Source: Isurus oxyrinchus (taxonomy: Eukaryota). Taken from it: a stretch of DNA of 64,000 bases. The stretch is from positions 11,532,001 through 11,596,000 of the forward strand of contig JANJGN010000034.1 of NCBI GenBank assembly GCA_026770705.1, given 5' to 3'. The position numbers and the translations under genes were made by a program. Under the pieces are notes generated by a model. The model ran no database searches. It was not told the origin of the DNA and saw nothing but the letters and a program-made list of their open reading frames with translations. This document shows, in pieces, positions 1 to 64,000 of this stretch. Numbering within the stretch: the first letter of the stretch is position 1; the number at the start of each line of letters is the position of its first letter.

Positions 1-2664
1 TGTCTTGGTCTCGAAACTCTTCCAGAAACTACAAAGGATTATAGTTAGCATATAAAACTGTTTCTGAAGTGTTGTTTGCACATACACATTGAAATGATAG
101 AAAGCTAAACCCAAACTTAAAGTCTCCTTTTCTAGAGCTGAGTGTTTCTTCTGATGCATATTCAAATGTGAGACATGTCCTGCTGGTTTCTCAAGTCCCA
201 GTTCACTTTCCTGTAACGACATAGTGCCAACATCTACATTTCTACATCGCACATTTACCTGGATGATACCATGGAATAAATGGTTGAATTATGGAGATAA
301 TGTGATCTTCCATTTCATGAGCTTTGGAAGCTGGTGGAAGATCTGAATGAGAAGTTTAATATTTTAAGCGGACCTAGTTGATAGATAGAGAAAAAAAATT
401 GCCTCTGCACGAAGAATCAAGGTTACCAAGACATAGTCTAAATTTCGAAGTTGCTTCGAGGGGAATGAGCGTTGTTCATATGTTGCTCATCGCTAGTGCA
501 CCAGAAGCTATTAACGGTCTTCTAATTAAAGCACTGAGTTGAACAACAGAGCAGAGGTGTGGCTGGAGGCCATAATGTTTCACCATCATAGGCTGCAGGA
601 GGCTTAGAGGAAAGGGCTCAGTGATCAAAGTAACAAAGTGTGACATCTGAAAATGATTACGGCATTGGTATTGCTCTGTCAGACAGGAAAACCGGCTTCC
701 AGAAAGAGAGACAGTGATGGATGATGCGAAAATGAATGGTGCTTATCATTACTTTCTAGACTGATCCGAGAGTAATTCGGCAGCTTCGGTGTGGGAATGT
801 GATGCTTGATGTATCCCACTGAGATTTGGTTAAGTATAGCTCAACCAGTTGTGTGCAGAAACAATAATGGCAATTCCCTGATGAAATAGAGACAGGTGTC
901 ATTGCAAGGGGGACAACCCGAATTGGAAACAGCAAAGTTATTCCTGGAAACAGTAGATTAAAGCTGTGGATAAGTTATTGGTTGAATACATTGCCAACTG
1001 CAGATGTTTCACGATGAATTGAAAGGAAGAGGTCAGCCAGCTGACACATTGAAAGCGGCTTCGTCAATGAAAAGCAGACAGATTTTTTTCTGTTTCCAGA
1101 GGAAATCAATAAGGGAAGTGGGGAGCAATTTGTAAGTGTGTGATGAAGACAATCGACGTCGGGAATCCAGTTCATAGGTGGCACTGTATATCAATAGCAG
1201 GAATTATGTGAAGGGAGTGGTTTACTGATCTCAGAATGGGACTGACTTCAGAGGAGGGAAGGCAAACTGAGCTTAGATGCAGACTCAAATCATAAACGCA
1301 AGCAATCGCTCATTAGAGATTGGGAAAGATATCTAGTGGTGCATTATGCTGGTGGCAGTTTAAAAATATATATAAAGGAGACGGAGCGAAATCTACTGTA
1401 ACAGCATCCTCATGGATTTGTTTCCTCCTGCTGTAGCGAATCGCGAGCCAACAATGCCCTGGAAGTCAGCAAGAAGGTTACCGTCTGTGGAAGCAAAATG
1501 GAAATAATTTTGATTCTAAGCATGTACAAACAATATTTGGTGAAATGCCTTACTTTCGGTAAATAGCATCACTTTATTACTTTTTCGTAGCAGCATTCTA
1601 AGCTGCTGCAAGGGTGAAGTGTATTAATGATGCGTAATATTATATAACCCACCAGAAACCACTGGTAAACAAGATATGATGTGTGCCCAGAAAATATAAT
1701 TACTTGAATGCTGGAAATTGGTAACAATTGGATTTGTTTCTTGAGCAATGCACATTTGGAGTTCATGCCTGATAGAGGATCATTCAATGTTATTTTAAAC
1801 CATGTGTATGAAAATTGTTCTCCAATGATGTTGCTCAGGTGCGGATTCGTTGGCATAGCAATAGATTCTAGGGACAGCGCATGACAGGAACTGGTTTGCA
1901 CAAACACAGGTACAGTTTACACCATGGGTTGCAGGTTAATCAGGAGCATAAACATTGAATTTCCTACTCTCCCCATCTTCAATGTCAGATACATGGTAGA
2001 GCTGCTGTCATGCCAGTAACAACGTGTCATATTTTCAAACTTCCGAATATGATATGTACTCAGTGTGGAATCGTTTGGAACTCCACTTTCTTTCCAAGAT
2101 GGTCAATATGTCCTGCAGAGGTTGGCCACCAAAGCTCAGCAGGCCTGATAAGTGGATTCAGAAACTGCCACGCTGTCTCGTGATGCCAAAACGATAAAGT
2201 CCAGACTAGGAGATTTCACCCACCTACACCCTAAGACTTATCGAAAGGACATTTTGAATTAAATTTGCCTTTATTAAATAAAGTCAACGATGGCATCAAC
2301 CCTTCTCATGATGAATGTCTTCCAACAAGAAACCAGGTTATGGATAATTAAACCAACACCATATTTGATAAGGGGAGCTGTGAGAAGTCAAATGTTGGGT
2401 AGACATGTCTGCTCTGGCTTCATCTTTAAGTATTGTGTGCTGAGCCACAGGATCAGCAGAAAGGGCAGGACGTTAATGTCTGCAGACTGTAAAACTATAA
2501 GGTCTTCAAGCCTGTTCCTGAAAACTGATGTTCTGGTAAAGAGACTAGAAGCAACTACCTTCCTGCCCTGAAAAAAGTCAATCTCTTCGATAGAATCCTG
2601 ATAACTACCTCAGCACGTGACTCCGGCTGTTGAACTTAGTTTCAGAGCCTGAGGAGAATATACT

Positions 2665-2668
2665 TCAT
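2665..2668 (-). CDS. Probable terminal coding exon (AG|A TGA = Arg-stop) followed by 3' UTR, copy A
   Basis: Acceptor tttttaaaacatcag followed by A-TGA fits the phase-2 donor of the previous exon; conserved in copy B (47881-47884). Confidence 0.45.
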
Positions 2669-4055
2669 CTGATGTTTTAAAAAGTACATTGTTCATCGTA
2701 ATGGCCACGGATCATGGAACCGAATTACTTACGACATGTTGAAATTTTCAGTAACACTTGATTTTTTTTAATGGACCCACAAACATAAATTGGCTGGTAC
2801 TGTAATGCCACCATTTGCCGGAAAATTCCGATGTGGATTGCACTTGTCCAAATAGTCTAAAGGACAGAATATTGCACCTAATCAATGTTTTCCAGAATAG
2901 GGCAGTCACGTGAATCATGAATTAATCGTTTTCTTTATAGCTTTTAGAAGAGCACTAGGCACTTCAATTGCACATTCCCTGAGTGCATTTTTGCATGTAA
3001 ATGTGTGAGTAAAGGCTATAATGTTAGATTGAGCGTGAAAATAAGCAATTATCTTTATTTAAACGCACAATCAGGAGGCTACTAGTTATTCAACTTGTTC
3101 ACACTTTCAAGGGATAATAAACACGTGTCTTTCCTTCAAAGTTTTACTGATTACAGACAACTGGGAAGGGAGCAGAGATTTCCCTGCTTCTCTCCGTCAC
3201 ACTGTCCGTAACAGCCTCCGCCCACATCCCACCAGCTCATGTCATGCTTCCCAAGGCGCGGGACAAATTGAAGCTAACTTCACCCAGATCTTTGGTGCTC
3301 ATTACGTGGCATGGGCTTATCACTGGAATCAAGAGTGATCACGAATCTGGAGCATTAATACTGTTACCTTAAATCAGCTTTCTCAGTTTGTGCTTTGTTT
3401 GCATTTTGCAAGGGAGTCTTAAGTTTTTGGCCCAGAGCAACAACATTTTGCATAACTGGCCAAAGATAAACACTCAGTTCACAATATAATCAAACTACAG
3501 GTGTTATTCTCAACCGCACACCCCGAGTTCAACCTCCTCAGTGGCAAGTGTTTAAACTGCACTCACGAGATAGAGTTATTTGTGAGCCCACAGAGAAAAA
3601 AATTGCCATAAAATTATTATTATTTTGTTGTAAAGCCTGACTAGTTCAGTAATGTCCTTTGTGGCAAATAGCATTTCACACCATTCGCTCTATATCAAGC
3701 TATAAGTTTTGGCTACCACTGAATACTATGAGGACACCTGGAGATCACAATTGAACACTGCCTTGTCATGTGATATTCCTGCCTTGTGAAGAAATGAGGA
3801 GACATGACGCTGTGGATACTGAAAGGATGGCTCCCCTTTGAGGGAGAAAGTGGATCAATGAGACAGAGTTTTAAAATAATGGTCATAATCAGTGCAGCCA
3901 CGAACTTATTAAATAGTGGAGGAGATTTGAAGGAGCCGAATGGCTTTCTCAGGCTCTTGATTCGTCTGCACGTTTGTTCTTAAATGGAAAATCCTACATT
4001 CCGCTTGCTTTTTTAAAAGATGGTAGATGACGTGTGAAATGTTCTTTCAACATAC

Positions 4056-4099
4056 CTCATCAATTCACTGTAAACTGACCGATCGTGCACTTGTAATCC
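4056..4099 (-). CDS. Cytoplasmic exon 4, copy A (GLQVHDRSVYSELM-R), second half of ITAM
   Basis: Acceptor ttttaacag, donor AG|gtatgt; 44 nt, phase 0-2; completes YMGL-x7-YSEL. Confidence 0.82.
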
Positions 4100-4229
4100 C
4101 TGTTAAAATTAATAATATATTTGCTTTTTTAGTGAACAACAATAGAGTGCGTTAAAAGAGAACTGAGGTGAAATAAAGGATAAATAGTCAGTGAATGAGA
4201 TAAAAGAATGCACAAAATAATATCCTGAC

Positions 4230-4271
4230 CATATAAGTAGAGTCTTCCTCAAGTGGTTTTGTAGCTTGCTC
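4230..4271 (-). CDS. Cytoplasmic exon 3, copy A (EQATKPLEEDSTYM), first half of ITAM
   Basis: Acceptor catttttacag, donor gtcagg; 42 nt, phase 0-0. Confidence 0.8.
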
Positions 4272-4746
4272 CTGTAAAAATGCAATTTGAAAAACGAAAT
4301 ACAGGCAGGTACACAAGATTTCCATGTAATTACTTCATAATTTACAACGATTAGAATGTCATATATCCTACAATAAAAGTTATACCAATTTCCCTAAAAT
4401 AACTAGCCCCAAATTAAATTTCAAGGGTGAATGTTCATTACTAACACGTGGTGAAAGAGGAGCAACAGCGCACAGAATATTCATTTCACTCAGCACTCGG
4501 TTATCATGACTGTGGTAAAATTGAAAATTGACACCAATATCCCATGCTGCAACAGGAGCATTGTTTGATAATCTTATAAAAACAGGAACCAGTCCACTAA
4601 CCGAGTAAGGCAAAGAAACCGAAACCCCTACCCTAGTCTGACTTATTGCCGAATCGAGTTTACTCCGACTGCATGAACAATGACATTGTTATCCTCACTG
4701 GAATGAACTCGCCAATGTGACCATGTTTTAATACAATTATACCAAC

Positions 4747-4811
4747 CTTTTGCTTTCTTGGAATATTTTCGTAGGCCGATGCTGAATTCTCCCTTATTGC
4801 AGCAGGGCTGC
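4747..4811 (-). CDS. Cytoplasmic exon 2, copy A (GSPAAIRENSASAYENIPRKQK), tyrosine motif SAYENI
   Basis: Acceptor tttttcattctcacag, donor gttggt; 65 nt, phase 1-0; conserved in copy B. Confidence 0.75.
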
Positions 4812-5742
4812 CTGTGAGAATGAAAAACAGTTAATCACATCTCCACATATAGTCACAGAATCATACAATGACAGAGCACAATCGGAGGTCATTTAGCCCA
4901 CCATGCCAGTATCAGCTCTTTGAAGGTGAAATACAATTAATCCCATTCCTCAAACATTTTCGCACACCCTTGTAAGTAAGCTTCCTTAACGTGCATATCC
5001 AACGTCCTTGTCAAACTGATATTCAATATGATTCCAACAGATGTTCATGTTATGCAACCCGATCATAGCAATTCGCTGCCTAAATATAAATTTACGCCTC
5101 ACGCAGCTGTCTTTTTGGGAACTAGATTTAATTTTTACCACCTGTGGCTGCTTACAGTTTCTCCTAATTTCCTCTATCACGATATTTCGCGATTTTGAAC
5201 ACCTCTGTAAAATCTCCCATCAGCCTCCCTGCTTTAAGGAGAATAAGCCGAGCTACTCCCATTCCTCCACGGAGCTATTTCTGTAAATCTGCAGTACACA
5301 CTCCTCAAGACAGTAACATTAGTCCTGAATCATTGAACCATGTACATGCCATTAGAGTGAGAACGGTTGCTTCATGTTCTGAGGCATTGCAGCTTTTGTT
5401 TCTTAGTTTTCTCTTTCTGTTTACTGGGGTGGACTCCGTTCGTGCTAATTTAATGATTTCTTGAGTTGTAGGGTCAATTTTACGAACTAAGGGTACACTT
5501 GGAACAGCCGTAATCAAGGAATGAAAATTGGTGGGAATCTAGTTCTACGTTTTTCAATATAACGCAGAAGAGATATAAATTCGGCTGCTGGTTCGCCATT
5601 ATCTATTCTACATTAGAGAGATGGGCGGAATTGTCCTAGGTATTTCATCATGTGGGTGTTCCTGAAGCTGACAGATTCACACTTTGAGCACCTAAGTAGC
5701 AGAAAACACAATGGTTAGTTCCAGGCAAAACCGTTGTCTCAC

Positions 5743-5807
5743 CGTCAGCTCTGTATGTGTACACAAAGCTATTCGGTTTTGAACTTTCACGAGGAATGTA
5801 CAACTCA
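5743..5807 (-). CDS. Cytoplasmic exon 1, copy A (ELYIPRESSKPNSFVYTYRAD); acceptor altered
   Basis: 65 nt, phase 2-1, the phase needed to join the TM exon to the next exon; donor G|gtgaga intact; acceptor is ttttagag versus ttttgcag in copy B. Confidence 0.6.
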
Positions 5808-6828
5808 CTCTAAAATGAAGCTTTCGTATGAAAATAGATACAGAAGCATATATTCGATGTTCTCAGTGTCAACGTATTTTCAGTCAGACATAATTTGCAC
5901 GAACGATTGCTTCTTTTCACCATTCACAAGTTAGGGAACCCTGTATTAAACAGTATATTGAGCGATATCCATGCTGATCCGAACATTTTTTTAAAATAGC
6001 GTTTAGCTGTTAGGCAATTGTGCGTAAAAGTGCTCAACAAGAACTAGTTTATCTACTTTGATGTGCAAACGTAAAGATTCATAAGTCTGCCCGATGTATG
6101 CTTGTTTGAATGAAGTTCAAGTCATAAAGCACTATTGACCCCTGCAACCATACATTCAACATGGAACTGCTAAAGTATTTCACTTACTATTTTCTGTTGG
6201 ACTAATGTTCGTAGCATTTTGCCCTTGCGTTGGTTCTTGCATCCTTAAGAAATGTAGTGCAACATAATAAAATAAACATTTTCAGGACGATATTATATTG
6301 CAATCATGATCTGCAACAGAAATCCTATTTCTTAATGTCTTATTATTAGTGGAAAATGTCTTCCTAACTGGAAGGAACAAATTTCATTCATGCTGGGCAA
6401 CATCGACATTATTTTATTCTTTTATGGGACCTGGGCGTCGCTAGCTGAGCCAGCATTTTTTATTGCCTATCCCTGATTGCCCTTGAGAAGACGGTGGTGA
6501 GCCGTCTTCCTGTGCCACTTCTGTCCATATGGCGTAGAAGCACCTAAAACAGTTTGATTAGTTGGAAGATGCAAAACTAAGTAACTGCATCAGCAACAGT
6601 AGTGGAGTGATATCATACCAAAGTGGGGAACTAACAGTAGGAAATTTTTGTCAATCAGAAAGAAAAACGATTATTATTGACTGTGTAAACATGCCTTATA
6701 AGTATATAGACTTGGATAGAGATATACACATATTTTGAAACAACCTTTCGCGCATCTACTTTGATTCAATTCATCAGGCTACAGACAAACTACTAAAGGT
6801 GCAGATAACATTTACATAGACTATTTAC

Positions 6829-6952
6829 CAGCATGCTTTCTTTTTGATCAGCCACGCGCTTATCCCGCCGATCATTCCCAGAATAAGTAGAACAGCAATC
6901 ACGATGCCTGCTTTGTGACCACTGCCTAATTCAGTGGTGGAGGAATGTTGTT
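6829..6952 (-). CDS. Stalk+transmembrane exon, copy A (EQHSSTTELGSGHKAGIVIAVLLILGMIGGISAWLIKKKAC)
   Basis: Acceptor attttcag, donor gtaaat; 124 nt, phase 1-2; hydrophobic stretch followed by KKK stop-transfer. Confidence 0.88.
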
Positions 6953-7689
6953 CTGAAAATGCATTAAGAACAGATATTGAAATTAATATCAAATGCCGGA
7001 ATCAATTAAACTCCTGTAGCAATGGGCCGGTATTTAAACACATTTTGCCGTAGCGCTTGATTGTTGCTAAATTTCAACAATGCAAGAATAAAAATGGCCA
7101 TGACAGAGGTCTCTCGAGCCAATGTGACACGTCATTTAAATACAAGCCTCTGCAACTGCAAGGGCAACCAGGTAATTGAGTCTCTACGCTCTTGATCCCA
7201 AAATATTTTAAAAATTTCTCTCTACAGCTTGTAATGGGCCAATCAAGTGCTGAGCATCAATGAATGCAATCCCGACTGTTGGCCGTGTTGTCTTCCAATT
7301 TTTCAGGAAGCATTTCGTTTGATTCCCAAAATATTAATTACTGCCCTCAACTGAAGCCTACATTTCACATCTTGTCAACTTCCATTTTCTTGTGTCTTGA
7401 AATCAGGTGGATTTCCCTTGGCAATCCCCTCCTGTTTCTCATCTACCTGATACATCAGTGACAACATGCCAAAATATATAGCTAGATTTTATGGGCCGCA
7501 GTGGTCCTCAGACCCAGGAGCGAATAAATCAGGGACCAGCCCAGCCGCACTGCTGGCCCCTGCATGGAATTTCCTATGCCGAGCAGACAGATTGTGAGAC
7601 AGTGCAGTGTTGGGGTGAGAGAGAGACTGCAGGGGACAAGCCAGTGTCGGGAGAGGAACAGGGAGACGGAAGACCTGCCGGACCATCCA

Positions 7690-8130
7690 GCGCGCTATAA
7701 GGTTGTCCATATCTGCAATCTTGAAAGCAGGGTGTTAGACATTTGCCCATCGTCCAAATGGATGCAGAACAGGCCTCATCAAATCTAATCCGCAGGGAAA
7801 TGTTCACTGTGTATCGGATAAAGTCTCAATGGGCCAAGCGCCGCCACTTTAGGACCAGGAACGTGCACGTTCTACCTCAAATTACCCAAGACAGGCAACA
7901 TTTCTCAAAACTTTGACCACCCGGAAAAGCAAGCCGTTTCCCACTGCTACCATGCAGTGTCTCCGTGAGTGGTACTTTCCACTAACAGGATGCTCCCTCA
8001 GCCCAAAAAGAATGCTCTGCCTATCACACAACTGAGCACCGCAATGCATCAGTTTCAGTGCCGTTGTGATGCCATGTGCGTAGGCCGTATATCCCAGTGA
8101 TTGGCTGATCGAATCAAGCAGCGTGTTATA
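7690..8130 (+). mobile_element. Penelope-like element remnant (RT C-terminus + GIY-YIG)
   Basis: Translates to ..YLKLP..GNISQNF..KQAVSHCYHAV..STNRMLP..FQCRCDAMCVGRISQ*LADRIKQ; same family as the 31.2-31.6 kb element. Confidence 0.75.
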
Positions 8131-10329
8131 TTGGTTGTTCATAAGAGTGTTTTAAACGTTAAAAACAAAGGTAAAAGTACAGCTGAGGGAACAGATACTG
8201 GTATCTTGAAGCAGCATAAGCTAACATGGCCAAACTGAAACCTAAATATAATTTTGATATGCGCAGTACGTCTTTAATCTGGAAATCTGCAAAAGCAACG
8301 CTTTTTATTCCGACGATTCACTTGGCAACAACTCACGTTGCACATCCTCTTGTGTGCTGAGTTTCTCTGGGCCACTGACTAAATCCAATTGACCCTGTCC
8401 TCCAAAATGAGAGCAGCACTAACACAGAACAACTGAACCCACAAATAAGAAGGTGTATGGCGATAAAGTGGGATTAGTGTCGCAGAATTGAGTTCCCACA
8501 GCTATATACATTCGTACCGCAATGAGTGGTTCTCCCTCTTTAGTGTACTGGAGATGGACAGTGTATAGGCATGCATTTGATGTTTTAGACTGCAGCCCTG
8601 TATCTTCGAAATGCTGAGTCAAGCACAGCGGTCTGCTTATTGAAACCACACCCTAATTGCACCAAGCAAAGCAAGGGGTAAAACAGCCCAGTAATAATTA
8701 TTTTTGTATGTATATTTGGTCACTCAAAGACCAAACGTAAGATTTTTTCCCACAAGAAAATCAGCGCTTCTAATTTGAGAATTATTTGTCGAAGCATGTC
8801 AGAAATAGTTTTTTTAAAAATGGCATTGGTGTATGAAATCAGGAAATCATTGCATGAGCAACATTTCTTTGTATTTATGCTTCGCAGTCTTCAAACTGAG
8901 CCTGTTACTGCATAAATAACAGATGTTTATGCAATTCAATAATAAAATGTCAGAGCCTCTCCATGTACTTGGAACCCGATTACCGAGTCTCTGCTCATGC
9001 TTACAAACTTCACCAGTTCACCTCTTCGCAAAGTTCATATTCAAGTTAATATTAATGATGCCACATGCTTTCGGGAAAAAGAAAATCTAAGTTTAGCGAA
9101 GTTCTGGAGTTTCGGCAGCCATAGCACAATTTAGATAAATTCACAAGTAAACATCAGAATTGTGAAATTGAACCTGGGAGGGACGCAAACCAGGTAATAT
9201 TATATATATTGCCAGTTACAAGCCTCACACTAAATTCAGGTCCATTTACCTATATGCAAATCATTATTGAACGTGGTGAATAACAAGACAGAAATGCAAC
9301 ACCGCCCAGCATGTATCTTTGTCCAGTCTAATATCCCTCGATAATTATTGGCGCACTAACGTTTTAGGAAAAGTCAATGTCTACATGTTAAATATCCGAA
9401 ATATGTGTGCATGTTAAGAATTGTGTTTTAGCTTGTTACAGTCTATATCTATTCTGGTTGTGGTTGACTTGCAGTAACATAACACAAGTTTGAACCATCC
9501 CTGCAAATTCAGTTATGCTTTGTAATAATAAACTTGCAAATACCAGTCAGCATGAATAGAGAAAAGAGATAATCCTGCATGATCAATCTGGATGAAGCTA
9601 CTTGTGAAATACATTGTGAAAGGGCAATGCAGAGCGTTTCCTCGAACTGTAAGAAAGATTTGAGAAAAGTTCCAGAGAGAGGCAGAAGAGTTAATTACAA
9701 GCATCGGGGCTATGGGGCATGGGTTACCAAAAGAATTAAACAGGCTGCAACGTCCAACAATGCACGCTGACATTTTTTGAAACATGCAAGAAAGAAGACC
9801 ATTCGGCCCATCGTGCCTTGCAGACTAATTGAACTTTTCATCCAAATTGCCTCACAACCTTGATCCTGCTCAAGGTGACCTTACAATGTATATTCAATTC
9901 CTTTACAGGAAAATAATGTTGAATTTGTTTTCATCACACTAAGACAGAACACTCCAGACTTCTTCAATTTTCTGCAAAGAAAATGATTCTCATCTCCCTT
10001 AGCTCTTTCACCAATTATCCTAATTCTGCATTGTCTAGTTGCCTACTATCCTACCAGTTTCCCCTCATTCATTCTATCAAGCCCGGCATAATTTTGTAAC
10101 CTCTATTTTACCTCATTCACAGGAAATCCGAAATTCTTTTGAGTGTGCACACCACTGAAGTTACTCATCCAATATATCATTCTGTTAGATGCCCCCTCCT
10201 GCCTCCCAAAAGATCAGCATACTGCGCAACGTGTGGTGCAGTGAAAGGGCATATAAATGTCAAGTGTAATGTACTGAATGTAGCAAGACAAAGGTAAATG
10301 GATGAACATGCCCTGCAAAGTATGTTGCT

Positions 10330-10940
10330 GCAAATAGCTTAGCATCGAATTAGCGTAGTGAATGCAATAAAGTTGAATTTTTGCAAGAAGAACACGACAG
10401 TAGGTACAAAAATCAAGGGTAACATTCTAAAGGAGTTTCAGGAGCAGAAAGACCTGAGGTATATGTATGCATAAGTCATTGAATATGACAGGACCAGTTA
10501 AGTGAGTGGTTAGTTAACATACCATATCCAAGGCTTCATTAATTACGGCATTGAGTTATGTTAAACTTTTATAGTACACTGGATCTGCCTCAGCCACAGT
10601 ATTGCATTCAATTTCAATGCACAACACTTACGGAAAGACCTGAAGACATCAGAGTGTGTGCAGATATGTTTCATGCAAAGGTTGCAGTGACAAGAAACTT
10701 CAATTATCTTGAAAGTTTGAACTGGTTAGGACTTACAGGGAGAATAGAAGCTGAGAGCTGATTTGATAGAGGGAGAAAAGTCATGAGGCACTGAAAAGAG
10801 TAGACAGTGAAAAATGCTCCCATTAGTGGAAGGATTGAGGATGAAAGAAACATCGAAGACATGAGGAAAAACATTTTCAAGCAGCTAGCGGTTGAGATCT
10901 GGAATGCATGACCAGACATTAGGCGGAGGGAGGTTCAATC
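10330..10940 (+). mobile_element. CR1 LINE 3' fragment (duplicate near 55560-56175)
   Basis: Degenerate CR1 ORF2 C-terminus (LNFYSTLDLPQPQYCIQF..., like LYKSLVRPHLEYCVQF). Confidence 0.7.
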
Positions 10941-10944
10941 GAGC

Positions 10945-11170
10945 CATGTGGTAACAACATTGAAATTGTATTTCAGAAGCCCAGGTGAACTATATGAGGT
11001 AGCGAGTTCAAATTCCACCGTGGCAGCCAGAGAAATTTTAATTCAACAAATAAATTTGTAATTGAAATCTAGGGTCAGTCATGGTGACATTGAAAGCATC
11101 ATCAATTGTCTTAAAAACCATTTGCTTCACTCATTTTTATTAGGGAAGGTAATCTGCCACCCTGCCCTAG
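10945..11170 (+). mobile_element. tRNA-derived SINE 5' part (duplicate near 56180-56405)
   Basis: B-box gagttcaaattc; body matches the SINE at 20248-20640. Confidence 0.6.
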
Positions 11171-12120
11171 CTAACCGGCCCACGTTTACTCAGTGTATCC
11201 GTTCTACCATGAAAGCCAGTCCAGCAAGCATCCAGTTCACTCAAAGATCTGTGGCGTTTGCAGGTGTGTTAAGATATACGAGTCATGAAAGCTTCCTGGG
11301 TATCTAGCACAAACAGGTAGGGTCTGCCTTCTGTGATCACGAATAAGCTGGGCGTTCAGAAACTGAAATCCTTTCCAATTGATGAATCTCACTGGCGGCT
11401 GACAGGGAACTCACACGGCTATATGTGTGCAGTAGATGTCGCCCTGCACTTGTGCGAAACCACATATCATTCTGAATACAACAGATCTTGCAGCCTGGCT
11501 TTCGCAACAATTGTGGAACATATTCAAAAAGGTATCCTTCACCTGCCTTACACATTTGTGTGTCGCCAATTGTAATATTTCCCACATGACCCTTTGGAGC
11601 CCTCGAATTATCTGCTGGCAAAAAAAGTGAAGCGAAGCTGTTACCTTCAAAGCCAGCTGCATGGGATGCCCTCCAAATCCTTGCAGCATCAGTTGTTCAC
11701 AGAGAAGGTGGCAAAAGTGAGCTACCAGGTTCGTGGACAACCGAAGGCGACTGCAGCATTGTCATCTCTACATCCCCGTATATCTGCAGAGATTTCTGTA
11801 TACCAGTGGTGGGCCACTGGTGTTCAATGAATTACCCTCTCTTTGGGAGCACCTTGGATTCTTCGGACACCGCTGCTTCTTGTAGCTCATGTCGCTGCAC
11901 ACTCTGGGCCTGTACCAAACGCCAATGGGCCCTTCTTCTCCTCATTGCATTACAGCTATAAACAAGGCCGGTTGCCTTCATCCGGCATTCTGCACTCTTA
12001 ATTGTCTCTGTCACTGAATGCATTTCAGAATTTAGTGAAACTTTTCCTTCACAAGTTTCCTTCCACCTCTGGGCCAGGAGGCCAATGCAAAGACTTTGGC
12101 CTGAATTCCCTCTGGGCACG
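11170..12120 (-). mobile_element. PIF/Harbinger transposase (HARBI1-like DDE) remnant
   Basis: GFGGHPMQLALKVTASLHFF...GFAQVQGDIYCTHIAV, then FINWKGFQFLNAQLIRDH...ARYPGSFHDSYIL, matching Harbinger motifs G.IDCTHV, NRKGFHSLN and PGS.HD; frameshifted. Confidence 0.85.
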
Positions 12121-12228
12121 CATCTTAAGTCCTCCCCTTGAAAGCGTCAAACATCCTGGAGGACCACAGGTGGCCGATCCTGCCCTTCAGACATGACTGT
12201 GCATGACTACGACCATGTGCGAGAACCC

Positions 12229-13060
12229 TGTCATGAAGAGGTATTAATGTCTATAGTGTCACTGGAAAATATTTTAAAATTGCAATTGTAGTGCGATCTG
12301 CATCTACATGTGTGCCTATGCGTGTGTCTACGTGTGTCCTAACTTGGTTAATGCCAGCTAGTCTGAGTGTTTTGATGCATGGTAGCTCAAGATGTTAATT
12401 GTTTCAATAGGTGAAAGGCCATTTTCGATTTGCATTTGTTGAATAAACCATTCAAACGAATGGGTAAAATCTTGCACCCAGATGGGAGATGCCAAGCAAT
12501 GCGTTTGTATTATTAATAATATTGATGGAATGAAAGGATTATCGTTTAGAGAGGTAAAATTAAAAACCTAGCAACACAATAAAAACTCTGCATTCAAAGC
12601 CGATGCTAGGTATAAACAGAAAGAAGTTTGTATCTATAAGTCAGAGGCATTTAAGATCTAACCAGCCTGTAAGCCAACAACTGTGTCTGCAAAGGAGGTA
12701 GATTGAAAGGATCATCACTTGGAATTCGTAAGATCAAATGTGCTTTACCTGATGTCTGTTTGAAGTCTCTGCATTATTAGTGCCTTGATGAAGATTTACT
12801 TGGAAGTGATTAATTTTGGATTTGTGTATAAGTTATTGTGAGAGTAATTTGTACACACTTATATGTGCTTAATCTGTTGTTAACTTAATAAACGTTTAAT
12901 TTAGTTTTATACAAAAAACCTCTTTCGACCTGGTGGTTTTATTCCTGATTGCAGAGCTGCATTTCAAACACACGAATTAGAAACATAGGTCATCACCGTT
13001 GTTCAAGTTTCCTTATGGGATTTAACCAACTCAGCCTTTACCAACTGCCGTGTCAAAACA
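12229..13060 (+). mobile_element. Solo LTR with 5-bp TSD (AACCC)
   Basis: TGTCATGA...TCAAAACA termini; aaccc at 12224-12228 and 13061-13065; internal TATA-like and AATAAA motifs. Confidence 0.85.
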
Positions 13061-14639
13061 AACCCCCATCAGTGAATTGTCAGCAGGCCACCCTGAGCCT
13101 GGACACTCTATGCAGATAACATATCCTTGTCATAATGGCAACAGTTTAAGCATTGTACTTTGTAATCCAAGACCATTTAACTGGGGTTAGTGAGGCTTGG
13201 AGTGTGCACGTAAAATGTACAGAAAGCCGTGGTCCTTGAATGATTTAAACGTTATCCACTCCCATATGCCTTTGTGAGGAACAGAAGGCTAAACAAAACA
13301 ACTCAAATGGAGCTCCAAAACTCAATTGATTCTCGCATGAATGAGCACCAATTGGTCAAGGAGCAATAATCAATGGGCATTTAACCCTAAAAGCCAGGTC
13401 TCAGCTGGGTCTTGTTCTCCATGGCTTGAACAAACAATTGCCCAAAGGATTATCCCTGACCTACTCCCAGACACCTCTCATACCGAGATTTTCATGTTTG
13501 TTTTTCAACCGAGTCCTTACTGAGTAAAGATAAACATGGTTTTTCTAACGCTTGTGAATACAAACAACATCTTCCAACCTCCACCTGCCAACCACCAGGG
13601 CCCTCTGTCCTCCTGCATAGCCACTGCCTCCTAATTCCACACCGTCGTGTGACCAGCGTATCTTCCGTTATTACCCTTCACCCCATTATAGTTCATATGG
13701 ATATCCCTATTGTCCTTCATTCCACAGTTTCCTTCAAAGTTCATGTCCCGACGTTTGTTGTTAGTGTGACCCCTTCCCTTCTCGAGGCAACAGACAACGT
13801 TACTTTCCGAGAGGCCCACCATCCACCATGAGACCTTCCAAGTACCAGCTGGAAATGCCTTCCATGAATATGGCTGTGCCCTCTGTATCCCCTTCGAATG
13901 TCCCGAACCCCCAGGACCAAATATCTGAGATGAACAGCCACATCCTGCACACGATTCCCACAATGACAGATATTGCCCAACAAAGCCTTCCCTGATGCAA
14001 GACCAGGACCAATACATATGTCACACGTAGGGCCCTTTAGCATGACCTGGGCACAGTGGCCTCATTCCATGGAGGGTCTCTTCAACTTGTCCCCTGAACA
14101 ATGTTTCACCCTTCCCCAGGCAATCTCTTAACTTGCCCCCATGGACAATCATTCACCGTTTCCCTCTGATTCACCTGCAACCACTCTTCCCCAAGCCCTG
14201 CCACCATCACACACTTCACCCTTTGTCGTGCCCCCTATGCTCAGCCTTGGCACAGTTTGTGCGATAGGCACCTGAAATATATCAATAACAGAGTAAAAGG
14301 AAGATGAAAGCATCATCTACTAGCCTTTCAATTTTGAAAGAAGTGAGACATCACCAGTTGCACGCTACATATTTCCAGTTATAAAACAGAACGACCAATT
14401 AGCAGCTTTTAAGGAACTTAGTTTGGACGGGGAACATAATTCCAGCATGCCGACCTTTTAATAAACAGTCATGACATTCTAATGAATGCAAATGAGGATC
14501 CCAAACATTGCTAATCAGGACACCTGACAGCTTTTAACCTGCCTGCATTGTTGGGAAAAGAACATCCCAAATTTTCTGCCTGCTGTCGGGAAACTGTTTT
14601 TTGCCTGTGACTGAGAAGCTATGGGAACACTTAGGCAAG

Positions 14640-15626
14640 GAGACGACCACAGGATCTAGTGATGTTGCCCTGCATTCACAATGCCGAGAGGTTGAAGCTG
14701 GCCAGGAGGCCATGTTTGGACAATGTGTAAGAAGTCTCCAAAAAGTGACCCTGAGGAGGCAGTGACAGCATGTGGCAAGGATTGTGAATGCCCAAAGCTT
14801 CTCAGCACAGACCTGGCAGCAGTGCCGATAAGGATTTAATGACCTCATTCGGGCAAGTTGGGCAAATGGATTAGCACGCCCTGTCGTGCAGCCACGACAA
14901 CTGACACCACTCATTGACAGCACGTCCTGATATTCAGGGGTCATTTCTAACATCCTTACATCGACATCTCAACCAAACACACCTCCCAGCCATACTAGCT
15001 ACCCACATGGTAGACACGGCCACCATTTAATTCCAGCGATTCAGTTACTGCACACATCGCACAAACACATACATAATGATGTCCTGCCCTCTCTCCTGCA
15101 GGAGAATACACCCACAACAGGTGGGAAAGCCAGTGAACTAGAAGAAGACCATTCCAAATGCAGTCCCTCAGTGCTAAGGGGGAGACTTACATTCGGAATG
15201 TGGGAAGCATTGCTACTGAATCAGTGACATTTGGCGCAGTGTATGCCATCCGAGATGATGGTAAGCTGTAGCCTTGTGCGCTTTGCCCACTAACTTCCTA
15301 CTCCTACCCTGAAAGGTGACATGAAATGAAAACTTGCAAATTTTGTTACCATGGACAACACAGCCTCTTTTCCCTTATCCCTACTAACCGGCCCCAATAC
15401 TTTTGGTTATCCAAAAATGGTCAGCTGCTCAGCCTCTTCACAGAGAATAAGCAGGCAAGAGGAGGAAGCTCGCTTTGTAGAAGAAGCACAGTCACTGAAC
15501 CTAACGGTCGCAGCCACCAGCCCGGATATTTGCACAATTGCATAACTTAAAGGCTAGTTTCAGAATCAGAATCTGCATGTGCTAAATCACTAGGCACGAG
15601 TGGGCTGCAGCCAGGACAAGGAATAG
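14640..15626 (+). mobile_element. Harbinger Myb/SANT-like (NAIF1/MSANTD-type) second gene remnant, intron-containing
   Basis: RRQ*QHVARIVNAQSFSAQTWQQCR*GFNDLIR resembles trihelix W..VA..VNA....RTW.QCRKKFNDL; residual exon 15102-15260 with cag/gtaag sites. Confidence 0.7.
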
Positions 15627-17820
15627 GTGAGATCCTGTGCCCTGTCATGACGCCCATGACACCTCCAGTGCCCATTCGTAACCCCATGACCCCTCATATC
15701 CACCAGGCTCCACATGCACTGTGCATAACCATTCATCCAGTATCCACTATGTGCAGAGCTCATGAGACACATGATGCCAAACGAAAGACTTTCAAATGCA
15801 CTCCAAAACATTGCATCTCTTACAAGAACAGAAAATATCAACCAAACGCGCATCCATTCATAATCCAGTGTTAAAACTCCAGTGTTAATGACGAAAAGAA
15901 ATCTCTTAAGTGGTCATTAAGTTGTGAAATTAAACAAACACCCATTAAAAAAAAACGCATTAAAGAAACTGAAACCAATGGCATGCACATAAAACCGTCA
16001 GTCCCCTTCACAGCTATGTCAACAGGTCCCTTGATGAGCTCAGTGGTTTCTGAAACTCAGCCAAGTATTCATAATGCAGTCAGCTGCAAAAACAGACTAT
16101 TACATCTGAAAACAATTTTCACTTTTGTTGTAAAAGGAACAGATGGAAAGGTTTTGTTTTCTCAAAATTTCAGTTTCGACCTGGAACAAATGGTCAGTTT
16201 TTTCCAATCTTCAGATCACTAACACCGGCTCCCTACTCACATTTTTACATGTTTTTGAACATATTCCGCCATGAAAATATACTCTAATGCATCTCAATAC
16301 GTAACTAGTTCTGGTCAATGTAATTGTCAAATTATCTTTTAACGTCAGATATTTCTGATCAATTCTTGTATTAAAATCATAATTAAAGCTATACAAAAGC
16401 CATGAACACACACCTACACGGGTACACTGTCTTTGAAAGCATATATTATCTTACACCATCTAAACATGGTTAAACCTATATGTCAAAACGCTCAGGGTTC
16501 CAGAGTAGTATTTACCCCATGATTGCCAAACGCTCTGCGGAGCCATGAATGGCATCTCATTGGAAAGGTTGGCCCAAATGCATCAACATTGTACCGGGCT
16601 TTCAAAAGTCCACCCCCCACAATGGAACTAGCATGGTTGCGAGTACAAGGTGCAGGGTCGCTATCCCACGACAAAGCTGCTGACAAAGGGAATGGGGGGG
16701 TATCTTAGAATCTGGCCCCACCCGCCATTTTTATAGACCTTCTGGCTCGGTACCACGGCACAAAAATCCAGCTCCATGAGTGTGAATCTGCGTTTAAAAC
16801 CTTGCGATAAGCCCTACTGGACAAAATAATCCGCGTTGTGAAATGTTGTTCAGGGAAGCCTCAAGTTACAAGATAAATTCAATAAACTGTACAAAAGGTT
16901 TGACAATTAATCATGGGGCCTGGTACACTATGTAACACCAGAATTGGTTGATGCTGTGTATGGATTTGGGTAATGTTGTTTGCAGCATTGAACCCAGCCT
17001 ATGTGAAACTACCACCCTACTGCGGTCTGACACTATTCTCCTGATTTACACAGTACTTTCCAAATATGGACCCACAACAAATTTGAGGTCTGTCACTCCA
17101 CTTCTACTGCAATTATAGTATTAGTCGTCCATTCAAATAAAAAACGTGCCTCCACTATTTACAGGAGACCACACTGTGAGCAACAAATGCAGTAGACTAA
17201 ATTTAAAGATGTGTAAGTGAATCGCTGTCTCCCCTGGAATTCATAATTGGGTCCTTGGAAGGTGAAGAGGGGGAGATAAAGAGGCAGGCGTTAGCCCTTC
17301 TCTAATTCCATGCAAAGGGGATGAGATGTTGGGCGCGTTGGAAGACTGGACCAGGACGTAAAGGAGGGAAATGTTCCTATGGAATGCTGACAGGGGAGGT
17401 GATGGATTATTAAAAAGAAGCTTGGGATTTGGGAATATAATTAGGATGAACGTTTTCTGCTAGTATGAAATGTTTTAAAATGCAACATGAAATAAAATGA
17501 CAAATAGATTTCACCATTAATGTGTCTCCCATTCACAGATATCAAAGTGGAAGTCTTCATTTGGAAATATACATGGAAGAAGGCCATGGAAAACAGTTCA
17601 AGGGTTAAAACAATTTAATAGTTTGATACTTCATAGCATAAAATTAAAGGTTATTTGTGAGCGCCACAAGTGCAATGTTACCCCCAATTATTTCAGCAAA
17701 ACTAACAGGACCAAAGAGCTGCACGTTCTTTCTATTCATACAATTAACTACTAAATAACTTGACCTTTGCATGGGTGGAATATAAGTTAAATAAATAAGA
17801 TTCAGAAATGTGTTACTTAC

Positions 17821-18083
17821 CTATTAGAACTTTATGTTTAGTGAGGTGCTGTAACTTTTTCTTAAACTGTTAAAGACCTGACAGGTATATGTTCCAGCAC
17901 CATTCAAAGTAATGCTAGAAATGATAAGTTTTTGCCCTTTTTGCTGCAGAGGGACATTGCTGATAAACTATTCCAATTCTGCAGGTGGGTTTGAGTCCAT
18001 AGAACATGAGAAATTAATGCTTTTTCCAACAAGGTAAGCAGACAAATCAAGGTCTATGGTTATGTTAGGAAGATCCGGTCCAT
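17821..18083 (-). pseudogene. Second IgC2 exon, disabled, copy A (YGPDLPNI...INFSCSMDSNPPAELE*F...GQKLIISSITLNGAGTYTCQVFN)
   Basis: Acceptor tttag, donor gtaagt; conserved Trp codon is TAG (17968-17970); 263 nt because of a 1-nt deletion near the 3' end relative to copy B. Confidence 0.9.
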
Positions 18084-18264
18084 CTAAACTAAGTCCACAA
18101 ATATATTGTAATAAATATCTGCTAAAATGAAAAGCAGCAGTGGACTATACGTTCATAGCAATCACCAACATCACAGAAACTATACACCCCTGTGTTTTAC
18201 GCGAACTTAAGTCAATAAGTTGTGCCATTTTCCCCAGTGCTCAATGGCGGGATCCCAATATCAG

Positions 18265-20215
18265 TTTTTTTATTAATTCGTTCATGGGACGTTTCTGTCA
18301 CTGCTAGGCCAGCATTTATTGCCCATCCCTAATTGCTCTTGATAAGGTGTTAGTGAGCTGCCTTCTTCAGCTGCTGCAATCCACGTGGAGGAGGTGCACC
18401 CACACTGTAATTGAGAGGGTTGGGGAGGGGGTCGGAGGTTGGTGGGTTGAGGTTTTCAAGATTTTTTTCCCAGCAACAGTCGAATTTCCAAGTCAAGGTG
18501 GTGTGTGGCTTTAGGTTGGGGGATGGATGGGTGGTGGCGATGGAGGACGTCCTGGTGATTGTCTTTCTACTTGTCTGCTGCACTTCTACTCCAAGATAGT
18601 AGGGGTCCTGGGTTTGGGATGTGCTGTCTAAGAAGAATTGGTCAGCTCCTGCAGTGCATCTTGCAGATGGTACACACTGCTGCTACTGTGCGTCGGTGGT
18701 GGAGGGAGTAAATGTCTATGGATGGGGTGCCAATCAAGCTCGCTGCTTTTTCCTGGATGGTCTCACACTTCTTGAGTGTTGTGGCAGCTGCGCTCATCCA
18801 GGCAAGAGGGGAGTATTCCATTACACTCCTGACTTGTGCCTTGTAGATGGTGGACAGCCTTTGGGGAGTCAGCAGTTGAGTTACTTGTAACAGAATTCCC
18901 AGCCTCTGACCTGCTCTTGTCACCATAGTATTTATATGGCTAATCCAGTTCAGTTTATGGTCAATGCTAATCCCGAGGTTGTTGGCAGTGTGGCATTCAG
19001 CGATGGTAATGACATTCAATGTCATGAGGCAGTGACTAGATTTTCCCTTTTCGGAGAGGTTCCTGGCAATTCTGTGGCATGGATGATACTTACTACTTGC
19101 CAGCCCAAACCTGGATATTGTCATGGTCTTGCTGCTTTTAGACATGGACTGCTTCAGCGTTCGAGGGGTCATGAATGGTGCTGAATTTTGACAATCATCA
19201 GCGAACATCCTCCTTCTGACCTTATGATGGGACGATAGTCATTTATGAAGAAACTGATAATGGATTGGGGGAGGGCATTATCCCGAATAACCCATGCAGC
19301 GATGTACTGGAACTGATATGATTGACATCCAACAACCAGCGGCAACTTCCTTTGTGCTAGGTATGACCCCCACCAACCGAGAGCTATCCTCCTCTTTCCC
19401 ATTGATTTTAGTTTTGCAAAGGCTCCTTGAAGCCACATTCGGTCGAATACAGCCTTGATGGCAAGGGCAGTCACTCACACCTCCCCTCTGGAGTTCAGAT
19501 CTTCTGTTAATGTTTGAACCAAGGCTGTACTGGTTCAAACCATTACAGGAGCTGAGCGATTTTCGTGGAACCCAAACTTGGCATTAGTGAGCTGGTTATT
19601 TCGAAGCCAGTGTTGCTTAAGTGTTGCTTGATGGCACTGCTGGTGATCCCCTACATCACTTTTCTGATTATAGAGAGAAGACTGTTGGGGCAGTAATTGG
19701 CCGCATTGGATTTCTCCTGCTTTTTGTGCAGCAAACGTACCTGCGCAATTTTCCACAATGGTTTGTAATGCCAGTGCTGTAGATGCCAATGCTGCAGCTG
19801 TACTGAAACAGCATGGCTAAGGTCGCAGCAATTTGAGAAGCATAAGTCGTCAGTACTATTGCCGGAATATTGTCAGGGCCCAAAGCCTTTGCAGTAGCCA
19901 GTGCCTTGATCTGTTCGTTGATATCTCATGTAGTGAACCGAATTGTCTGAAGACTGGCATCTATAATGCTTTGGAACTCCAGGGGAGGCCGAGATAGATC
20001 ATCTTGTCCCTTCTGGCTGGAGATTGTTCCAAATGCTTCAGCTTTATATTTTGCACTCACGTGTTGGTCTTCCCCATCATTGCAGATGCGGAGTTTTGTG
20101 GAGCCTCCTCCTTCAATGAATAGTTTAGTTGTCCATCACCATTTAGAATTCGATGTGGCAGCACTGCAGAGCTTTGATCTGATCAGTTGGTTATAGAATT
20201 CTTTAGCTCTGCCAG
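18265..20215 (-). mobile_element. CR1/L2-group LINE, 5'-truncated, decayed RT
   Basis: ORF fragments GPDNIPAIVL.., ALAIKAVFDRMW.., MFADD.., IYKAQVRSVMEYSPLAWM; 3' UTR with A-rich tail. Confidence 0.92.
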
Positions 20216-20247
20216 GTCAGCAATGGTGGCACTAAAGTTGAACCTGG

Positions 20248-20640
20248 GGAGATTGTGGTGCAGTAGCATTAACACTGTATTCGTAATTCAAAGGCCCAGC
20301 ATAAGGCCCTGGGGACATGGGTTCAAATGCTACCACAACATCTAATGGACTTTAAATTAAATTAATAAATCTGGAAAATAATTCTAGTCTCAGTAATGGT
20401 GACTAACAATGGCAACTATCATTCATAGCCAGATAATCCATCTGATTCACTAATGCCCTTTGGGGTAGGAAATCTGTGGTCCTTAACTGTTCTGGCTTCC
20501 AAACCCACAGAAATGTGGTTGACTCTCAACTGCCTTCTGAAGTGGCCTAGTAAGCCATTCAGTTCTAGGGCAATTAGGAATGGGTGGCAAATGCTGGCCT
20601 TGCCAGTGACACCCACATTCGATGATTTTTAAAAAAAATA
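20248..20640 (+). mobile_element. tRNA-derived SINE sharing its 3' tail with the adjacent LINE family
   Basis: A-box-like tggtgcagtag; B-box ggttcaaatgc; tail agggcaattaggaatggg..aatgctggccttgccagtgac + A run. Confidence 0.8.
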
Positions 20641-21406
20641 AATGCCAAAGTCTCCTGCTTCTGATGATTTCTAATCACCTTTGTTGAGTACATATGTACA
20701 TTTCGAGTTCAGGAATGGTGAGGATATGATTCCTGCCATGAGCTGCAATTTTAAAATGTGAGATCTGTACAAACCTGCTGGGCACATACAGCAGTATGGT
20801 TGCATCAAAATGTATTGTTCTGAGAAAAAAATCTATTAAATTTTGATTTTGACAATTATTATTCTTTCCCTCAAACCAGTCTGAATTTCATCTTTTATCG
20901 GATTTAAAAATAAACTAATTAACTTCATTGAAAATATCCATAATGAAACCCGAATGTCCACTGAAGCAACACACAACTGTTCAAATACTTCGTCCATGAA
21001 ACTCGTATGTTTTATATCATCTGGTATTCCTGCTGTAGAATTAAGATTGAGCCGTTATGTCTAATGGCTTCTGGGATCATACCACAAAAGCTTCCTCACA
21101 TCCAAAAGTTAATTCGTTTAAGATTAGTCTGTAAACAAAGAAGTTCAATACTATCAATTATCAATGAACATATATTTTATTACGAGTTCTGTCTCAAAAA
21201 GCATCTAAGTATTCCGAGTATACTTACTTAAATAAATAATCTCTGAGGCAATTTTCCTTGGCAATGTAAAAGTGATGAGCTATTTGTTTACATGTTTCAA
21301 TAAATAATCATTATATGCAAACAATCATTTATTTCCCTTTTCCAAATCTGAAATGTAGCAGGTATGGTGATAAGTTACAAAACTAATGATCTGTTGGAGC
21401 ACCTGC

Positions 21407-21682
21407 AGCTAAAATTTGGGTTCTATAGGTCACTTGTCATTCTGCTAAAGGAGTTGAATGCGTAGCACTTGAATCGTCCATCAGAACTAAACACTGCAGA
21501 TATAGTGAGAGTTCCATTATCACCGCTTAGATCAAAGCTGCTGTCGGTAATAATATCAGGATTATCCTCAAGCCACTGATATGAAACTGCAGTGCCTGAT
21601 GCGATGCATGTCAGAGTCACGATCTCATTGTATTCAACTGAGTTGGTGACATTGTTGATTATATTAGGCTTTTAAATAGGTT
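21407..21682 (-). pseudogene. First IgC2 exon, disabled (EPI*KPNIINNVTNSVEYNEIVTLTC...YQW...NGTLTIS...FKCYAFN...SDL*NPNFS)
   Basis: Acceptor tttgacag; 276 nt, phase 1-1; C-W-C Ig pattern; in-frame TAA at 21672-21674 and TAG at 21423-21425; donor is gcaggt rather than gt. Confidence 0.88.
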
Positions 21683-22929
21683 CTGTCAAAGCACAGGAAA
21701 GTAGGTATCAGACCTGAAAAGTAAGTTTGGAGGATGGTGGATTTAGCTCCAAGTTCTACAGGCAGCATTTCATTTTGAATTTTCATCTGTTGTTTCCTTT
21801 CGGTAATAATTCCTGTGATGCTGGTGTTAATAATTCTACGATCTTTATCCCCACCCCACTACCCACACGCAACCCCCACCTCCCCCTCACCGCATGTGCC
21901 ACGCACCCCCACAGCCCCCGCCCCCAACAAGGTAAACCTGTCCCCTTGAATTTATTGCTCACTTAGAATATCAACTTAAATAAATTTCCAATCATGAAAG
22001 GAACATAGCCTACTAAACCAATTACAGACTCGGTCCTAAAATAAAATGTCCTCTCCTCAAGGAGCCTCCAACCTAATGTATTTATTTGAGGATAGAACAT
22101 GCGTAGAGGTATATTATAGCAGACTGAACTATTGTGGAGGTTCCCAAGATCAGGTCTTCGGATTCGAACTTCGACTCCTAGGATATTTTTATCATGTACG
22201 TGGGCTCGCGGAAAAATAGAGATTGGAGACTGCAACTCTTGTACACTTACATAATACATTTTTTAAATCAAATCCAGTTATATATTACAGCTAATACATG
22301 AGACTAAATCTAATCATATGATATCAATAATATTTAAGGGAAATACATTTTAACCCACCATAGTCAGCAGTTTTTTGCATAAAAAACAAATATCAATTAC
22401 GCACAAACGATTGTCATTACTCAAGATTCTGGAGTGTCTTTGTCTCAAATATAGGGAATCCAAGCTTAGACTGATACTCATTCTATGGCTGCAAAGATGG
22501 CCGAAAGATTGTTGGCCTATGGATCCCATTACCATCTGTCTGTTTAAAATCATCGCAGCTGAACTCAAAAAGGCTTTCATTACGCATTGGTGTTTGTGAT
22601 TCCAAAATAAAAAGCACTGAGTAAAAATAATGATCAATGTCATTGGTGAGTGTAGATAAGAGATATTTACCGACTAAAAGGAAACATTTTGGTTGGCAGC
22701 CTTCCAAAAGTAGAGAGACAATCCAAAGGTTTTTTTGGTTATCTTTGGACTTGACATCCTGGCAACGATTCAAGTACTGTAACCATGCTATAATATCAAG
22801 CTCTATGCCTAATTGCTTTCTTCTATTAATGTTAATTAGTACATCTTAAATTTGCAATAATTGTGTTAGTCTTGTCACACTGTCAACTTAAACCGTGCAA
22901 GTTCTATCTGTTGATCCCTGAGATTCAGA

Positions 22930-23400
22930 CTGTGCAGCAGAGACTTGCACTCCAGTAGTATCACATTCTGCCCTTCTCATCATTCTCAAAATAAGAGCCA
23001 AACTACTCACTGCAATAAAAAAAGTTTCTCTTCATATTACTTCTGCTTATTTTATTAATTACTTTAAATTGTTGTCCTCTCGTTCTCGATCCATTTCGAC
23101 TGGGAATAGGTTCTCCCTAACTAGTCTATCCAAACCCCTCACTATTCTGATACCTCCATGGAATCTGCTCTACACCAACATTTCCAGAAGGAAAACAATC
23201 CTAACTTCTTCAATCTATCTTCATAACTGAAGCTTCCCATTCCTGGAACCATACTCATGAATCGTTTCTGCACTTTCTCCAAAGCCTTCACGTCCTTCCT
23301 AGCTTGCAGCGCTCAGAACTGCATGCAATACATCAGCTGAGGTTGACATAGTAACTTACAAATTCAACCTAACCTCCTTCACCTTGTACGCTATCCCCTG
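22930..23400 (-). mobile_element. CR1 LINE 3' fragment
   Basis: Reverse strand gives RLNL.VTMSTSADVLHAVLSAAS*EGREGFGESAE-type decayed CR1 C-terminus (RKDV.ALEKVQKRF). Confidence 0.65.
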
Positions 23401-23414
23401 GGAGCCTGTGATCC

Positions 23415-23835
23415 AGAGCTGCTGCTTATGTTAGTTGCTAATGCTTTCACTGTCAGCTGGAAGGTGCTTGTTCAAATTCCAGTCCAGTGATTTGCACACC
23501 AAATCTGAGCTGACAGTTTAGTGTGGTATTCATGGAGCGCTGAATTGGTACAGGTTCTACTCTTCGGATCAGACATGAAACTGAAGCCCATTCGCACTCT
23601 CAGGTGGTCGTAAAGCATCCTATTGCTTTATACAAATGAAGTTTAGAAGTGTTATTCCCGGTGTGCGGGGCGAATGTTCATCTCTTAGCTAATATTACCA
23701 ATGCAGAATGTCTGAATATTATCATATGGCTGTTTATGGGAGTTGGATACGTGTAAGTTGACGACTGACTTTCAAAAACACTCTTTATTCTTACGCAAGA
23801 GTGATTTTGGAGGTTCCGAGATTCTGAAGGTCAGA
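23415..23835 (+). mobile_element. Deu-domain SINE (SacSINE1-like)
   Basis: B-box gttcaaattcc, then tcttcggatcagacatgaaactgaagccc..ctctcaggtggtcgtaaagcatcc, matching the DeuSINE core as recalled. Confidence 0.75.
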
Positions 23836-23989
23836 ATATGTTATTCGCCAGTCAAAAGACCATAGCCTCAGAAGAGGAATTTGCACATGTAGGGTTATTG
23901 AATTGTTACAGCATAGATTGAGGCAGTTTGAACCATCGTGTTCATGCTGGCCCTCTGCAGGAGCAATTCTACCGGTGTCACTGATATAC

Positions 23990-24300
23990 TGCTAAGAAGA
24001 GCCATGTTGCTGAAGTTTTACACCTTGCACTGATCAGGACAATTACAAGAGTGCCAGATGTCAGGTGATCACAACATTTCTAGTTTATGAGAAAGGGCTA
24101 CTGATTAATTGGCAAGTTGCACCTCATTGGCCGAGGCGTTGCCATGGAAAAAACAATGTGGAGCTATGAGCTGCTAAATATCCTGGGTAATTAAAAAAAA
24201 GGTGCAAGACTTGGGCATGTTCCTTTTGTTTGCAGAGAATTGGCCCCTGTGTGAGAATATATCTCACTCCCACCAAGCGTAAATGAGCCTGATCAGAAAA
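23990..24300. mobile_element. Penelope pseudo-LTR fragment
   Basis: Similar to 30730-31060 (gttgccatggaaaa..ttgtttgcagagaa). Confidence 0.55.
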
Positions 24301-24974
24301 TAATTCCACAGATTATGAAGAAAAAGATCACAAAACTAAGATTACAAGATGTTGGAAACCAAATAGAAATCGATTCTTATCAAATCAATTTCACGAAATT
24401 TGGTCAATTGGGTGGAATGGGTTTCTTTCCGGGAAAAAAAAACATCATGCCTATGTAAGGAAGCATCTTCTTTCTTGGCTTTTCCCTCCTGCTTCGCCTA
24501 TTCCCGTTCATTAATCACTCCAAGTCCACAAAGAACCCGCACCCTTATGACAATGTAGATCACAGTCTCTGTTTCATATTTCGGTGGCCTCAACTATCTT
24601 ACCTAGTTGCAGGATGTTAACTCAGTGACAGTTAAGGAATGGTGATATATTTCAAAGTCAGGTTGGTGCAATGTCTTGGAGGAGGACGTGCAACATGGAG
24701 GAGTACTGATTCATCTGCTGAGGTAGGGCAGTACGTGGTAATCAGGAGATTCCCTTGCCCATGTTTGATCTGATGCCATGAGACTTCATGGGTTCCAGAG
24801 TCAATGTTGAGAACACACAGGGCAAGTCCCTCCCAACTATATAACAATGGGAAGCATTGAATTTTACTTTAAATTATTTACATTACATTGGCTCTGTCAC
24901 TGCATCCCACCTACAACGCTCCCCGCCGCGCCGCCGCCCCCACCCGCACCCCCGCACTAACCCTCACCAAGTTC

Positions 24975-26500
24975 CACTAGTCACAGGTTAGGTTGTGTGG
25001 TGCCATCACTACTCTCCCTGAGTGCAGTATTGTGTCTGCTAAGAGGGGCAGGTGGTTTTGAATTGGGTCCTGGGGTGGGTCAGCATTTCGCAACCCCCTC
25101 AAAGTGTCTTTCGTCTCTCTATCATACAACGTGCGGTAAGGGAAGACCTGTGTTCTCACGGGCACCAGTGAAATCAGGGCCCTTTTGTTGAAACCGAAAG
25201 TGCCAGACAGTGCATGGCCCAAGTATGACTGTGAATTCGCTGTTGTTTGAAAGGTTACTCTTCCTCATTTACAGTCTCGATTCCAAAACCTCAGGCCCCA
25301 TGTCCGGAGTTCACCGATGTTGCTGCTTCTCACGGAGGGGCCTTTTGTAATCAGGTTCTGTGGCCGTAGAGGAATTTTCTTCAGACATCAGATTGGGAGC
25401 AGTTCCGCTGGTGAGAAACCTTCAGCTAGAATTGTAGCTCGATGGCGCAGCTGGGCTGAATGCCAGTCAGGATTCGGGCTCCAGAGGCTCTTGATGTTTC
25501 TCACTGCTCACTCAGCCTCTCCGTAGCTTGGGAACAGAGAGGCAACTTTAAGTGCTCATGGAAGGATTGTGGTCTGCAGTGAGACAGTTTTATCTGGAAA
25601 CCCAGGTGTGTAAAGTATGGCCAGCAGCATCTTGAATGGTTTCGTCCATCACCATATAAACACAGGGCGGGACTGGTGGACTAATAGACTGCGGCAAGCC
25701 GGCAGCAGCCTGTCGTTTGCATGTAGGGTGTTAAAAGGACGGCGCAGAGGGCCGCCCCTATGTCGTCAGTGTCCAGGCTGCACCGATGCCACACCCCATG
25801 CCTTTCACTCCAGCGCGTTTATGGGCCGGCAGCTACTGCAACGCCAACTGGGGAATTTGCAAAATAACTTTTCCAACTCTTCTTTTGTGCGACCGCCGTG
25901 CACCAGGGTTGTGCTGGGGAGCGCTACCCCGAAACAGGAAGTGCTAAATGTTACCCGTGCTGCAGCAAGGCCATAGAGACCGAACATTTAACGTCTCAAA
26001 TGCACACTCCCTGCCCCTCCCCAGCCACCAGTGAACACACAGGAAGTCACTGTTGTCACAAGCATAGCAAGGTGATATTCCAGGTTCGGGGCCATCCCAC
26101 ACTCCGTCATATCACCTCTGATCCAGCATTTTGAAAATGCCACAGGAACTGCTCCAACATTTGCCACTGGACATATTCAGGTTTCTGCGCACTTCAACAT
26201 CCACAAAGTCACAGATTCTTGAAATTCTCCACCCTTGATGGTGTATGAATAAATCAACACCGAGACCGTGAGCACTGATCCACCCCATAATAGGAAGCCC
26301 ATGCCGTGTCCATTCTCCAGGTGTTCTTCAAAAGCAGGAAAGCAGAAAATTGTGACATTTGAACCATTTGTTTGGAAAAGGTCAGGACACCAGAACATTT
26401 CACACAAAAATGCTGGGAACATCCCAGCGAAACCGGGGTCTGGTCATCCGAGGGCAAAGGTCAGTGTGATGTTCTGTCTCGACCCCCAGCCACCCTGAGT
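24975..26500 (-). mobile_element. Decayed non-LTR element, possibly Tx1/L1 ORF1 region
   Basis: GC-richer block with fragmentary Cys/His-rich translations; no intact ORF. Confidence 0.35.
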
Positions 26501-26555
26501 GCGCGCAGAGCAAGCGATTCATGAACAATCCTCATCCCCAGGGCGGCCAAAAGCT

Positions 26556-26745
26556 TAAAAGCAAATTACTGCGGGCTCTGGAAACCTGAATCAAAAACAA
26601 AAAATGCTGGAAATGCTCACCAGGTCTAACAGCATCTGTGGAGAGAAAGACAGAGTTGACATTGCGAGTCCCTATGACACTTCTTCAAAGCTCTGGTTGG
26701 TGGAATACCTGCTGAATTTTTGCGGAATTTTCTGTTATTGTGGCT
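26556..26745 (-). mobile_element. Penelope-derived short repeat
   Basis: aaatgctggaaatgctcaccaggtctaacagcatctgtggagagaaa family; also at 39005 and 40630. Confidence 0.7.
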
Positions 26746-27026
26746 CTTAGTTTAACTGTTCCTTATTTTGACAGTTCGTCCTGTGCCTCTTTAGGAATGT
26801 TTCTCGAGCCTAATTTCTAGAACATCCTGTAAGACACTGACCGTCCGGCTCTAATCTTGTATCGCACCCAGTCCCCTTTGTTTCTTAAGTGCCCATACAA
26901 CCAGAGGTAGGTATCATCACCTGCGCAGCCATCTCTTTCCCTACCCCCGCAGCAACTCCCACTCCTGTGGCGACCAGCAACTCTCGCCCACCCCCACCCA
27001 CCCAAACCCACCACCGCCGCCCCACG

Positions 27027-27045
27027 CCCCCCCCCCCCCCCCCCC
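27027..27045. repeat. poly-C (19)
   Basis: Homopolymer. Confidence 0.95.
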
Positions 27046-27235
27046 TCCAAGCCCATGGTGGAAGTCTCCTTTATTGAATTCAAGAAGAGTTTGTCACCCT
27101 TCCATTCCCAAAATATCAGGATTTCTTGCAAATCGAGTCCAGGGCAGACAGAGAATGCGCATGTTGCTGCTAATTACGTCATCACGCTTTTTGGCGCCAT
27201 CGCGCGCGCGCTGTGAGACAAGACGGGCCACTTAC

Positions 27236-27553
27236 CAAGGACGTGCAGAGCGATGGTTGCTGTTGCTTCACTGCCATTAACTGGAGTCATGCTAACAATG
27301 TAATCTCCACTGTCCGAAGCTGTCACTGACTTCAGCAGCAATGATCCGTTAGCGAGGAAGATCTCAGCCCGTGTTGTGTACTCATTATGGAAATCAACAG
27401 CTGTCTTGATCCACCGACCTATAGTTTCCCTCTTGAACTCCCAGTTTCCAGACCTCACCGCGGCTGACGGCTTCACTGAAAATAATGCGTTTCCTCCGAC
27501 GGTCACATTAATCCGACTGTTTTCTGTCAGGATGGTGAAACCCTGGGGCTCAG
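27236..27553 (-). CDS. IgV (CEACAM N-type, cysteine-less) exon, intact: AEPQGFTILTENSRINVTVGGNALFSV...W...RAEIFLANGSLLLKSVTASDSGDYIVSM...ATIALHVL
   Basis: Acceptor tttctttctttag, donor G|gtaagt, 318 nt, phase 1-1, no stops; NGSLLL..DSGDY motif; no B/F-strand cysteines; lies within ORF 27174..27758. Confidence 0.92.
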
Positions 27554-27706
27554 CTAAAGAAAGAAAATCAGCATTAAGGACGAAGCAACCAGAAACTCGA
27601 CAAAACATCGACTTCTCGAACACCATACCCTGATTTTCTCTGACAATCTCTTGCTGTCTTGTTTCTTCAGTCACTAAAAGAACTGATATAAGAACGTGAT
27701 CCTCAC

Positions 27707-27758
27707 CCACAGATAGCAATAAGCAAACAGCGACCGCAGTAAGTGTCAGTCTCCTCAT
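27707..27758 (-). CDS. Leader/signal peptide exon, copy A (MRRLTLTAVAVCLLLSV-G)
   Basis: ATG at 27758; 52-nt exon; hydrophobic peptide; phase-1 donor G|gtgagg. Confidence 0.9.
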
Positions 27759-27781
27759 CCTGAGGGAACTGCGCCTGATAC

Positions 27782-27870
27782 ACTCGGCAACTGATCCGCT
27801 CTTCCTGGTGTACAGAGCAGATCAACTCAATCATTTAGCGAAACGGCAATGCTGATGGGCTCGAGCTTTG
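27782..27870 (-). promoter_or_regulatory. Conserved proximal promoter/5' UTR block of cassette 1 (ETS-type CAGGAAG at 27801-27807)
   Basis: An approximately 90-bp block conserved upstream of all three leader exons; CpG-rich neighbourhood. Confidence 0.55.
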
Positions 27871-27934
27871 TTCACCTGACTGCAAACTTGTGGAATTGGA
27901 GCTGTTACATAGCGTTGTCCTATTTAGAACATTG

Positions 27935-28200
27935 CTTGCCTGGCCGAGCTGCCATTTCGCCTTTTCACGGACCCTGTTTCGATTCCTGACCTCGGGTGTC
28001 TGGCGGTGAGGAGTTTGCACTTTCCGGGTGCTCCTGTTTCCCTCCACACCCCATGTTCACAGACGTGTGCAGGCCACGTTAAATTGCTAATGAGTGTGAC
28101 CTATGTTGGACTGACATCCCGCCCTGCATGTACACCGCCTAGCGCTCGTTGCCTGTCACCAGAGGCTCTGGCTCTGCGGCCCTGAATCGGAAGAAAAGAT
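27935..28200 (+). mobile_element. V-SINE (HE1-like) remnant
   Basis: ggaccctgtttcgattcc B-box, then ggagtttgcac..ccgggtgctcctgtttccctccaca V-domain core. Confidence 0.65.
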
Positions 28201-28399
28201 TCTGGAAAAGAAGAAGTGCTTGTCTGGCCCTTTACGGTTCCGTCTCCTTGGTTTGTTTTTTGGAGCCGAAGACACGAGATATTTCTCCCAGATCAAGAAC
28301 TGGCACGTTGCATGGTGCTGCGCCAACCCAGTTAAGTGGGACCGCTGATTGTCTCCCGCTCCAGCAATGTCTCAAGTTTGAAAAGGTTAAATGGCACTA

Positions 28400-28735
28400 A
28401 TCCCGATTTACCTCTTAATCTCCGTGAGCCCATTCTGCCCCCTGAAATCACTGCGATCCTCCAATTCTGGTCTCTGAATTACCCCGAACATTAATCACTC
28501 TTTCATGGGCGGACATGATATTCAGCTGCCTCAGTCCTAAATTCAAGAAATCCGATCCTGAACATTTCCACTTCTCTACCTCTCCCTGTTCAATAAGCAG
28601 CTTAAAACCGTTCCCTTTCACCGAGGTTACAGTCACTTGTCCTTTTCTTTTGCCTGGGGTCAAATTGAATTTAGTAACAGCGCTAAGAAGCAGCTCGTGA
28701 CGCTTTATGAGGTTAAAGGGACTTTATAATTGTTA
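28400..28735 (+). mobile_element. L2-type LINE 3' end (paralog at 43405-43700)
   Basis: ctgcgatcctccaattctgg..ttcagctgcctcagtcctaa.. shared between the two positions upstream of leader cassettes 1 and 3. Confidence 0.55.
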
Positions 28736-28859
28736 GGTTTTCTCGTTTTGTTTACTGGCCCTTCGTTATTGAAAGGATGACTTTAAATCGCCTCAGCCGG
28801 CAGCACAAATCGGGCGCGGTCACTTTGCCAGCCCATTATAGCCCGCCGCCGTACCCCAC

Positions 28860-29271
28860 GGCTCTTTCCCACACTCCGAATATCGCCCCCTCTCCGGCTT
28901 CGATCTGGTTTCCCGTTCGTATTTAAATCATTTGACCTCCTGGCGAGCAGGAGGCTAACGGAAGACGGCCGGCGACAGGGAACTAATGCGATACAGGCCG
29001 CAGACTCCTTCTACGTTCAAGTGCGGCAGCAACACTGGGTGCTCAGGTCTGAATGGTCGGAGGTCAAGTCCGATGTTTATCTCCCCTCCCTATTCCATCG
29101 ACAGACTGACCGATACCTTTCTCCCTCAATACTCAGTTCCTATTCCCCGCCTCAGCTGACGGCTCCACTGGGGTTGGGAGGGTGGGAGGCGGGTGGGTGG
29201 AAATGATTGGCCTCCGACTGTCACATTTATCTGACTGTTTTCTTATAAGGTACTTAAACCCTGGGGATCAG
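28860..29271 (-). pseudogene. Degenerate IgV exon remnant (ADPQGLSTL*ENSQINVTVGG...)
   Basis: Acceptor ttcctcag; 5' part clearly homologous to the intact V exon; early TAA and then decay; 3' boundary approximate. Confidence 0.7.
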
Positions 29272-29437
29272 CTGAGGAAAGGTAATCACATCAGTGAAGC
29301 GAAGCGGCCAAACTCGACACGGCATTTTCTTTTCTAAACTGTTAACGCCTGTTATATTTGAACCTGATTCTCTGACAAGCTCTTTTTGTCTTCCTTCTCT
29401 ATCTTTAAAATAAATCATACGAGAAATTGATACTCAC

Positions 29438-29489
29438 CTTCATCCATTAATAAGCAAAGAGCGACCGCAGTCAACAGGGGTCTGATCAT
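29438..29489 (-). CDS. Second leader exon (MIRPLLTAVALCLLMDE-G), open
   Basis: 52 nt, ATG and G|gtgagt donor; paralogous to 27707-27758. Confidence 0.75.
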
Positions 29490-29520
29490 CCCGAGAAAAC
29501 ACTGCCACGCTCTCTGTACA

Positions 29521-29605
29521 ACTCGGCGACTGACCCGCACTTCCTGGTGTGCAGAGCAGATCAGGTCAATCATTGGCTAAAGCTGCAAAGCTGATTGGAC
29601 CGAGT
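29521..29605 (-). promoter_or_regulatory. Promoter block of cassette 2 (CAGGAAGTG ETS site at 29538-29546; CCAATCAG at 29591-29598)
   Basis: Paralog of 27782-27870 with consensus ETS and CCAAT motifs. Confidence 0.55.
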
Positions 29606-30121
29606 GCTTTTAACCCGACCGGAAACCTCACCACAGAAAAGCAGCTGCATATACATTAGAAATTATTGAAAATATGCAGCGAAGTCGGTTTATTGTTAGT
29701 TGAGCAATTGAAACATTTCCCCAGGAATTAAAACATTAAAAACATTTTAAAAAACATTCTCCAGGAATGTATTACTGAAAGGTGAGTTTCAACTGGAAAT
29801 GAGTATTCCCTGGCATACAATTTTAATCTAATTGGATAATCCATTCAAAGGTTCCCGCCGATTGGCCTCCTTCTATAGTGGTGGGGGACGGCGGGGGAGG
29901 AGGAAGGTGCATGGTGTCATTTATTCATTATGTTTTGCGGCTTAGTTGTCAACACTCTCGCTGCTGAGCCGGTAAGTTGTGGGTGCGATTTCCCACTCCC
30001 GCTGTCCGCCGCTGTTTTTCGGCCTGCAGTCCTTCCAGTTCTCCACAAGGGACACGACTGTCAAGATAAACAAAAAGAGACATATATTCGTGTTCAGATG
30101 CTGTGCTTTGGGCATTGCTGT

Positions 30122-30146
30122 CCCCCCCCCCCCCCCCCCCCCCCCC
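30122..30146. repeat. poly-C (25)
   Basis: Homopolymer. Confidence 0.95.
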
Positions 30147-30719
30147 AACACACACAACCCCCACAGCCCCACAGCCCCAGCCACCCCCTGCCCCCCGAGC
30201 TATCATACCAACAATGAATGATCCTTCGGGAAACAATTAAAATCGACCACAGATTAGGAGAACGATGAATTCTTGGCAGTTTGGCAACATCTCAATCTGG
30301 GAGCTTCAATCGAACATGTGGCCGAAAATTTCACAAGCAAACATGTCGGCAGCAGATCATCCATGACGTGGCACATCCTGAGTTCAATGTTCAGATGCAG
30401 GAAGGGTAGGGGATGGGATAAGACTGAACCAGGGTAGGCCCACAGATTATTGGCTTTCTGTTTCCGTGTTAAACCTATACTTCGTCCTACATATTATATA
30501 ATAATTTTACGAAGCTGTCTTATTACAGAAAGTATACTTGTCCTTCCACTCGCTCTCTAAAAAACCACACTCAGTTTAGTCACTCTTCTTGTCACGTGTT
30601 TGTGCCCATTGTATTGCAATGTGCATTGTATCCAAATAATCGTTCAGCAGTATCGAAGTTGAGTATTGCTGAAATATTGACATGATATCAAATCGTTTCC
30701 TCTTCCACTCATCTGAATA

Positions 30720-31940
30720 GCTGGCAAAAATTGTAATGCAGGAACAACAATTTATACTGCATGAGAAGAGTGCGTTGAATGGTTGGCAATGGGATTCTGA
30801 TTAATGGAGTTGTTGCCATGGAGAAAATGCAGCATGGGACAGTTAGCTGCTCAGCTTTGTTAAAATTAAAGCCAGGCAGGACGACTCTGATTAGTGTAGA
30901 TGCTGCCCTGGGTAATAAATCAGCGAATGAATTTTCCATAAACATATCTTTAGATGCAAAAAGGTGCAACAAGTGATAATGTTCATTTTGGTTGCAAAGA
31001 ACAGGAGCCTGTGTGTGAATATATGTGAGCTCTAGGACACACAAGTGAGCCAGTCTGCCAGCCTGACCGATAACGTTAAATTGCTTTTCAGTGTAATTCT
31101 TCGCACAATCAGCATTATTTGGCAGCAGTTGTCCTAACATAGATCTTCACCCTAAGTTGGACACTATATTATAAGGGTTTTGCAAGCAAAGCCTGATTGG
31201 GGATGGTCAGTACCTTCCTTCCCTGTTGTGAACAGCCGAAGGGACATGCTGTTTGATACGACCTTCCAAATGCTGGGACGTATCACCGTTGTACCTGACA
31301 ATACACTGGCACTGAAATTCATAGACCACATTGCCAATCGGTGAGTTAGGCCAAAAGCCTTCTTGACTTGATGGCAACTTCCTCTTAGTGGAGATTGCCA
31401 CCCGGGTTATAATGCATAGGTACAGCGTGCTATGCCTAGCTTCATTGATTTTATTGTGACACCGTACCCTTCCAAAGCAATCTGAAGTAGATTGGGCACT
31501 TTTCAGGACTGAATGTGGCAGCCTAAGGCCCACTACTGAGTTTGTACAATATGCAGCAAAGGATAACTCGATCAGGTGACATATTGTTCCACAGGATGAC
31601 TTTGCTGCGCATGGCACATTGAGTCATTAAAACTGAACTGAGTTCAGTTATGCACCCTTGAAGCCATAAATATTCACACACAGGGCAATGCCCATTGTTG
31701 AACAAAGGAAGCTGCCCTGGCATTGCTTCTTTGCAACTAAACAAAACTTATGGAACAGTCATTGGGCAACACATTGATCAATCAGCATCAACCTGCCTGG
31801 ATTGATTTTGAACAAAGCTGGACGGTTAGTTTCTTGCTGCATTCACCATAGCAAGACTTCTGGCAATCAGAGTCCACTTGCCAACAAATCTGAATGATCT
31901 TCTCTTACAGTATAAATTGTTGTTTCCCCATTTCAATAGG
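30720..31940 (-). mobile_element. Penelope-like element with GIY-YIG endonuclease and inverted pseudo-LTR
   Basis: NVVYEFQCQCIVRYNGDTSQHLEGRIKQHVP; approx. 30730-30895 is an inverted copy of approx. 31775-31937. Confidence 0.85.
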
Positions 31941-33139
31941 AACAGTCTTGGGAGCAATCCTCATGCAAGGCAAACGGAAAGCATTGAGACCATGTGTCTA
32001 CTTCCAGAAGTACATTGTATTATAACTTCCTGCTCGGAAATTAAGGATGCAAGTTGTCCGTAAATTAGGCACCCCCATTACTGAGCAATCCGATCACTGG
32101 TCTATACTGACAATTTGCTCAGGTTTCAATTTACTTGAAAAGTTCGTAAAATGCTAATCTGCCTCTCAATCCCAGTAAGTGAAATTTCAGATGTCGAAGT
32201 AACTGATGAAACATTTTAAAATGTGTATATTTTGAGGGGTCATGATTGAATTGCTTAATTGAGCCTTTTTCTGTTGTGCTTCTTTGTTCAACCTTTAATT
32301 CAACTTTTCTCAACAGCTCCCAAGTGCACGACTTGAGTTTTCATTTTCCTCCAATGTTGAGATCTTGGGAGATCACTTTGGATTCTGCAGTCTCTGATAT
32401 CTAATTTCCCAATTTGCATCGACTCTGCTCAATCAACTGAAGTGATGGAATTTGCAGGGAAACTGTGGTCTAACACACAGTACTGTACATTGAATAGTAA
32501 AGGCCACCAAGACAGATTCAGTAAATTTCCCTTCAGCCCACCCAGTCTTCAGTGACCACTGTGAGTCGCTGTAACTCATTAAAACTCTTTCCCTCACGAG
32601 GCACTTTAACTCTTCACTTTCGAAATCCAACCTCTCAATTGCATCAAATATTGCTCTGGCTCGGACTGCCTCAATTACTTCTCACCTCACAGTGGTTCCG
32701 CCTCTTCTCCTGAGTAGTTTTCGTTCACAGGGTTGAAAATTCCGCAATCTGAACACGAATTACTGGCATACTTCCAGCTCTTTTGCAGATGGTTAGTTTC
32801 ACTAAATTGACACTGCTGTGCATTTCTGCAAACGCCAGTCTACCAGTTGCACTGAGCTATAAATGGTTTCCAAGGTTTCTCTGCGCCCTAACTGCCTCAC
32901 ACAGGACCAGCAACATTCCACGACCATCTGAGCTCCCAGTTCTTCTCAGAACCTGAAGTGCCTGGTGTCTGCTTAGTGTGCTGAAGCATCATTTGACTAC
33001 ATCAACTGTTTAAAAGGTGCGCTGCCGTTCAGTTCTGATCATGTAAGATGATATGAGATTACATGCTGCATGATTTCTGGATAATGAGTGACCAGGCCTC
33101 ACCATCACCTGAACCGAATAAAGTGAAAAATGATGAGGA

Positions 33140-33555
33140 CCTCAGTTACATATTTAGATTGCAGATGCTCTGCTTGCCCTCCTGGGAGACAAAACATCTG
33201 ATATCGCTAACATTATAGATAAGCATAAATATCATGAAGGGTATGGACAGAGTTTTTAGCGAAAGGCTGTTTCCTTTGATGGAAGCATCAGGACACTGAT
33301 TTATAGGGAATGGGGAATGAGGAGACGCTTCTTTCATTATTGGTTCGTTAGAATGCAGAATACACTGCCAGAGACAATGCTGAAGGCAGATTCAATCATG
33401 GCTTTAAGAAGGCTTTTTTACCAAAAAGGAAAACATACGAAGGATTATGGGGAAAGGGCAGCGTAGTGCCACCAGATGCAATTCTGTCACAGAGAGCTGG
33501 CACAGATATGGCAGGCTGAATGGTCTCGCTCTATGCTACAAATATTCAATGATTC
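33140..33555 (+). mobile_element. CR1 3' end
   Basis: IMKGMDRVFSERLFPLMEASGH..; tail ggctgaatggtctcgctctatgct. Confidence 0.7.
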
Positions 33556-34789
33556 ACGGAGGAATTTCAACATGAATAGAAGGAAGAGCAAGTACGGTAT
33601 TAAACAACACACCACCTTATGTTAGTGAGGAAATTGCCTCCATATAACAATGTCCCACCTCCCCTCCCCCCAGCACCGCCTGCAAAACCAAACAATATGC
33701 ACTGCAATACAGAGAATCGATCCTGGTTAGTCCGTTTTTTTTCTTTCAATTCCACCAATAACTTATGCCTTTGTTCACAAATCCCAAGCCGTGCAAACTC
33801 TGTTTCTAACTGCCTCTGTTGAGCTGAAAGCTCTCATTTTCCTTGTGCATCTAATGCTTGAATGCAGTTAGTCAGAAGGAAGTCCAAATGTTGCAGCCAC
33901 TTGTGCGGCAAAAGTGGCTCTGCAAACAGATATTTTTCACTTCTTATCTCACGATGTCACCTTTCGGTGGCTGAGGTAATAATTTGTCAGAACCTTTCAG
34001 AATACTGACATGGTTCTCAGAAATTGGACCTTTAAAAATTACACTCACTGGTCTTATGGTTATTGAGCGGGGAAGTATTGTTTCATGAGTAGCTGACAGC
34101 GGTGCACAATCCAACGGGAAGACTCATTCGACCATCCTGTTTGACATTTATCCTGCAGCCATGAGATTATCGCGATTTCGGGACCATGTTATTTTACTGC
34201 GGTGAAATGAATTGCTCTAAACCTTGGCGACATCAGCGGCAACATTGTTCGTTTCCTGGGACTTTGCATGTGGGTAGAAACAATACAAAATCATTTGAAG
34301 CCAATTTTCAGTCCCTCGTATTTTGTGCAACATTGTCAGGAGTGGCGAATTATCTGACGGGCAGGAAATAGTGACTGGGATATATACGAGTTGAGGAATT
34401 TTCTGCTCGTCAGTACTTAAAAGAATAGAACTTGCCTAAGGCAGATGGAGACGGCAAAGTAGCCTGTATGCCATGAAGTGCAATAACACTAGTGGAGGAA
34501 AAGGTGGGAGGTATGGCTCACCATTGTTTGGAAGCTGCTTTCAGAAGCAATGTAATGTAATACGTAGAATTTAAGCTCTTAGCAGCTAAGTTGACCGATC
34601 AGGGCCGTGCCAACTTCCATGATCTGAATGAAAGCCCTCCCACGCTTTTTCACCTAAACCTTATTAACAGTATCCACCATGTACTTGGCCAGCTTTTCCC
34701 AAAATTATTCGATGCTACTTGACTCAACACTCCCTGTTGCCAAATCCCACATTCTAAGCATTCTCTAGTTGTACAGCTTTGACCTGAAT

Positions 34790-35092
34790 TCCTTCTCTCT
34801 TCAGTCACCGTGCCCCAAGAAACGGGTTGGTGACCATGGATTTGAACGAATCACATTGTTTCTCAAAGTGCTGCAGTGGTTTGCCATTGCCTTCTGCAAC
34901 ATGGCTCAACAAGACAGTCCATCCGACGGACTGCTGTGTGGCGTGTTGGAAAGGGTTAACAGGATACTAATCAACCCGCCTGCCCACCGTATGAACACAC
35001 CATCTATTTCCATCAAGACTTGGAGTGAGATTTGAACCAGGGCCTTCTGGCTCAGAAGCAGGGGCACTTACAAGCATGCAACAAGACTTCCC
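34790..35092 (-). mobile_element. tRNA-headed SINE with RTE-type (Bov-A-like) tail
   Basis: Minus strand: B-box ggttcaaatc near 35029-35038, then gaaggcaatggcaaaccactgcagcactttg. Confidence 0.65.
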
Positions 35093-36038
35093 CTCAAATT
35101 CAAAACTGGGCATATTTGTTTCGAGATTATACTTAGGGCTCCAAAATTTGATTCGTTCTAAAGTGGAAGCATATTCTCCAGGTTTACTCTTTCAAATGCC
35201 TTCAACATTTTAAGGACCTCAGGAAAGAGCCGCAGACTATTTAGCCTTTCTTGATATTTAACACCTCTCAGTTTCGGTATCATGCTAGTAAATTCTGCAC
35301 ATTACAGTCTTAGAATTTAAATTTGTAATTCCATTATTAGGAAAAGTAGTGACAGCTATGCAAGTCCAACAAATATCCTTGTTTCGAATTCTGGCAATTA
35401 TTTCAGTTGCTGATGTCATCATTCAGGTAAGGACTGAAATGGTCACCTCTTTAAAGTGCAGATGGCGTATTGCACCATAGATTACAAAGCAGTGACAGTG
35501 AATGTTCAGACTCAAATCGTTCATTGTTTCAGCCGAACTTGGAAGGTTCAGGAGAAGTGCTCCAACTGCTGACTTATCAATGTGAAACTGCAGGGCCAAA
35601 GGAAAGACCGAAGATTTGGAGGGAAAGAGCAACCTCTTGTATCTGAGAGCAACATGTTCCTGAGGCAGCGGCCCACAAGAAATTCAAGCAATTAAACCAA
35701 CCGATAGGCAGGAGGCATCAGTTGATTTATGCTCTGCTTCCCAATAATCATTCATTTTAGCGCTATCAGTATAACACCTTGCAGAGACAAACTGTGCATT
35801 GAAGCAGAGACAGGTTTTGTGAGAGAGAGGCAACGAGACAAAGCGAAAGAGAAAGAGAGAGTCTCACTGTGGTTGAGATATGAACAGAATGAGAGATAGG
35901 GAGGGAGTGGCAGAGGGACGCACTAAGTGAAAAATGAGGAAAGGTTGCGGGACGGGGCGGGGCGGGGGTGGCAGCAGAGAAAGGGACAGGGAAGGGAGTC
36001 AAACTATTAGGAGAAATTAAATATATTTCTTTATTATA

Positions 36039-36616
36039 CGTAAGTCTCCAGACAGCCATTACTGCTAAACATATTAACAGTTGAACCTTGCCAGGTGAAC
36101 ATTACACAGCCTTGACAGTCAGGCTGGAGGCAAAGGTTGGCATAAATTAGATTAAGTGCTCCTCTCTCAGATAAGGAAGGGGCAAAATGGTGTTGACTTA
36201 GATCTGGGAAGATGAACAATGGACAAAGAGGGGGCTTTGATGAAACACAAACAGTCTTGAGTTGCAAGAATCAAGGTTCATGTATATGTGCCTTAATTCT
36301 GATTGGATAGCAAATATATATATACATGCTTTAGAATAATTGGAAAGGAAAATCGCATGTTTATGCACTCAATAGGATAGAGATAGTATGGAATCTATGT
36401 TGGTGGTTACCAATTGGATGTCTTAAAAATGAACTCAAATATATTATGATAAGAACAGGTACAAAAGCAATGAATTGTAATCGATCTGGGAACTAGGTCT
36501 CTATTCTTAGGCATGATTGCGACCCTCTTGCATATGTTTGAATGAAGCCGGTTCAATGAAGCCTGAATCTCGTGTGGTCATTGCGGGATCAGAGAGTGCA
36601 ACGTCCCCTCTTCACA
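36039..36616 (+). mobile_element. Possible ERV-like solo LTR
   Basis: Ends ..gtggtcattgcgggatc..cttcaCA; no TSD found. Confidence 0.35.
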
Positions 36617-36964
36617 AAAAAAGAAACGAGAGAGGCAAATGGCCAACTGGATTAATTGAAATGAGGGATGGAGGGTTCAGTTCTTGAACACACTAATTAT
36701 GTGTTAATGTAGAATGGCTCCTGCAGCAACATCAGTCTCCTCCCTTATGTTGTTTCCGTTCTCCATTGATTAATCTGCACCTGGAGGAGAGAGGCACTAT
36801 TTAAAAGAGGCTCATTGTCATTCATAAGGCCGGAGAAAACGTAGACAGATCGTGCTTTGGTGGATCTAACAAGATTAGTGCTGCCGATGCCTTGAGTTTT
36901 CTTTAAGGTTTCTTTCAGAGCTTCTAAAAGCTATAAATAATCGGGAAACATTTACTCCTTTGTT

Positions 36965-37720
36965 TTCAATTCATCCACGGGGTGTGAAGGTTGCTGACTG
37001 GGCTATCACTTTATGCCCATCCCTAATTGCCATTCAGATGGTGGTGGTGAGATGATATTTTGAACCGCTGCAGTCCCTGTGGTGTAGGTACAACCGCAGT
37101 GCTGTTAGGAAGGGAGTTCCAGGATATTGACTCAGCGACAGTGAAGAAACGGCCTATATATTTCCAAGTCAGGATGTTGAGTGGCTTGGAGGGGAACTTC
37201 CAGGTGGTGGTGCTCCCATGTGTCAGCTGCCCTTGTCCTTCTAGATGGTAGTGGTTGTGGGTTTGGAAGTTGATGTCCAAGGAGCTTTCTGAATTCTTAA
37301 TGTGCAACTTGTGCATGGCACACACTTCTGCCACTGTGCGTCGGTGGTGGAGGGAATGAATGTTTGTGGATGGGATGCCAATCAAGCTGGCTGCTTTTTC
37401 CTGGATGGTGTCAAGCTTCTTGAGTCTTGTGGGAACTGCACTCATCCAGGCAAGTGGGGAGTATTCAACCTGCAGGGCATTGATTTTGGGGGAATCAGTG
37501 ATGGTAATGCCATTGAACATCAAGGACGATGTTTCGATTCTCTATTTTTGGAAATGTCATTGGCTGGTGTTTGTGTGGTGTGAATGTTATCAGCTACTCG
37601 TCATCCCAAGCCAGGATATTGGCCAGGTCTGGCCGCATTTGGACATGGAGTCCTTCAGCTTCTGTAGAATCAATAATGGTGCTGGGCTTTGTGCAATCAT
37701 AATGAAATCATTCATATTTT
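36965..37720 (-). mobile_element. CR1/L2-group LINE 3' fragment with an internal deletion
   Basis: ORF 37023..37523, EYSPLAWMSAVPTRLKKLDTIQEKAA; same family as 18265-20215. Confidence 0.88.
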
Positions 37721-39004
37721 ACTATCATGTATAGATTCTATGTCCTGTTTAATAATTCATTACTTCTCTCTGTTTCCTATGTCAGAATACCAGTCGTCAA
37801 ACCCCATAGCATAAATTCATGAAGCATGCATCTTTATATCACATAAATACATAGTTCTATACATATTTTAACAAAAGCATGAAAAATTATGAATGGATAT
37901 ATACGGCACCGGGAGATAATAATCTTTATCCAATATGGGCATAATTAGTCAATAACGATGCATGGTGTAGGGTGTGGCAGATGCTGATGTTTATCTGTGA
38001 GTTGAAGTTTCACAGGATGGAGGATATGAGACTGTAATGGAGAGAAAATGAGCTTACACATCAAATGTGGGGTGGAGTTTGGCACCGGTTACAGCCTTGC
38101 AACAATAGCTGGGAAAATGGGGATCTAAAGGCTACAGAAGTTTTCACCTGAAGGTGATCCATTTATCCTGATTCTCCACTTTCTGGCCAATGGCCTTAAT
38201 CTACCTACTGATTCACTAAAGGCAGCTGCATCTCATTCATGGTTTAATGTTCAACAAACAATGTGACATCACAGAAATAGAGGAGAGTCGTGGCGGTTGG
38301 CACAGAGGGAGAGATGGGTGTTTAGAGCAAATATGTGCAAACAGATCCGATATCAAGGAATTTTGCCTCCGGAAGATAACAGGTACATGAGGCAAAGTTG
38401 CACAGGAATAGTTCAGTGGTTTAACTGAAAGGCAATAGATGGAGAGAATAGCCATATCTGCAAGTTCACTGCCTTGATTTGGATCGCTTCTAGTGTTACT
38501 AAGGAATAGCAGTCCCGCTGAGTTTGAAACTTAAGAATGATAGTTTTGTTGACTATGCTGAAGAATGCATACTGGCTTCAGAACCATAGACTGTGCTCCA
38601 TGACCAGGGAAAGACAGCTTGTTCTCCATCTGCCCAGGGAGATGCCCATGCAAGCTGCAGCAGGGAGACATAAGTTGGGAGTCGGCGTAAATAGACAAAG
38701 GTGTGTGACGTGTAACCATGTTCGGCATCTCTAGAGAGGAATGGGAATATCAATATGGGTGCAAGATTGCAGTTGCTGGGGAGGGATATTGGGGTTTTAT
38801 AGTGGGAAGTTATTACTAACATTAGTGTTGAAAATTAGAACATCCAAACTTAATAATGTTAAACTGGCAGCTGGAGTGAACTAGAGAGGCAGGAAAGGAA
38901 TATGAATAGGTGGTGGGACTCACTGATGTGATGACTTGCAACAAGGAATGATCGGAGATCCAACAGGAACTTCAAGGAAAGGAGAAAGGCAAAGCATTGG
39001 GAAT

Positions 39005-39142
39005 AAAGACAAAATACGATGCATGCGGGGAACCTGAAGCAAAAACAAAAATATGCTGGAAAAATGCAGCAGGTCTGAAAGCATCTGTGGAGAGAGAGAG
39101 ACCGAGTTAATGTTTCGAGTCCATGTGACTCTACTTCAGATC
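39005..39142 (-). mobile_element. Penelope-derived short repeat with minimal hammerhead-like motif
   Basis: Minus strand ctgaagta-gagtc-acatg-gactc-gaaac. Confidence 0.65.
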
Positions 39143-40499
39143 TACTAGCATAGGGATTGTTTGGTTCCGTGGAAAAGTGGTTGGAAAAAGCGGTCAGTGA
39201 AACCAATGGCCGAAACATTTGTGACCAACATGAACTCCACGAACTTGTAATTAGCATAAAAATTTCTAAGGCTGTTGTTTTCTGTACAATATGATCCCTA
39301 AAATGTCATCGATCAGTCAAATCTTGCCTTAAGCATTGGTTTGATGAAGGTATAATTGTGAGTTCCTCTTCCATGTCAATATTTGTGAAACTCTGAATGC
39401 TACTCCATTGCACAATGAATTCACCTCTCTGAACTCTTACATTCCAGAATATTTCTGCCAATCTGCTGGGTTCTGTCACATTTCCTCTGTTGGAACAAAG
39501 GATTCATTTATCAATCACACAATGCTGAGTGCAGTGAGACCCAGCAGACTGACTGAGCAGCGTTAATTTTTGATTAAGTTTGCATTTTGTAGTACGAACG
39601 TTTGCAAATTTAAAACAGAAGTGAAAATATATTTTAATAAAAGAACGCCCATGAATATTCAGGCTTTCCTTTCATACCCAACAATTGAATCATTTTGCTT
39701 CATTTTTTGTTTAGTTTCCAGTTACCTCTTTCACTCAGTCGGAAGTTACAACTTCCCTAAAATTAATCCTGTATTTTTCTGAAGTTGCTACGGATGTAGT
39801 TCATGTTTTACTTCCTCGGGAACTTTCACCCAAGCTATTAATCCCTTATGGAGAGCTGACAGTTCCATTTTATCTCAAGCTGCATTAAACATAACAAAAA
39901 TGGTTAAAAAAAACTATTTCACTGCATCATTACCATGCTCCAAAATTTGTCTTGCTCCATTTGCCAATAAATGTGCAGTTCTCCGAAGATCCATTTCATA
40001 CTTAATTACTTCAAAGACTGAATTTGCACAAACGGCAGCTGAAATCCACATGCAAATGAGTTTGCAGTTTATTCTGAACTCATCTCTTTCATGATTTCCC
40101 TATGGTGGGAACACTAAATTCCGAAGCAAATTAGACAGGCTTCTCAAAGCCTGTTTAGAGACCAATGTTCCAGTCCCTCAATTTAAATGTCTCAATAAGT
40201 GCGGGATGGGGCAGGGAGGGTGGGGTGGTTTGAAAACATACTCAGTTTAGGCGCACAGTCATTAGTTGTCATGGTAACAGGGACTTTGAAATAAATAAAT
40301 AGATGTAAATAGGCAGATTAAGTCAGCGACCAAAAGCTATGGCGATGTTGTTCAATCTGGGAAAATGTGAGGCTGTTTCGAGTGCTCAGGGGAAGAAAAT
40401 TAATTTACTTTACAAAGGTCGAGAGACATATGAACAGAAGAAAAGCTATTCAGTCCCACAGACCTGTTTCACCGTTCAATGGGAGCATGGTGCATTTAG

Positions 40500-41002
40500 T
40501 CATAGAGTTTTACAACCAGAAAAAAGGCCTTCAGCCCATGTTGTCCACGCCAGCCATCAAGTTCCTCTATAATCTAATCCCTTTTTCCAACAATCGGCCA
40601 GTAGCCTTATATGCTGTGACGTTTGAAGTAAAAACAAAAAAACTGCGGATGCTGGAAATCCAAAACAAAAACAGAATTACCTGAAAAAACTCAGCTGGTC
40701 TGGCAGCATCGGCGGAGAAGAAAAGAGTTGATGTTTCAAGTCCTCATGACCCTTCGACAGCGTTTTTCCAGGTAATTCTGTTTTTGTGACGTTTGAAGTG
40801 TTCATCTAAATACTTCTGAAATGTAGATAGAGTTCCTCCCTCTACCAGCCCCTCAGGCAGTGAGTTCCAGTTATCCTCCACCCTCTGGTGATTTTTTTTC
40901 CTAAATTCCCTCTAAATCTGCTGCGCCTTACCTTAAAACTATGGCCACTGGTTATTGACCCTTCCACTAAGGACAAAGGTTTATTCCTGTCTCGCCTATC
41001 AG
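40500..41002 (-). mobile_element. CR1 3' end, interrupted
   Basis: Reverse CR1 tail (catagagttttacaaccagaaaaaaggccttcagccc..). Confidence 0.7.
40630..40784 (-). mobile_element. Young Penelope-derived insertion with perfect 15-bp TSD and inverted end
   Basis: tgtgacgtttgaagt at 40615-40629 and 40785-40799; 40762-40784 is a near-exact reverse complement of approx. 40667-40690. Confidence 0.85.
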
Positions 41003-42135
41003 CGTCTAGATAACATGTAACCTTAGGGCACTAGAAGCTCCAGCACGAATGTTGGAAATGAAAGTCAAAAAAGAAATGAACTCTTCTGAAACCAAGTCCA
41101 CGAATACTGGCCAAGGAAATGAAAGGGGTTTCATTTGGAATGAAGAGCATATAAGGAGGGTGTATATTACACTTTCAGTTATGTGATGATTTCCTGCCTT
41201 TCCCCGTTTGTTCAAAGGCCCCCGCCCGTTTAGCTAGATATTCATGGTCCAGTCGCCTTTCCGATCACACACCCTAATCCCCACCGCTTTCCCTTGTTCT
41301 CTCCCACACAGCCTTAACCAAATTGAACGCTGTTCCCTCCCCCATTCCCATCACCAGTGGTCTCCCCAACTCCCATTATCAGTGCCTTCCCCTATTCCCA
41401 CTACCGGAGTCCTCCCCCACTCCCACCACCAGTCCCTCCCACAGTGAGCTCACCATTCCCTCCGACACTCATGTCACATAACCTGTACCGCACTTTAGCC
41501 TTAGATCCACTTCCCCACTCCTCCCAGAATTCCCCCCACAAAACTCGTCCTGCTTGACTACTTTGACCTGTCCTGTCACCAACTCTGGTCACTTTTTTTC
41601 CCATCCCCAGTCCAATTACCTTTCACCTCTCCCACTCTGATCCCTTTAGGATCTCACAAGCCAGAAGCTAATGGGCAATGGCTGCCAACAGGAAAGAAGC
41701 GTGAATTAGAGAGTGGACTGTTGTAGGCTTGCTTGGTGTTTCACCAAGAGGTATGGAGTCATGTGTGGTTGAGCATATACCATTTATTGTTATCACACAA
41801 CTGTATACATATCTGCAGGGTATAGCCCAAGGTATAGCTGTTTTCATGCTGACTACTCCCAGACTCTCTACACACTTTATACTATCATGTGACACTCTAC
41901 ATCACAATCTGGGCAGTATTGTTCTCCAGTCCCATATTAACTCCTGCATGCCCAACTACAGTTATACTAGATTCACTTCGTCAAGGTTCATGTGTGACAG
42001 CAACATTGAGTTCTGGATGGGCGACTATCAGACTCGACAGCCTCCGCGCACTCCACCCGCCTTCCCCATGCGTAAACCGCATTGCTGGTTGTGGCGTCTT
42101 CGCGCAAGCGCAGAGCGAAGGGCCGTTTCACTTGC

Positions 42136-42434
42136 CAGGGAAATGTTACCGCTAGTTTGCGTTCATTTGGGCGCAGTGTAATTTCCACCGTCCCACACTG
42201 TCAAGGGCTTCCATAGGAGTGATCCGTTAGGCAGGAATAACGCTGCATTCAATTGTATTTTTTTAAATTGTGTAGCTGGACGGACCGTTCCACACCAGGA
42301 TTTTTTCTTCCCGAAGTACCACGACCAATCCTTCACACCATCTGAGGGTTTAACTGGAAAAAAAATGCGTTTCCTCCGACAGTCCCATTAATCCGACTGT
42401 TTCCTGTCAGGGACAGTAAAACCCTGGGGCACAG
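42136..42434 (-). pseudogene. Second, adjacent degenerate IgV exon (VPQGFT..NSRINGTVGGNA..VKPSDGVKDWSWYF..LFLPNGSLLWKPLTVWDGGNY)
   Basis: Homologous to the intact V exon; acceptor mutated (cat), donor gcaagt, several frameshifts and stops. Confidence 0.8.
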
Positions 42435-42477
42435 ATGAGGAAAATAAACCCGTAATGAGAAAGGCGGTCACACTCAC

Positions 42478-42741
42478 CACATCGTCGGCTTTTCTGTAAC
42501 CGTCTTGATAGTATAATCTCCACTGTCCGAACCTGTCACTGAATTCAGCAGGAGGGACCCGTAAGGGAGGAATAACTCAGCAGGTTCATAGCGTTCAATA
42601 GTTCTACCAGAGCCTGCATGGAGCCACTTCGCGATGCTTTTGTCCCCGAATTGCCATCTCCCATTCCGCACCATAGCTGACGGCTCCAACCGAAAAAAAC
42701 AACAGCGTTTCCTCCCACGGTCGCATTAATCCAACTGTGTA
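42478..42741 (-). pseudogene. Frameshifted IgV exon (HSWINATVGGNA / EPSAMVRNGRWQFGDKSIAKW...AELFLPYGSLLLNSVTGSDSGDYTIK)
   Basis: V motifs split across ORFs 42545..42784 and 42474..42689; frameshift at the T-run near 42693-42700; acceptor ctcctcag, donor gtgagt. Confidence 0.85.
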
Positions 42742-42900
42742 CTGAGGAGAGAAATCCAAAGTAACAAAAGCGCTCAAACTCCACACAACATACACTTTTC
42801 TAAAGAGATAATAATAACATCCACTGATTTGCCCTGAGAATCTCGTGCTGTCATTCTTCTCCAAACCTTAGAAAGAGTGACATGAGAAAGTGATCCTCAC

Positions 42901-42952
42901 CCACAGGTATCAATAAACAAACAGCTCCCGCGTTAAGTGTCAGTCTCCACAT
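42901..42952 (-). CDS. Third leader exon (MWRLTLNAGAVCLLIPV-G), open
   Basis: 52 nt, ATG and G|gtgagg donor. Confidence 0.78.
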
Positions 42953-42981
42953 CCCGAGAGAAACGCGCAAGTCCCTATTAT

Positions 42982-43065
42982 ACTCGGTGACTGATCCGCT
43001 CTCCCGGTGTACAGGGCACATCAGTTTAATCGTTTACTGAACCAGCAATGCTGATTGGACCGTGC
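42982..43065 (-). promoter_or_regulatory. Promoter block of cassette 3 (CCAATCAG at 43051-43058; ETS core mutated)
   Basis: Paralog of the other two blocks. Confidence 0.5.
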
Positions 43066-43701
43066 CTTGTTCATCTGTGCTGAAACTCATTCACAATGCT
43101 GAACATTTATATGTTGCGCATGGTTGACAACCGAAAAGAAATGCATTTCTGATGGGCCGAGTGCTGGGCCCTTGCCTGGAAACTCATTCTATGGAGAGGG
43201 AGCTGCTATAATCCAGTAATATATTCAAAATATTGATGCGCGTGGTGTTTTGTTTTAGTGCACAGCCGCTATTTTTGTTTTTGCAGAGTAACATTGGAGA
43301 GTGGGTGCAGATACGATGGAGCGAATGTCCTCCTTCTGTACCGTTAAAACTCCGTGATTCAGTGACTGAGATATTCATCTAAGAACAGAAAGTAACTACC
43401 TTCCCGACTAATGCACCAAGGAAACTCCATGAGCTGCTTATATCCTCTGAGATTACTGCGTTCCTCCAATTCCCGTCTCGGGTACATCCCAGATTTTAAG
43501 CACTCTACAATGGTGAACCTGCTGTTCAGTTCCCTTAGTCCTAAACTCTGGGATTCCGATCCAGAACATTTCCACCTCTCTACCTCTGTGTGCTCAAGAC
43601 CCTCCCTAAACCTTCCCCTTTGACCAATGTTTTAGACAACTGTCCTAAAGTCTTCTGCTTTTGCCCGGGATCAAAATTGATTACGTAACAGGACTATGAA
43701 C

Positions 43702-44548
43702 TGTTACGACCAGAGCCGATGTTATTTACTGAGCAAACTAGAGAGAAACTTGTCTTACTGATAATAAACTTTTTAATGAGGGAAAAGACTGCTGATCCCA
43801 GAAGCATAGAATTCCAGTAAGGCTTCTATTATTTAAAAAATTTTAAAATTATTAACAACAAGCAAAAAACCTTAAGCACACAATATTAAAGTTGCAGAGT
43901 TAAAAGTTTTACAAAACATCCCTCTTCCCAAGACCCCGCAAAGCACCCGCTTCATCAGAACACTCAAGTGAACTACTTGGCAAAAGCTCCCATTTGACTT
44001 AAACTATTAAAATCCTGTGCTATTACCCAATCCAAAAACTACTGCCACGTTGGTAAAGGGACACGACATGACTTCTCATTCTCTTCCATTCATGGGAAAT
44101 CCAAGAAAGTTCAGGAAACAACCTGTTGTCTGAGATAAAGATTTTTTTGATCCCACTGGCTGACTGTTTCAGGTTTCACAGCTTTTCTCAACAGAGTTGG
44201 TCTCAGGGCTTAAACTGAACACACCCTTCCCCATACACATAGCCACGACTACTCATCAAAACATGTTTCCTTAAATATCTTTTTTTTAACCTTTCATCTT
44301 AGCTTCCGTTGTTCTCAAACGCCTCTTTGAACTCATTTTTTCCAACTATGAAAATCTTTCATGGTTTCCTGTTGCCTCTACTTTCGTTTCAAATATAATT
44401 GAGTAGTGTACCCTTGTAAGCTTATGAAATCTTTGTAGACTGTTAAAGCCCCTTGTGTCTTCTTTGAAATCCAACAGCTGATATGTCAAGATGCGACGTA
44501 TCTCATAATGGAAATTGTAAATCCACTTCACCGGTGCCTCACATTACA
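43702..44548. mobile_element. Probable solo LTR (TGTTAC...ATTACA)
   Basis: Interrupts the LINE tail; absent from the paralogous site near 28.7 kb; TSD not clear. Confidence 0.45.
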
Positions 44549-44625
44549 AATGCATGTGTCGAGAACAATTGCCTTTTTATCTCTCAACGCCCAAGTAAAA
44601 TTGCCTATATGAACAACTTAATTAA

Positions 44626-44829
44626 NNNNNNNNNNNNNNNNNNNNNNNNNNNNNNNNNNNNNNNNNNNNNNNNNNNNNNNNNNNNNNNNNNNNNNNNNNN
44701 NNNNNNNNNNNNNNNNNNNNNNNNNNNNNNNNNNNNNNNNNNNNNNNNNNNNNNNNNNNNNNNNNNNNNNNNNNNNNNNNNNNNNNNNNNNNNNNNNNNN
44801 NNNNNNNNNNNNNNNNNNNNNNNNNNNNN
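44626..44829. other. Assembly gap (N run)
   Basis: Run of n. Confidence 1.
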
Positions 44830-47800
44830 ACAGGATATCATCATATTCCCTAACAATTAAAAACAATCACGGTCATCAACCTACCTCCCTCAAGGTAAAA
44901 AACTGAAACGTTTATTTCAAAAAGACGTTTTCATTTGCTCAACTCACTTCGTATTACTTCCTATTCAAATCTACACAAAAAATACTGTTACACTAGGGTG
45001 CTCATGCATCAACCATGAATAAATAAACAATTGTTTTGTACGAATAAAGTTCATTCCAATCCATTGACAATTTACCAACATCCAAGCATTTTTCAATGTT
45101 AGCTCTTCGCAATGCATCTGCAATTAGATTCACTCGCCCAACCACATGCATCATTTTTAAATTGAACATTTCCAATAACAAATTCCACCAGAACAGTCTG
45201 GTGTCTTGGTCTCGAAACTCTTTCAGAAACTACAACGGATTATGGTTAGCATATAAAAATGTCTCTGAAGTATTGTTTGCACATACGCATTAAAATGTTA
45301 CAAAGCTAAAATCAAACTTAAAGTCTCCTTTTCTAGAGCTGAGTGTTTCTTCTGATGCATATTCAAATGTGAGACATGTCCTGCTGGTTTCCCAAGTCCC
45401 AGTTCATTTTCCTCTAATAACATAGCGCCAACATCCACATTTCTACACCGCACATTTACCAGGATGATACCATGGATTAAATGGTTGAGTTATGGAGATA
45501 ATGTGATCTTCTGTTTCATGAGTATTGGAAGCTGGTGGAAGATCTGAATGAGAAGTTTAATATGTTCAGCGGACCTGGTTGATAGATACTTACAAAAATT
45601 GCCTCTGCACGAAGAATCTAGGTTACCAAGACATAGTCTAAATTTTGAAGTTGCTTCGAGGGGAATGAGCTTTGTTCAGATGTTGCTCATCGCTAGTTCA
45701 CAGGAAGTTGTTAACGGTCTTCTAATTAAAGCACTGAGTTGAACAACAGAGCAGAGGTGTGGCTGGAGGCTATAGTGTTTCACCATCATAGGCTGCAGGA
45801 GGCTTAGAGGAAAAGGCTCAGTGATCAAAGTAACAAAGAGTGACGTCTGGGAATGATTACGACAATGGTATTGCTCTGTCAGATAGGAAAACTGGCTTCC
45901 AGAAAGAGAGACATGGATGGATGATGCGAAAATGAATGGTGCTTATCATTACTTTCCAGAGTGATCCGAGAGTAATTCGGCAGCTTGGGTGCGGAAATGT
46001 GATGCTTGATATATCCCACTGAGATTTGGTTAAGTATAGCTCAACCAGTTGTGTGCAGAAACAATAATGGCAATTCCCTGATGAAATAGAGATAGGTGTC
46101 ATTGCAAGGGGGACAACCCGAATGGGAAACAGCAAAGTTATTCTTGGGAACAGATTAAAGCTGGGGATAAGTTATTGGTTGAATATATTGCCAACTGCAG
46201 ATGTTTCACGATGAATTGAAAGGAAGAGATGAGCCAGCTGACACTTTGAAAGCGGCTTCGTCAATGAAAAGCAGACAGATTCATTTTTGCTTCCAGAGGA
46301 AATCAATAAGGGAAGTGGGAAGCAATTTGTAAGAGTGTGATGAAGACAATAGACGTCGGGAATCCAGTTCATAAGTGGCATTGTGTATCAGTAGCAGGCA
46401 TTATGTGAAGGGAGGGGTTTACTGATCTCAGAATGGGACTGACATCAGAGGAGGGAAGGCAAGCTGAGCTTAGATGCAGACTGACATCGCAAACGTAAGC
46501 AATCACTCAATAGAGATTGGGAAACAATATTTAATGGTACATCATGCTGCAGAAGTTTAAAAATATAAATAAAGGAGACTGAGAGATGTCTACTGTAACA
46601 GCACATTCATAAATTTGTTCTCCTCCTGCTGTAGCGAGTTGTGAGCCAACAATGACCTGGAAGTCAGCAAGAGGTTTACCGTCTGTGGAAGCAAAATGGA
46701 AATAATTTTGATTGTAAGCATGTATTAACAATATTTTGTGAAATGCCTTACTTTCGGGAAATAGCATCACTTCATTGCTTTTTTGTAGCAGCATTCTAAG
46801 CTGCTGCAAGGGTGAAGTGTATTGATGATGTAAAATATTATATAACCCACCAGTATCCAGTGGAACACAAGATATGATGTGTACGCATAAAATAAAATTT
46901 CTTGAATGCTGGAAACTGGAAACAATTGGATTTGTTTCTTGAGCAATGCACATTTGGAGTTCATACCTGATCGAGGATCATTCAATGTTATTTTAAACCA
47001 TGTGTATGAAAATTGTTCTCCAATGATGTTGCTCAGGTGCGGATTGGTTGGCATAGCAATAGAGTCTAGAGCAGCGCAAGACAGAAACTGGTTTGCACAA
47101 ACACAGGTACAGTTTACACCATGGGTTGTAGGTTGATCAGGAGAATAAAAACATTGAATTTCATACTCTCCCCATCCGCAATGTTAGATACATGGTAGAG
47201 CCTCTGTCATGCCAGTAACAACATGTCATATTTCCAAACTTCCGAATATGATATTTACTCAGTGTGGAATCGTTTGGAACTGCACTTTCTTTCCAAGATG
47301 GTCAATATGTGTTGCAAAAGTTGGCCACCAAAGCTCATCAGGCCTGATAAGTGGATTCAGAAACTGCCACATTATCTCGTGAGGACAAAACGATAAAGTC
47401 CAGACTAGAAGATTTCACCCACCTACACCCCAAGACCATCAAAAGGACATTTTGAATTAAATTTGCCATTCTGAAATAAAGTCAGCGATGGCCTCAACCC
47501 TTCTCATGATGAATGTCTTCCGACAAGAAACCAGGTTATGGGTAATTAAACCAACACCATATTTGGAAAGAGGAACTGAGAGAATCAAATGCTGGGTAGA
47601 CATGTCTACTCCGGCTTCATCTTTAAGTATTGTGTGCTGAGCCACAGGATCAGCAGAAAGGGCAGGGCGTTAAGAACTGGAGACTGTAAAACTATAAGGT
47701 CTTCAAGCCTGTTCCTTTTCAGGACCACCAACACTGAAAACTGATGTTCTGGTAAAGACACTAGAGACAACTACCTACGTGCCCTGAAAAAAGTCAATCT

Positions 47801-48083
47801 CTGCAATAGAATCCTGATAACCAAATCAGCACGTGACTCCGGCTGTTGAACTTAGTTTCAGAGCCTGAGGAGAACATACTTCATCTGATGTTTTAAAAAG
47901 TACATTGTTCATCGTCATGACCACGGATCATGGATCCGGATTACTTACGACACGTTGAACTTTTCAGTAAGACTTGAATTTCTTTAATGGGCGCACAAAC
48001 ATAAATTGGCTAGTACTGTAATGCCACCATTTGCCAGAAAATTACGATGTGGATTATAGTTGTCCGAATACGCAAGAGAGCAG

Positions 48084-48226
48084 GCTTGACCTAAATAGTT
48101 AAGTGGTTATGGTACTGGGTTTGTAACCCCAAGATCAAGAGTTCAAATCTCCCAATGGCAAACTGTGAAACAGTGTAACTTCATCTGAATAGGAACAGAT
48201 GGAAACGTGTTTGTACTCGAAAGAGT
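48084..48226 (+). mobile_element. tRNA-Thr(TGT)-derived SINE specific to unit B
   Basis: atagttaagtggttatggtactgggtttgtaaccccaagatcaagagttcaaatc resembles tRNA-Thr(TGT); degenerate 15-bp TSD (12/15) at 48069-48083 and 48227-48241; empty site near 2855 in unit A. Confidence 0.8.
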
Positions 48227-49421
48227 TACTCCAGAGAACAGAATATTGCACCTAATCAGGGTTTCCCACAATAGGGCAGTCATGTGAATCATGAATTAGT
48301 CATTTTCTTTATAACTTTTGGAAGCGCACTAGCCGCTTCAATTGCACATTCTTTGAGTGCATTTTTGTATGTAAATGTGTGAGTGAAGGCTGTAATGTTA
48401 GATTGAGCATGCAAATAAACAATTATCTTTATTTAAACGCACTATCAGGTGGCTGCCGGTTATTCAAATTGTCCACACTTTCAAGAGATAATAAGCACGT
48501 GTCTTTCCTTCAAAATTTTACTGATTACAGACAACTGGGAAGGGAACAGGAATTTCCCTGATTCTCTCCGTCACCCTGTCCGTAGCAGCCCCCGCCCATA
48601 TCCCAGCACCTCATGTGATACTTGCCAAGGCGTGGGACAAATTGAAGCTAACTTCACCCAGATCTTTGGTGTTCATTACGTGGCATTGGCTTATCATTGG
48701 AATCAAGAGTGAGCACGAATTCGGAGCATTACTACTGTTACCTTAAATCAGCTTTATCAGTTTGTGCTGTGTTTGCATTCTGCAGGAGACTCTTATGTTT
48801 TTGGCCCAAAACAACATCATTTTGCATAACGAGCCAAAGATGAAGACTCAGTTCACAATATAATCAAATTAAGGATGTCATTCTCAACCGCATACCCCAA
48901 GTTCAACATCCTCAGTGGCAAATGTTTAAACTGGACTCACGAGATAAGGTCATTTGTGAGCCAGCAGAGAAAACAATGCCTTAATATTATTTTTTTTGTT
49001 GTTGTAAAGCCTGACTAGTTCAGTAATGCCCTTTCTGGCAAATAGCATTTCATCCCAATCACTCTATATCAGCCTACAAGTTTTGGCTAACACTTAATAC
49101 TATGAGGAGATCACACTTGAACACTGCCTTGCCATGTGATAGCCCTGTCTTGTGAAGAAATGAGGAGACCTGACGCTGTGGATAGTGAAACGATGGCTCC
49201 TCCTTGTGGGAGAAAGTGGATCAATGGGACACAGTTTTAAAATAAGGGTCATAATCAGTGCAGCCACGATCTTATTAAATAGTGGAGGAGATTTGAAGGG
49301 GCCGAATTGCATACTCCTGCTCCTGATTCGTATAAATGTTTATTCTTAAATGGATAATTGTACACTCCATTTGCTTTTTTAAAAGATGGCAGATGACGTG
49401 TGAAATTTTCTTTCAACATAC

Positions 49422-49465
49422 CTCATCAATTCATTGTAAACTGACCGATCCTGCACTTGTAATCC
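49422..49465 (-). CDS. Cytoplasmic exon 4, copy B (GLQVQDRSVYNELM-R)
   Basis: 44 nt, splice sites intact; ITAM tyrosines and leucines kept. Confidence 0.82.
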
Positions 49466-49596
49466 CTGTTAAAATTAATAAGGTATTTGTTTTTTTAGTG
49501 AACAACAATAGAGTGTGTTAAAAAAACAAATGAGATGAAATATAGGATGAATAGTCAGTGAATGAGTTAAAAGAATGCACAGAATAATATCCTGAC

Positions 49597-49638
49597 CATA
49601 TAAGTAGATTCTTCCTCAAGTGGTTTTGTAGCTTGCTC
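49597..49638 (-). CDS. Cytoplasmic exon 3, copy B (EQATKPLEEESTYM)
   Basis: 42 nt, splice sites intact. Confidence 0.8.
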
Positions 49639-50104
49639 CTGTAAAAATGCAATTTGAAAAACAAAATATAAGCAGGTACACAAGAAATCCATGTAATTAC
49701 TTCATAATTTAGAACGATTAGAATGGCATATATCCCACAATAAAAGTTATACAAATTTACCTGAAATAACTAGCCTCAAATTAAATTTCAGGGGTGAATG
49801 TTCATTACTAACACGCAGTGAAAGAAGAGCAACCACGCACAGAATATTCATTTCACTCAGCACTCAGTTATCATTGTTGTGGTAAAATTGAAAATTGACG
49901 CCAATATTCCATGCTGCAACAGGAGCATTGCTTAGATAGAATTTTTTTTAAAAAGGAACCGGTCCACTAACAGAGTAAGGCAAAGAAGACCAAAACCCCT
50001 ACCCTAGTCTGACTTATTGCCGAATCCAGTTTACTCCGACTGCATGATTATCCTCACTGAAAGAATTCGCCAATGTGACCATGTGTTAATACAATTGTAC
50101 CAAC

Positions 50105-50169
50105 CTTTTGCTTTCTTGGAATATTTTCGTAGGCCGATGCTGAATTCTCCCCTCTTGCCGCGGGGCTGC
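50105..50169 (-). CDS. Cytoplasmic exon 2, copy B (GSPAARGENSASAYENIPRKQK)
   Basis: 65 nt, splice sites intact. Confidence 0.75.
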
Positions 50170-51138
50170 CTGTGAGAATGCAAAACAGTTAATCACATCT
50201 CCACATATAATCGCAGAATCATTCAATGACAGAGCACAATTGGAGGTCACTTAGCCCACCATGCCAGTATCAGCTCTTTGAAGGTGCAATACGATTAATC
50301 CCATTCCCCAGCCATTTTTGCACACCCTTGTAAGTAAATTTCCTTAAAGTACATATTCAATGTTCTTGTCAAACTGATATTCAACATGATTCCACCAGAT
50401 GTTCATGTTATGCATCCGATCATAGCTATTCGCTGCCTAAAAATAAATTTCCGCATCTCGCAATTGTCTTTTTTGGGAATTAGATTGCATTTTTACTAAC
50501 TATTTACTGATCCACCTATGGTTGGTTACAGTTTCTCATAATTTCCTCTATCACGATATTTCGCGATTTTGAACACCTCTGTAAAATCTCCCATTAGCCT
50601 CCCTGCTTTAACGAGAATAAGCCGAAATACTCCCGTTCCTCTACGGAACTAAAGTCCTACTTCTCTGGTGCTATTTCTGTAAATCTTCAGTACACACTCC
50701 TCAAAAGAGTAACATTAGTCCTGAATCATTGAACCATGTACATGCCAATACAGTGAGAACGGTTGCTTCATGTTCTGAGGCATTGCAGCTTTTGTTTCTT
50801 AGTTTTCTCTTTCTGGTTTCCGGTTCGACTCCCTTCGTGCTAATTTAATGATTACTTGAGTTGTTAGGTCAATTTTATGAACTAAGGGTACACTTGGAAC
50901 AGCCGTAATCAAGGAGTGAAAATTGGTGGGAATCTAGTTCTACATTTTTCAATATAACTCAGGGGAGATATAAAATCGGCCGCTGGTTCGCCATCATCTA
51001 TGCTACCTTCAGAAAGATAGGCGAAACTGTGCTTGGTATTTCATCATGTGGGTGTTCCCGAAGCTGACAGATTCACACTTTGAGTACCCAAGTAGCAGAA
51101 AACACAATAGTTAGTTCCAGGCAAAACCTTTGTCTCAA

Positions 51139-51203
51139 CATCAGCTCTGTATGTGTACACAAATCTATTCGGTTTTGAACTTTCACGAGGAATGTACAAG
51201 TCA
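51139..51203 (-). CDS. Cytoplasmic exon 1, copy B (DLYIPRESSKPNRFVYTYRAD); donor mutated
   Basis: Acceptor ttttgcag intact; donor is ttgaga instead of gtgaga. Confidence 0.55.
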
Positions 51204-52490
51204 CTGCAAAATGAGTCATTCGTATGAAAATAGATACAGAAGCATATATTGGATGTTATCAGTGTCAACGTACTTTCAGTCAGACATACTTCGCATGACC
51301 GAATGCTTCCTTTCACCATTCACAAGTTAGTGAAACCTGTATTAAACAGAATGTTGAGCGATATCTGTGGTGGGCCGAAATTTTTTTTTCAAATAGCATT
51401 TAGCATGTTGGGCACTTGTGCATGAAAGCACTCAAGCAGAATTAGTTTATCTACATTGATGTACAAACGTAAAGATTCATAAATCTGCCTGATGAATGCT
51501 TATTTGAATGAACTTCAAATCATGAAGCACTATTGACCCCTGCAACGATACAGTCAACATGGAAATGCTAAATTATTTCACTTACTATTTTCTCTTGGAC
51601 TAATGTTCGTAGCATTTTGCCCTTGCGTTGATTCTTGCATCCTAAAGAAATGTAGTGCAACATAATAAAATAAACCTTTTCAGGACAATATTGTATTGCA
51701 GTCATGATCTGAAACGGAAATCCCATTTGTTAATGTCTTATTATTAGTGAAAAATGTCTTCCTAACTGGAAGGAACAAATTTCATTCATGCTGGGCAACA
51801 TCGACAATTCTTTTATTCTTTTACGGGACGTGGGCGTCACTGGCTAAGCCAGTATTTTTATTGCCTATCCCTAATTGCCCTTGAGAAGACGGTGGTGAGC
51901 CGTCTTCCTGTGCTGCTGCTGTCCATTTGGCGGAGGAGCACCTAAAATGCTGTTTGGGAGGGAGCTCCAGGATATTGACCCAGTGACAATGAAGGAACAT
52001 CAGGAGGGAAGCACAAATCGATTCAGGAAAATTGGGGTAGATTAAGTAAATTGGCCAGAAGTAGGAGATATGAAATAGATCACCAGTATAAAGCCGTACA
52101 AACTTGTCCTTATTTTTGAACCAATCATTTACATTGCTACACATATTAAAGCATCGAAGTTCAGAGCTGATGGGACAGGAGAGCAAATTTGGTGGAAATT
52201 TAAATGATTTACAGTTTGAGTGTTTGGAAGATGCAAAACTAAGTCACTGCATCAGCAACAGTAAAGGTGTGTTATCATACCAGAGTGGGGAGCTAATAGA
52301 AGGAGATTTATGTCAATCAGAAATATAAACGATTATTATTGACTGTGTACACATGCCTTACAACTATATAGACTTGGACAGAGATATACACATATTTTGA
52401 AACAACATTTCACGCATTTACTTTGATTCAATTCATCAGGCTACAGACAAACTACTAAAGGGGCAGATAACATTTACATAGACTATTTAC

Positions 52491-52614
52491 CTGCATGCTT
52501 TCTTTTTGATCAGCCACGCGCTTATCCCGCTGATCATTCCCAGAATAAGTAGAACAGCAATCACGATGCCTGCTTTGTGACCACTGCCTAATTCATTGGT
52601 GGAGAAGTGTTGTT
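52491..52614 (-). CDS. TM exon, copy B (EQHFSTNELGSGHKAGIVIAVLLILGMISGISAWLIKKKAC)
   Basis: Acceptor tttgcag, donor AG|gtaaat; 124 nt, open. Confidence 0.88.
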
Positions 52615-53349
52615 CTGCAAATGCAATGAGAACAGATATTGAAATTAATATCAAATGCCAGAATCAATTAAACTCTTGTAGCAATGGGCAGGTATTTAAA
52701 ATTATTTTACCGTAGTGCTTGACTGTTGCTAAATTTCAACAAGCCAAGGAATAAAAATGGTCATCACAGAGTTCTCTCGAGCCAATATGACACGACATTT
52801 AAATAAAAGCCTAGTCAACTCCAAGGGCAACCAGGTAATTGAGTCTCTACGCTCTTAATCCCAAAACATTTTTAAAATTTCTCTCTACAGCTCTTAATGG
52901 GCCAATCAAGTGCTGAGCATCAACGAATGCAATCCCGACTGTTGGCCGTGTCTTCCAATTTTTCAGGAAGCGTTTCGTTTGATTCCCAAGAATATGAATT
53001 CCTTTCCTCAACTGAAGCCTATATTTCCATTTTGTCAACTTCCATTTTCTTGTGTCTTGAAATCAGGTGGATTTCCCTTGGCAATCTCCTTCTGTTTCTC
53101 ATGCACCTGATGCATCAGTGACAACATGCCAAAACATATAGCTAGATTTTATGGGACGCAGTAGTCCCCACACCCAGGAGCGAATAAATAGGGGGCCAGC
53201 CCAGCCGCACTGCTGGCCCCTGCATGGAATTTCCTATGCCGAGCAGACAGATTGTGAGACAGTGCAGTCTTGGGGTGAGAGAGAGGCTGCAGTGGACAAG
53301 CCAGTGTTGGGAGAGGAACAGGGCGACGGAAGACCTGCCGGTCCCTCCA

Positions 53350-53775
53350 ACGCGCTATAAGATTGTCCAGATCTGCAATCTTGAAAACAGGGAACTGGAC
53401 ATTTGCCCATCGTCCAAATGGATGCAGAAACAGGCCGCATCAAATCTATTCCGCAGGGAAATGTTCACTGTGCATCGGGCCAAACGCCGCCACTTTAGGA
53501 CCAGGAACGTGCACGTTCTACCTCAAATTACCCGGGATAGGCAACATTTCTCAAAACTTTGACCACGCGGAAAAGCAAGGCGTTTCCCGCTGCTACCATG
53601 CAGTGCCTCCGTGAATGGTACTTTCCACAACAGGATGCTGCCTCAGCCCAAAAAGAATGCTCTGCCTATCACACAACTGAGCACCGCCATGCATCAATTT
53701 CAGTGCGGTTGTGATGCCATGTGCGTAGGCCGTATATCCCAGTGATTGGCTGATCGAATCAAACAGCGTGTTATA
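53350..53775 (+). mobile_element. Penelope-like remnant, duplicate copy (GIY-YIG part deleted or shorter end)
   Basis: Paralog of 7690-8130. Confidence 0.65.
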
Positions 53776-56404
53776 TTGGTTGTCCATAAGAGTGTTAAAC
53801 GTTAAAAATAAAGGTAAAAGTACAGCTGAGGGAACAGATACTGGTATCTTGAAGCAGCAAAACTGAAAACTAAATATAATTTTGATATGCACAGTACGTC
53901 TTTAATCTGGAAATCTGTAATAGCAACGTTTTTTATTCCGACGATTCATTTGGCAACAACTCACTTTGCACATCCTCTTGTGTGCTGAGTTTCTCTGGGC
54001 CACTGACTAAATCGAAGTGACCCTGTCCTTCAAAATGAGAGCAGCACTAACACAGAACAACTGAACCCACAAATAACAAGGTGTTTGGCGGTAAAGTGGG
54101 ATTAGTGTCCCAGAATTGAGTTCCCACAGCTACATACATTCTTACCGCAATGAGTGGTTCTCCCTCTTTATTGTACTGGAGAAATGTCAGAGCCTCTCCA
54201 TGCACTTGGAACCCGATTACCGAGATTCTGCTCATTCTTACAAACTTCACCAGTTCACCTCTTCGCAAAGTTCATATTCAAGTTAATATTAATGATGCCA
54301 CATGCATTCGGGAAAAAAAATCTAAGTGTAGCGAAGTTCCGGAGTTTCGGCAGCCATAGCACAATTTAAAGAAATTCACAAGTAAATATCAGAATTGTGA
54401 AATTGAACCTGGGAGGGACGCAAACCAGGTAATATCATATATATTGCCAGTTACCAGCTTCGCACCAAATTCAGGTCCATTTGCGTATATAAAATTCATT
54501 ATTTAACGTGATGAATAACAAGAGAGAAAGGCGACGCCGCCCAGCATGCATCCTTGTCCGGTCTAATGTCCCTCGCTAATAATTGGCGCACTAACGTTTT
54601 AGGATAAGTCGTTTTCTACATGTTAAATATCCGAAATATGAGTGCATATTCAGAATTGTGTTATAGTTTACTACAGTCTATATCTATTCTGGTTGAGGTT
54701 GACTTGCAGTAACAGAAAACAAGTTTGAACCATCCCTGCTTAATTCAGTTATTATTTGTAATAATAAACTTGCAAATACCAGTCAGCATGAATGCAGAAG
54801 AGACATAATCCTGCATGATCAACCTGGATGAAACTACTTGTGAAATACCTGGTGAAAGGGCAATGCAGAGCCTTTCCTCGAACTGGAAGCAAGATTTGAG
54901 AATAGTTCCAGTCAGAAGCAGCACAGTCAATTACAAGCATCGGGGCTACCGGGCATGGGTTACCAAAAGAATTAAACAGGCTGCAACGTTCAACAATTTA
55001 CGCTGACATTTTTTGAAACATGCAAGAAAGAAGACAATTCGGCCCATCGTGTCTTGCAGACTAACTGAACTGTCCATCCAAATTGCCTCACTCCGTTGAT
55101 CCTGCTCAAGCTGACCTTACAATGTATATTCAATTCCTTTACGGAAAAATAATATTGAATTTGTTTTCATCACACTAAGACAGAACACTCCAGACTTCTT
55201 CAATTTTCTGCAAAGAAAATGATTCTCATCTTCCCTAGCTGTTTCGCCAATTATCTTAAATCTGCATTGTCCATTTGCCTATTCTCCTACCAGTTTCCCC
55301 TCATTCACTCTATCAAGCCCGGCATGATTTTGAAACCTCTACTTTACCTCATTCACAGGAAATCCGAAATTCTTTTGAGTGTGCACACGACTGAAGTTAC
55401 TCATCCCATATATCATTCTGTTAGATGCACCCTCCTACCTCCCCAAAAGATCAGCATACTTCGCAATGTGTGGTGCAGTGAAAGCGCATATAAATGTCAA
55501 GTGTAATTAACTGAATGTAGGAAGACAATGATAAATGGACGAACATGACCTGCAAAGAATTTTGATGCAAATAGCTTAGCATCGAATTAGCGGAGTGAAT
55601 GCAATAAAGTTGAATTTCGCAGGAAGAACACCTCAGTAGGTATAAGATCAATAGTAAAATTCTAAAGGAGTTTGGAAGCAGAAAGGCCTGAGGTATATGT
55701 ATGCATAAGTCATTGAATATGACAGGATCAGTTGAGTGAATAGTTAGTAAATATACCGTATCCTGGGCTTTATTAATTACGGCATTAAGCTATGTTAAAC
55801 TTATGTAGTACACTGGACCGGCCTCAGCCGCAGTATTGCATCCGATTTCAACATACAACACTTAAGGAAAGACTTGAAGGCATTAGAATGTGTGCAGATA
55901 ACTTTCATGAAATGGTGGCAGTGACGAGAAACTTCAATTATCTTGAAAGTTTGAACAGGTTTGGACTTACTGGGAGAATAGAAGTTGAGAGCTGGTTTGA
56001 TAGAGGGACAAAAGTCATGGGGCACTGAAAAGCGTAGACAGTGAACAATGCTCCCATTAGTGGAAGGATTGAGGACAAAAGAAGCATCGAAGACATGAGG
56101 AAAAACTTTTTCAAGCAGCTAGCGGTTGAGATCTGGAATGCATGACCATACATTGGGCGGAGGGAGGTTCAATCGAGCCATATGGTAACAAATTTGGAAT
56201 TGTATTTCAGAAGCACAGGCGAACAGTATGAGGTAGCAAGTTCAAATTCCACTGTGGCAGCCAGAGAAATTTTAATTCAACAAATAAATTTCTAATTGAA
56301 ATCTAGAGTCAGTCATGGTGACTATGAAAGCATCATCAATTTTCTTAAAAACCCATTTGCTTCACTCATTTTTAATAGGGAAGGAAATCTGCCACCCTGC
56401 CCTA

Positions 56405-57360
56405 GAGAACCGGCCCACGTTTACTCGGTGTATACCTTCTACCATGAAAGCCAGTCCAGCAAGCATCCAGTTCACTCAAAGATCTGTGGCGTCTGCGGGT
56501 GCGTTAAGATATACAAGTCATGAAAGCTCCCTGGGTATCTAGCACAAACATGTATGGTCTGCCTTCTGTGATCACGTATAAGCTGGGCATTCAGAAACTG
56601 AAGTCCTTTCCAATTGATGAATCTCACAGGCGGCTGACAGGGAACTCACAGGGCTACTTGTGTGCAGTAGATGGGGCCCTGCACTTTTGGGAAACCATAT
56701 AACGTTGTGAATACAACAGCTCTGGCAGCCTGGCTTTTGCAACCATCGTGGAGCATACTGCTGAGCTCTATTCAAAAAGGTATCCGTCCCCTGCCTTATA
56801 CGTTTGTTTGTCACCAATTGTAATATTTCCCACATGACCCATTCGAGCCCTGGAATTATCTGCTGGCCAAAAAAGTGAAGTGAAGCTGTTACCTTCAAAA
56901 CCAGCTGCACGGGATGCCCTCCAAATCCTTGCAGCATTAGTTGTTCACGGAGAAGGTGGCAAAAGTGAGCTACCAGGTTCCTGGACAACCGAAGGTGACT
57001 GCAGCATTGTCATCTCTACATCCCCGTATATCTGCAGAGTTTTCTATATACCAGTGTTGGGCCACTGGTGTTCAATGAATTATCCTCTCTTTGGGAGCAC
57101 CTAGGATTCTTGGGACACCGCCACATCTTGCAGCTCATGTCGCTGCACACTCTAGACGTGTACCAAATGCCAATGGGCCCTTCATTTCCTCATTGCATTA
57201 GAGCTATAAACAAGGCCGGTTGCCTGCATCTGGCATTCTGCACTCTGAATTATCTCTGTCAATGAATGCATTTCAGAATTTACTGAAACTTTTCCTTCAC
57301 AAGTTTCCTTCCACCTCTGGGCCAGGAGGCCAATGCAAAGATTTTGGCCTGAACTCCCTC
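56405..57360 (-). mobile_element. Harbinger transposase remnant, duplicate
   Basis: ORF 56572..56988 is a paralog. Confidence 0.85.
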
Positions 57361-57476
57361 TGGGTGTGCATCCTCAGGCCTCCCCTTGAAAGTGTCGAAC
57401 ATACTGGGGGACCACAAGTGGCCGGTCCTGCCCTTCAGACATGACTGTGCATGACTACGACCATGTGCGAGAACCC

Positions 57477-58310
57477 TGTCATGAAGAGGTATTAATGTCT
57501 ATAGTGTCTTGGAAAATATTTTAAAATTGCAATTGTAGTGCGATCTGCATCTACATGTGTGCCTAAGCGTATGTCTGCGTGTGTCCTAACTTGGTTAATG
57601 CCAGCTAGTCTGAGTGTTTTGATGCATGGTAGCTCAAGATGTTAACTGGATAAATAGGTGAAAGGTAATTTTCGATTTGCATTTATTGAATAAACCATTC
57701 AAAAGAATGGGTAAAATCTTGCACCCAGATGGGAGATGCCAAGCAATGCGTTTGTATTATTAATAAAATTGATGGAATGAAAGGATTATCGTTTAGAGAG
57801 GTAAAATTAAAAACCTAGCAACACAATAAAAACTCTGCATTCGAAGCCGATGCTAGGTATAAACAGAAAGAAGTTTGTCTGTATAACTCAGAGGCATTTA
57901 AGATCTAACCAGCCTGTAAGTCAACAACTGTGTCTGCAAAGGAGACAGATTGAAAGGATCCTCACTTTGAATTCGTAAGATCAAATGTGCTTTGCCTGAT
58001 GTCTGTTTGAAGTCTCTGCATTATTAGTGCCTTGGTGAAGATTTACCTGCAACTGATTAATGTTGGATTTGTGTAAAAGTTATTGTGTGAGTAATTTGTA
58101 GACACTTATATGCACCTAATTTGTTGTTAACTTAATAAACGTTTAATTTAGTTTTATACGAAAAAAAACCTCTTTAGGGTTGGTGGTTTTATTCCTGATT
58201 TCAGAGCTGCATTTCAAACACACGAACTGGAAATATAGGTCATGACCGTTGTTCAAGTTTCCTTATGGGATTTAAACAACTCAGCCTTTACCAACTGCCG
58301 TGTCATAACA
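57477..58310 (+). mobile_element. Solo LTR, duplicate
   Basis: TGTCATGA...TCATAACA inverted termini; aaccc TSD on both sides. Confidence 0.85.
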
Positions 58311-59889
58311 AACCCCCATCAGTGAATTGTCAGCAGGCCTCCCTGGACACCCTATGCAGAGAACATATCCTTGTCATAATGGCAACAGTTTAAGCATTGT
58401 GCTTTGTAATCCAGGACCACTTAACTGGGATTAGTGAGGCTTGGAGTGTGCGCGTAAAATGTACAGAAAGCCGTGGTCCTTGAATGATTCAACCGTCATC
58501 CACTCCCATATGCCTTTGGGAGGAACAGATGGCTAAACAACTCAAATGTAGCTCCAAAACTCAATGGATTCTCGCATGAACGCTCACCCATTAGTCAAGG
58601 AGCAATAATCAATGGGTATTTAACCCTAAAAGCCAGGTCTCAGCTGGGTCTTGTTCTCCATGGCTTGAAGAAACAATTAATACGGTCTCCCATCCCTCCG
58701 CCCAAAGGATTATCCCTGATCTCCTCCCAGACACCTGTCATTTCGAGATTTTCACGTTTGTTTTTCAACTGAGTCCTTACTGAGTAAAGATAAAGATGGT
58801 TATTCTAACGCTTGTGAATACGAACATCTTCCAACCTCCACTGCCAACCACCAGGTCCCTCTGTCCTCCTGCATAGCCACTGCCTCCTAATTCCACACCG
58901 TCGTGTGACCAGCGTATCTTCCGTTATTACCCTTCACCCCATTATAGTTCATACGGATATCCCTATTCTCCTTCACCCCACAGTTTCCTTCAATGTTCAT
59001 ATCCCGACGTTCGTTGTTAGTGTGACCCCTTCCCTTCGCGAGGCAACAGACAACGTTACTTTCCGAGATCCCCACCCTCCACCATGAGACCATCCAATTA
59101 CCAGCTGCAAATGCCTTCCTTGAACATGGCTCTGCCCTCTGTATCCCAGTAGAATGCCCTGAAAGCCCAGGACCAAATAGCTGAGATGAACAGCCACATC
59201 CTGCACACTTTTCCCAGAATGACAGCCATTGCCCATCGAAACCTACCCTGATGCAAGACCGGGACCAATACATATGTCACACGGACGGCCCTTTAGCATG
59301 GCCTGGGCACAGTGGCCTCATTCCCTGCACAGTCTCTTAAACTTGTCCCGGAACAATGTTTCGCCGTTCCCCAGGCAATCTCTTAAACTTGCCTCCATGG
59401 ACAATCATTCACCCTTCCCCTCTGGTCCACCTGCAACCCCTCTTCCCCAAGCCCTGACACCATCACACACTTCACCCTTTGTCGGGCCCCCTATGCCCAG
59501 CCTTGGCGCAGTTTATGCGATAGGCACCTGAAATATATCAATAACAGAGTAAAAGGTAGACAAAAGCATCATCTACTAGCCTTTCAATTGTGAACGCACT
59601 GAGAGAACGCTAGTTCCAAGCTAGATATTTCCGGTCGTAAAACAGAACAACCAATTAGCCGCTTTTAGGGAACTAAGTTTGGATGGGGAACGTGATTTCA
59701 GCATGCCTTTTAATAAGCATTCATAACATTCTAATGAATGCAGATGGGCATCCCCCACATTGCTAATCCAGAAACCTGACCTGCCTTCAACCTGCCTGCA
59801 ATGATGGGAGAAGAAAATTCCAAATTTTTTGCCTGCTGTCGGGAAACTGTTCTTGGCCTGTGACTGAGAAGCTGTGGGATCAGTAAGGC

Positions 59890-60896
59890 AAGGAGATGGC
59901 CCCAGGATCTAGTGATGTTACCCAGGATCTAGTGATGTTGCCCAGGATCTAGTGATGTTGCCCTGCACTCACAATGCTGAGAGGTTGAAGCTGGCCAGAA
60001 GGCCTTGTTTCGACAATGTGTAAGAAGTCTCCAAAAGGTGACTCTGAGGAGGGAGTGGGAGCATATGGCAAGGATCATGAGTGCCCAAAGCATCTCACCA
60101 CAGACCTGGCAGCAGTGCCAATAAAGATTTCATGACCTTGCTTTGGGCAAGGTGGGCATATGGTTTAGCAAACAGGTCTGATAACCACATCAATTGACAC
60201 CACACATCGCTTCAGGCACCAGGTCCTGACGTTCAGGGGTCATTCCTAACATCCTTACATCGACATCTCAACCAAACGCACCTCCCAGCCATACCAGCTA
60301 CCCACATGGTAGACACGGCCACCATATACTTCCATTGATTCAGCTACTGCACACATCACACACACATCAAATGCTGACCTGGCCTCTCTCCTGCAGGAGA
60401 ATACACCCACAACAGGTGGGAAAGCCAGTGGACCAGAAGGCCAGTCCAAATGCAGTCCCTCAGTGCTAAGGGGGGATTTACATTCGGAATGTGGGCAGAA
60501 TTGCTACTGAACCAGTGGCATTTGGCGCAGTGTATGCCATCCGAGATGATGGTAAGTTGTTGCCTTGTGCACTTTGCCCACTAACTTCCTACTCCCACCC
60601 TGAAAGGTGACATGAAATCAAAACTTGCAAATTTAGTTACCATGGACAACACAGCCTCCTTTCTCTTATCCTTACTAACCACCCCCAATAGTTTTCATAA
60701 TCCAAAAGCTGTCAGGTGCTCAGCCCCCCCACAGAGAATAAGCTTTGAAGAGGAAACACAGTCACTGAACCTAACGATCGCAGCCACCAGCCTGGATATT
60801 TGCACACTTGCATAACTTAGAGGCTAGTTTCAGAATCAGAATCTGCATATGCTAAGTCATTAGGCATGCGTGGGCTGCAGCCAGGACAGAGAATAG
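59890..60896 (+). mobile_element. Harbinger Myb/SANT remnant, duplicate
   Basis: Paralog of 14640-15626. Confidence 0.7.
59901..59960 (+). repeat. 20-bp unit x3 (cccaggatctagtgatgttR)
   Basis: Single copy in unit A near 14648. Confidence 0.95.
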
Positions 60897-62925
60897 GTGA
60901 GCTCCTGTGCCCTCTCATGACGCCCATGACACCTCCATTGTCCATTCATAACGCCATGACCCCTCATATCTACCTGGCTCCACATGCACTGTGCATAACC
61001 ACTCATCCAGTATCCACTATGTGCAGAGCACATGAGATAAGTGATGCCAAACGAAAAGACTTTCAAATGCACTACAAAAAAATTACATCTCTTACAAGCA
61101 CAGAAAATGTCAACCAAACGCGCATCCATTCATAATCCAGTGATAAAACTTCAGTCCTAATGGCATAAAGAAATCTCTTAAGTGGTCATTAAGTTGTGAA
61201 ATTAAACAACCACCCATTGAAAAAAATGCATTAAAGAAACTGAAACCAATGGCATGAGCATAAAACAGTCAGTTTGCTTCACAGCTGTGTCAACAGATCC
61301 CCTGATGAGCTCAGGGTTTTTGAAACTCAGCCAAGTATTCATAATGGGCTCAGCTGCAAAAACAGACTATTACAGCTGAAAACAATTATCACTTTTGAAG
61401 TAAAAGGAATGGATGGAGAGGTTATTTTCTCAAAATTTCAGTTTAGACCAGGAACAAAAGGCCAGATTTTTTCAATCTTCAGATCACTAAAACAGGCTCC
61501 CCTTCTCACATTTTTACATGTTTTTGAACGCATAAGTGCAAGTTCCGCAATGAAAATATACACTAATGCATCTCAATACGTAACCAGTTCTGGTCAATGT
61601 AATTGTCAACTTATCTTTTAAGGGCAGATATTTCTGATCAATCATTGTATTAATATAATAATTAAAGTGATACAAAAGCCATGAACACACAGTTACACGG
61701 GTACACAGTCTTTAAAAGCACATATTATCTTACACCATCTAAGCATGTTTGAACATATGTGTCAAAACGTTCAGGGTGTGTATCTTAGAATCTGGCCCCG
61801 CCCGCGAATTTTATAGACCTTCTGACTCGCTACCACGGCACAAAAATCCAGCCCCATGTGTATGAATCTGCATTTAAAATCTTGCAATGAGCCCTACTGG
61901 ACAAAATAATCCGCGTTGTGAAATGTTGTTCAGGGAAGCCTGAAGTTACAAGATATATGCAATAACCTGTACAAAAGGTTTGGTAAGTAATCATGGGGCC
62001 TGTACACTATGTAACACCAGAATTGGTTGATGCTGTCTATAGATTTGGGTAATGTTGTTTGTAGCATTGAACCCAGCCTATGTGAAACTACCACCCTACT
62101 GCGGTTTGACACTACTCTCCTGATTTACACAGTACTTTCCAAATACAGACCCACAACAAATTTGAGGTCTGTCACTCCACCTTTACTGCAATTATAGTAT
62201 TAGTCATCCATTCAAATAAAAAACGTGCCTCCACAATATACAGGGGACCACTATCTGAGTAGACTAAATTTAAAGATGTGTAAGTGAATCGCTGTCTCCC
62301 CTGGAAGGCATAATTGGGTCCTTGGAAGGTAAAGAGGGGGGAGATAAAGGGGCAGGAGTTAGGCCTTCTCTAATTCCATGCAAAGGTGTCATGGTAAGGG
62401 GATGAGGTGTTGGGCGTGTTAGAAGAGTGTACCTGGGTGTAAGGGAGGGAAACGTTCCTATGGAATGCTGACAGGGGAGGTGATGGATTATTAAAGTGAA
62501 GCTTGGGATTTAGGAATATAATTTGGATGAAAGTTTTCTGCAAGTATGAAATGCTTTAAAATGCAACATGAAATAAAATGACAAATAGATTTCACCATTA
62601 ATATGTCTCCCATTCAAAGATATCAAAATGGAAGTCTTCATTTGGAAATGTACATGGAAGAAGGCCATGGAAAACAGTTCAAGGGTTAAAACAATTTGAT
62701 AGTTCGATACTTCATAGTATCAAAGTAAAGGTTATTTGTGAGCGCAACAAGTGCAATGTTACCCCCAATTCCATCAGCAAAACTAACAGAACCAAAGAGC
62801 TGCACGTTCTTTCTGAATGATCTATCAAAGTTCATTCTACTCATACAATTAACTACTAAATACCTTGACCTTTGCATGGGTGGAATATAAGTTAATAAAA
62901 TAAGATTCAGAAATGTGTTACTTAC

Positions 62926-63188
62926 CTATTACAACTTTTTGTTTATTTGAGGCGCTGTACCTTTTTGTTAAACTGTTAAAGGGCTGACAGGTATATGTTC
63001 AGCGCCATTCACAGTAATGCTAGAAATGATAAGTTGTTGCCCTTTTTGCTGCAGAGAGGCATTGTTGATAAACTATTCCAATTCTGCAGGTGGGTGTGAG
63101 TCCATAGAACATGAGAAAGTAATGCTTTTCCCAACAAAGTAAGCGGACAAATCGTTGTCTATGGATATGTTAAGGAGATCGGGTCTAT
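62926..63188 (-). pseudogene. Second IgC2 exon, disabled, copy B
   Basis: Same Trp-to-TAG stop (63073-63075) as copy A, plus its own 1-nt deletion near 63000 (GCT GGA ACA to GCT GAA CA); 263 nt. Confidence 0.9.
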
Positions 63189-63377
63189 CTCAAGTAAGTG
63201 CACAAATATATTATAATAAATATATGTTAAACTGATAAGCAGCAGTGGACTATACATTTATAGCAATCATCAATGTCACAGAAACTACGCACCCTGGTGT
63301 TTTATGCACTCCATTATGCGAACTTAAGTCAATAAGTTGTGCCATTTTCCCCATTGCTCAATGGTGGGATCCAATGT

Positions 63378-64000
63378 CAGTTTTTTATTAATTCGTTCGT
63401 GGGAGGTTTCCATCACTGCTAGACCAGCATTTATTGCCCATCCCTAGTTGCCCTTGATAAGGTGTTGGTGAGTTGCCTTCCTGAGACACTGCAATCCACG
63501 TAGAGCAGGAGTACCCACAGTGTATTTGAAAGGGTTGGGTGTGGTGGTGGGCTGGTGTTTCCAAGATTTTGTCCCAGCAGCAGTTGAATTTCCAAGTTAC
63601 AGTGGTGTGTGGCGTTAGGTTGGGGGTTGGAGGGGTGGTGGTGATGGAGGACGTCCTGGTGGTTGTCTTCCCACTTGTCTGCTGCCCTTATCCTCCGAGA
63701 TAGTAGGGGTCCTGTGTTTGGGATGTGCTGTCTAAGAAGCCTTGGTCAGTTCCTGCAGTGCATCTTGTAGATGGGTACACACTGCTGCTACTGTGCATCG
63801 GTGGTGGAAGAAGTGAATGTTTGTGGATGAGGTGCCAATCAAGTAAGTTGCTTCGTCCTGGATGGTATTGAGTTTCATGAGTATTGTGGGAGCTGCATTC
63901 ATCCAGTCAAGTGCAGAGTATTCCATCACATTCCTGACTTGTGCCTTGTAGATGGTGTACAGCCTGTGGGGAGTCAGCAGCTGAGTTACTCGTCACAGAA
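63378..64000 (-). mobile_element. Same LINE, duplicate (runs off the window)
   Basis: MMEYSALDWMNAAPT.. Confidence 0.9.

What the first reader, a model, noticed from the sequence alone, without database searches (positions are those of the whole stretch)
2665..27758. Candidate CEACAM3-like activating receptor (L-V-TM-ITAM) made by killing and skipping both IgC2 exons
Seen: the leader, IgV, TM and ITAM exons are open, while both IgC2 exons carry stops, a frameshift or a GC donor. The V exon ends in phase 1 and the TM exon starts in phase 1, so a V-to-TM splice is in frame (..HVL-E-QHSSTT..). Hand count between copies: about 15 differences in 340 nt over the TM and cytoplasmic exons, versus about 27 substitutions plus 2 indels in 264 nt in the dead C2 exon. 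Caveat: the intron beside the TM exon is also well conserved. Established: human CEACAM3 is a single-N-domain ITAM-like decoy phagocytic receptor for bacterial adhesins. Inference: a convergent short activating receptor in a cartilaginous fish, which annotation would probably call a pseudogene.
Basis: partly seen in the sequence, partly recalled or inferred. Interest (0 to 1): 0.85.

Follow-up and report, generated by a model that had tools for sequence, protein, structure and literature searches.

The report
Shark single-domain CEACAM-like ITAM receptor gene
This is a shark gene for a small immune receptor with one outer immunoglobulin domain and an activating tail, which skips two decayed exons; the same kind of gene is already annotated in other sharks and was described in dogs.

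Summary
On the minus strand, the leader, V, TM and tail exons are open. Both IgC2 exons are dead.

Two corrections:
- The ITAM frame needs a 56-nt exon at 6243-6188.
- The coding region ends at 1478, not 2665.

Contigs guessed to be RNA, from four studies, show every TM-to-tail junction. One shows eight letters of the V exon's end joined to the TM exon. No contig is 99% like this copy, so expression of this copy is not shown.

The architecture is not new. RefSeq has an 83%-identical great white shark paralogue named "CEACAM4-like". I read the same L-V-TM-ITAM build in six further elasmobranchs. Dog CEACAM24/25 are single-N-domain ITAM-type receptors in a gene group with corrupted IgC exons (PMC2110893).

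The live exons diverge at half the local rate. Staying fully intact has P about 0.01 under neutrality, yet dN/dS is 0.92.

Verdict: a probably functional new member of a known kind. First readers noted similar modules elsewhere in this genome.

The parts
27707..27758 (-). Leader exon (ATG at 27758, 17 codons plus 1 base, phase-1 end)
   Evidence: Read. tblastn finds related leaders at 42952 and 29489.
27236..27553 (-). IgV-like (N-type) exon V1: 318 nt, phase 1-1, open, no cysteine. It is the only intact V exon in the window.
   Evidence: Sequence and translation. Pfam V-set E 1.6e-4, below the cut-off. Best PDB match is the CEACAM1 N domain. 83% identical to the V of P0014. Keeps 29 of 30 family-conserved columns. 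Its last 9 letters match the loose end plus the overlapping G at the TM acceptor in one contig.
21403..21682 (-). Dead IgC2 exon C2a (A-type): TAA at 21674-21672 and TAG at 21425-21423. Out of phase with the GT donor; in phase only with a GC donor after 21410.
   Evidence: Sequence. Pfam Ig_3 E 1.5e-9 on the open middle part. 60% identical over 87 residues to an A-type domain of P0036.
17821..18083 (-). Dead IgC2 exon C2b (B-type): TAG at the conserved Trp (17970-17968), TAA-TAG at the end, 263 nt (frameshift). AG acceptor and gtaagt donor are kept.
   Evidence: Copy B has the same TAG, so the exon died before the duplication.
6829..6952 (-). Transmembrane exon: 124 nt, starts in phase 1, ends with 2 bases of a split codon, no charged residue in the hydrophobic span.
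   Evidence: 39 of 40 whole codons match the same stretch of P0014 (my count on the alignment). RNA-type contigs cover it in 4 of 4 runs, and the junction to 6242 is seen in 3 of 4.
6188..6243 (-). Tail exon cyt0: 56 nt. Including it sets the ITAM frame; skipping it shifts the frame.
   Evidence: Predicted (acceptor cttaag, donor gtaagt). Matches P0014 residues 166-184. Joints 6828>6242 in X9, X8, X12. Skipping joint 6828>4810 in X13.
4747..4811 (-). Tail exon cytA: 65 nt, carries SAYENI, a tyrosine motif 21 residues before the ITAM.
   Evidence: Joint 4746>4270 in 4 of 4 runs.
4230..4271 (-). Tail exon cytB: 42 nt, holds the first ITAM tyrosine (ends ..STYM).
   Evidence: Joints.
4056..4099 (-). 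Tail exon cytC: 44 nt, holds the second ITAM half (GLQVHDRSVYSELM). With cytB it gives YxxL-x7-YxxL.
   Evidence: Joint 4229>4098 in X9 and X12.
1339..1484 (-). Last exon: two Arg codons, then TAA at 1480-1478, then 3' UTR reaching at least 1339.
   Evidence: Predicted. Joint 4056>1484 in X9 and X12, with contig pieces at 1339-1484. Sequence. P0014 ends the same way.
45202..64000 (-). Second copy of the 3' part of the gene. It runs to the window's end, so its V exon lies outside. Exons: C2b' 63188-62926, TM' 52614-52491, cyt0' 51641-51586, cytA' 50169-50105, cytB' 49638-49597, cytC' 49465-49422, last 46682-46676.
   Evidence: Self-alignment gives 87-91.5% identity in five blocks. MAFFT pair gives 8.7% substitutions. 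All exons are open and all AG/GT sites are kept.
42040..42952 (-). Dead leader-V cassette V2 (leader intact; V exon 5'-truncated, frameshifted and stopped), followed by a second broken V-like exon.
29201..29489 (-). Dead leader-V cassette V3. The leader matches P0014's in 15 of its first 16 residues. The V exon has a TAA after 9 codons and breaks off.

Best explanation
The stretch holds one member of a tandemly duplicated, birth-and-death family of shark CEACAM-like genes. Its mature mRNA most likely joins these exons: leader (27758-27707), V (27553-27236), TM (6952-6829), cyt0 (6243-6188), cytA (4811-4747), cytB (4271-4230), cytC (4099-4056), and a last exon starting at 1484. Two decayed IgC2 exons in the 20-kb V-TM intron (an A-type and a B-type) are passed over.

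The product is a type I membrane protein of about 235 residues. It has one disulfide-less IgV-like domain, an uncharged TM helix, and a tail carrying SAYENI plus a canonical ITAM split over two mini-exons.

By inference, ligand binding at the V domain leads to phosphorylation of the ITAM and to Syk-type activating or endocytic signalling, as for mammalian CEACAM3/4 and dog CEACAM25. Skipping the 56-nt exon shifts the frame and gives a short tail without the ITAM. That is the same switch as the 53-nt Cyt1 exon of mammalian CEACAMs.

Shown: exon integrity, the lesions in the C2 exons, the family's splice pattern, and slower change of the live exons.
Inferred: transcription of this particular copy, signalling, ligand, and cell type.
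For: 1. Open, in-phase exons with AG/GT sites, kept in both copies.
2. RefSeq XP_041032829.1 (P0014, Carcharodon carcharias, 'CEACAM4-like', 235 aa) has exactly this exon chain. It is 83% identical in V, and in the local alignments 84%, 68% and 93% identical in cyt0, cytA and cytB.
3. Contigs guessed to be RNA, from 4 runs of 4 studies, show canonical GT..AG joints at the predicted boundaries: TM>cyt0 in 3 of 4 runs, cytA>cytB in 4 of 4, cytB>cytC in 2 of 4, cytC>last exon in 2 of 4. Introns have no depth except at repeats.
4. X8 record 16 has an 8-letter loose end at the TM acceptor. With the overlapping G, it occurs once on the minus strand of the window, exactly at the V1 exon's 3' end, 27244-27236.
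5. Live exons show 14 mismatches in 338 nt between copies, against 29.7 +/- 6.5 in resampled non-exonic windows (P 0.004; local P 0.002). Dead C2b shows 27 in 263, which is typical of background (P 0.29).
6. In a neutral simulation at the background substitution and indel rates, all five exons stayed open, spliceable and unshifted in 1.1% of 20,000 trials.
7. V1 keeps 29 of 30 columns that are at least 85% conserved in 16 relatives.
8. The tail is conserved across elasmobranch orders.
9. No other Ig-like exon lies in the window, and the other three V-like exons are broken.
Against: 1. Between the two copies, dN/dS is 0.92 (10 nonsynonymous and 3 synonymous changes). This is indistinguishable from 1, and synonymous change is as low as nonsynonymous. 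The low exon divergence could therefore come from gene conversion or chance rather than from selection on the protein.
2. None of the 292 laid contigs is 99% or more like this stretch. 14 are 95-99% alike. The transcripts may come from paralogues, alleles or a close relative.
3. No sequencing run holds more than 23% of the sampled words, so none is shown to be the source animal.
4. The contig closest to this copy (X13 record 8: 0 of 106 and 2 of 65 other letters) is the cyt0-skipping form, which lacks the ITAM.
5. The V-TM junction rests on 8 loose letters in one contig. 19 loose ends were not shown, and X9's piece runs one letter further (to 6954), so its upstream exon may end differently.
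6. Both dead C2 exons keep usable AG and GT sites. Some transcripts could include them and be degraded.
7. Leader and V transcription were not examined.
Confidence: 0.65

Rival explanations
1. This copy is a young, silent pseudogene in a birth-and-death cluster. Its exons are still open only because too little time has passed. The transcripts seen come from paralogues such as the gene for P0014.
For: dN/dS is 0.92 between the copies. None of 292 contigs is 99% alike. Three neighbouring V-like exons and both C2 exons are dead. First-reader notes list many more modules nearby.
Against: Both copies kept five open exons and all their splice dinucleotides, with no indel, while C2b gained 27 substitutions and 2 indels over the same time. 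The neutral chance of that is about 0.011. Exon divergence is half the background (P 0.002-0.004). V1 keeps 29 of 30 conserved columns. X13 record 8 matches this copy better than copy B: 0 other letters in its 106 TM letters, a span where copy B differs from copy A at 2 places (my reading of the alignment).
Confidence: 0.2
2. The gene is transcribed, but the main product has no ITAM. Skipping the 56-nt exon gives a short-tailed form that does not signal. Alternatively, the C2 pseudo-exons are included and the mRNA goes to nonsense-mediated decay. In either case the locus acts as a regulator or sink rather than as an activating receptor.
For: The cyt0-skipping joint 6828>4810 is the form carried by the contig most like this copy (X13). 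The dead C2 exons keep AG and GT sites, and C2b has a perfect gtaagt donor. Mammalian CEACAMs use the same frame-shifting exon to make short tails (PMC2110893 section 8).
Against: Three of four runs carry the TM>cyt0 joint. The ITAM exons are as conserved as the TM exon, and the ITAM is conserved across elasmobranch orders.
Confidence: 0.1
3. V1 and the TM-ITAM module are parts of two different former genes, brought together by deletion or unequal crossing-over. The C2 relics then belong to the downstream gene, so nothing was 'killed and skipped' in place.
For: The V-TM intron is 20 kb. The upstream region holds orphan dead leader-V cassettes without constant parts. The CEACAM3 review proposes such a recombination as plausible for human CEACAM3 (PMC7026191, passages).
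Against: The order V, A-type C2, B-type C2, TM is that of an intact long shark CEACAM-like gene. The duplication runs on past C2b to the window's edge, so the unit may hold the whole gene. The resulting gene model is the same either way.
Confidence: 0.05

Closest known systems
[quoted passage not shown]
   Same: Identical exon chain: leader, V, TM, 19-residue cyt0, YENI exon, split ITAM, C-terminal Arg-Arg. Identity is 83% in V, and the TM-exon peptide matches at 39 of 40 whole codons (my count). The tail has the same motifs.
   Different: It is a paralogue, or a relative's gene, not this locus: 5 of 21 residues differ in cytA. Its leader resembles the dead cassette at 29489 more than V1's leader. 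Whether its intron holds the same dead C2 exons is therefore unknown.
Single-V ITAM models in other elasmobranchs that I read: Heptranchias perlo P0157, Mustelus asterias P0158, Stegostoma tigrinum P0159, Hemiscyllium ocellatum P0029, Mobula hypostoma P0026, Pristis pectinata P0046
   Same: 225-240 residues. One cysteine-free V domain, TM, a YEN-type motif (YENI in 4 of the 6; YENF in Mobula, YENM in Pristis) and Y-x-x-L-x7-Y-x-x-L.
   Different: 40-57% identical overall to P0014. These are annotation models, and I saw no transcript evidence for them. Other family members have 2-5 V domains, or V plus C2 domains.
Dog CEACAM24 and CEACAM25 (Kammerer et al. 2007, PMC2110893; sections 8 and passages of 6, 9, 10 read)
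   Same: Cloned cDNAs encode one N domain followed by a TM domain, with an ITAM in CEACAM25. [quoted passage not shown] Skipping the 53-nt Cyt1 exon shifts the frame.
   Different: A mammalian, independent expansion. There the exon is 53 nt and four tail exons encode the tail; here it is 56 nt and five tail exons. Expression in dog granulocytes, spleen and marrow was shown; here nothing is known of the tissue.
Human CEACAM3 and CEACAM4 (review PMC7026191; passages read)
   Same: A single IgV-like domain, TM, and an ITAM-like (CEACAM3) or consensus (CEACAM4) ITAM tail. CEACAM3 works as a phagocytic receptor paired with CEACAM1.
   Different: The review says a CEACAM3 orthologue has been detected only in Old World monkeys, apes and humans, so orthology is excluded. 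The review proposes recombination between a CEACAM1-like and a CEACAM4-like gene, not decay of exons in place. Bacterial ligands and granulocyte expression are untested here.
Stegostoma tigrinum pair: long 'CEACAM5-like' P0164/P0036 and short ITAM receptor P0159
   Same: The long form has V, eight alternating A/B C2 domains, TM, and long or short tails. The window's C2a and C2b match its adjacent A-type and B-type domains at 60% and 50%. The short receptor's leader plus V is 80% identical (97 of 122) to that of the long form. Both are recorded on a longest contig of the same length.
   Different: Another species. No long partner for V1 was found for the window's own species, because none lies in the window and no shark genome could be searched.

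Membership tests
CEACAM family (IgSF) | N-terminal IgV-like domain without the canonical intradomain disulfide | tested here: met
   The V1 translation has no cysteine. It keeps the Arg and the Asp-x-Gly-x-Tyr positions that are conserved in the family alignment. That these form the salt bridge of CEACAM N domains is recalled, not tested.
CEACAM family (IgSF) | V domain closest to CEACAM N domains rather than to other IgSF V domains | tested here: met
   PDB sequence search: the best three hits are CEACAM1 (E 5.5e-5 to 2.7e-4), then otk, JAML and CD2. A family profile gives five CEACAM1 chains at the top (1.4e-10 to 9e-9). The margin is modest. Pfam V-set scores below its cut-off.
CEACAM family (IgSF) | Alternating A-type and B-type IgC2 exons after the N exon, all in phase 1 | tested here: met
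   C2a aligns to an A-type domain and C2b to the next B-type domain of the Stegostoma 'CEACAM5-like' protein. Here both are pseudo-exons.
CEACAM family (IgSF) | Tail encoded by several mini-exons, the first one frame-shifting when skipped (53 nt in mammals) | tested here: met
   The exon is 56 nt, and 56 mod 3 = 2. Both the inclusion and the skipping joints are seen. The mammalian rule comes from PMC2110893 section 8.
CEACAM family (IgSF) | Location in the conserved CEACAM synteny block | not testable with these tools
   The window holds only family members, and no shark genome could be searched (closed).
ITAM-bearing activating receptors | Cytoplasmic Y-x-x-L/I, 6-8 residues, Y-x-x-L/I | tested here: met
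   cytB ends ..STYM and cytC reads GLQVHDRSVYSELM. Across the splice this gives YMGL, seven residues, YSEL. Copy B keeps it as YMGL ... YNEL.
ITAM-bearing activating receptors | Phosphorylation-dependent recruitment of Syk-family kinases and cell activation | not testable with these tools
   This needs an experiment.
CEACAM3-type decoy phagocytic receptor | Orthology to primate CEACAM3 | tested here: not met
   The review PMC7026191 (passages) reports CEACAM3 orthologues only in Old World monkeys, apes and humans. The nearest proteins found here are shark paralogues.
CEACAM3-type decoy phagocytic receptor | Paired long or inhibitory family member with a near-identical N domain in the same species | tested here: inconclusive
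   Seen in Stegostoma: 80% over leader plus V between P0159 and P0164. Not seen for V1, because no partner lies in the window and its species could not be searched.
CEACAM3-type decoy phagocytic receptor | Binds microbial adhesins and drives uptake in granulocytes | not testable with these tools
   This needs an experiment. The tissues of the RNA runs are coded.

The most novel reading that the evidence does not exclude
Sharks may run a CEACAM1/CEACAM3-style paired-receptor system. Long adhesion-type or inhibitory CEACAM-like proteins would be shadowed by short single-V ITAM receptors that copy their V domain, as in the Stegostoma pair. The short forms would be made again and again by letting the A/B IgC2 exons decay inside the intron. 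A frame-shifting mini-exon of about 55 nt that turns the signalling tail on or off would then have been kept from cartilaginous fish to mammals. That would place the decoy-receptor logic and the long/short tail switch at the base of jawed vertebrates.
Probability: 0.3. Interest if true: 0.55.

Novelty: new member of a known kind. Interest (0 to 1): 0.35.

Why it matters
If this copy is expressed, it adds a lamniform shark example to a rule known from dog and primates. In CEACAM clusters, short ITAM receptors arise from longer genes by loss of IgC domains, and a small frame-shifting exon switches the tail.

The papers I could search treat cartilaginous-fish CEACAMs only through a skate EST and general statements. 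A described shark cluster, with paired long and short forms, would therefore extend the paired-receptor story to the oldest jawed vertebrates.

For annotation, it is a reminder that stop-bearing Ig exons inside an intron do not make an IgSF gene a pseudogene.

The item itself is ordinary for this family and is already visible in RefSeq models of related sharks.

Tried and rejected
- **Direct TM>cytA>cytB reading.** It stops seven codons into cytB and has no ITAM. I rejected it as the main form once the 56-nt exon was found and seen in contigs. It is kept as an alternative isoform, because X13 shows it.
- **A 44-nt candidate exon around 6083 carrying TYESL.** Rejected by hand: it gives a TGA in the frame set by the TM exon (sequence).
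In the frame of the TGA at 2667-2665, a TAA lies three codons upstream (read by hand). The contigs join cytC to 1484 instead.
- **A working array of leader-V cassettes feeding one constant region** (note s1-900878). V2, the V-like exon behind it, and V3 are all broken.
- **Reverse-transcriptase-like ORFs in the big intron (18642-19883 and others).** 0 of 7 ORFs hit Pfam at E 0.01 or better. Their resemblance to LINE reverse transcriptase is only my impression.
- **Further Ig exons.** Local tblastn of the stored proteins of up to 1000 residues (163 were held) found islands only at the exons already listed, all on the minus strand.
- **Literature on shark CEACAMs.** Four searches: 'CEACAM + cartilaginous fish + ITAM' gave 5 papers; 'CEACAM + shark' gave 332, of which I scanned the 15 listed; 'CEACAM + IgC + pseudo exon' had no paper among the 10 listed with the phrase; 'CEACAM + elasmobranch' gave 3, none relevant. 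I found no description of a shark cluster. Supplements, which may hold cartilaginous-fish sequences (File S1 of PMC3628338; supplementary figures of PMC13278318), were not requested.
- **Whether this genome's own annotation has the model.** The search with P0014 returned 16 proteins, none marked as encoded by the window. This cannot tell a missing model from a genome that is absent from the collection.

Full report
**What is there**

The gene lies on the minus strand.

- The leader exon starts with ATG at 27758 and ends after 52 nt in phase 1.
- The V exon, 27553-27236, is 318 nt. It is open, in phase 1 at both ends, and followed by gtaagt.
- Its 105 whole codons contain no cysteine.
- Pfam sees a V-set domain at E 1.6e-4, below the family cut-off.
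- The best solved relatives are CEACAM1 N domains. The V exon alone gives E 5.5e-5. A profile of nine family members gives 1.4e-10 to 9e-9 for the five top chains, all CEACAM1.

**The two IgC2 exons are dead**

C2a, 21682-21403:
- It has TAA as its fourth codon and TAG near its 3' end.
- It is 280 nt with its GT donor, which is out of phase. It is in phase only if a GC after 21410 is used.

C2b, 18083-17821:
- It has TAG in place of the conserved tryptophan.
- It ends in TAA-TAG and is 263 nt, a frameshift.

Pfam still recognises Ig domains in the open pieces. Against the zebra shark 'CEACAM5-like' protein P0036 (V, eight alternating C2 domains, TM), C2a aligns to an A-type domain at 60% over 87 residues. 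C2b aligns to the very next B-type domain at 50%. The relics therefore stand in the order expected of a V-A-B-TM ancestor. Both keep AG and GT sites, and C2b has a perfect gtaagt donor.

**TM and tail**

- The TM exon, 6952-6829 (124 nt), starts in phase 1, so V-to-TM is in frame.
- It ends with two bases of a split codon.
- A scan for exons of length 2 mod 3 between them found 6243-6188: 56 nt, acceptor cttaag, donor gtaagt, and 2 differences from copy B. With it, the frame gives SAYENI in 4811-4747.
- The canonical ITAM is split between 4271-4230 (..STYM) and 4099-4056 (GLQVHDRSVYSELM).
- YENI lies 21 residues before the first ITAM tyrosine (my count on the exons). The Zimmermann and Kammerer 2026 preprint reports 17-21 residues for the upstream motif in reptile CEACAM ITAM tails (passages read).
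- The coding region ends in a further exon that starts at 1484: two Arg codons, then TAA at 1480-1478. It does not end at 2665.

**The duplication**

- Positions 1-18895 recur at 45202-64000, at 87-91.5% identity in five blocks. The match runs to the window's edge, so the unit may be larger.
- In a MAFFT pair, 8.7% of aligned sites differ and there are 88 gap events.
- Copy B's C2b has the same TAG at the tryptophan, so that exon was dead before the duplication. Each copy then gained its own 1-nt indel.
- The TM and tail exons of both copies are open, and all acceptors and donors are kept.

**Is the live part constrained?**

- The six live coding pieces show 14 mismatches in 338 nt.
- Sets of non-exonic windows of the same sizes give 29.7 +/- 6.5. 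P is 0.004 over the whole duplicate and 0.002 within 1000-8500.
- C2b, with 27 in 263, is ordinary background (P 0.29).
- I simulated neutral change at the background substitution spectrum and frameshifting-indel rate. All five exons stayed open, spliceable and unshifted in 1.1% of 20,000 trials.
- Against this, Nei-Gojobori counts give 10 nonsynonymous changes over 251 sites and 3 synonymous over 70, so dN/dS is 0.92. Synonymous change is as low as nonsynonymous.
- Selection on the protein is therefore not shown by this pair alone. Exon-limited gene conversion in a multigene family is an alternative.
- V1 keeps 29 of 30 columns that are at least 85% conserved among 16 relatives' V domains.

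**Relatives**

- The V exon searched against 1.84 billion representatives gave 243 proteins at E 0.001 or better. I read 22 sequences in all and looked up names for 20.
- It is leader, V, TM, a 19-residue cyt0, the YENI exon, the split ITAM and a C-terminal Arg-Arg: exactly the chain proposed here. It is 83% identical in V.
- The same single-V, TM, tyrosine-motif and ITAM build stands in RefSeq models of Heptranchias perlo, Mustelus asterias, Stegostoma tigrinum, Hemiscyllium ocellatum, Mobula hypostoma and Pristis pectinata. That is 7 of the 22 sequences read.
- A Callorhinchus model has one V and a TM but no canonical ITAM.
- Other members carry V-C2-TM-ITAM (Hypanus sabinus, P0155) or two to five V domains (Scyliorhinus torazame and canicula, Rhincodon, Pristiophorus).
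- The short architecture is thus old and widely annotated, not an oddity of this locus.
- In Stegostoma, the short receptor's leader plus V is 80% identical (97 of 122) to that of the long 'CEACAM5-like' protein. That protein has long and short tail isoforms, and both proteins are recorded on a longest contig of the same length. This is the pattern of paired receptors.

**Transcripts**

- No listed run holds more than 23% of the sampled words of 2600-7100, and none is on record as RNA.
- I laid four runs guessed to be RNA, from four studies, on 1100-7050 at 90% likeness.
- Depth sits on the predicted exons and on a repeat at 6274-6671. The introns are otherwise empty apart from three low-depth bins (3289-3487, 3886-4084 and 5080-5278).
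- Joints with GT..AG ends lie exactly at the predicted boundaries:

| Joint | Exons joined | Runs |
|---|---|---|
| 6828>6242 | TM>cyt0 | X9, X8, X12 |
| 6187>4810 | cyt0>cytA | X12 (shifted variants in X9 and X8) |
| 4746>4270 | cytA>cytB | all four |
| 4229>4098 | cytB>cytC | X9, X12 |
| 4056>1484 | cytC>last exon | X9, X12 |
| 6828>4810 | TM>cytA, skipping cyt0 | X13 |

- The last joint is the frame-shifted short-tail form.
- At the TM acceptor, X8 record 16 has eight loose letters. With the overlapping G, their reverse complement occurs once on the window's minus strand, at 27244-27236, the last nine letters of V1 before its donor. That is a V-to-TM junction, but only nine letters of it.
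- Two longer contigs with 98 and 120 letters upstream of the TM exon were among the 19 loose ends not shown.
- X9's piece runs to 6954, so its upstream exon may end differently.
- Of the 292 laid contigs, none is 99% or more alike. 14 are 95-99% alike, and the rest are mostly the repeat.
- The contig nearest to this copy (X13 record 8: 0 of 106 and 2 of 65 other letters) is the cyt0-skipping form.
- The splice pattern is therefore shown for the family, not for this copy.

**The neighbourhood**

- The other leader-V cassettes are broken.
- The one at 42952 has a 5'-truncated, frameshifted, stopped V exon, followed by a second broken V-like exon.
- The one at 29489 has a TAA after nine codons and breaks off.
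- A local tblastn of the stored proteins of up to 1000 residues finds no other Ig-like exon in the window.
- This is a birth-and-death cluster. V1 is the only usable V exon upstream of the TM exon at 6952.

**What is known**

- Kammerer et al. 2007 (PMC2110893; section 8 read whole, passages of sections 6, 9 and 10) cloned dog CEACAM24 and CEACAM25 cDNAs that encode one N domain followed by a TM domain, with an ITAM in CEACAM25.
- They also show that loss of the 53-nt Cyt1 exon shifts the frame.
- The CEACAM3 review (PMC7026191, passages) reports CEACAM3 orthologues only in Old World monkeys, apes and humans, and proposes recombination as its origin.
- Chang et al. 2013 and Pavlopoulou and Scorilas 2014 trace CEACAMs with ITAMs to cartilaginous fish on the basis of a little skate EST (passages).
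- My four searches found no description of a shark CEACAM cluster. Supplements were not opened.

**Verdict**

This is very probably a gene for a single-V ITAM receptor that passes over two dead IgC2 exons.
- It is one more member of a family already annotated in sharks and rays. It is made by a route already described in dog, and its tail looks inherited rather than convergent.
- A decoy function like that of CEACAM3 is a reasonable analogy, and the Stegostoma pair strengthens it. It is untested.
- I did not send any joined exon model to a search tool.

Noticed in passing
window 6274-6671 (core 6459-6509): An intronic repeat draws hundreds of contigs at 90-95% likeness, with summed depths in the thousands in three of four runs guessed to be RNA. 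It is probably an abundant transcribed interspersed repeat. Next to it, copy B has about 260 extra letters at copy-A position 6550.
   Followed up: partly
window 42040-42952 and 29201-29489: Two orphan leader-V cassettes keep intact leaders and promoter-proximal similarity to V1 (about 70% over 400-590 nt), but their V exons are broken. They look like relics of further gene copies without constant parts.
   Followed up: yes
window 18541-18818, 37187-37466, 63645-63923: A 280-nt element present three times at 77-78% identity. The copy-A/copy-B similarity runs through it. ORFs beside it (18642-19883, minus strand) look like reverse transcriptase to my eye but gave no Pfam hit.
   Followed up: partly
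window 27034-27056: A run of about 22 G on the minus strand lies in the intron just downstream of the V exon.
   Followed up: no
window 30730-30892 versus 31780-31937: An inverted repeat of about 160 nt at 72% identity, roughly 900 nt apart.
   Followed up: no
window 44626-44829: A 204-letter N run lies between the dead cassette V2 and the 3' flank of copy B. It was left as it is.
   Followed up: no
proteins P0159, P0164, P0036 (Stegostoma tigrinum): A short ITAM receptor and a long V plus eight-C2 'CEACAM5-like' protein share an 80%-identical leader plus V. Both are recorded on a longest contig of the same length. The long protein has a long tail with tyrosine motifs and a short-tail isoform. 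This is a shark paired-receptor candidate.
   Followed up: partly

Follow-up and report, generated by a model that had tools for sequence, protein, structure and literature searches.

The window, by which we mean the whole 64,000-nucleotide stretch of Isurus oxyrinchus DNA analyzed here, carries on its reverse strand the exons of one receptor gene, copy A, and, 45 kb from it, part of a second gene, copy B, whose four N exons are located beyond the window (Table 1). In copy A the leader, the N exon, the transmembrane (TM) exon and the five tail exons are open and their splice sites intact. The predicted product is leader-N-TM-tail, with one IgV domain, in a layout like that of CEACAM3/4. Two white-shark RefSeq models can be set beside these genes: XP_041032829.1 (P0013) has the same layout as copy A, to which it is identical at 39 of 40 residues of the stalk/TM exon and at all 14 of Cyt3, and XP_041032827.1 (P0002) has the tail of copy B, with 100% identity in Cyt1, Cyt2 and Cyt4. 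Copy B shares the dead IgC exons of copy A and is matched both by transcripts and by P0002.

An open stretch of 215 codons (27174-27821, reverse strand) runs through the leader, intron 1 and the N exon without a stop, and similar long frames lie at other N exons. The window also holds reverse-transcriptase-like open stretches, at 18270-19900, 37010-37540, 51810-52000 and 63390-64000, which are repeated within it and which we take to be retroelement fragments.

Table 1. Features of copy A, of copy B and of the facing gene (window positions, unless preceded by the contig label C34)
Feature	Position	Strand	Remarks
Cyt5 terminal exon, copy A	355..1484	-	7 coding bases (MRR-stop) and 3' UTR
Cyt4 exon, copy A	4056..4099	-	44 nt, phase 0-2; GL completes first YxxL; second is YSEL
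Cyt3 exon, copy A	4230..4271	-	42 nt, phase 0-0; ends with YM, first half of first YxxL
Cyt2 exon, copy A	4747..4811	-	65 nt, phase 1-0; holds YEN(I) motif
Cyt1 exon, copy A	6188..6243	-	56 nt, phase 2-1; upstream of the three core exons
Stalk and transmembrane exon, copy A	6829..6952	-	124 nt, phase 1-2; helix without charged residue
Dead IgC (B-type) exon	17820..18083	-	in-frame stops; limits approximate
Dead IgC (A-type) exon	21405..21682	-	two in-frame stops; limits approximate
N (IgV-like) exon	27236..27553	-	318 nt, phase 1-1, open, no cysteine
Leader exon candidate adjoining N	27707..27758	-	52 nt, ATG intact
Second leader exon candidate	29438..29489	-	52 nt, ATG intact; type used by RefSeq models P0002, P0013
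Third leader-like exon, then two broken N-like exons	42130..42952	-	
Copy B	46676..52614	-	TM 52491-52614, Cyt1 51586-51641, Cyt2 50105-50169, Cyt3 49597-49638, Cyt4 49422-49465, Cyt5 start 46682
Inverted CEACAM1-like gene	C34:11875710-11967667 (~11.876-11.968 Mb)	+	L018-L027; head to head with rest of cluster

A five-exon tail with a split ITAM

Cyt2, Cyt3 and Cyt4 of copy A are the middle of a five-exon cytoplasmic tail. All three have polypyrimidine-AG acceptors and GT donors, and when joined they read SAYENI, DSTYM/GL (the slash marks an intron) and YSEL. The pattern D/ExxYxxL/I-x6-8-YxxL/I is thus present, its first YxxL split by a phase-0 intron, and the canonical ITAM claimed in the earlier note holds on splice sites, phases, a spacer of 7 residues between the two YxxL and an aspartate at -3. 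ITAMs of CD3, CD79, FcR-gamma and DAP12 share the phase-0 split. The YEN motif lies 21 residues upstream of the first ITAM tyrosine. The end of the tail needs correction: it had been read as MR-stop, but the 44-nt exon has a donor at its end and is joined to the fifth exon at 1484, giving MRR-stop. We infer the lower limit of this last exon from the sole AATAAA/ATTAAA signal, at about 360. We considered read-through of the Cyt4 donor, with an end 13 residues longer, as the main form, and rejected it: all listed contig ends at 4056 in runs X8 and X11 continue into Cyt5, and the RefSeq models end in MRR. Five cytoplasmic exons are found here rather than the mammalian four; since a distal gene of the same shark cluster has four and reptile genes have three, the number is not fixed for the activating CEACAM family. 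The translated TM exon confirms that the helix bears no charged residue, which argues against the use of an adaptor and supports, as a prediction, the proposal that signaling would come from the tail itself.

Evidence of splicing comes from transcript contigs of a related shark (organism A), pooled over runs of three studies. Of 11 runs listed for this stretch we examined six; none is recorded as RNA, and the runs are guessed to be RNA. X8 and X9, which are from one sample, have contigs that join 4270 to 4746 with CT..AC ends (Cyt2-Cyt3), and an X9 contig joins 4810 to 6187 with the same ends (Cyt1-Cyt2). The TM-Cyt1 joint is seen in contigs of X8, X9 and X10, at an approximate position. For Cyt3-Cyt4, contigs of X8, X9 and X11 have loose ends at 4100 and 4229 whose letters are those of the two exons, and for Cyt4-Cyt5 contigs of X8 and X11 have a loose end at 4056 whose letters belong to the exon starting at 1484, with 0 mismatches of 22 to copy B and two to copy A. 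In a narrow comparison, contigs of X8, X9 and X11 cover exon bins only; run X2 covers all 30 bins with none of the tail joints, X1 gave no joint and X10 the TM-Cyt1 joint only. The contigs match copy B and the type of three other genes of the cluster (L011-L013), not copy A specifically. The five tail exons are therefore spliced together in sister paralogs of the related shark. The earlier note would have given up its reading had the micro-exons never been spliced together in any paralog; junctions were among the checks it proposed, and all five occur in these sister-paralog contigs. Its description of the exons as hidden fares less well: the tail is not hidden from annotators, as both P0013 and P0002 contain it.

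The ITAM pattern occurs twice in the 1,635,996 six-frame residues of the surrounding 818-kb region, a crude null that ignores the freedom to pick exons. The RNA joints and the conservation of the tail in seven shark and ray genera make the stronger argument for its reality. A search with the tail alone, too narrow to gauge its spread among species, gave two matches among three candidate proteins of 129-412 residues. Among 24 homologues, 12 have a YEN motif near their end, and in ten of these a YxxL-x7-YxxL follows 20-23 residues downstream; of the other two, one has histidine for the first tyrosine and one model stops early. All ten homologous tails that have the tyrosine pair also have YEN and the spacing of 7, and five of them keep an acidic residue at -3. 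By contrast, the residue at -2 required by an ITIM (S/I/V/L) is kept in only two of the 12 YEN motifs. The earlier note had given SAYENI two readings, a loose ITIM and a YxN site of the Grb2 type. All three tyrosines of copy A fit the loose pattern (S/I/V/L)xYxx(I/V/L), including both tyrosines of the ITAM, so that this fit does not discriminate, and the ITIM reading is not supported. The Grb2-type reading is: to judge by these counts, YxN is the conserved feature of the tail and the ITIM fit is incidental. YxN motifs bind Grb2-like SH2 domains (PMC2832619, PMC5112662).

Copy B keeps every tyrosine and leucine of the tail (49422-50169), as the earlier note had stated. Between the two copies, 7 of 151 bases differ in the Cyt2-Cyt4 exons; over the wider comparison, 14 of 331 exon bases differ versus 285 of 2984 intron bases (p 0.0004). 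Codon changes in TM and tail comprise 11 nonsynonymous and three synonymous ones.

The CEACAM cluster near LIPE

All 23 homologues found with the N exon are shark or ray proteins. The top three of four PDB sequence matches are mouse CEACAM1, at a weak E of 5.5e-5, and the V-set match (E 1.6e-4) is below the Pfam cut-off. The exon encodes no cysteine. An N-terminal IgV-like domain devoid of the Ig disulfide is a trait of the CEA family. Another cluster member, represented by the white-shark protein P0014, gives a CEA match at E 8e-115, with the next family at 2e-30. The exon order leader-N-(A-B)n-TM-Cyt, with conserved phases, is found in the cluster. Folding of the N domain from its single sequence reached a pLDDT of 37; with a 14-sequence alignment, two of five models rose above 80, and the N-domain model has an IgV fold at pLDDT 92. 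A fold search with this model returned TIGIT at Z 15.7 (rmsd 1.8, 99 aligned) and the CEACAM7 N domain at Z 13.9 (rmsd 2.3, 100 aligned, rank 46). Foldseek gave no CEACAM among the matches listed, and fold searches do not separate CEACAM from other IgV families.

On the LIPE side, genomic position agrees with the family assignment: an HSL_N match at C34:12.44 Mb puts LIPE some 0.47 Mb beyond the end of the cluster. CLPTM1 belongs to the BCL3/TOMM40/APOE block, and was taken as a proxy for that side; in a strict first look its seven matches all lay on contigs C31 or C3 and none on C34. In catshark, a CEACAM5-like gene is described as adjoining lipeb (bioRxiv 10.64898/2026.03.04.709523). Judged on sequence, copy A belongs to the CEACAMs with a single IgV domain, and its cluster lies close to LIPE.

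Cyt3-Cyt4 DNA has 15 matches, all within C34:11.245-11.804 Mb, 12 of which keep both ITAM tyrosines; exons were checked in 13 of these copies on a cluster map of 818 kb, the two most decayed being left out. The apparently intact activating genes are copy A with one N exon, copy B with four, three N-A-B-A-B genes (L011-L013) and a distal gene with two N exons and a four-exon tail, which is not among the 15 matches. In this distal gene (C34:11210167-11224167, reverse strand, L086-L088), YENV and a split tyrosine pair come after a Cyt1 nearly the same as that of the inverted gene described below, and the same mosaic tail is found in the basking-shark protein P0003. In L011-L013, a 16-base insertion after the second YxxL of Cyt4 shifts the frame of the end; proteins P0016 and P0025 have the same longer end. 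L009 and L010 have each lost one ITAM tyrosine (to Cys in L009, Asp in L010) and have a broken donor site.

Six tandem units of about 41 kb (C34:11285000-11531500; L002-L007, L056-L081) are 91-93% like the unit of the window. Neither the N exon nor the leader next to it is present in them, and in a second leader the ATG has become TTG; the TM and the ITAM tail are open, and a third leader retains its ATG and its donor. The units are probably pseudogenes, although they may encode a leader-TM-ITAM product without ectodomain. We found nothing to support their maintenance as ITAM adaptors without an ectodomain: in none of six unit pairs did exons and introns diverge to a different degree (p 0.19-0.77; low power), so that the exons are not more conserved than the introns. 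Five further cysteine-free N-like exons at C34:10843916-10984596 (L094-L097; 38-42% identity) possibly form a second CEACAM subgroup; one of them matches human CEACAM1 weakly (E 1.7e-4) and another has no PDB match. Two broken N-like exons lie far from the cluster, at C1:148361730-148363618.

The facing gene and its N domain

The gene that faces the rest of the cluster resembles CEACAM1 in having a 53-nt Cyt1 and both its tyrosines in the last exon; a 53-nt Cyt1 has been published for CEACAM1 (PMC13278318, PMC2110893). Its two motifs, VVYAQP and TDYAEL, each miss the strict ITIM (I/L/V/SxYxxL/V) or ITSM (TxYxxV/I) by one position. From its position, its exon layout and its conservation in four shark genera, we infer that it would work like CEACAM1, as an inhibitory receptor. 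Skipping of its 53-nt Cyt1 would give a short tail that matches the RefSeq short isoforms P0015 and P0018, in the manner of CEACAM1-L/S splicing.

Over a tract of 679 bp, which begins upstream of the leader and ends at the N donor, the inverted gene is 95.6-96.8% identical to three activating genes and 88.6% identical to copy A. With the three activating genes, identity is 95-100% over leader, intron 1 and N exon and falls to about 50% in the next 300 intron bases; with copy A, it is 94% in N, 85% in leader and intron 1, and 51% in intron 2. The tract is conversion-like, with signs of gene conversion that are clear for L011-L013 and older or partial for copy A. At the protein level, identity to the inhibitory N is 83-91% for eight of ten activating N exons, and 50% and 67% for the two of the distal gene. 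In three lamniforms (this genome, white shark and basking shark), the inhibitory N is closer to an activating N of the same species (96-98 of 105 residues; 91-93%) than to its orthologues (84-88 of 105; 80-84%), and monophyly of the three inhibitory N domains is rejected with p-AU 0.0006, in a test run after seeing a 52-row tree. Of 105 residues, 17 differ between the inhibitory N and its white-shark orthologue P0014, versus 6 of 437 in six other exons (p 9e-9; the leader, Cyt1, Cyt2 and the IgC exons absent from that isoform were left out). The inhibitory N thus changes between species about twelve times faster than the other exons of its gene. Among paralogous N exons, pN is 0.066 and pS 0.041, in pairs that are not independent.

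Four criteria for pathogen-driven pairing are listed in a preprint (PMC13278318). Three of the features it names are found in the shark cluster: ITAM genes with an N domain like that of the inhibitory receptor, opposite orientation and signs of gene conversion. For the remaining one, dN/dS above 1 in the inhibitory N, the 17/105 versus 6/437 given above serves as a protein proxy. No paper on paired CEACAMs in sharks was found in our searches of the openly accessible literature.

Comparison with known systems and interpretation

The earlier note implied that the tail layout is surprising, which overstates the case. The phase-0 split is called characteristic of ITAM CEACAMs and YxN is reported in marsupials and frogs (PMC2832619, PMC2110893, PMC5112662), and PMC13278318 likewise describes such a layout as characteristic of activating CEACAMs. 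Marsupial ITAM-type genes related to CEACAM1 share the canonical ITAM, the first YxxL split in phase 0 and a Grb2-type YxN in Cyt2 (PMC2832619); they have four cytoplasmic exons as described there, whereas the terminal exon of the shark gene adds 7 coding bases, and we liken the two by layout and motifs rather than by tail alignment. The paired ceacam genes of Xenopus (PMC5112662) share the split YxxL, YxN in most activating members, the opposite orientation, conversion of the N region and a locus beside lipe. Conversion is there reported as restricted to the N exon, while the best shark tract also takes in the leader, intron 1 and about 140 bases upstream; in dog CEACAM1/CEACAM28, the tract extends beyond the N exon as in the shark (PMC2110893). 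Reptile ITAM CEACAMs have three cytoplasmic exons and an additional tyrosine motif, located 17-21 residues upstream of the first tyrosine of the ITAM (21 in the shark), which the authors read as endocytic or ITIM-like (PMC13278318). Human CEACAM3 and CEACAM4 share with copy A the single IgV domain, the uncharged TM and a tail with a tyrosine pair (PMC7026191). However, CEACAM3 has a non-canonical ITAM-like motif, in contrast with the canonical shark ITAM, and as a gene described for primates it is not the orthologue of the shark gene. The one-domain form of the shark goes with dead IgC exons, and phagocytic function, shown for CEACAM3, is one that we infer for the shark (PMC7026191). Closest to hand are the white-shark RefSeq models P0013, P0002, XP_041032670.1 and XP_041032668.1, with near-identical TM and tails and the same activating and inhibitory types; they bear automatic names only, and their N domains are 16-20% different from their mako counterparts.

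The structure of the exons and their open frame, the splicing of sister paralogs, the family assignment, the arrangement of the cluster and the conversion-like tract are observed; on this basis we read the copy A exons as the ITAM tail of a single-IgV shark CEACAM, predicted to be activating and likely a decoy partner of the facing CEACAM1-like inhibitory gene, with a probability of about three in four. If the receptor works as human CEACAM3 does (PMC7026191), a multivalent ligand, most likely a microbial adhesin, would cluster its N domains, and Src-family kinases would in turn phosphorylate the tail. The paired YxxL would then bind the tandem SH2 domains of Syk/ZAP-70, as predicted from their canonical spacing, the YEN site would bind adaptors with Grb2-type SH2 domains, and signaling would drive uptake and killing in phagocytes. 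From the pairing pattern we predict that the activating receptors serve as decoys for microbes that exploit the inhibitory receptor: gene conversion would keep the activating N domains like the inhibitory one, and such microbes would also trigger the activating receptors.

Several other readings have to be weighed. That these exons are intronic pieces stitched together by chance has a negligible probability: they are short, and two of their donors (GTTGGT, GTCAGG) are not of the strongest type, but the RNA joints, the RefSeq proteins and the conservation in seven genera oppose this view and refute it for the sister paralogs. The tail may instead be inhibitory or dual, either through an ITIM-like SAYENI or through inhibitory ITAM signaling via SHP-1. 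Such a tail could account for the loose ITIM fit of all three copy A tyrosines, and a subset of the reptile upstream motifs does fit the ITIM (PMC13278318); we nevertheless hold it to be highly unlikely, against a -2 residue kept in two of 12 tails, YEN and the spacing of 7 in ten of ten, and a cluster that already has a CEACAM1-like gene. A different doubt concerns copy A alone, which could be a recently dead or silent duplicate with a real tail, only copy B and the N-A-B-A-B genes being used. The stops in both IgC exons, the adjacent six units devoid of an N exon and with one leader changed from ATG to TTG, the RNA contigs that match other paralogs, and the 11 nonsynonymous versus three synonymous changes against copy B all lean in this direction. 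Yet copy A keeps an open frame and intact splice sites in its leader, N, TM and five tail exons, the same IgC exons are dead in copy B, which transcripts and P0002 nonetheless match, and white-shark P0013 is the same one-domain model; we find a silent copy A improbable.

We may also hypothesize an activating or endocytic receptor for self adhesion or lymphocyte tuning, in which the likeness of N domains results from turnover of the tandem array and which has no pathogen-decoy role. Tandem arrays homogenize by unequal crossing-over, and in the dog T cells express CEACAM28 together with CEACAM1 (PMC2110893). Array turnover, however, does not readily fit a tract that ends at the N donor and is shared between genes on opposite strands, and the roughly twelvefold faster change of the inhibitory N resembles that of published pathogen receptors, which makes a role other than that of decoy doubtful.

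The motif itself is ordinary for an activating CEACAM: the design has been published and the tail already stands in automatic annotation. What changes is the reading of the extra tyrosine, from an ITIM to a conserved Grb2-type site, and the reach of the paired-CEACAM pattern of mammals, frogs and reptiles, which is extended to cartilaginous fish; in the literature consulted on paired CEACAMs, only skate ESTs were reported for these. What merits following is the pairing of these genes in sharks, together with their conversion and the rapid change of the N domain. A broader claim, on which we are evenly divided, is that sharks have a complete receptor-decoy system in the style of CEACAM1/CEACAM3, directed at microbes and in an ongoing arms race: one inhibitory gene versus at least six activating ones, with conversion within each species resetting the N domain, and with the one-domain design of copy A reached independently by killing its IgC exons. 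We predict that shark microbes that bind the inhibitory N domain also bind activating ones. If the complete system is real, CEACAM pairing and the tail that combines YxN with a split ITAM would date to the ancestor of jawed vertebrates.

Follow-up and report, generated by a model that had tools for sequence, protein, structure and literature searches.

CEACAM proteins characteristically begin with an IgV-like domain that lacks the canonical disulfide, and decoys of the CEACAM3 type bind adhesins of pathogens and act as signalling receptors in phagocytes. As far as the accessible portions of the papers cited here describe them, CEACAM3/CEACAM4-type genes have four tail exons, with a YxN motif in tail exon 2 and a phase-0 intron interrupting the first YxxL (PMC2832619), and ceacam pairs of mammals and Xenopus stand in opposite orientation to the ITIM gene, with V exons that are alike while their flanks diverge (PMC5112662; PMC8860441). 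The same portions give 3–8 N domains for rodent Psg genes and 3 for gecko CEACAM1L1 (PMC10440875; PMC13278318). The only prior hint of such a cluster in cartilaginous fish that we found is a skate EST (PMC4079198), and no paper beyond it, within a scope that left out most subscription papers, described one in the parts accessible to us; on CEACAM alternative first exons we found nothing relevant in the literature.

The window, by which we mean the whole 64,000-nt stretch of Isurus oxyrinchus DNA analysed here, lies inside a 0.7-Mb shark CEACAM-like cluster. An exon map of 814 kb places paired C2 exons, transmembrane (TM) exons, and ITIM- or ITAM-bearing tails in this tandem cluster. The intact IgV (CEACAM N-like) exon of the window, at 27236–27553 on the minus strand (318 nt, AG/GT), has a translation (P0001) that contains no Cys and is predicted to adopt an IgV fold with a pLDDT of 94. 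Its Pfam V-set match has an E of 1.6e-4 and 22.3 bits (curated cut-off 26), its best PDB sequence matches are CEACAM1 chains (E 5.5e-5), and most of its 23 database matches are annotated as CEACAM/PSG-like. Foldseek ranks TIGIT and PD-L1 first rather than CEACAM, and a fold search does not separate CEACAM from other IgV domains. Judged by sequence, the shark cluster is a clear case of CEACAM-like paired receptors with ITIM and ITAM members, and it bears the conversion signature known from mammals and frogs.

A first-pass annotation had described three same-strand cassettes, each with a conserved promoter block and an open leader, carrying four V exons of which only the most proximal is intact. 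We recovered three promoter-leader cassettes and four V exons, all on the minus strand; the 52-nt phase-1 leaders are all open from ATG to GT, and only the exon at 27236–27553 is intact, the other three V exons being broken. The promoter block is conserved with its CCAAT at 29.5 and 43 kb but not at 27.8 kb, where CCAAT has become CCCAT. The likeness of the cassettes is far above chance, because 27301–27878 matches 42514–43077 at 69% identity (E 3e-57) and 27493–27887 matches 29211–29626 at 71% (E 2e-40). We think it probable that the three look-alike starts are not a choose-one library but belong to one intact receptor gene and to a second, long-dead neighbouring gene whose front end was stranded here. 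In the same probable reading, the stretch combines the front of an intact CEACAM-like gene (leader-V-TM-ITAM), likely started at 29.4 kb, with a defunct 5′ portion of that other gene. Such leftovers are mostly ordinary for fast-duplicating immune gene clusters.

The window gene extends from these leaders to an intact TM exon and four tail exons, all on the minus strand. The TM exon (6829–6952) lies 20.3 kb from the V exon and is followed by tail exon 1 (6188–6243), tail exon 2 (4747–4811), which contains YENI, a YxN motif, tail exon 3 (4230–4271), which ends in D-S-T-Y-M in phase 0, and tail exon 4 (4056–4099), which completes YMGL-x7-YSEL. The resulting ITAM reads D-S-T-YM|GL-x7-YSEL over four cytoplasmic exons, with its first YxxL split by the phase-0 intron. 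Joined together, leader, V, TM, and T1–T4 encode 233 aa with no stop and AG/GT throughout. The single constant region of the first-pass annotation holds for the TM and tail exons, but both C2 exons carry stops: the one at 21404–21683 has 2, and that at 17815–18083 has a stop and a frame disturbed at its 3′ end (both minus strand). Splicing of the window gene would skip these two C2 exons as well as a donor-less pseudo-V, as the Carcharodon models and sequence constraint suggest. The TM/tail exons of the two V-bearing genes have changed less than their introns (14/331, or 4.2%, vs 325/3495, or 9.3%; p 0.001). The window gene is predicted, from its exons, to be an activating receptor of the form leader-V-TM-ITAM. 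To the extent that the published descriptions are accessible, it resembles the CEACAM3/CEACAM4 decoys in its cysteine-free IgV, TM, four tail exons, YxN, and split YxxL; unlike in CEACAM3/CEACAM4-type genes, its signal peptide lies almost wholly in exon 1. Six neighbouring units have the 42–43 kb cassette and no intact V; that they might function as leader-TM-ITAM adaptors or supply alternative constant modules was considered and rejected, the exons being intact but drifting neutrally (TM/tail exons 18/331, or 5.4%, vs introns 201/3509, or 5.7%; p 0.90). An open V1 in downstream copies that might feed these V-less units was likewise discarded, V1 being frameshifted in 8/8 copies read.

Two leaders precede the intact V. 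The nearer one, MRRLTLTAVAVCLLLSV (27707–27758, minus strand, 52 nt, phase 1), is open, in frame, and 153 nt from the V exon, and is a possible second start; the promoter-like block with CCCAT adjoins it at 27759–27865 (minus strand). The farther leader, MIRPLLTAVALCLLMDE (29438–29489, minus strand, 52 nt, phase 1), is also in frame with the intact V and adjoins a promoter-like block with CCAAT (29490–29605, minus strand) that likely drives the window gene. Between the two cassettes, at about 29105–29271 (minus strand), only the 5′ part of a pseudo-V is left, which runs into a stop after 8 codons and lacks a donor-like site. Four Carcharodon models (XP_041032826-29), which are annotation entries whose RNA support is not visible, begin with a leader of the 29.4-kb type joined to an intact V, and 16–17/17 residues of the 29.4-kb leader equal those of the four model leaders. 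Compared with the copies in the next unit, the 29.4-kb leader has 0 non-synonymous and 2 synonymous changes, so that the claim of constraint depends on just 2 changes, and the 27.7-kb leader has 4 non-synonymous and 3 synonymous changes. From the models and this constraint, we consider the window gene likely to start from the 29.4-kb leader; a distal leader is then probably in service, though it serves the one V that the gene has.

It is also conceivable, though unlikely, that the stretch is plain debris throughout, with the gene starting at the 27.7-kb leader and the 29-kb cassette as dead as the one at 42–43 kb. The nearer leader's open frame and closeness to V fit such a start, as does the divergence of the 29.4-kb promoter block (8.6%), which is no better kept than the intron (7.9%) or the pseudo-V (8.9%). 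X1 and X6 contigs do join V to a leader broadly of this kind, but these contigs show 19–21 mismatches together with an insertion of 6 nt, as found in the promoters of the C2-bearing and ITIM paralogs. The 27.8-kb block, moreover, has lost CCAAT, and the 29.4-kb leader protein is unchanged in the two V-bearing units and Carcharodon, whereas its start has gone from ATG to TTG in six units where V is deleted. The terminal "E-A" of the 29.4-kb leader also recurs in Scyliorhinus and Mustelus, where V-TM-ITAM models have it in their leaders. The 27.7-kb leader may nonetheless be the working one, because in a nearby paralogous gene type the upstream cassette is wholly dead and the second cassette is used. 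As for the plain duplication debris that the annotation had allowed for, it fits the 42–43 kb cassette and all three pseudo-Vs.

Positions 27200–27900 are covered by 14 runs, all as contigs that are RNA by guess, with shares of 0.12 or less and tissue unstated, and we examined six of them (X1, X2, X3, X4, X6, and X11). The leader bin near the 29.4-kb promoter has contig cover in X6. Most run contigs differ from the window V at 1–22 places, and no exact transcript of the window gene was seen in the contigs examined. No joint of the 29.4-kb leader to V was among the 5 joints listed in one run set, none from the 29.4- or 42.9-kb leaders was among the 15 listed of 170, and no contig covered the 29-kb pseudo-V bins or the 42216–42762 bin; in each case, the absence is no evidence of silence.

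The remaining cassette, on the minus strand at 42–43 kb, consists of a promoter-like block with CCAAT and a GGAG/GGAA core (42953–43065), an open leader MWRLTLNAGAVCLLIPV (42901–42952, 52 nt, phase 1), and two pseudo-Vs. Pseudo-V 1 (42480–42742) has a 5′ deletion, a frameshift, and a deleted 3′ end and donor; pseudo-V 2 (42110–42433) has a frameshift and an acceptor changed from AG to AT. A duplication junction lies at 40995–41005, where the matched source switches at 41,000: above it the window matches a distal dead gene (G000:C34:11257713-11260987, 78%), and below it the upstream flank of a four-V gene (11609358–11618804, about 80%). In the distal copy, T3/T4 exons in a decayed state (E 4.9e-59, nhmmer) lie some 440 bp beyond the junction, and another decayed TM-tail set is found 10 kb farther. 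Decayed constant exons of its own, which the first-pass annotation had set against its proposed layout, therefore exist for the distal cassette, as terminal exons kept in the most distal copy. The 42.9-kb promoter block diverges from the distal copy much like its flanks (17.7% vs 19.0–21.5%, p 0.63). In the leader, 4 of the 17 changes among 9 copies are synonymous (neutral expectation 24.5%), and polar residues enter the hydrophobic core, which amounts to neutral drift; against a dead cassette, the leader is open in 9/9 copies (chance about 0.07). The cassette appears to have died before duplication, because the V2 acceptor is lost in 9/9 copies and the V1 deletions are common to 6/6 aligned copies, the distal one included. 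From these sequence comparisons, we take the 42–43 kb cassette to be the start of another gene, one that was already broken when tandem duplication stranded it.

The annotation's statement that no C2, TM, or tail exons lie between the cassettes was borne out with six nhmmer profiles (two C2, TM, T1, T2, and T3/4), which gave nothing credible in 27.9–42.0 kb, the best match to decayed C2, TM, or tail exons having an E of only 0.009 and 9.5 bits. In the control stretch, the two broken C2 exons, which are themselves profile members, scored E 1e-93 and 2e-79. An N run at 44626–44829 is outside the inter-cassette stretch.

This absence of constant exons is one feature of a variable-cassette/constant locus of the protocadherin or UGT1 kind, the layout first proposed, in which each promoter-leader-V would be chosen alone and spliced to a common TM-tail. 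The likeness extends to tandem promoter-bearing cassettes ahead of common 3′ exons, dead members included, and to three leaders that are all in frame with V and TM. The neighbouring unit is also suggestive: its TM and four tail exons lie at 49422–52614 and a broken C2 exon at 62927–63183 (both minus strand), with V exons outside the window (G000:C34:11601105-11608272), and it has four stacked leader-V blocks with four intact Vs, three open leaders, and one TM-tail. Carcharodon isoforms, moreover, skip V exons (6, 5, and 4 V). However, a protocadherin/UGT1-like layout is not supported in the window because only 1/4 V exons can code, and the distal cassette, which drifts neutrally, is part of another gene. 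Internal promoters are truncated or mutated; CCAAT is present in 0/6 internal cassettes (the window's 27.8-kb cassette, four of the next unit, and the terminal gene's second V, from 3 events), which also include one ATG>ATA and one broken leader. Furthermore, the variable part of UGT1 and protocadherin genes consists of one first exon that has no free acceptor, whereas every V here has such an acceptor, and Vs here splice together. An exact joint of V end to V start occurs in 3/4 contig runs (2 samples, 2 studies), although it could also be circular RNA or stem from another family member, and in C2-less shark and ray models of the form V(n)-TM-ITAM, n takes the values 1, 2, 3, and 4–6, recurrence in related species being judged from protein models only. 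The joints and multi-V models point to multi-V chains rather than a one-of-N choice, and we regard the choice of single cassettes as very unlikely.

With one intact gene and a stranded neighbour as the preferred reading, the promoter-leader-V block would be the copied unit in this CEACAM-like family. Copied inside a gene, it would allow phase-1 V exons to be spliced one to the next, yielding multi-V receptors (the joint is present in contigs; its assignment to a gene is presumptive), while the inner promoters and leaders would decay. The window gene would have lost its first V, whereas the promoter and leader of that V likely remained in service. Multi-N CEACAM/PSG genes, to judge by the accessible descriptions, share with the shark units the multiplication of V exons within one gene and their splicing in series. 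Unlike in those genes, the 2.28-kb shark repeat unit carries the promoter and leader exon along with V, leaving decaying internal cassettes; rodent PSGs, too, are secreted, and the shark receptor is predicted to be membrane-bound with an ITAM. Multi-V receptors would then arise from whole promoter-leader-V duplications, a pattern that misleads readers and gene predictors. We are doubtful of a further idea, that the internal promoters of the four-V unit are live and its V exons skippable, giving nested or combinatorial one- to four-V activating decoys with the window gene as a one-V, two-leader minimal form. If true, the four-V unit would be a variable-cassette Ig receptor without rearrangement, with decoys of different ligand faces.

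Chicken Ig pseudo-V arrays serve as gene-conversion donor arrays for the templated somatic diversification of V in immune cells, and the first-pass annotation had raised a similar role here, with pseudo-V exons kept as donors for the ligand-binding V. The pseudo-Vs do lie upstream of the intact V on the same strand, and the intact Vs are mosaics, in that 182/528 informative site pairs fail the four-gamete test. Pseudo-V 1 is also slightly better kept than its flanks relative to one neighbour (6.5%, p 0.012 uncorrected). The pseudo-Vs, however, are 53–66% identical to the intact V, and their longest exact runs with any of 9 close intact Vs are 10–18 nt, about equal for all nine. We found no clustered allele sharing between the pseudo-Vs and these 9 Vs in the germline haplotype: minority alleles match the pseudo-Vs at 24/100, 17/86, and 10/95 sites, in runs of <=3 and no more often than they match other distant Vs. 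Intact Vs at 92–98% identity are the obvious donors instead. Among the 9 close Vs, Sawyer's test gave p 0.066 with no pair surviving Bonferroni, and the V tree leaves them unresolved with the pseudo-Vs on long branches. For the germline haplotype, these sequence comparisons bring the donor reading close to refuted, and we give it hardly any credence. In an innate receptor, either a choice among cassettes as in protocadherins or an array of pseudo-V donors would have been striking; the tests go against both, and what remains is modest.

The part of the conversion proposal that stands is homogenisation among the intact V exons and the V of an inverted ITIM gene, no tracts having come from pseudo-Vs. 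The ITIM/ITSM of the inverted gene was assigned from six of its C2 exons, which are 96–100% identical to Carcharodon P0015, and from the P0014 isoform's tail, its own tail exons lying beyond the mapped stretch. The window V is 94% identical to the V of this gene, while the upstream flank is 54% and the downstream flank 52% identical (shuffled baseline 53%), and pS is 0.078 in V vs 82–84% identity in the C2 exons. From this pattern, we infer that V was homogenised with the ITIM gene by gene conversion. The window V may then act as an activating decoy for the ITIM receptor's ligands, a role proposed by analogy with CEACAM3/CEACAM1 because this surviving V has been kept similar to that of the inverted ITIM-bearing, CEACAM1-like gene. 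As in the accessible accounts of CEACAM1-paired decoys, the shark gene stands opposite to the ITIM gene with its V homogenised and its flanks diverged. In 60-nt windows, 55–58/60 positions agree over 27241–27600, compared with 20–30/60 below the donor and 12–27/60 above 27900, and the shared tract has a sharp edge at the V donor. In the Xenopus pairs, the exon alone is homogenised, as reported in the parts of the source available to us, whereas the shark tract includes promoter, leader, intron, and V.

We mapped exons over 814 kb around the window, with queries taken from matching shark and ray proteins, and find that the window (contig JANJGN010000034.1, here G000:C34:11532001-11596000) lies in a cluster that on this exon map runs from ~11.21 to beyond 11.93 Mb. 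The cluster holds one oppositely oriented gene of CEACAM1-like type (the inverted gene), a V-C2x4-TM-ITAM gene present as three 73.6-kb copies (99%), a series of units, each 41-45 kb long and 89-96% alike, to which the window belongs, and also decayed and terminal genes. The intact V of the window matches shark and ray entries that are mostly annotated as CEACAM/PSG-like (best 80-86%, Carcharodon and Cetorhinus), and CEACAM1 chains are its best solved relatives by sequence. We think it probable that the window is part of a paired-receptor cluster and contains one CEACAM3-like receptor gene, probably started from a distal leader, together with the stranded remains of a dead neighbor. Among papers mostly outside subscription journals, our literature search found no description of a shark CEACAM cluster; PMC4079198 offers a skate EST only.

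As the first-pass annotation had described, three minus-strand cassettes (27.2-27.9, 28.9-29.6 and 42.1-43.1 kb) have 52-nt phase-1 leaders and carry four V exons, one of them intact (27236-27553), and constant exons are absent between them. The single constant region that it proposed is present, although not as it first seems, because both C2 exons carry stops. Leader, V, TM and four tail exons (T1-T4) give 233 codons without a stop, a count that excludes a last short exon past T4, and this frame with AG/GT borders holds from each of the three leaders. The tail motifs at the end are YENI and then YM|GL-x7-YSEL, a layout described for ITAM-bearing CEACAMs (PMC2832619), and V(n)-TM-ITAM models without C2 are recurrent among sharks.

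The V of the 29-kb cassette retains only its 5′ part in the window; a stop comes early and nothing resembling a donor site is present. The leader of this cassette (29438-29489) also begins four Carcharodon models, ahead of 1 or 4-6 intact Vs and the same TM-tail type; compared with the copy in the next unit, it shows just two changes, both synonymous. CCAAT, a familiar promoter element, is present in the 29-kb block, and the 27.8-kb block has CCCAT. The 29-kb leader bin is covered by a contig of sequencing run X6 (depth 13.7). Against use of this leader, its promoter block is conserved no better than its neighbors, on small numbers. On balance the window gene quite likely uses the 29-kb leader, and the 27.7-kb leader (27707-27758) may be a second start.

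Six units downstream retain both distal cassettes and have the 27-kb leader-V block deleted. Were the constant region supplied by the distal cassettes, the TM/tail exons of these V-less units would be expected to remain constrained. We find that they change at 5.4% vs 5.7% for introns (p 0.90), with 6 synonymous and 12 non-synonymous changes, so that the TM/ITAM exons evolve neutrally. Between the two V-bearing genes the same exons do show constraint (4.2% vs 9.3%, p 0.001); comparing the window gene with the nearest V-less copy gives no significant difference (3.0% vs 4.5%, p 0.26). The six units (~41 kb, ~96% alike, G000:C34:11269438-11532000) have intact TM and ITAM exons and no intact V, and in all six the 29-kb-type leader has lost its start codon (ATG>TTG). 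Still more distally, at 11264-11267 kb, a seventh TM-tail set also lacks this leader, and its T1 donor is broken.

The cassette at 42-43 kb is the stranded remnant of a dead gene. Nine copies of this cassette occur in the cluster, each ~5-7 kb behind a tail. At 41,000 the window DNA switches sharply: on the upper side it aligns with the most distal of these copies (78%), on the lower side with the upstream flank of the four-V gene in the next unit (80%). About 440 bp beyond the equivalent point, the distal copy runs into decayed T3/T4 exons (E 4.9e-59), i.e., decayed constant exons of its own, which the first-pass annotation had named as evidence against a shared array; another decayed TM-tail set follows. 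These two consecutive decayed 3′ ends, T3/T4 and then TM-T1-T2-T3/T4, lie at G000:C34:11244-11257 kb. The acceptor of the second V is AT in 9/9 copies and the first-V deletions are common to 6/6 aligned copies, the distal one included, so that the cassette must have been defective already when it reached its place ahead of this constant region. Promoter divergence of the cassette resembles that of its flanks: 17.7% vs 19.0-21.5% (p 0.63) and, in another comparison, 8.0% vs 9.6-13.9% (p 0.29). Synonymous changes make up 4/17 in its leader (neutral expectation 24.5%), which is open in 9/9 copies (chance probability ~7%).

In the next unit, four intact Vs (G000:C34:11600089-11609953, just outside the window) come after a cassette of the same 29-kb type; they are arranged in a promoter-leader-V repeat before one TM-ITAM, and this is a real stacked-cassette gene. 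Its 2.28-kb repeat unit (94-95% alike) contains the leader and part of the promoter, and three promoters are missing the CCAAT end. Three leaders are open; in one leader the start codon has changed (ATG>ATA), and another has Asp in the hydrophobic core. In the terminal gene the second V is intact and its leader is broken. An exact joint of V end to V start (27553 to 27236) is present in contigs of runs X1 and X4 (one sample) and X11 (another study); these contigs are presumed to be RNA, any family member could be their source, and circular RNA would give the same joint. Stacked cassettes probably chain and do not compete. Rodent PSGs and a gecko provide known examples of multi-V CEACAMs (PMC10440875 and PMC13278318). 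UGT1 and protocadherin clusters differ in that every variable exon there is spliced separately and from a promoter of its own (PMC1885805). The initial proposal of variable cassettes sharing one constant region is very improbable for the window locus, given a dead distal cassette, neutral V-less TM/tail exons and probable chaining of stacked Vs. An X11 contig at window 27236 joins a V end to sequence resembling the inverted gene's fifth C2 exon type, a joint that would bypass the first C2 exons of that gene.

Nine intact Vs in the family are 92-98% alike. Measured against the inverted gene, identity in the window cassette is 79% for promoter-leader, 83% for the intron and 94% for V, with flanks at 52-55% (shuffled baseline 53%), and the promoter-leader-V block of the 73.6-kb genes reaches 93-99%. 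The edge of similarity is the V donor; synonymous divergence in V is 0.078 and C2 exons are 82-84% alike. It is the promoter-leader-V block that is homogenized, and this makes the cassettes resemble self-contained modules. The same pattern of similar V and diverged flanks is reported for paired receptors in Xenopus and primates (PMC5112662 and PMC8860441). The intact Vs are mosaic (182/528 site pairs incompatible), and a Sawyer test among them gives p 0.066 only. The suggestion that pseudo-V exons act as conversion donors is also very improbable: in this germline haplotype they have no visible part in conversion, with 53-66% identity, exact runs of 10-18 nt and no clustered allele sharing.

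The inverted gene (G000:C34:11875573-11932738, + strand) has one V and a C2 array that includes two older C2 exons, of which one is interrupted by a stop. One of its C2 exons is 97.8% identical to its counterpart in the 73.6-kb ITAM genes, and conversion may for this reason reach past V into C2. Each 73.6-kb copy (G000:C34:11637337-11856987, 99% identity) also has a leader-V cassette of another type with an early-frameshifted V, a like V being used intact in a Cetorhinus model; between the copies, V and promoter diverge more than flanks.

The window also contains retroelement fragments at 18.3-19.9, 36.9-37.7 and 63.4-64.0 kb, which we take from their reading frames to be LINE-like. A short repeat of high copy number lies at 26.55-26.7, 39.0-39.1 and 40.63-40.76 kb. 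Beside the cluster, another Ig gene is represented by weakly matching C2-like exons (23-33%, G000:C34:11150-11176 kb), and there is a degenerate tandem repeat (11158-11165 kb). Five further, more distant open V-like frames at G000:C34:10.84-10.98 Mb (38-42% to the window V) are possibly a second CEACAM-like group. On another contig, solitary decayed leader-V cassettes occur at G000:C1:148361721-148363618, with no constant exons in 50 kb.
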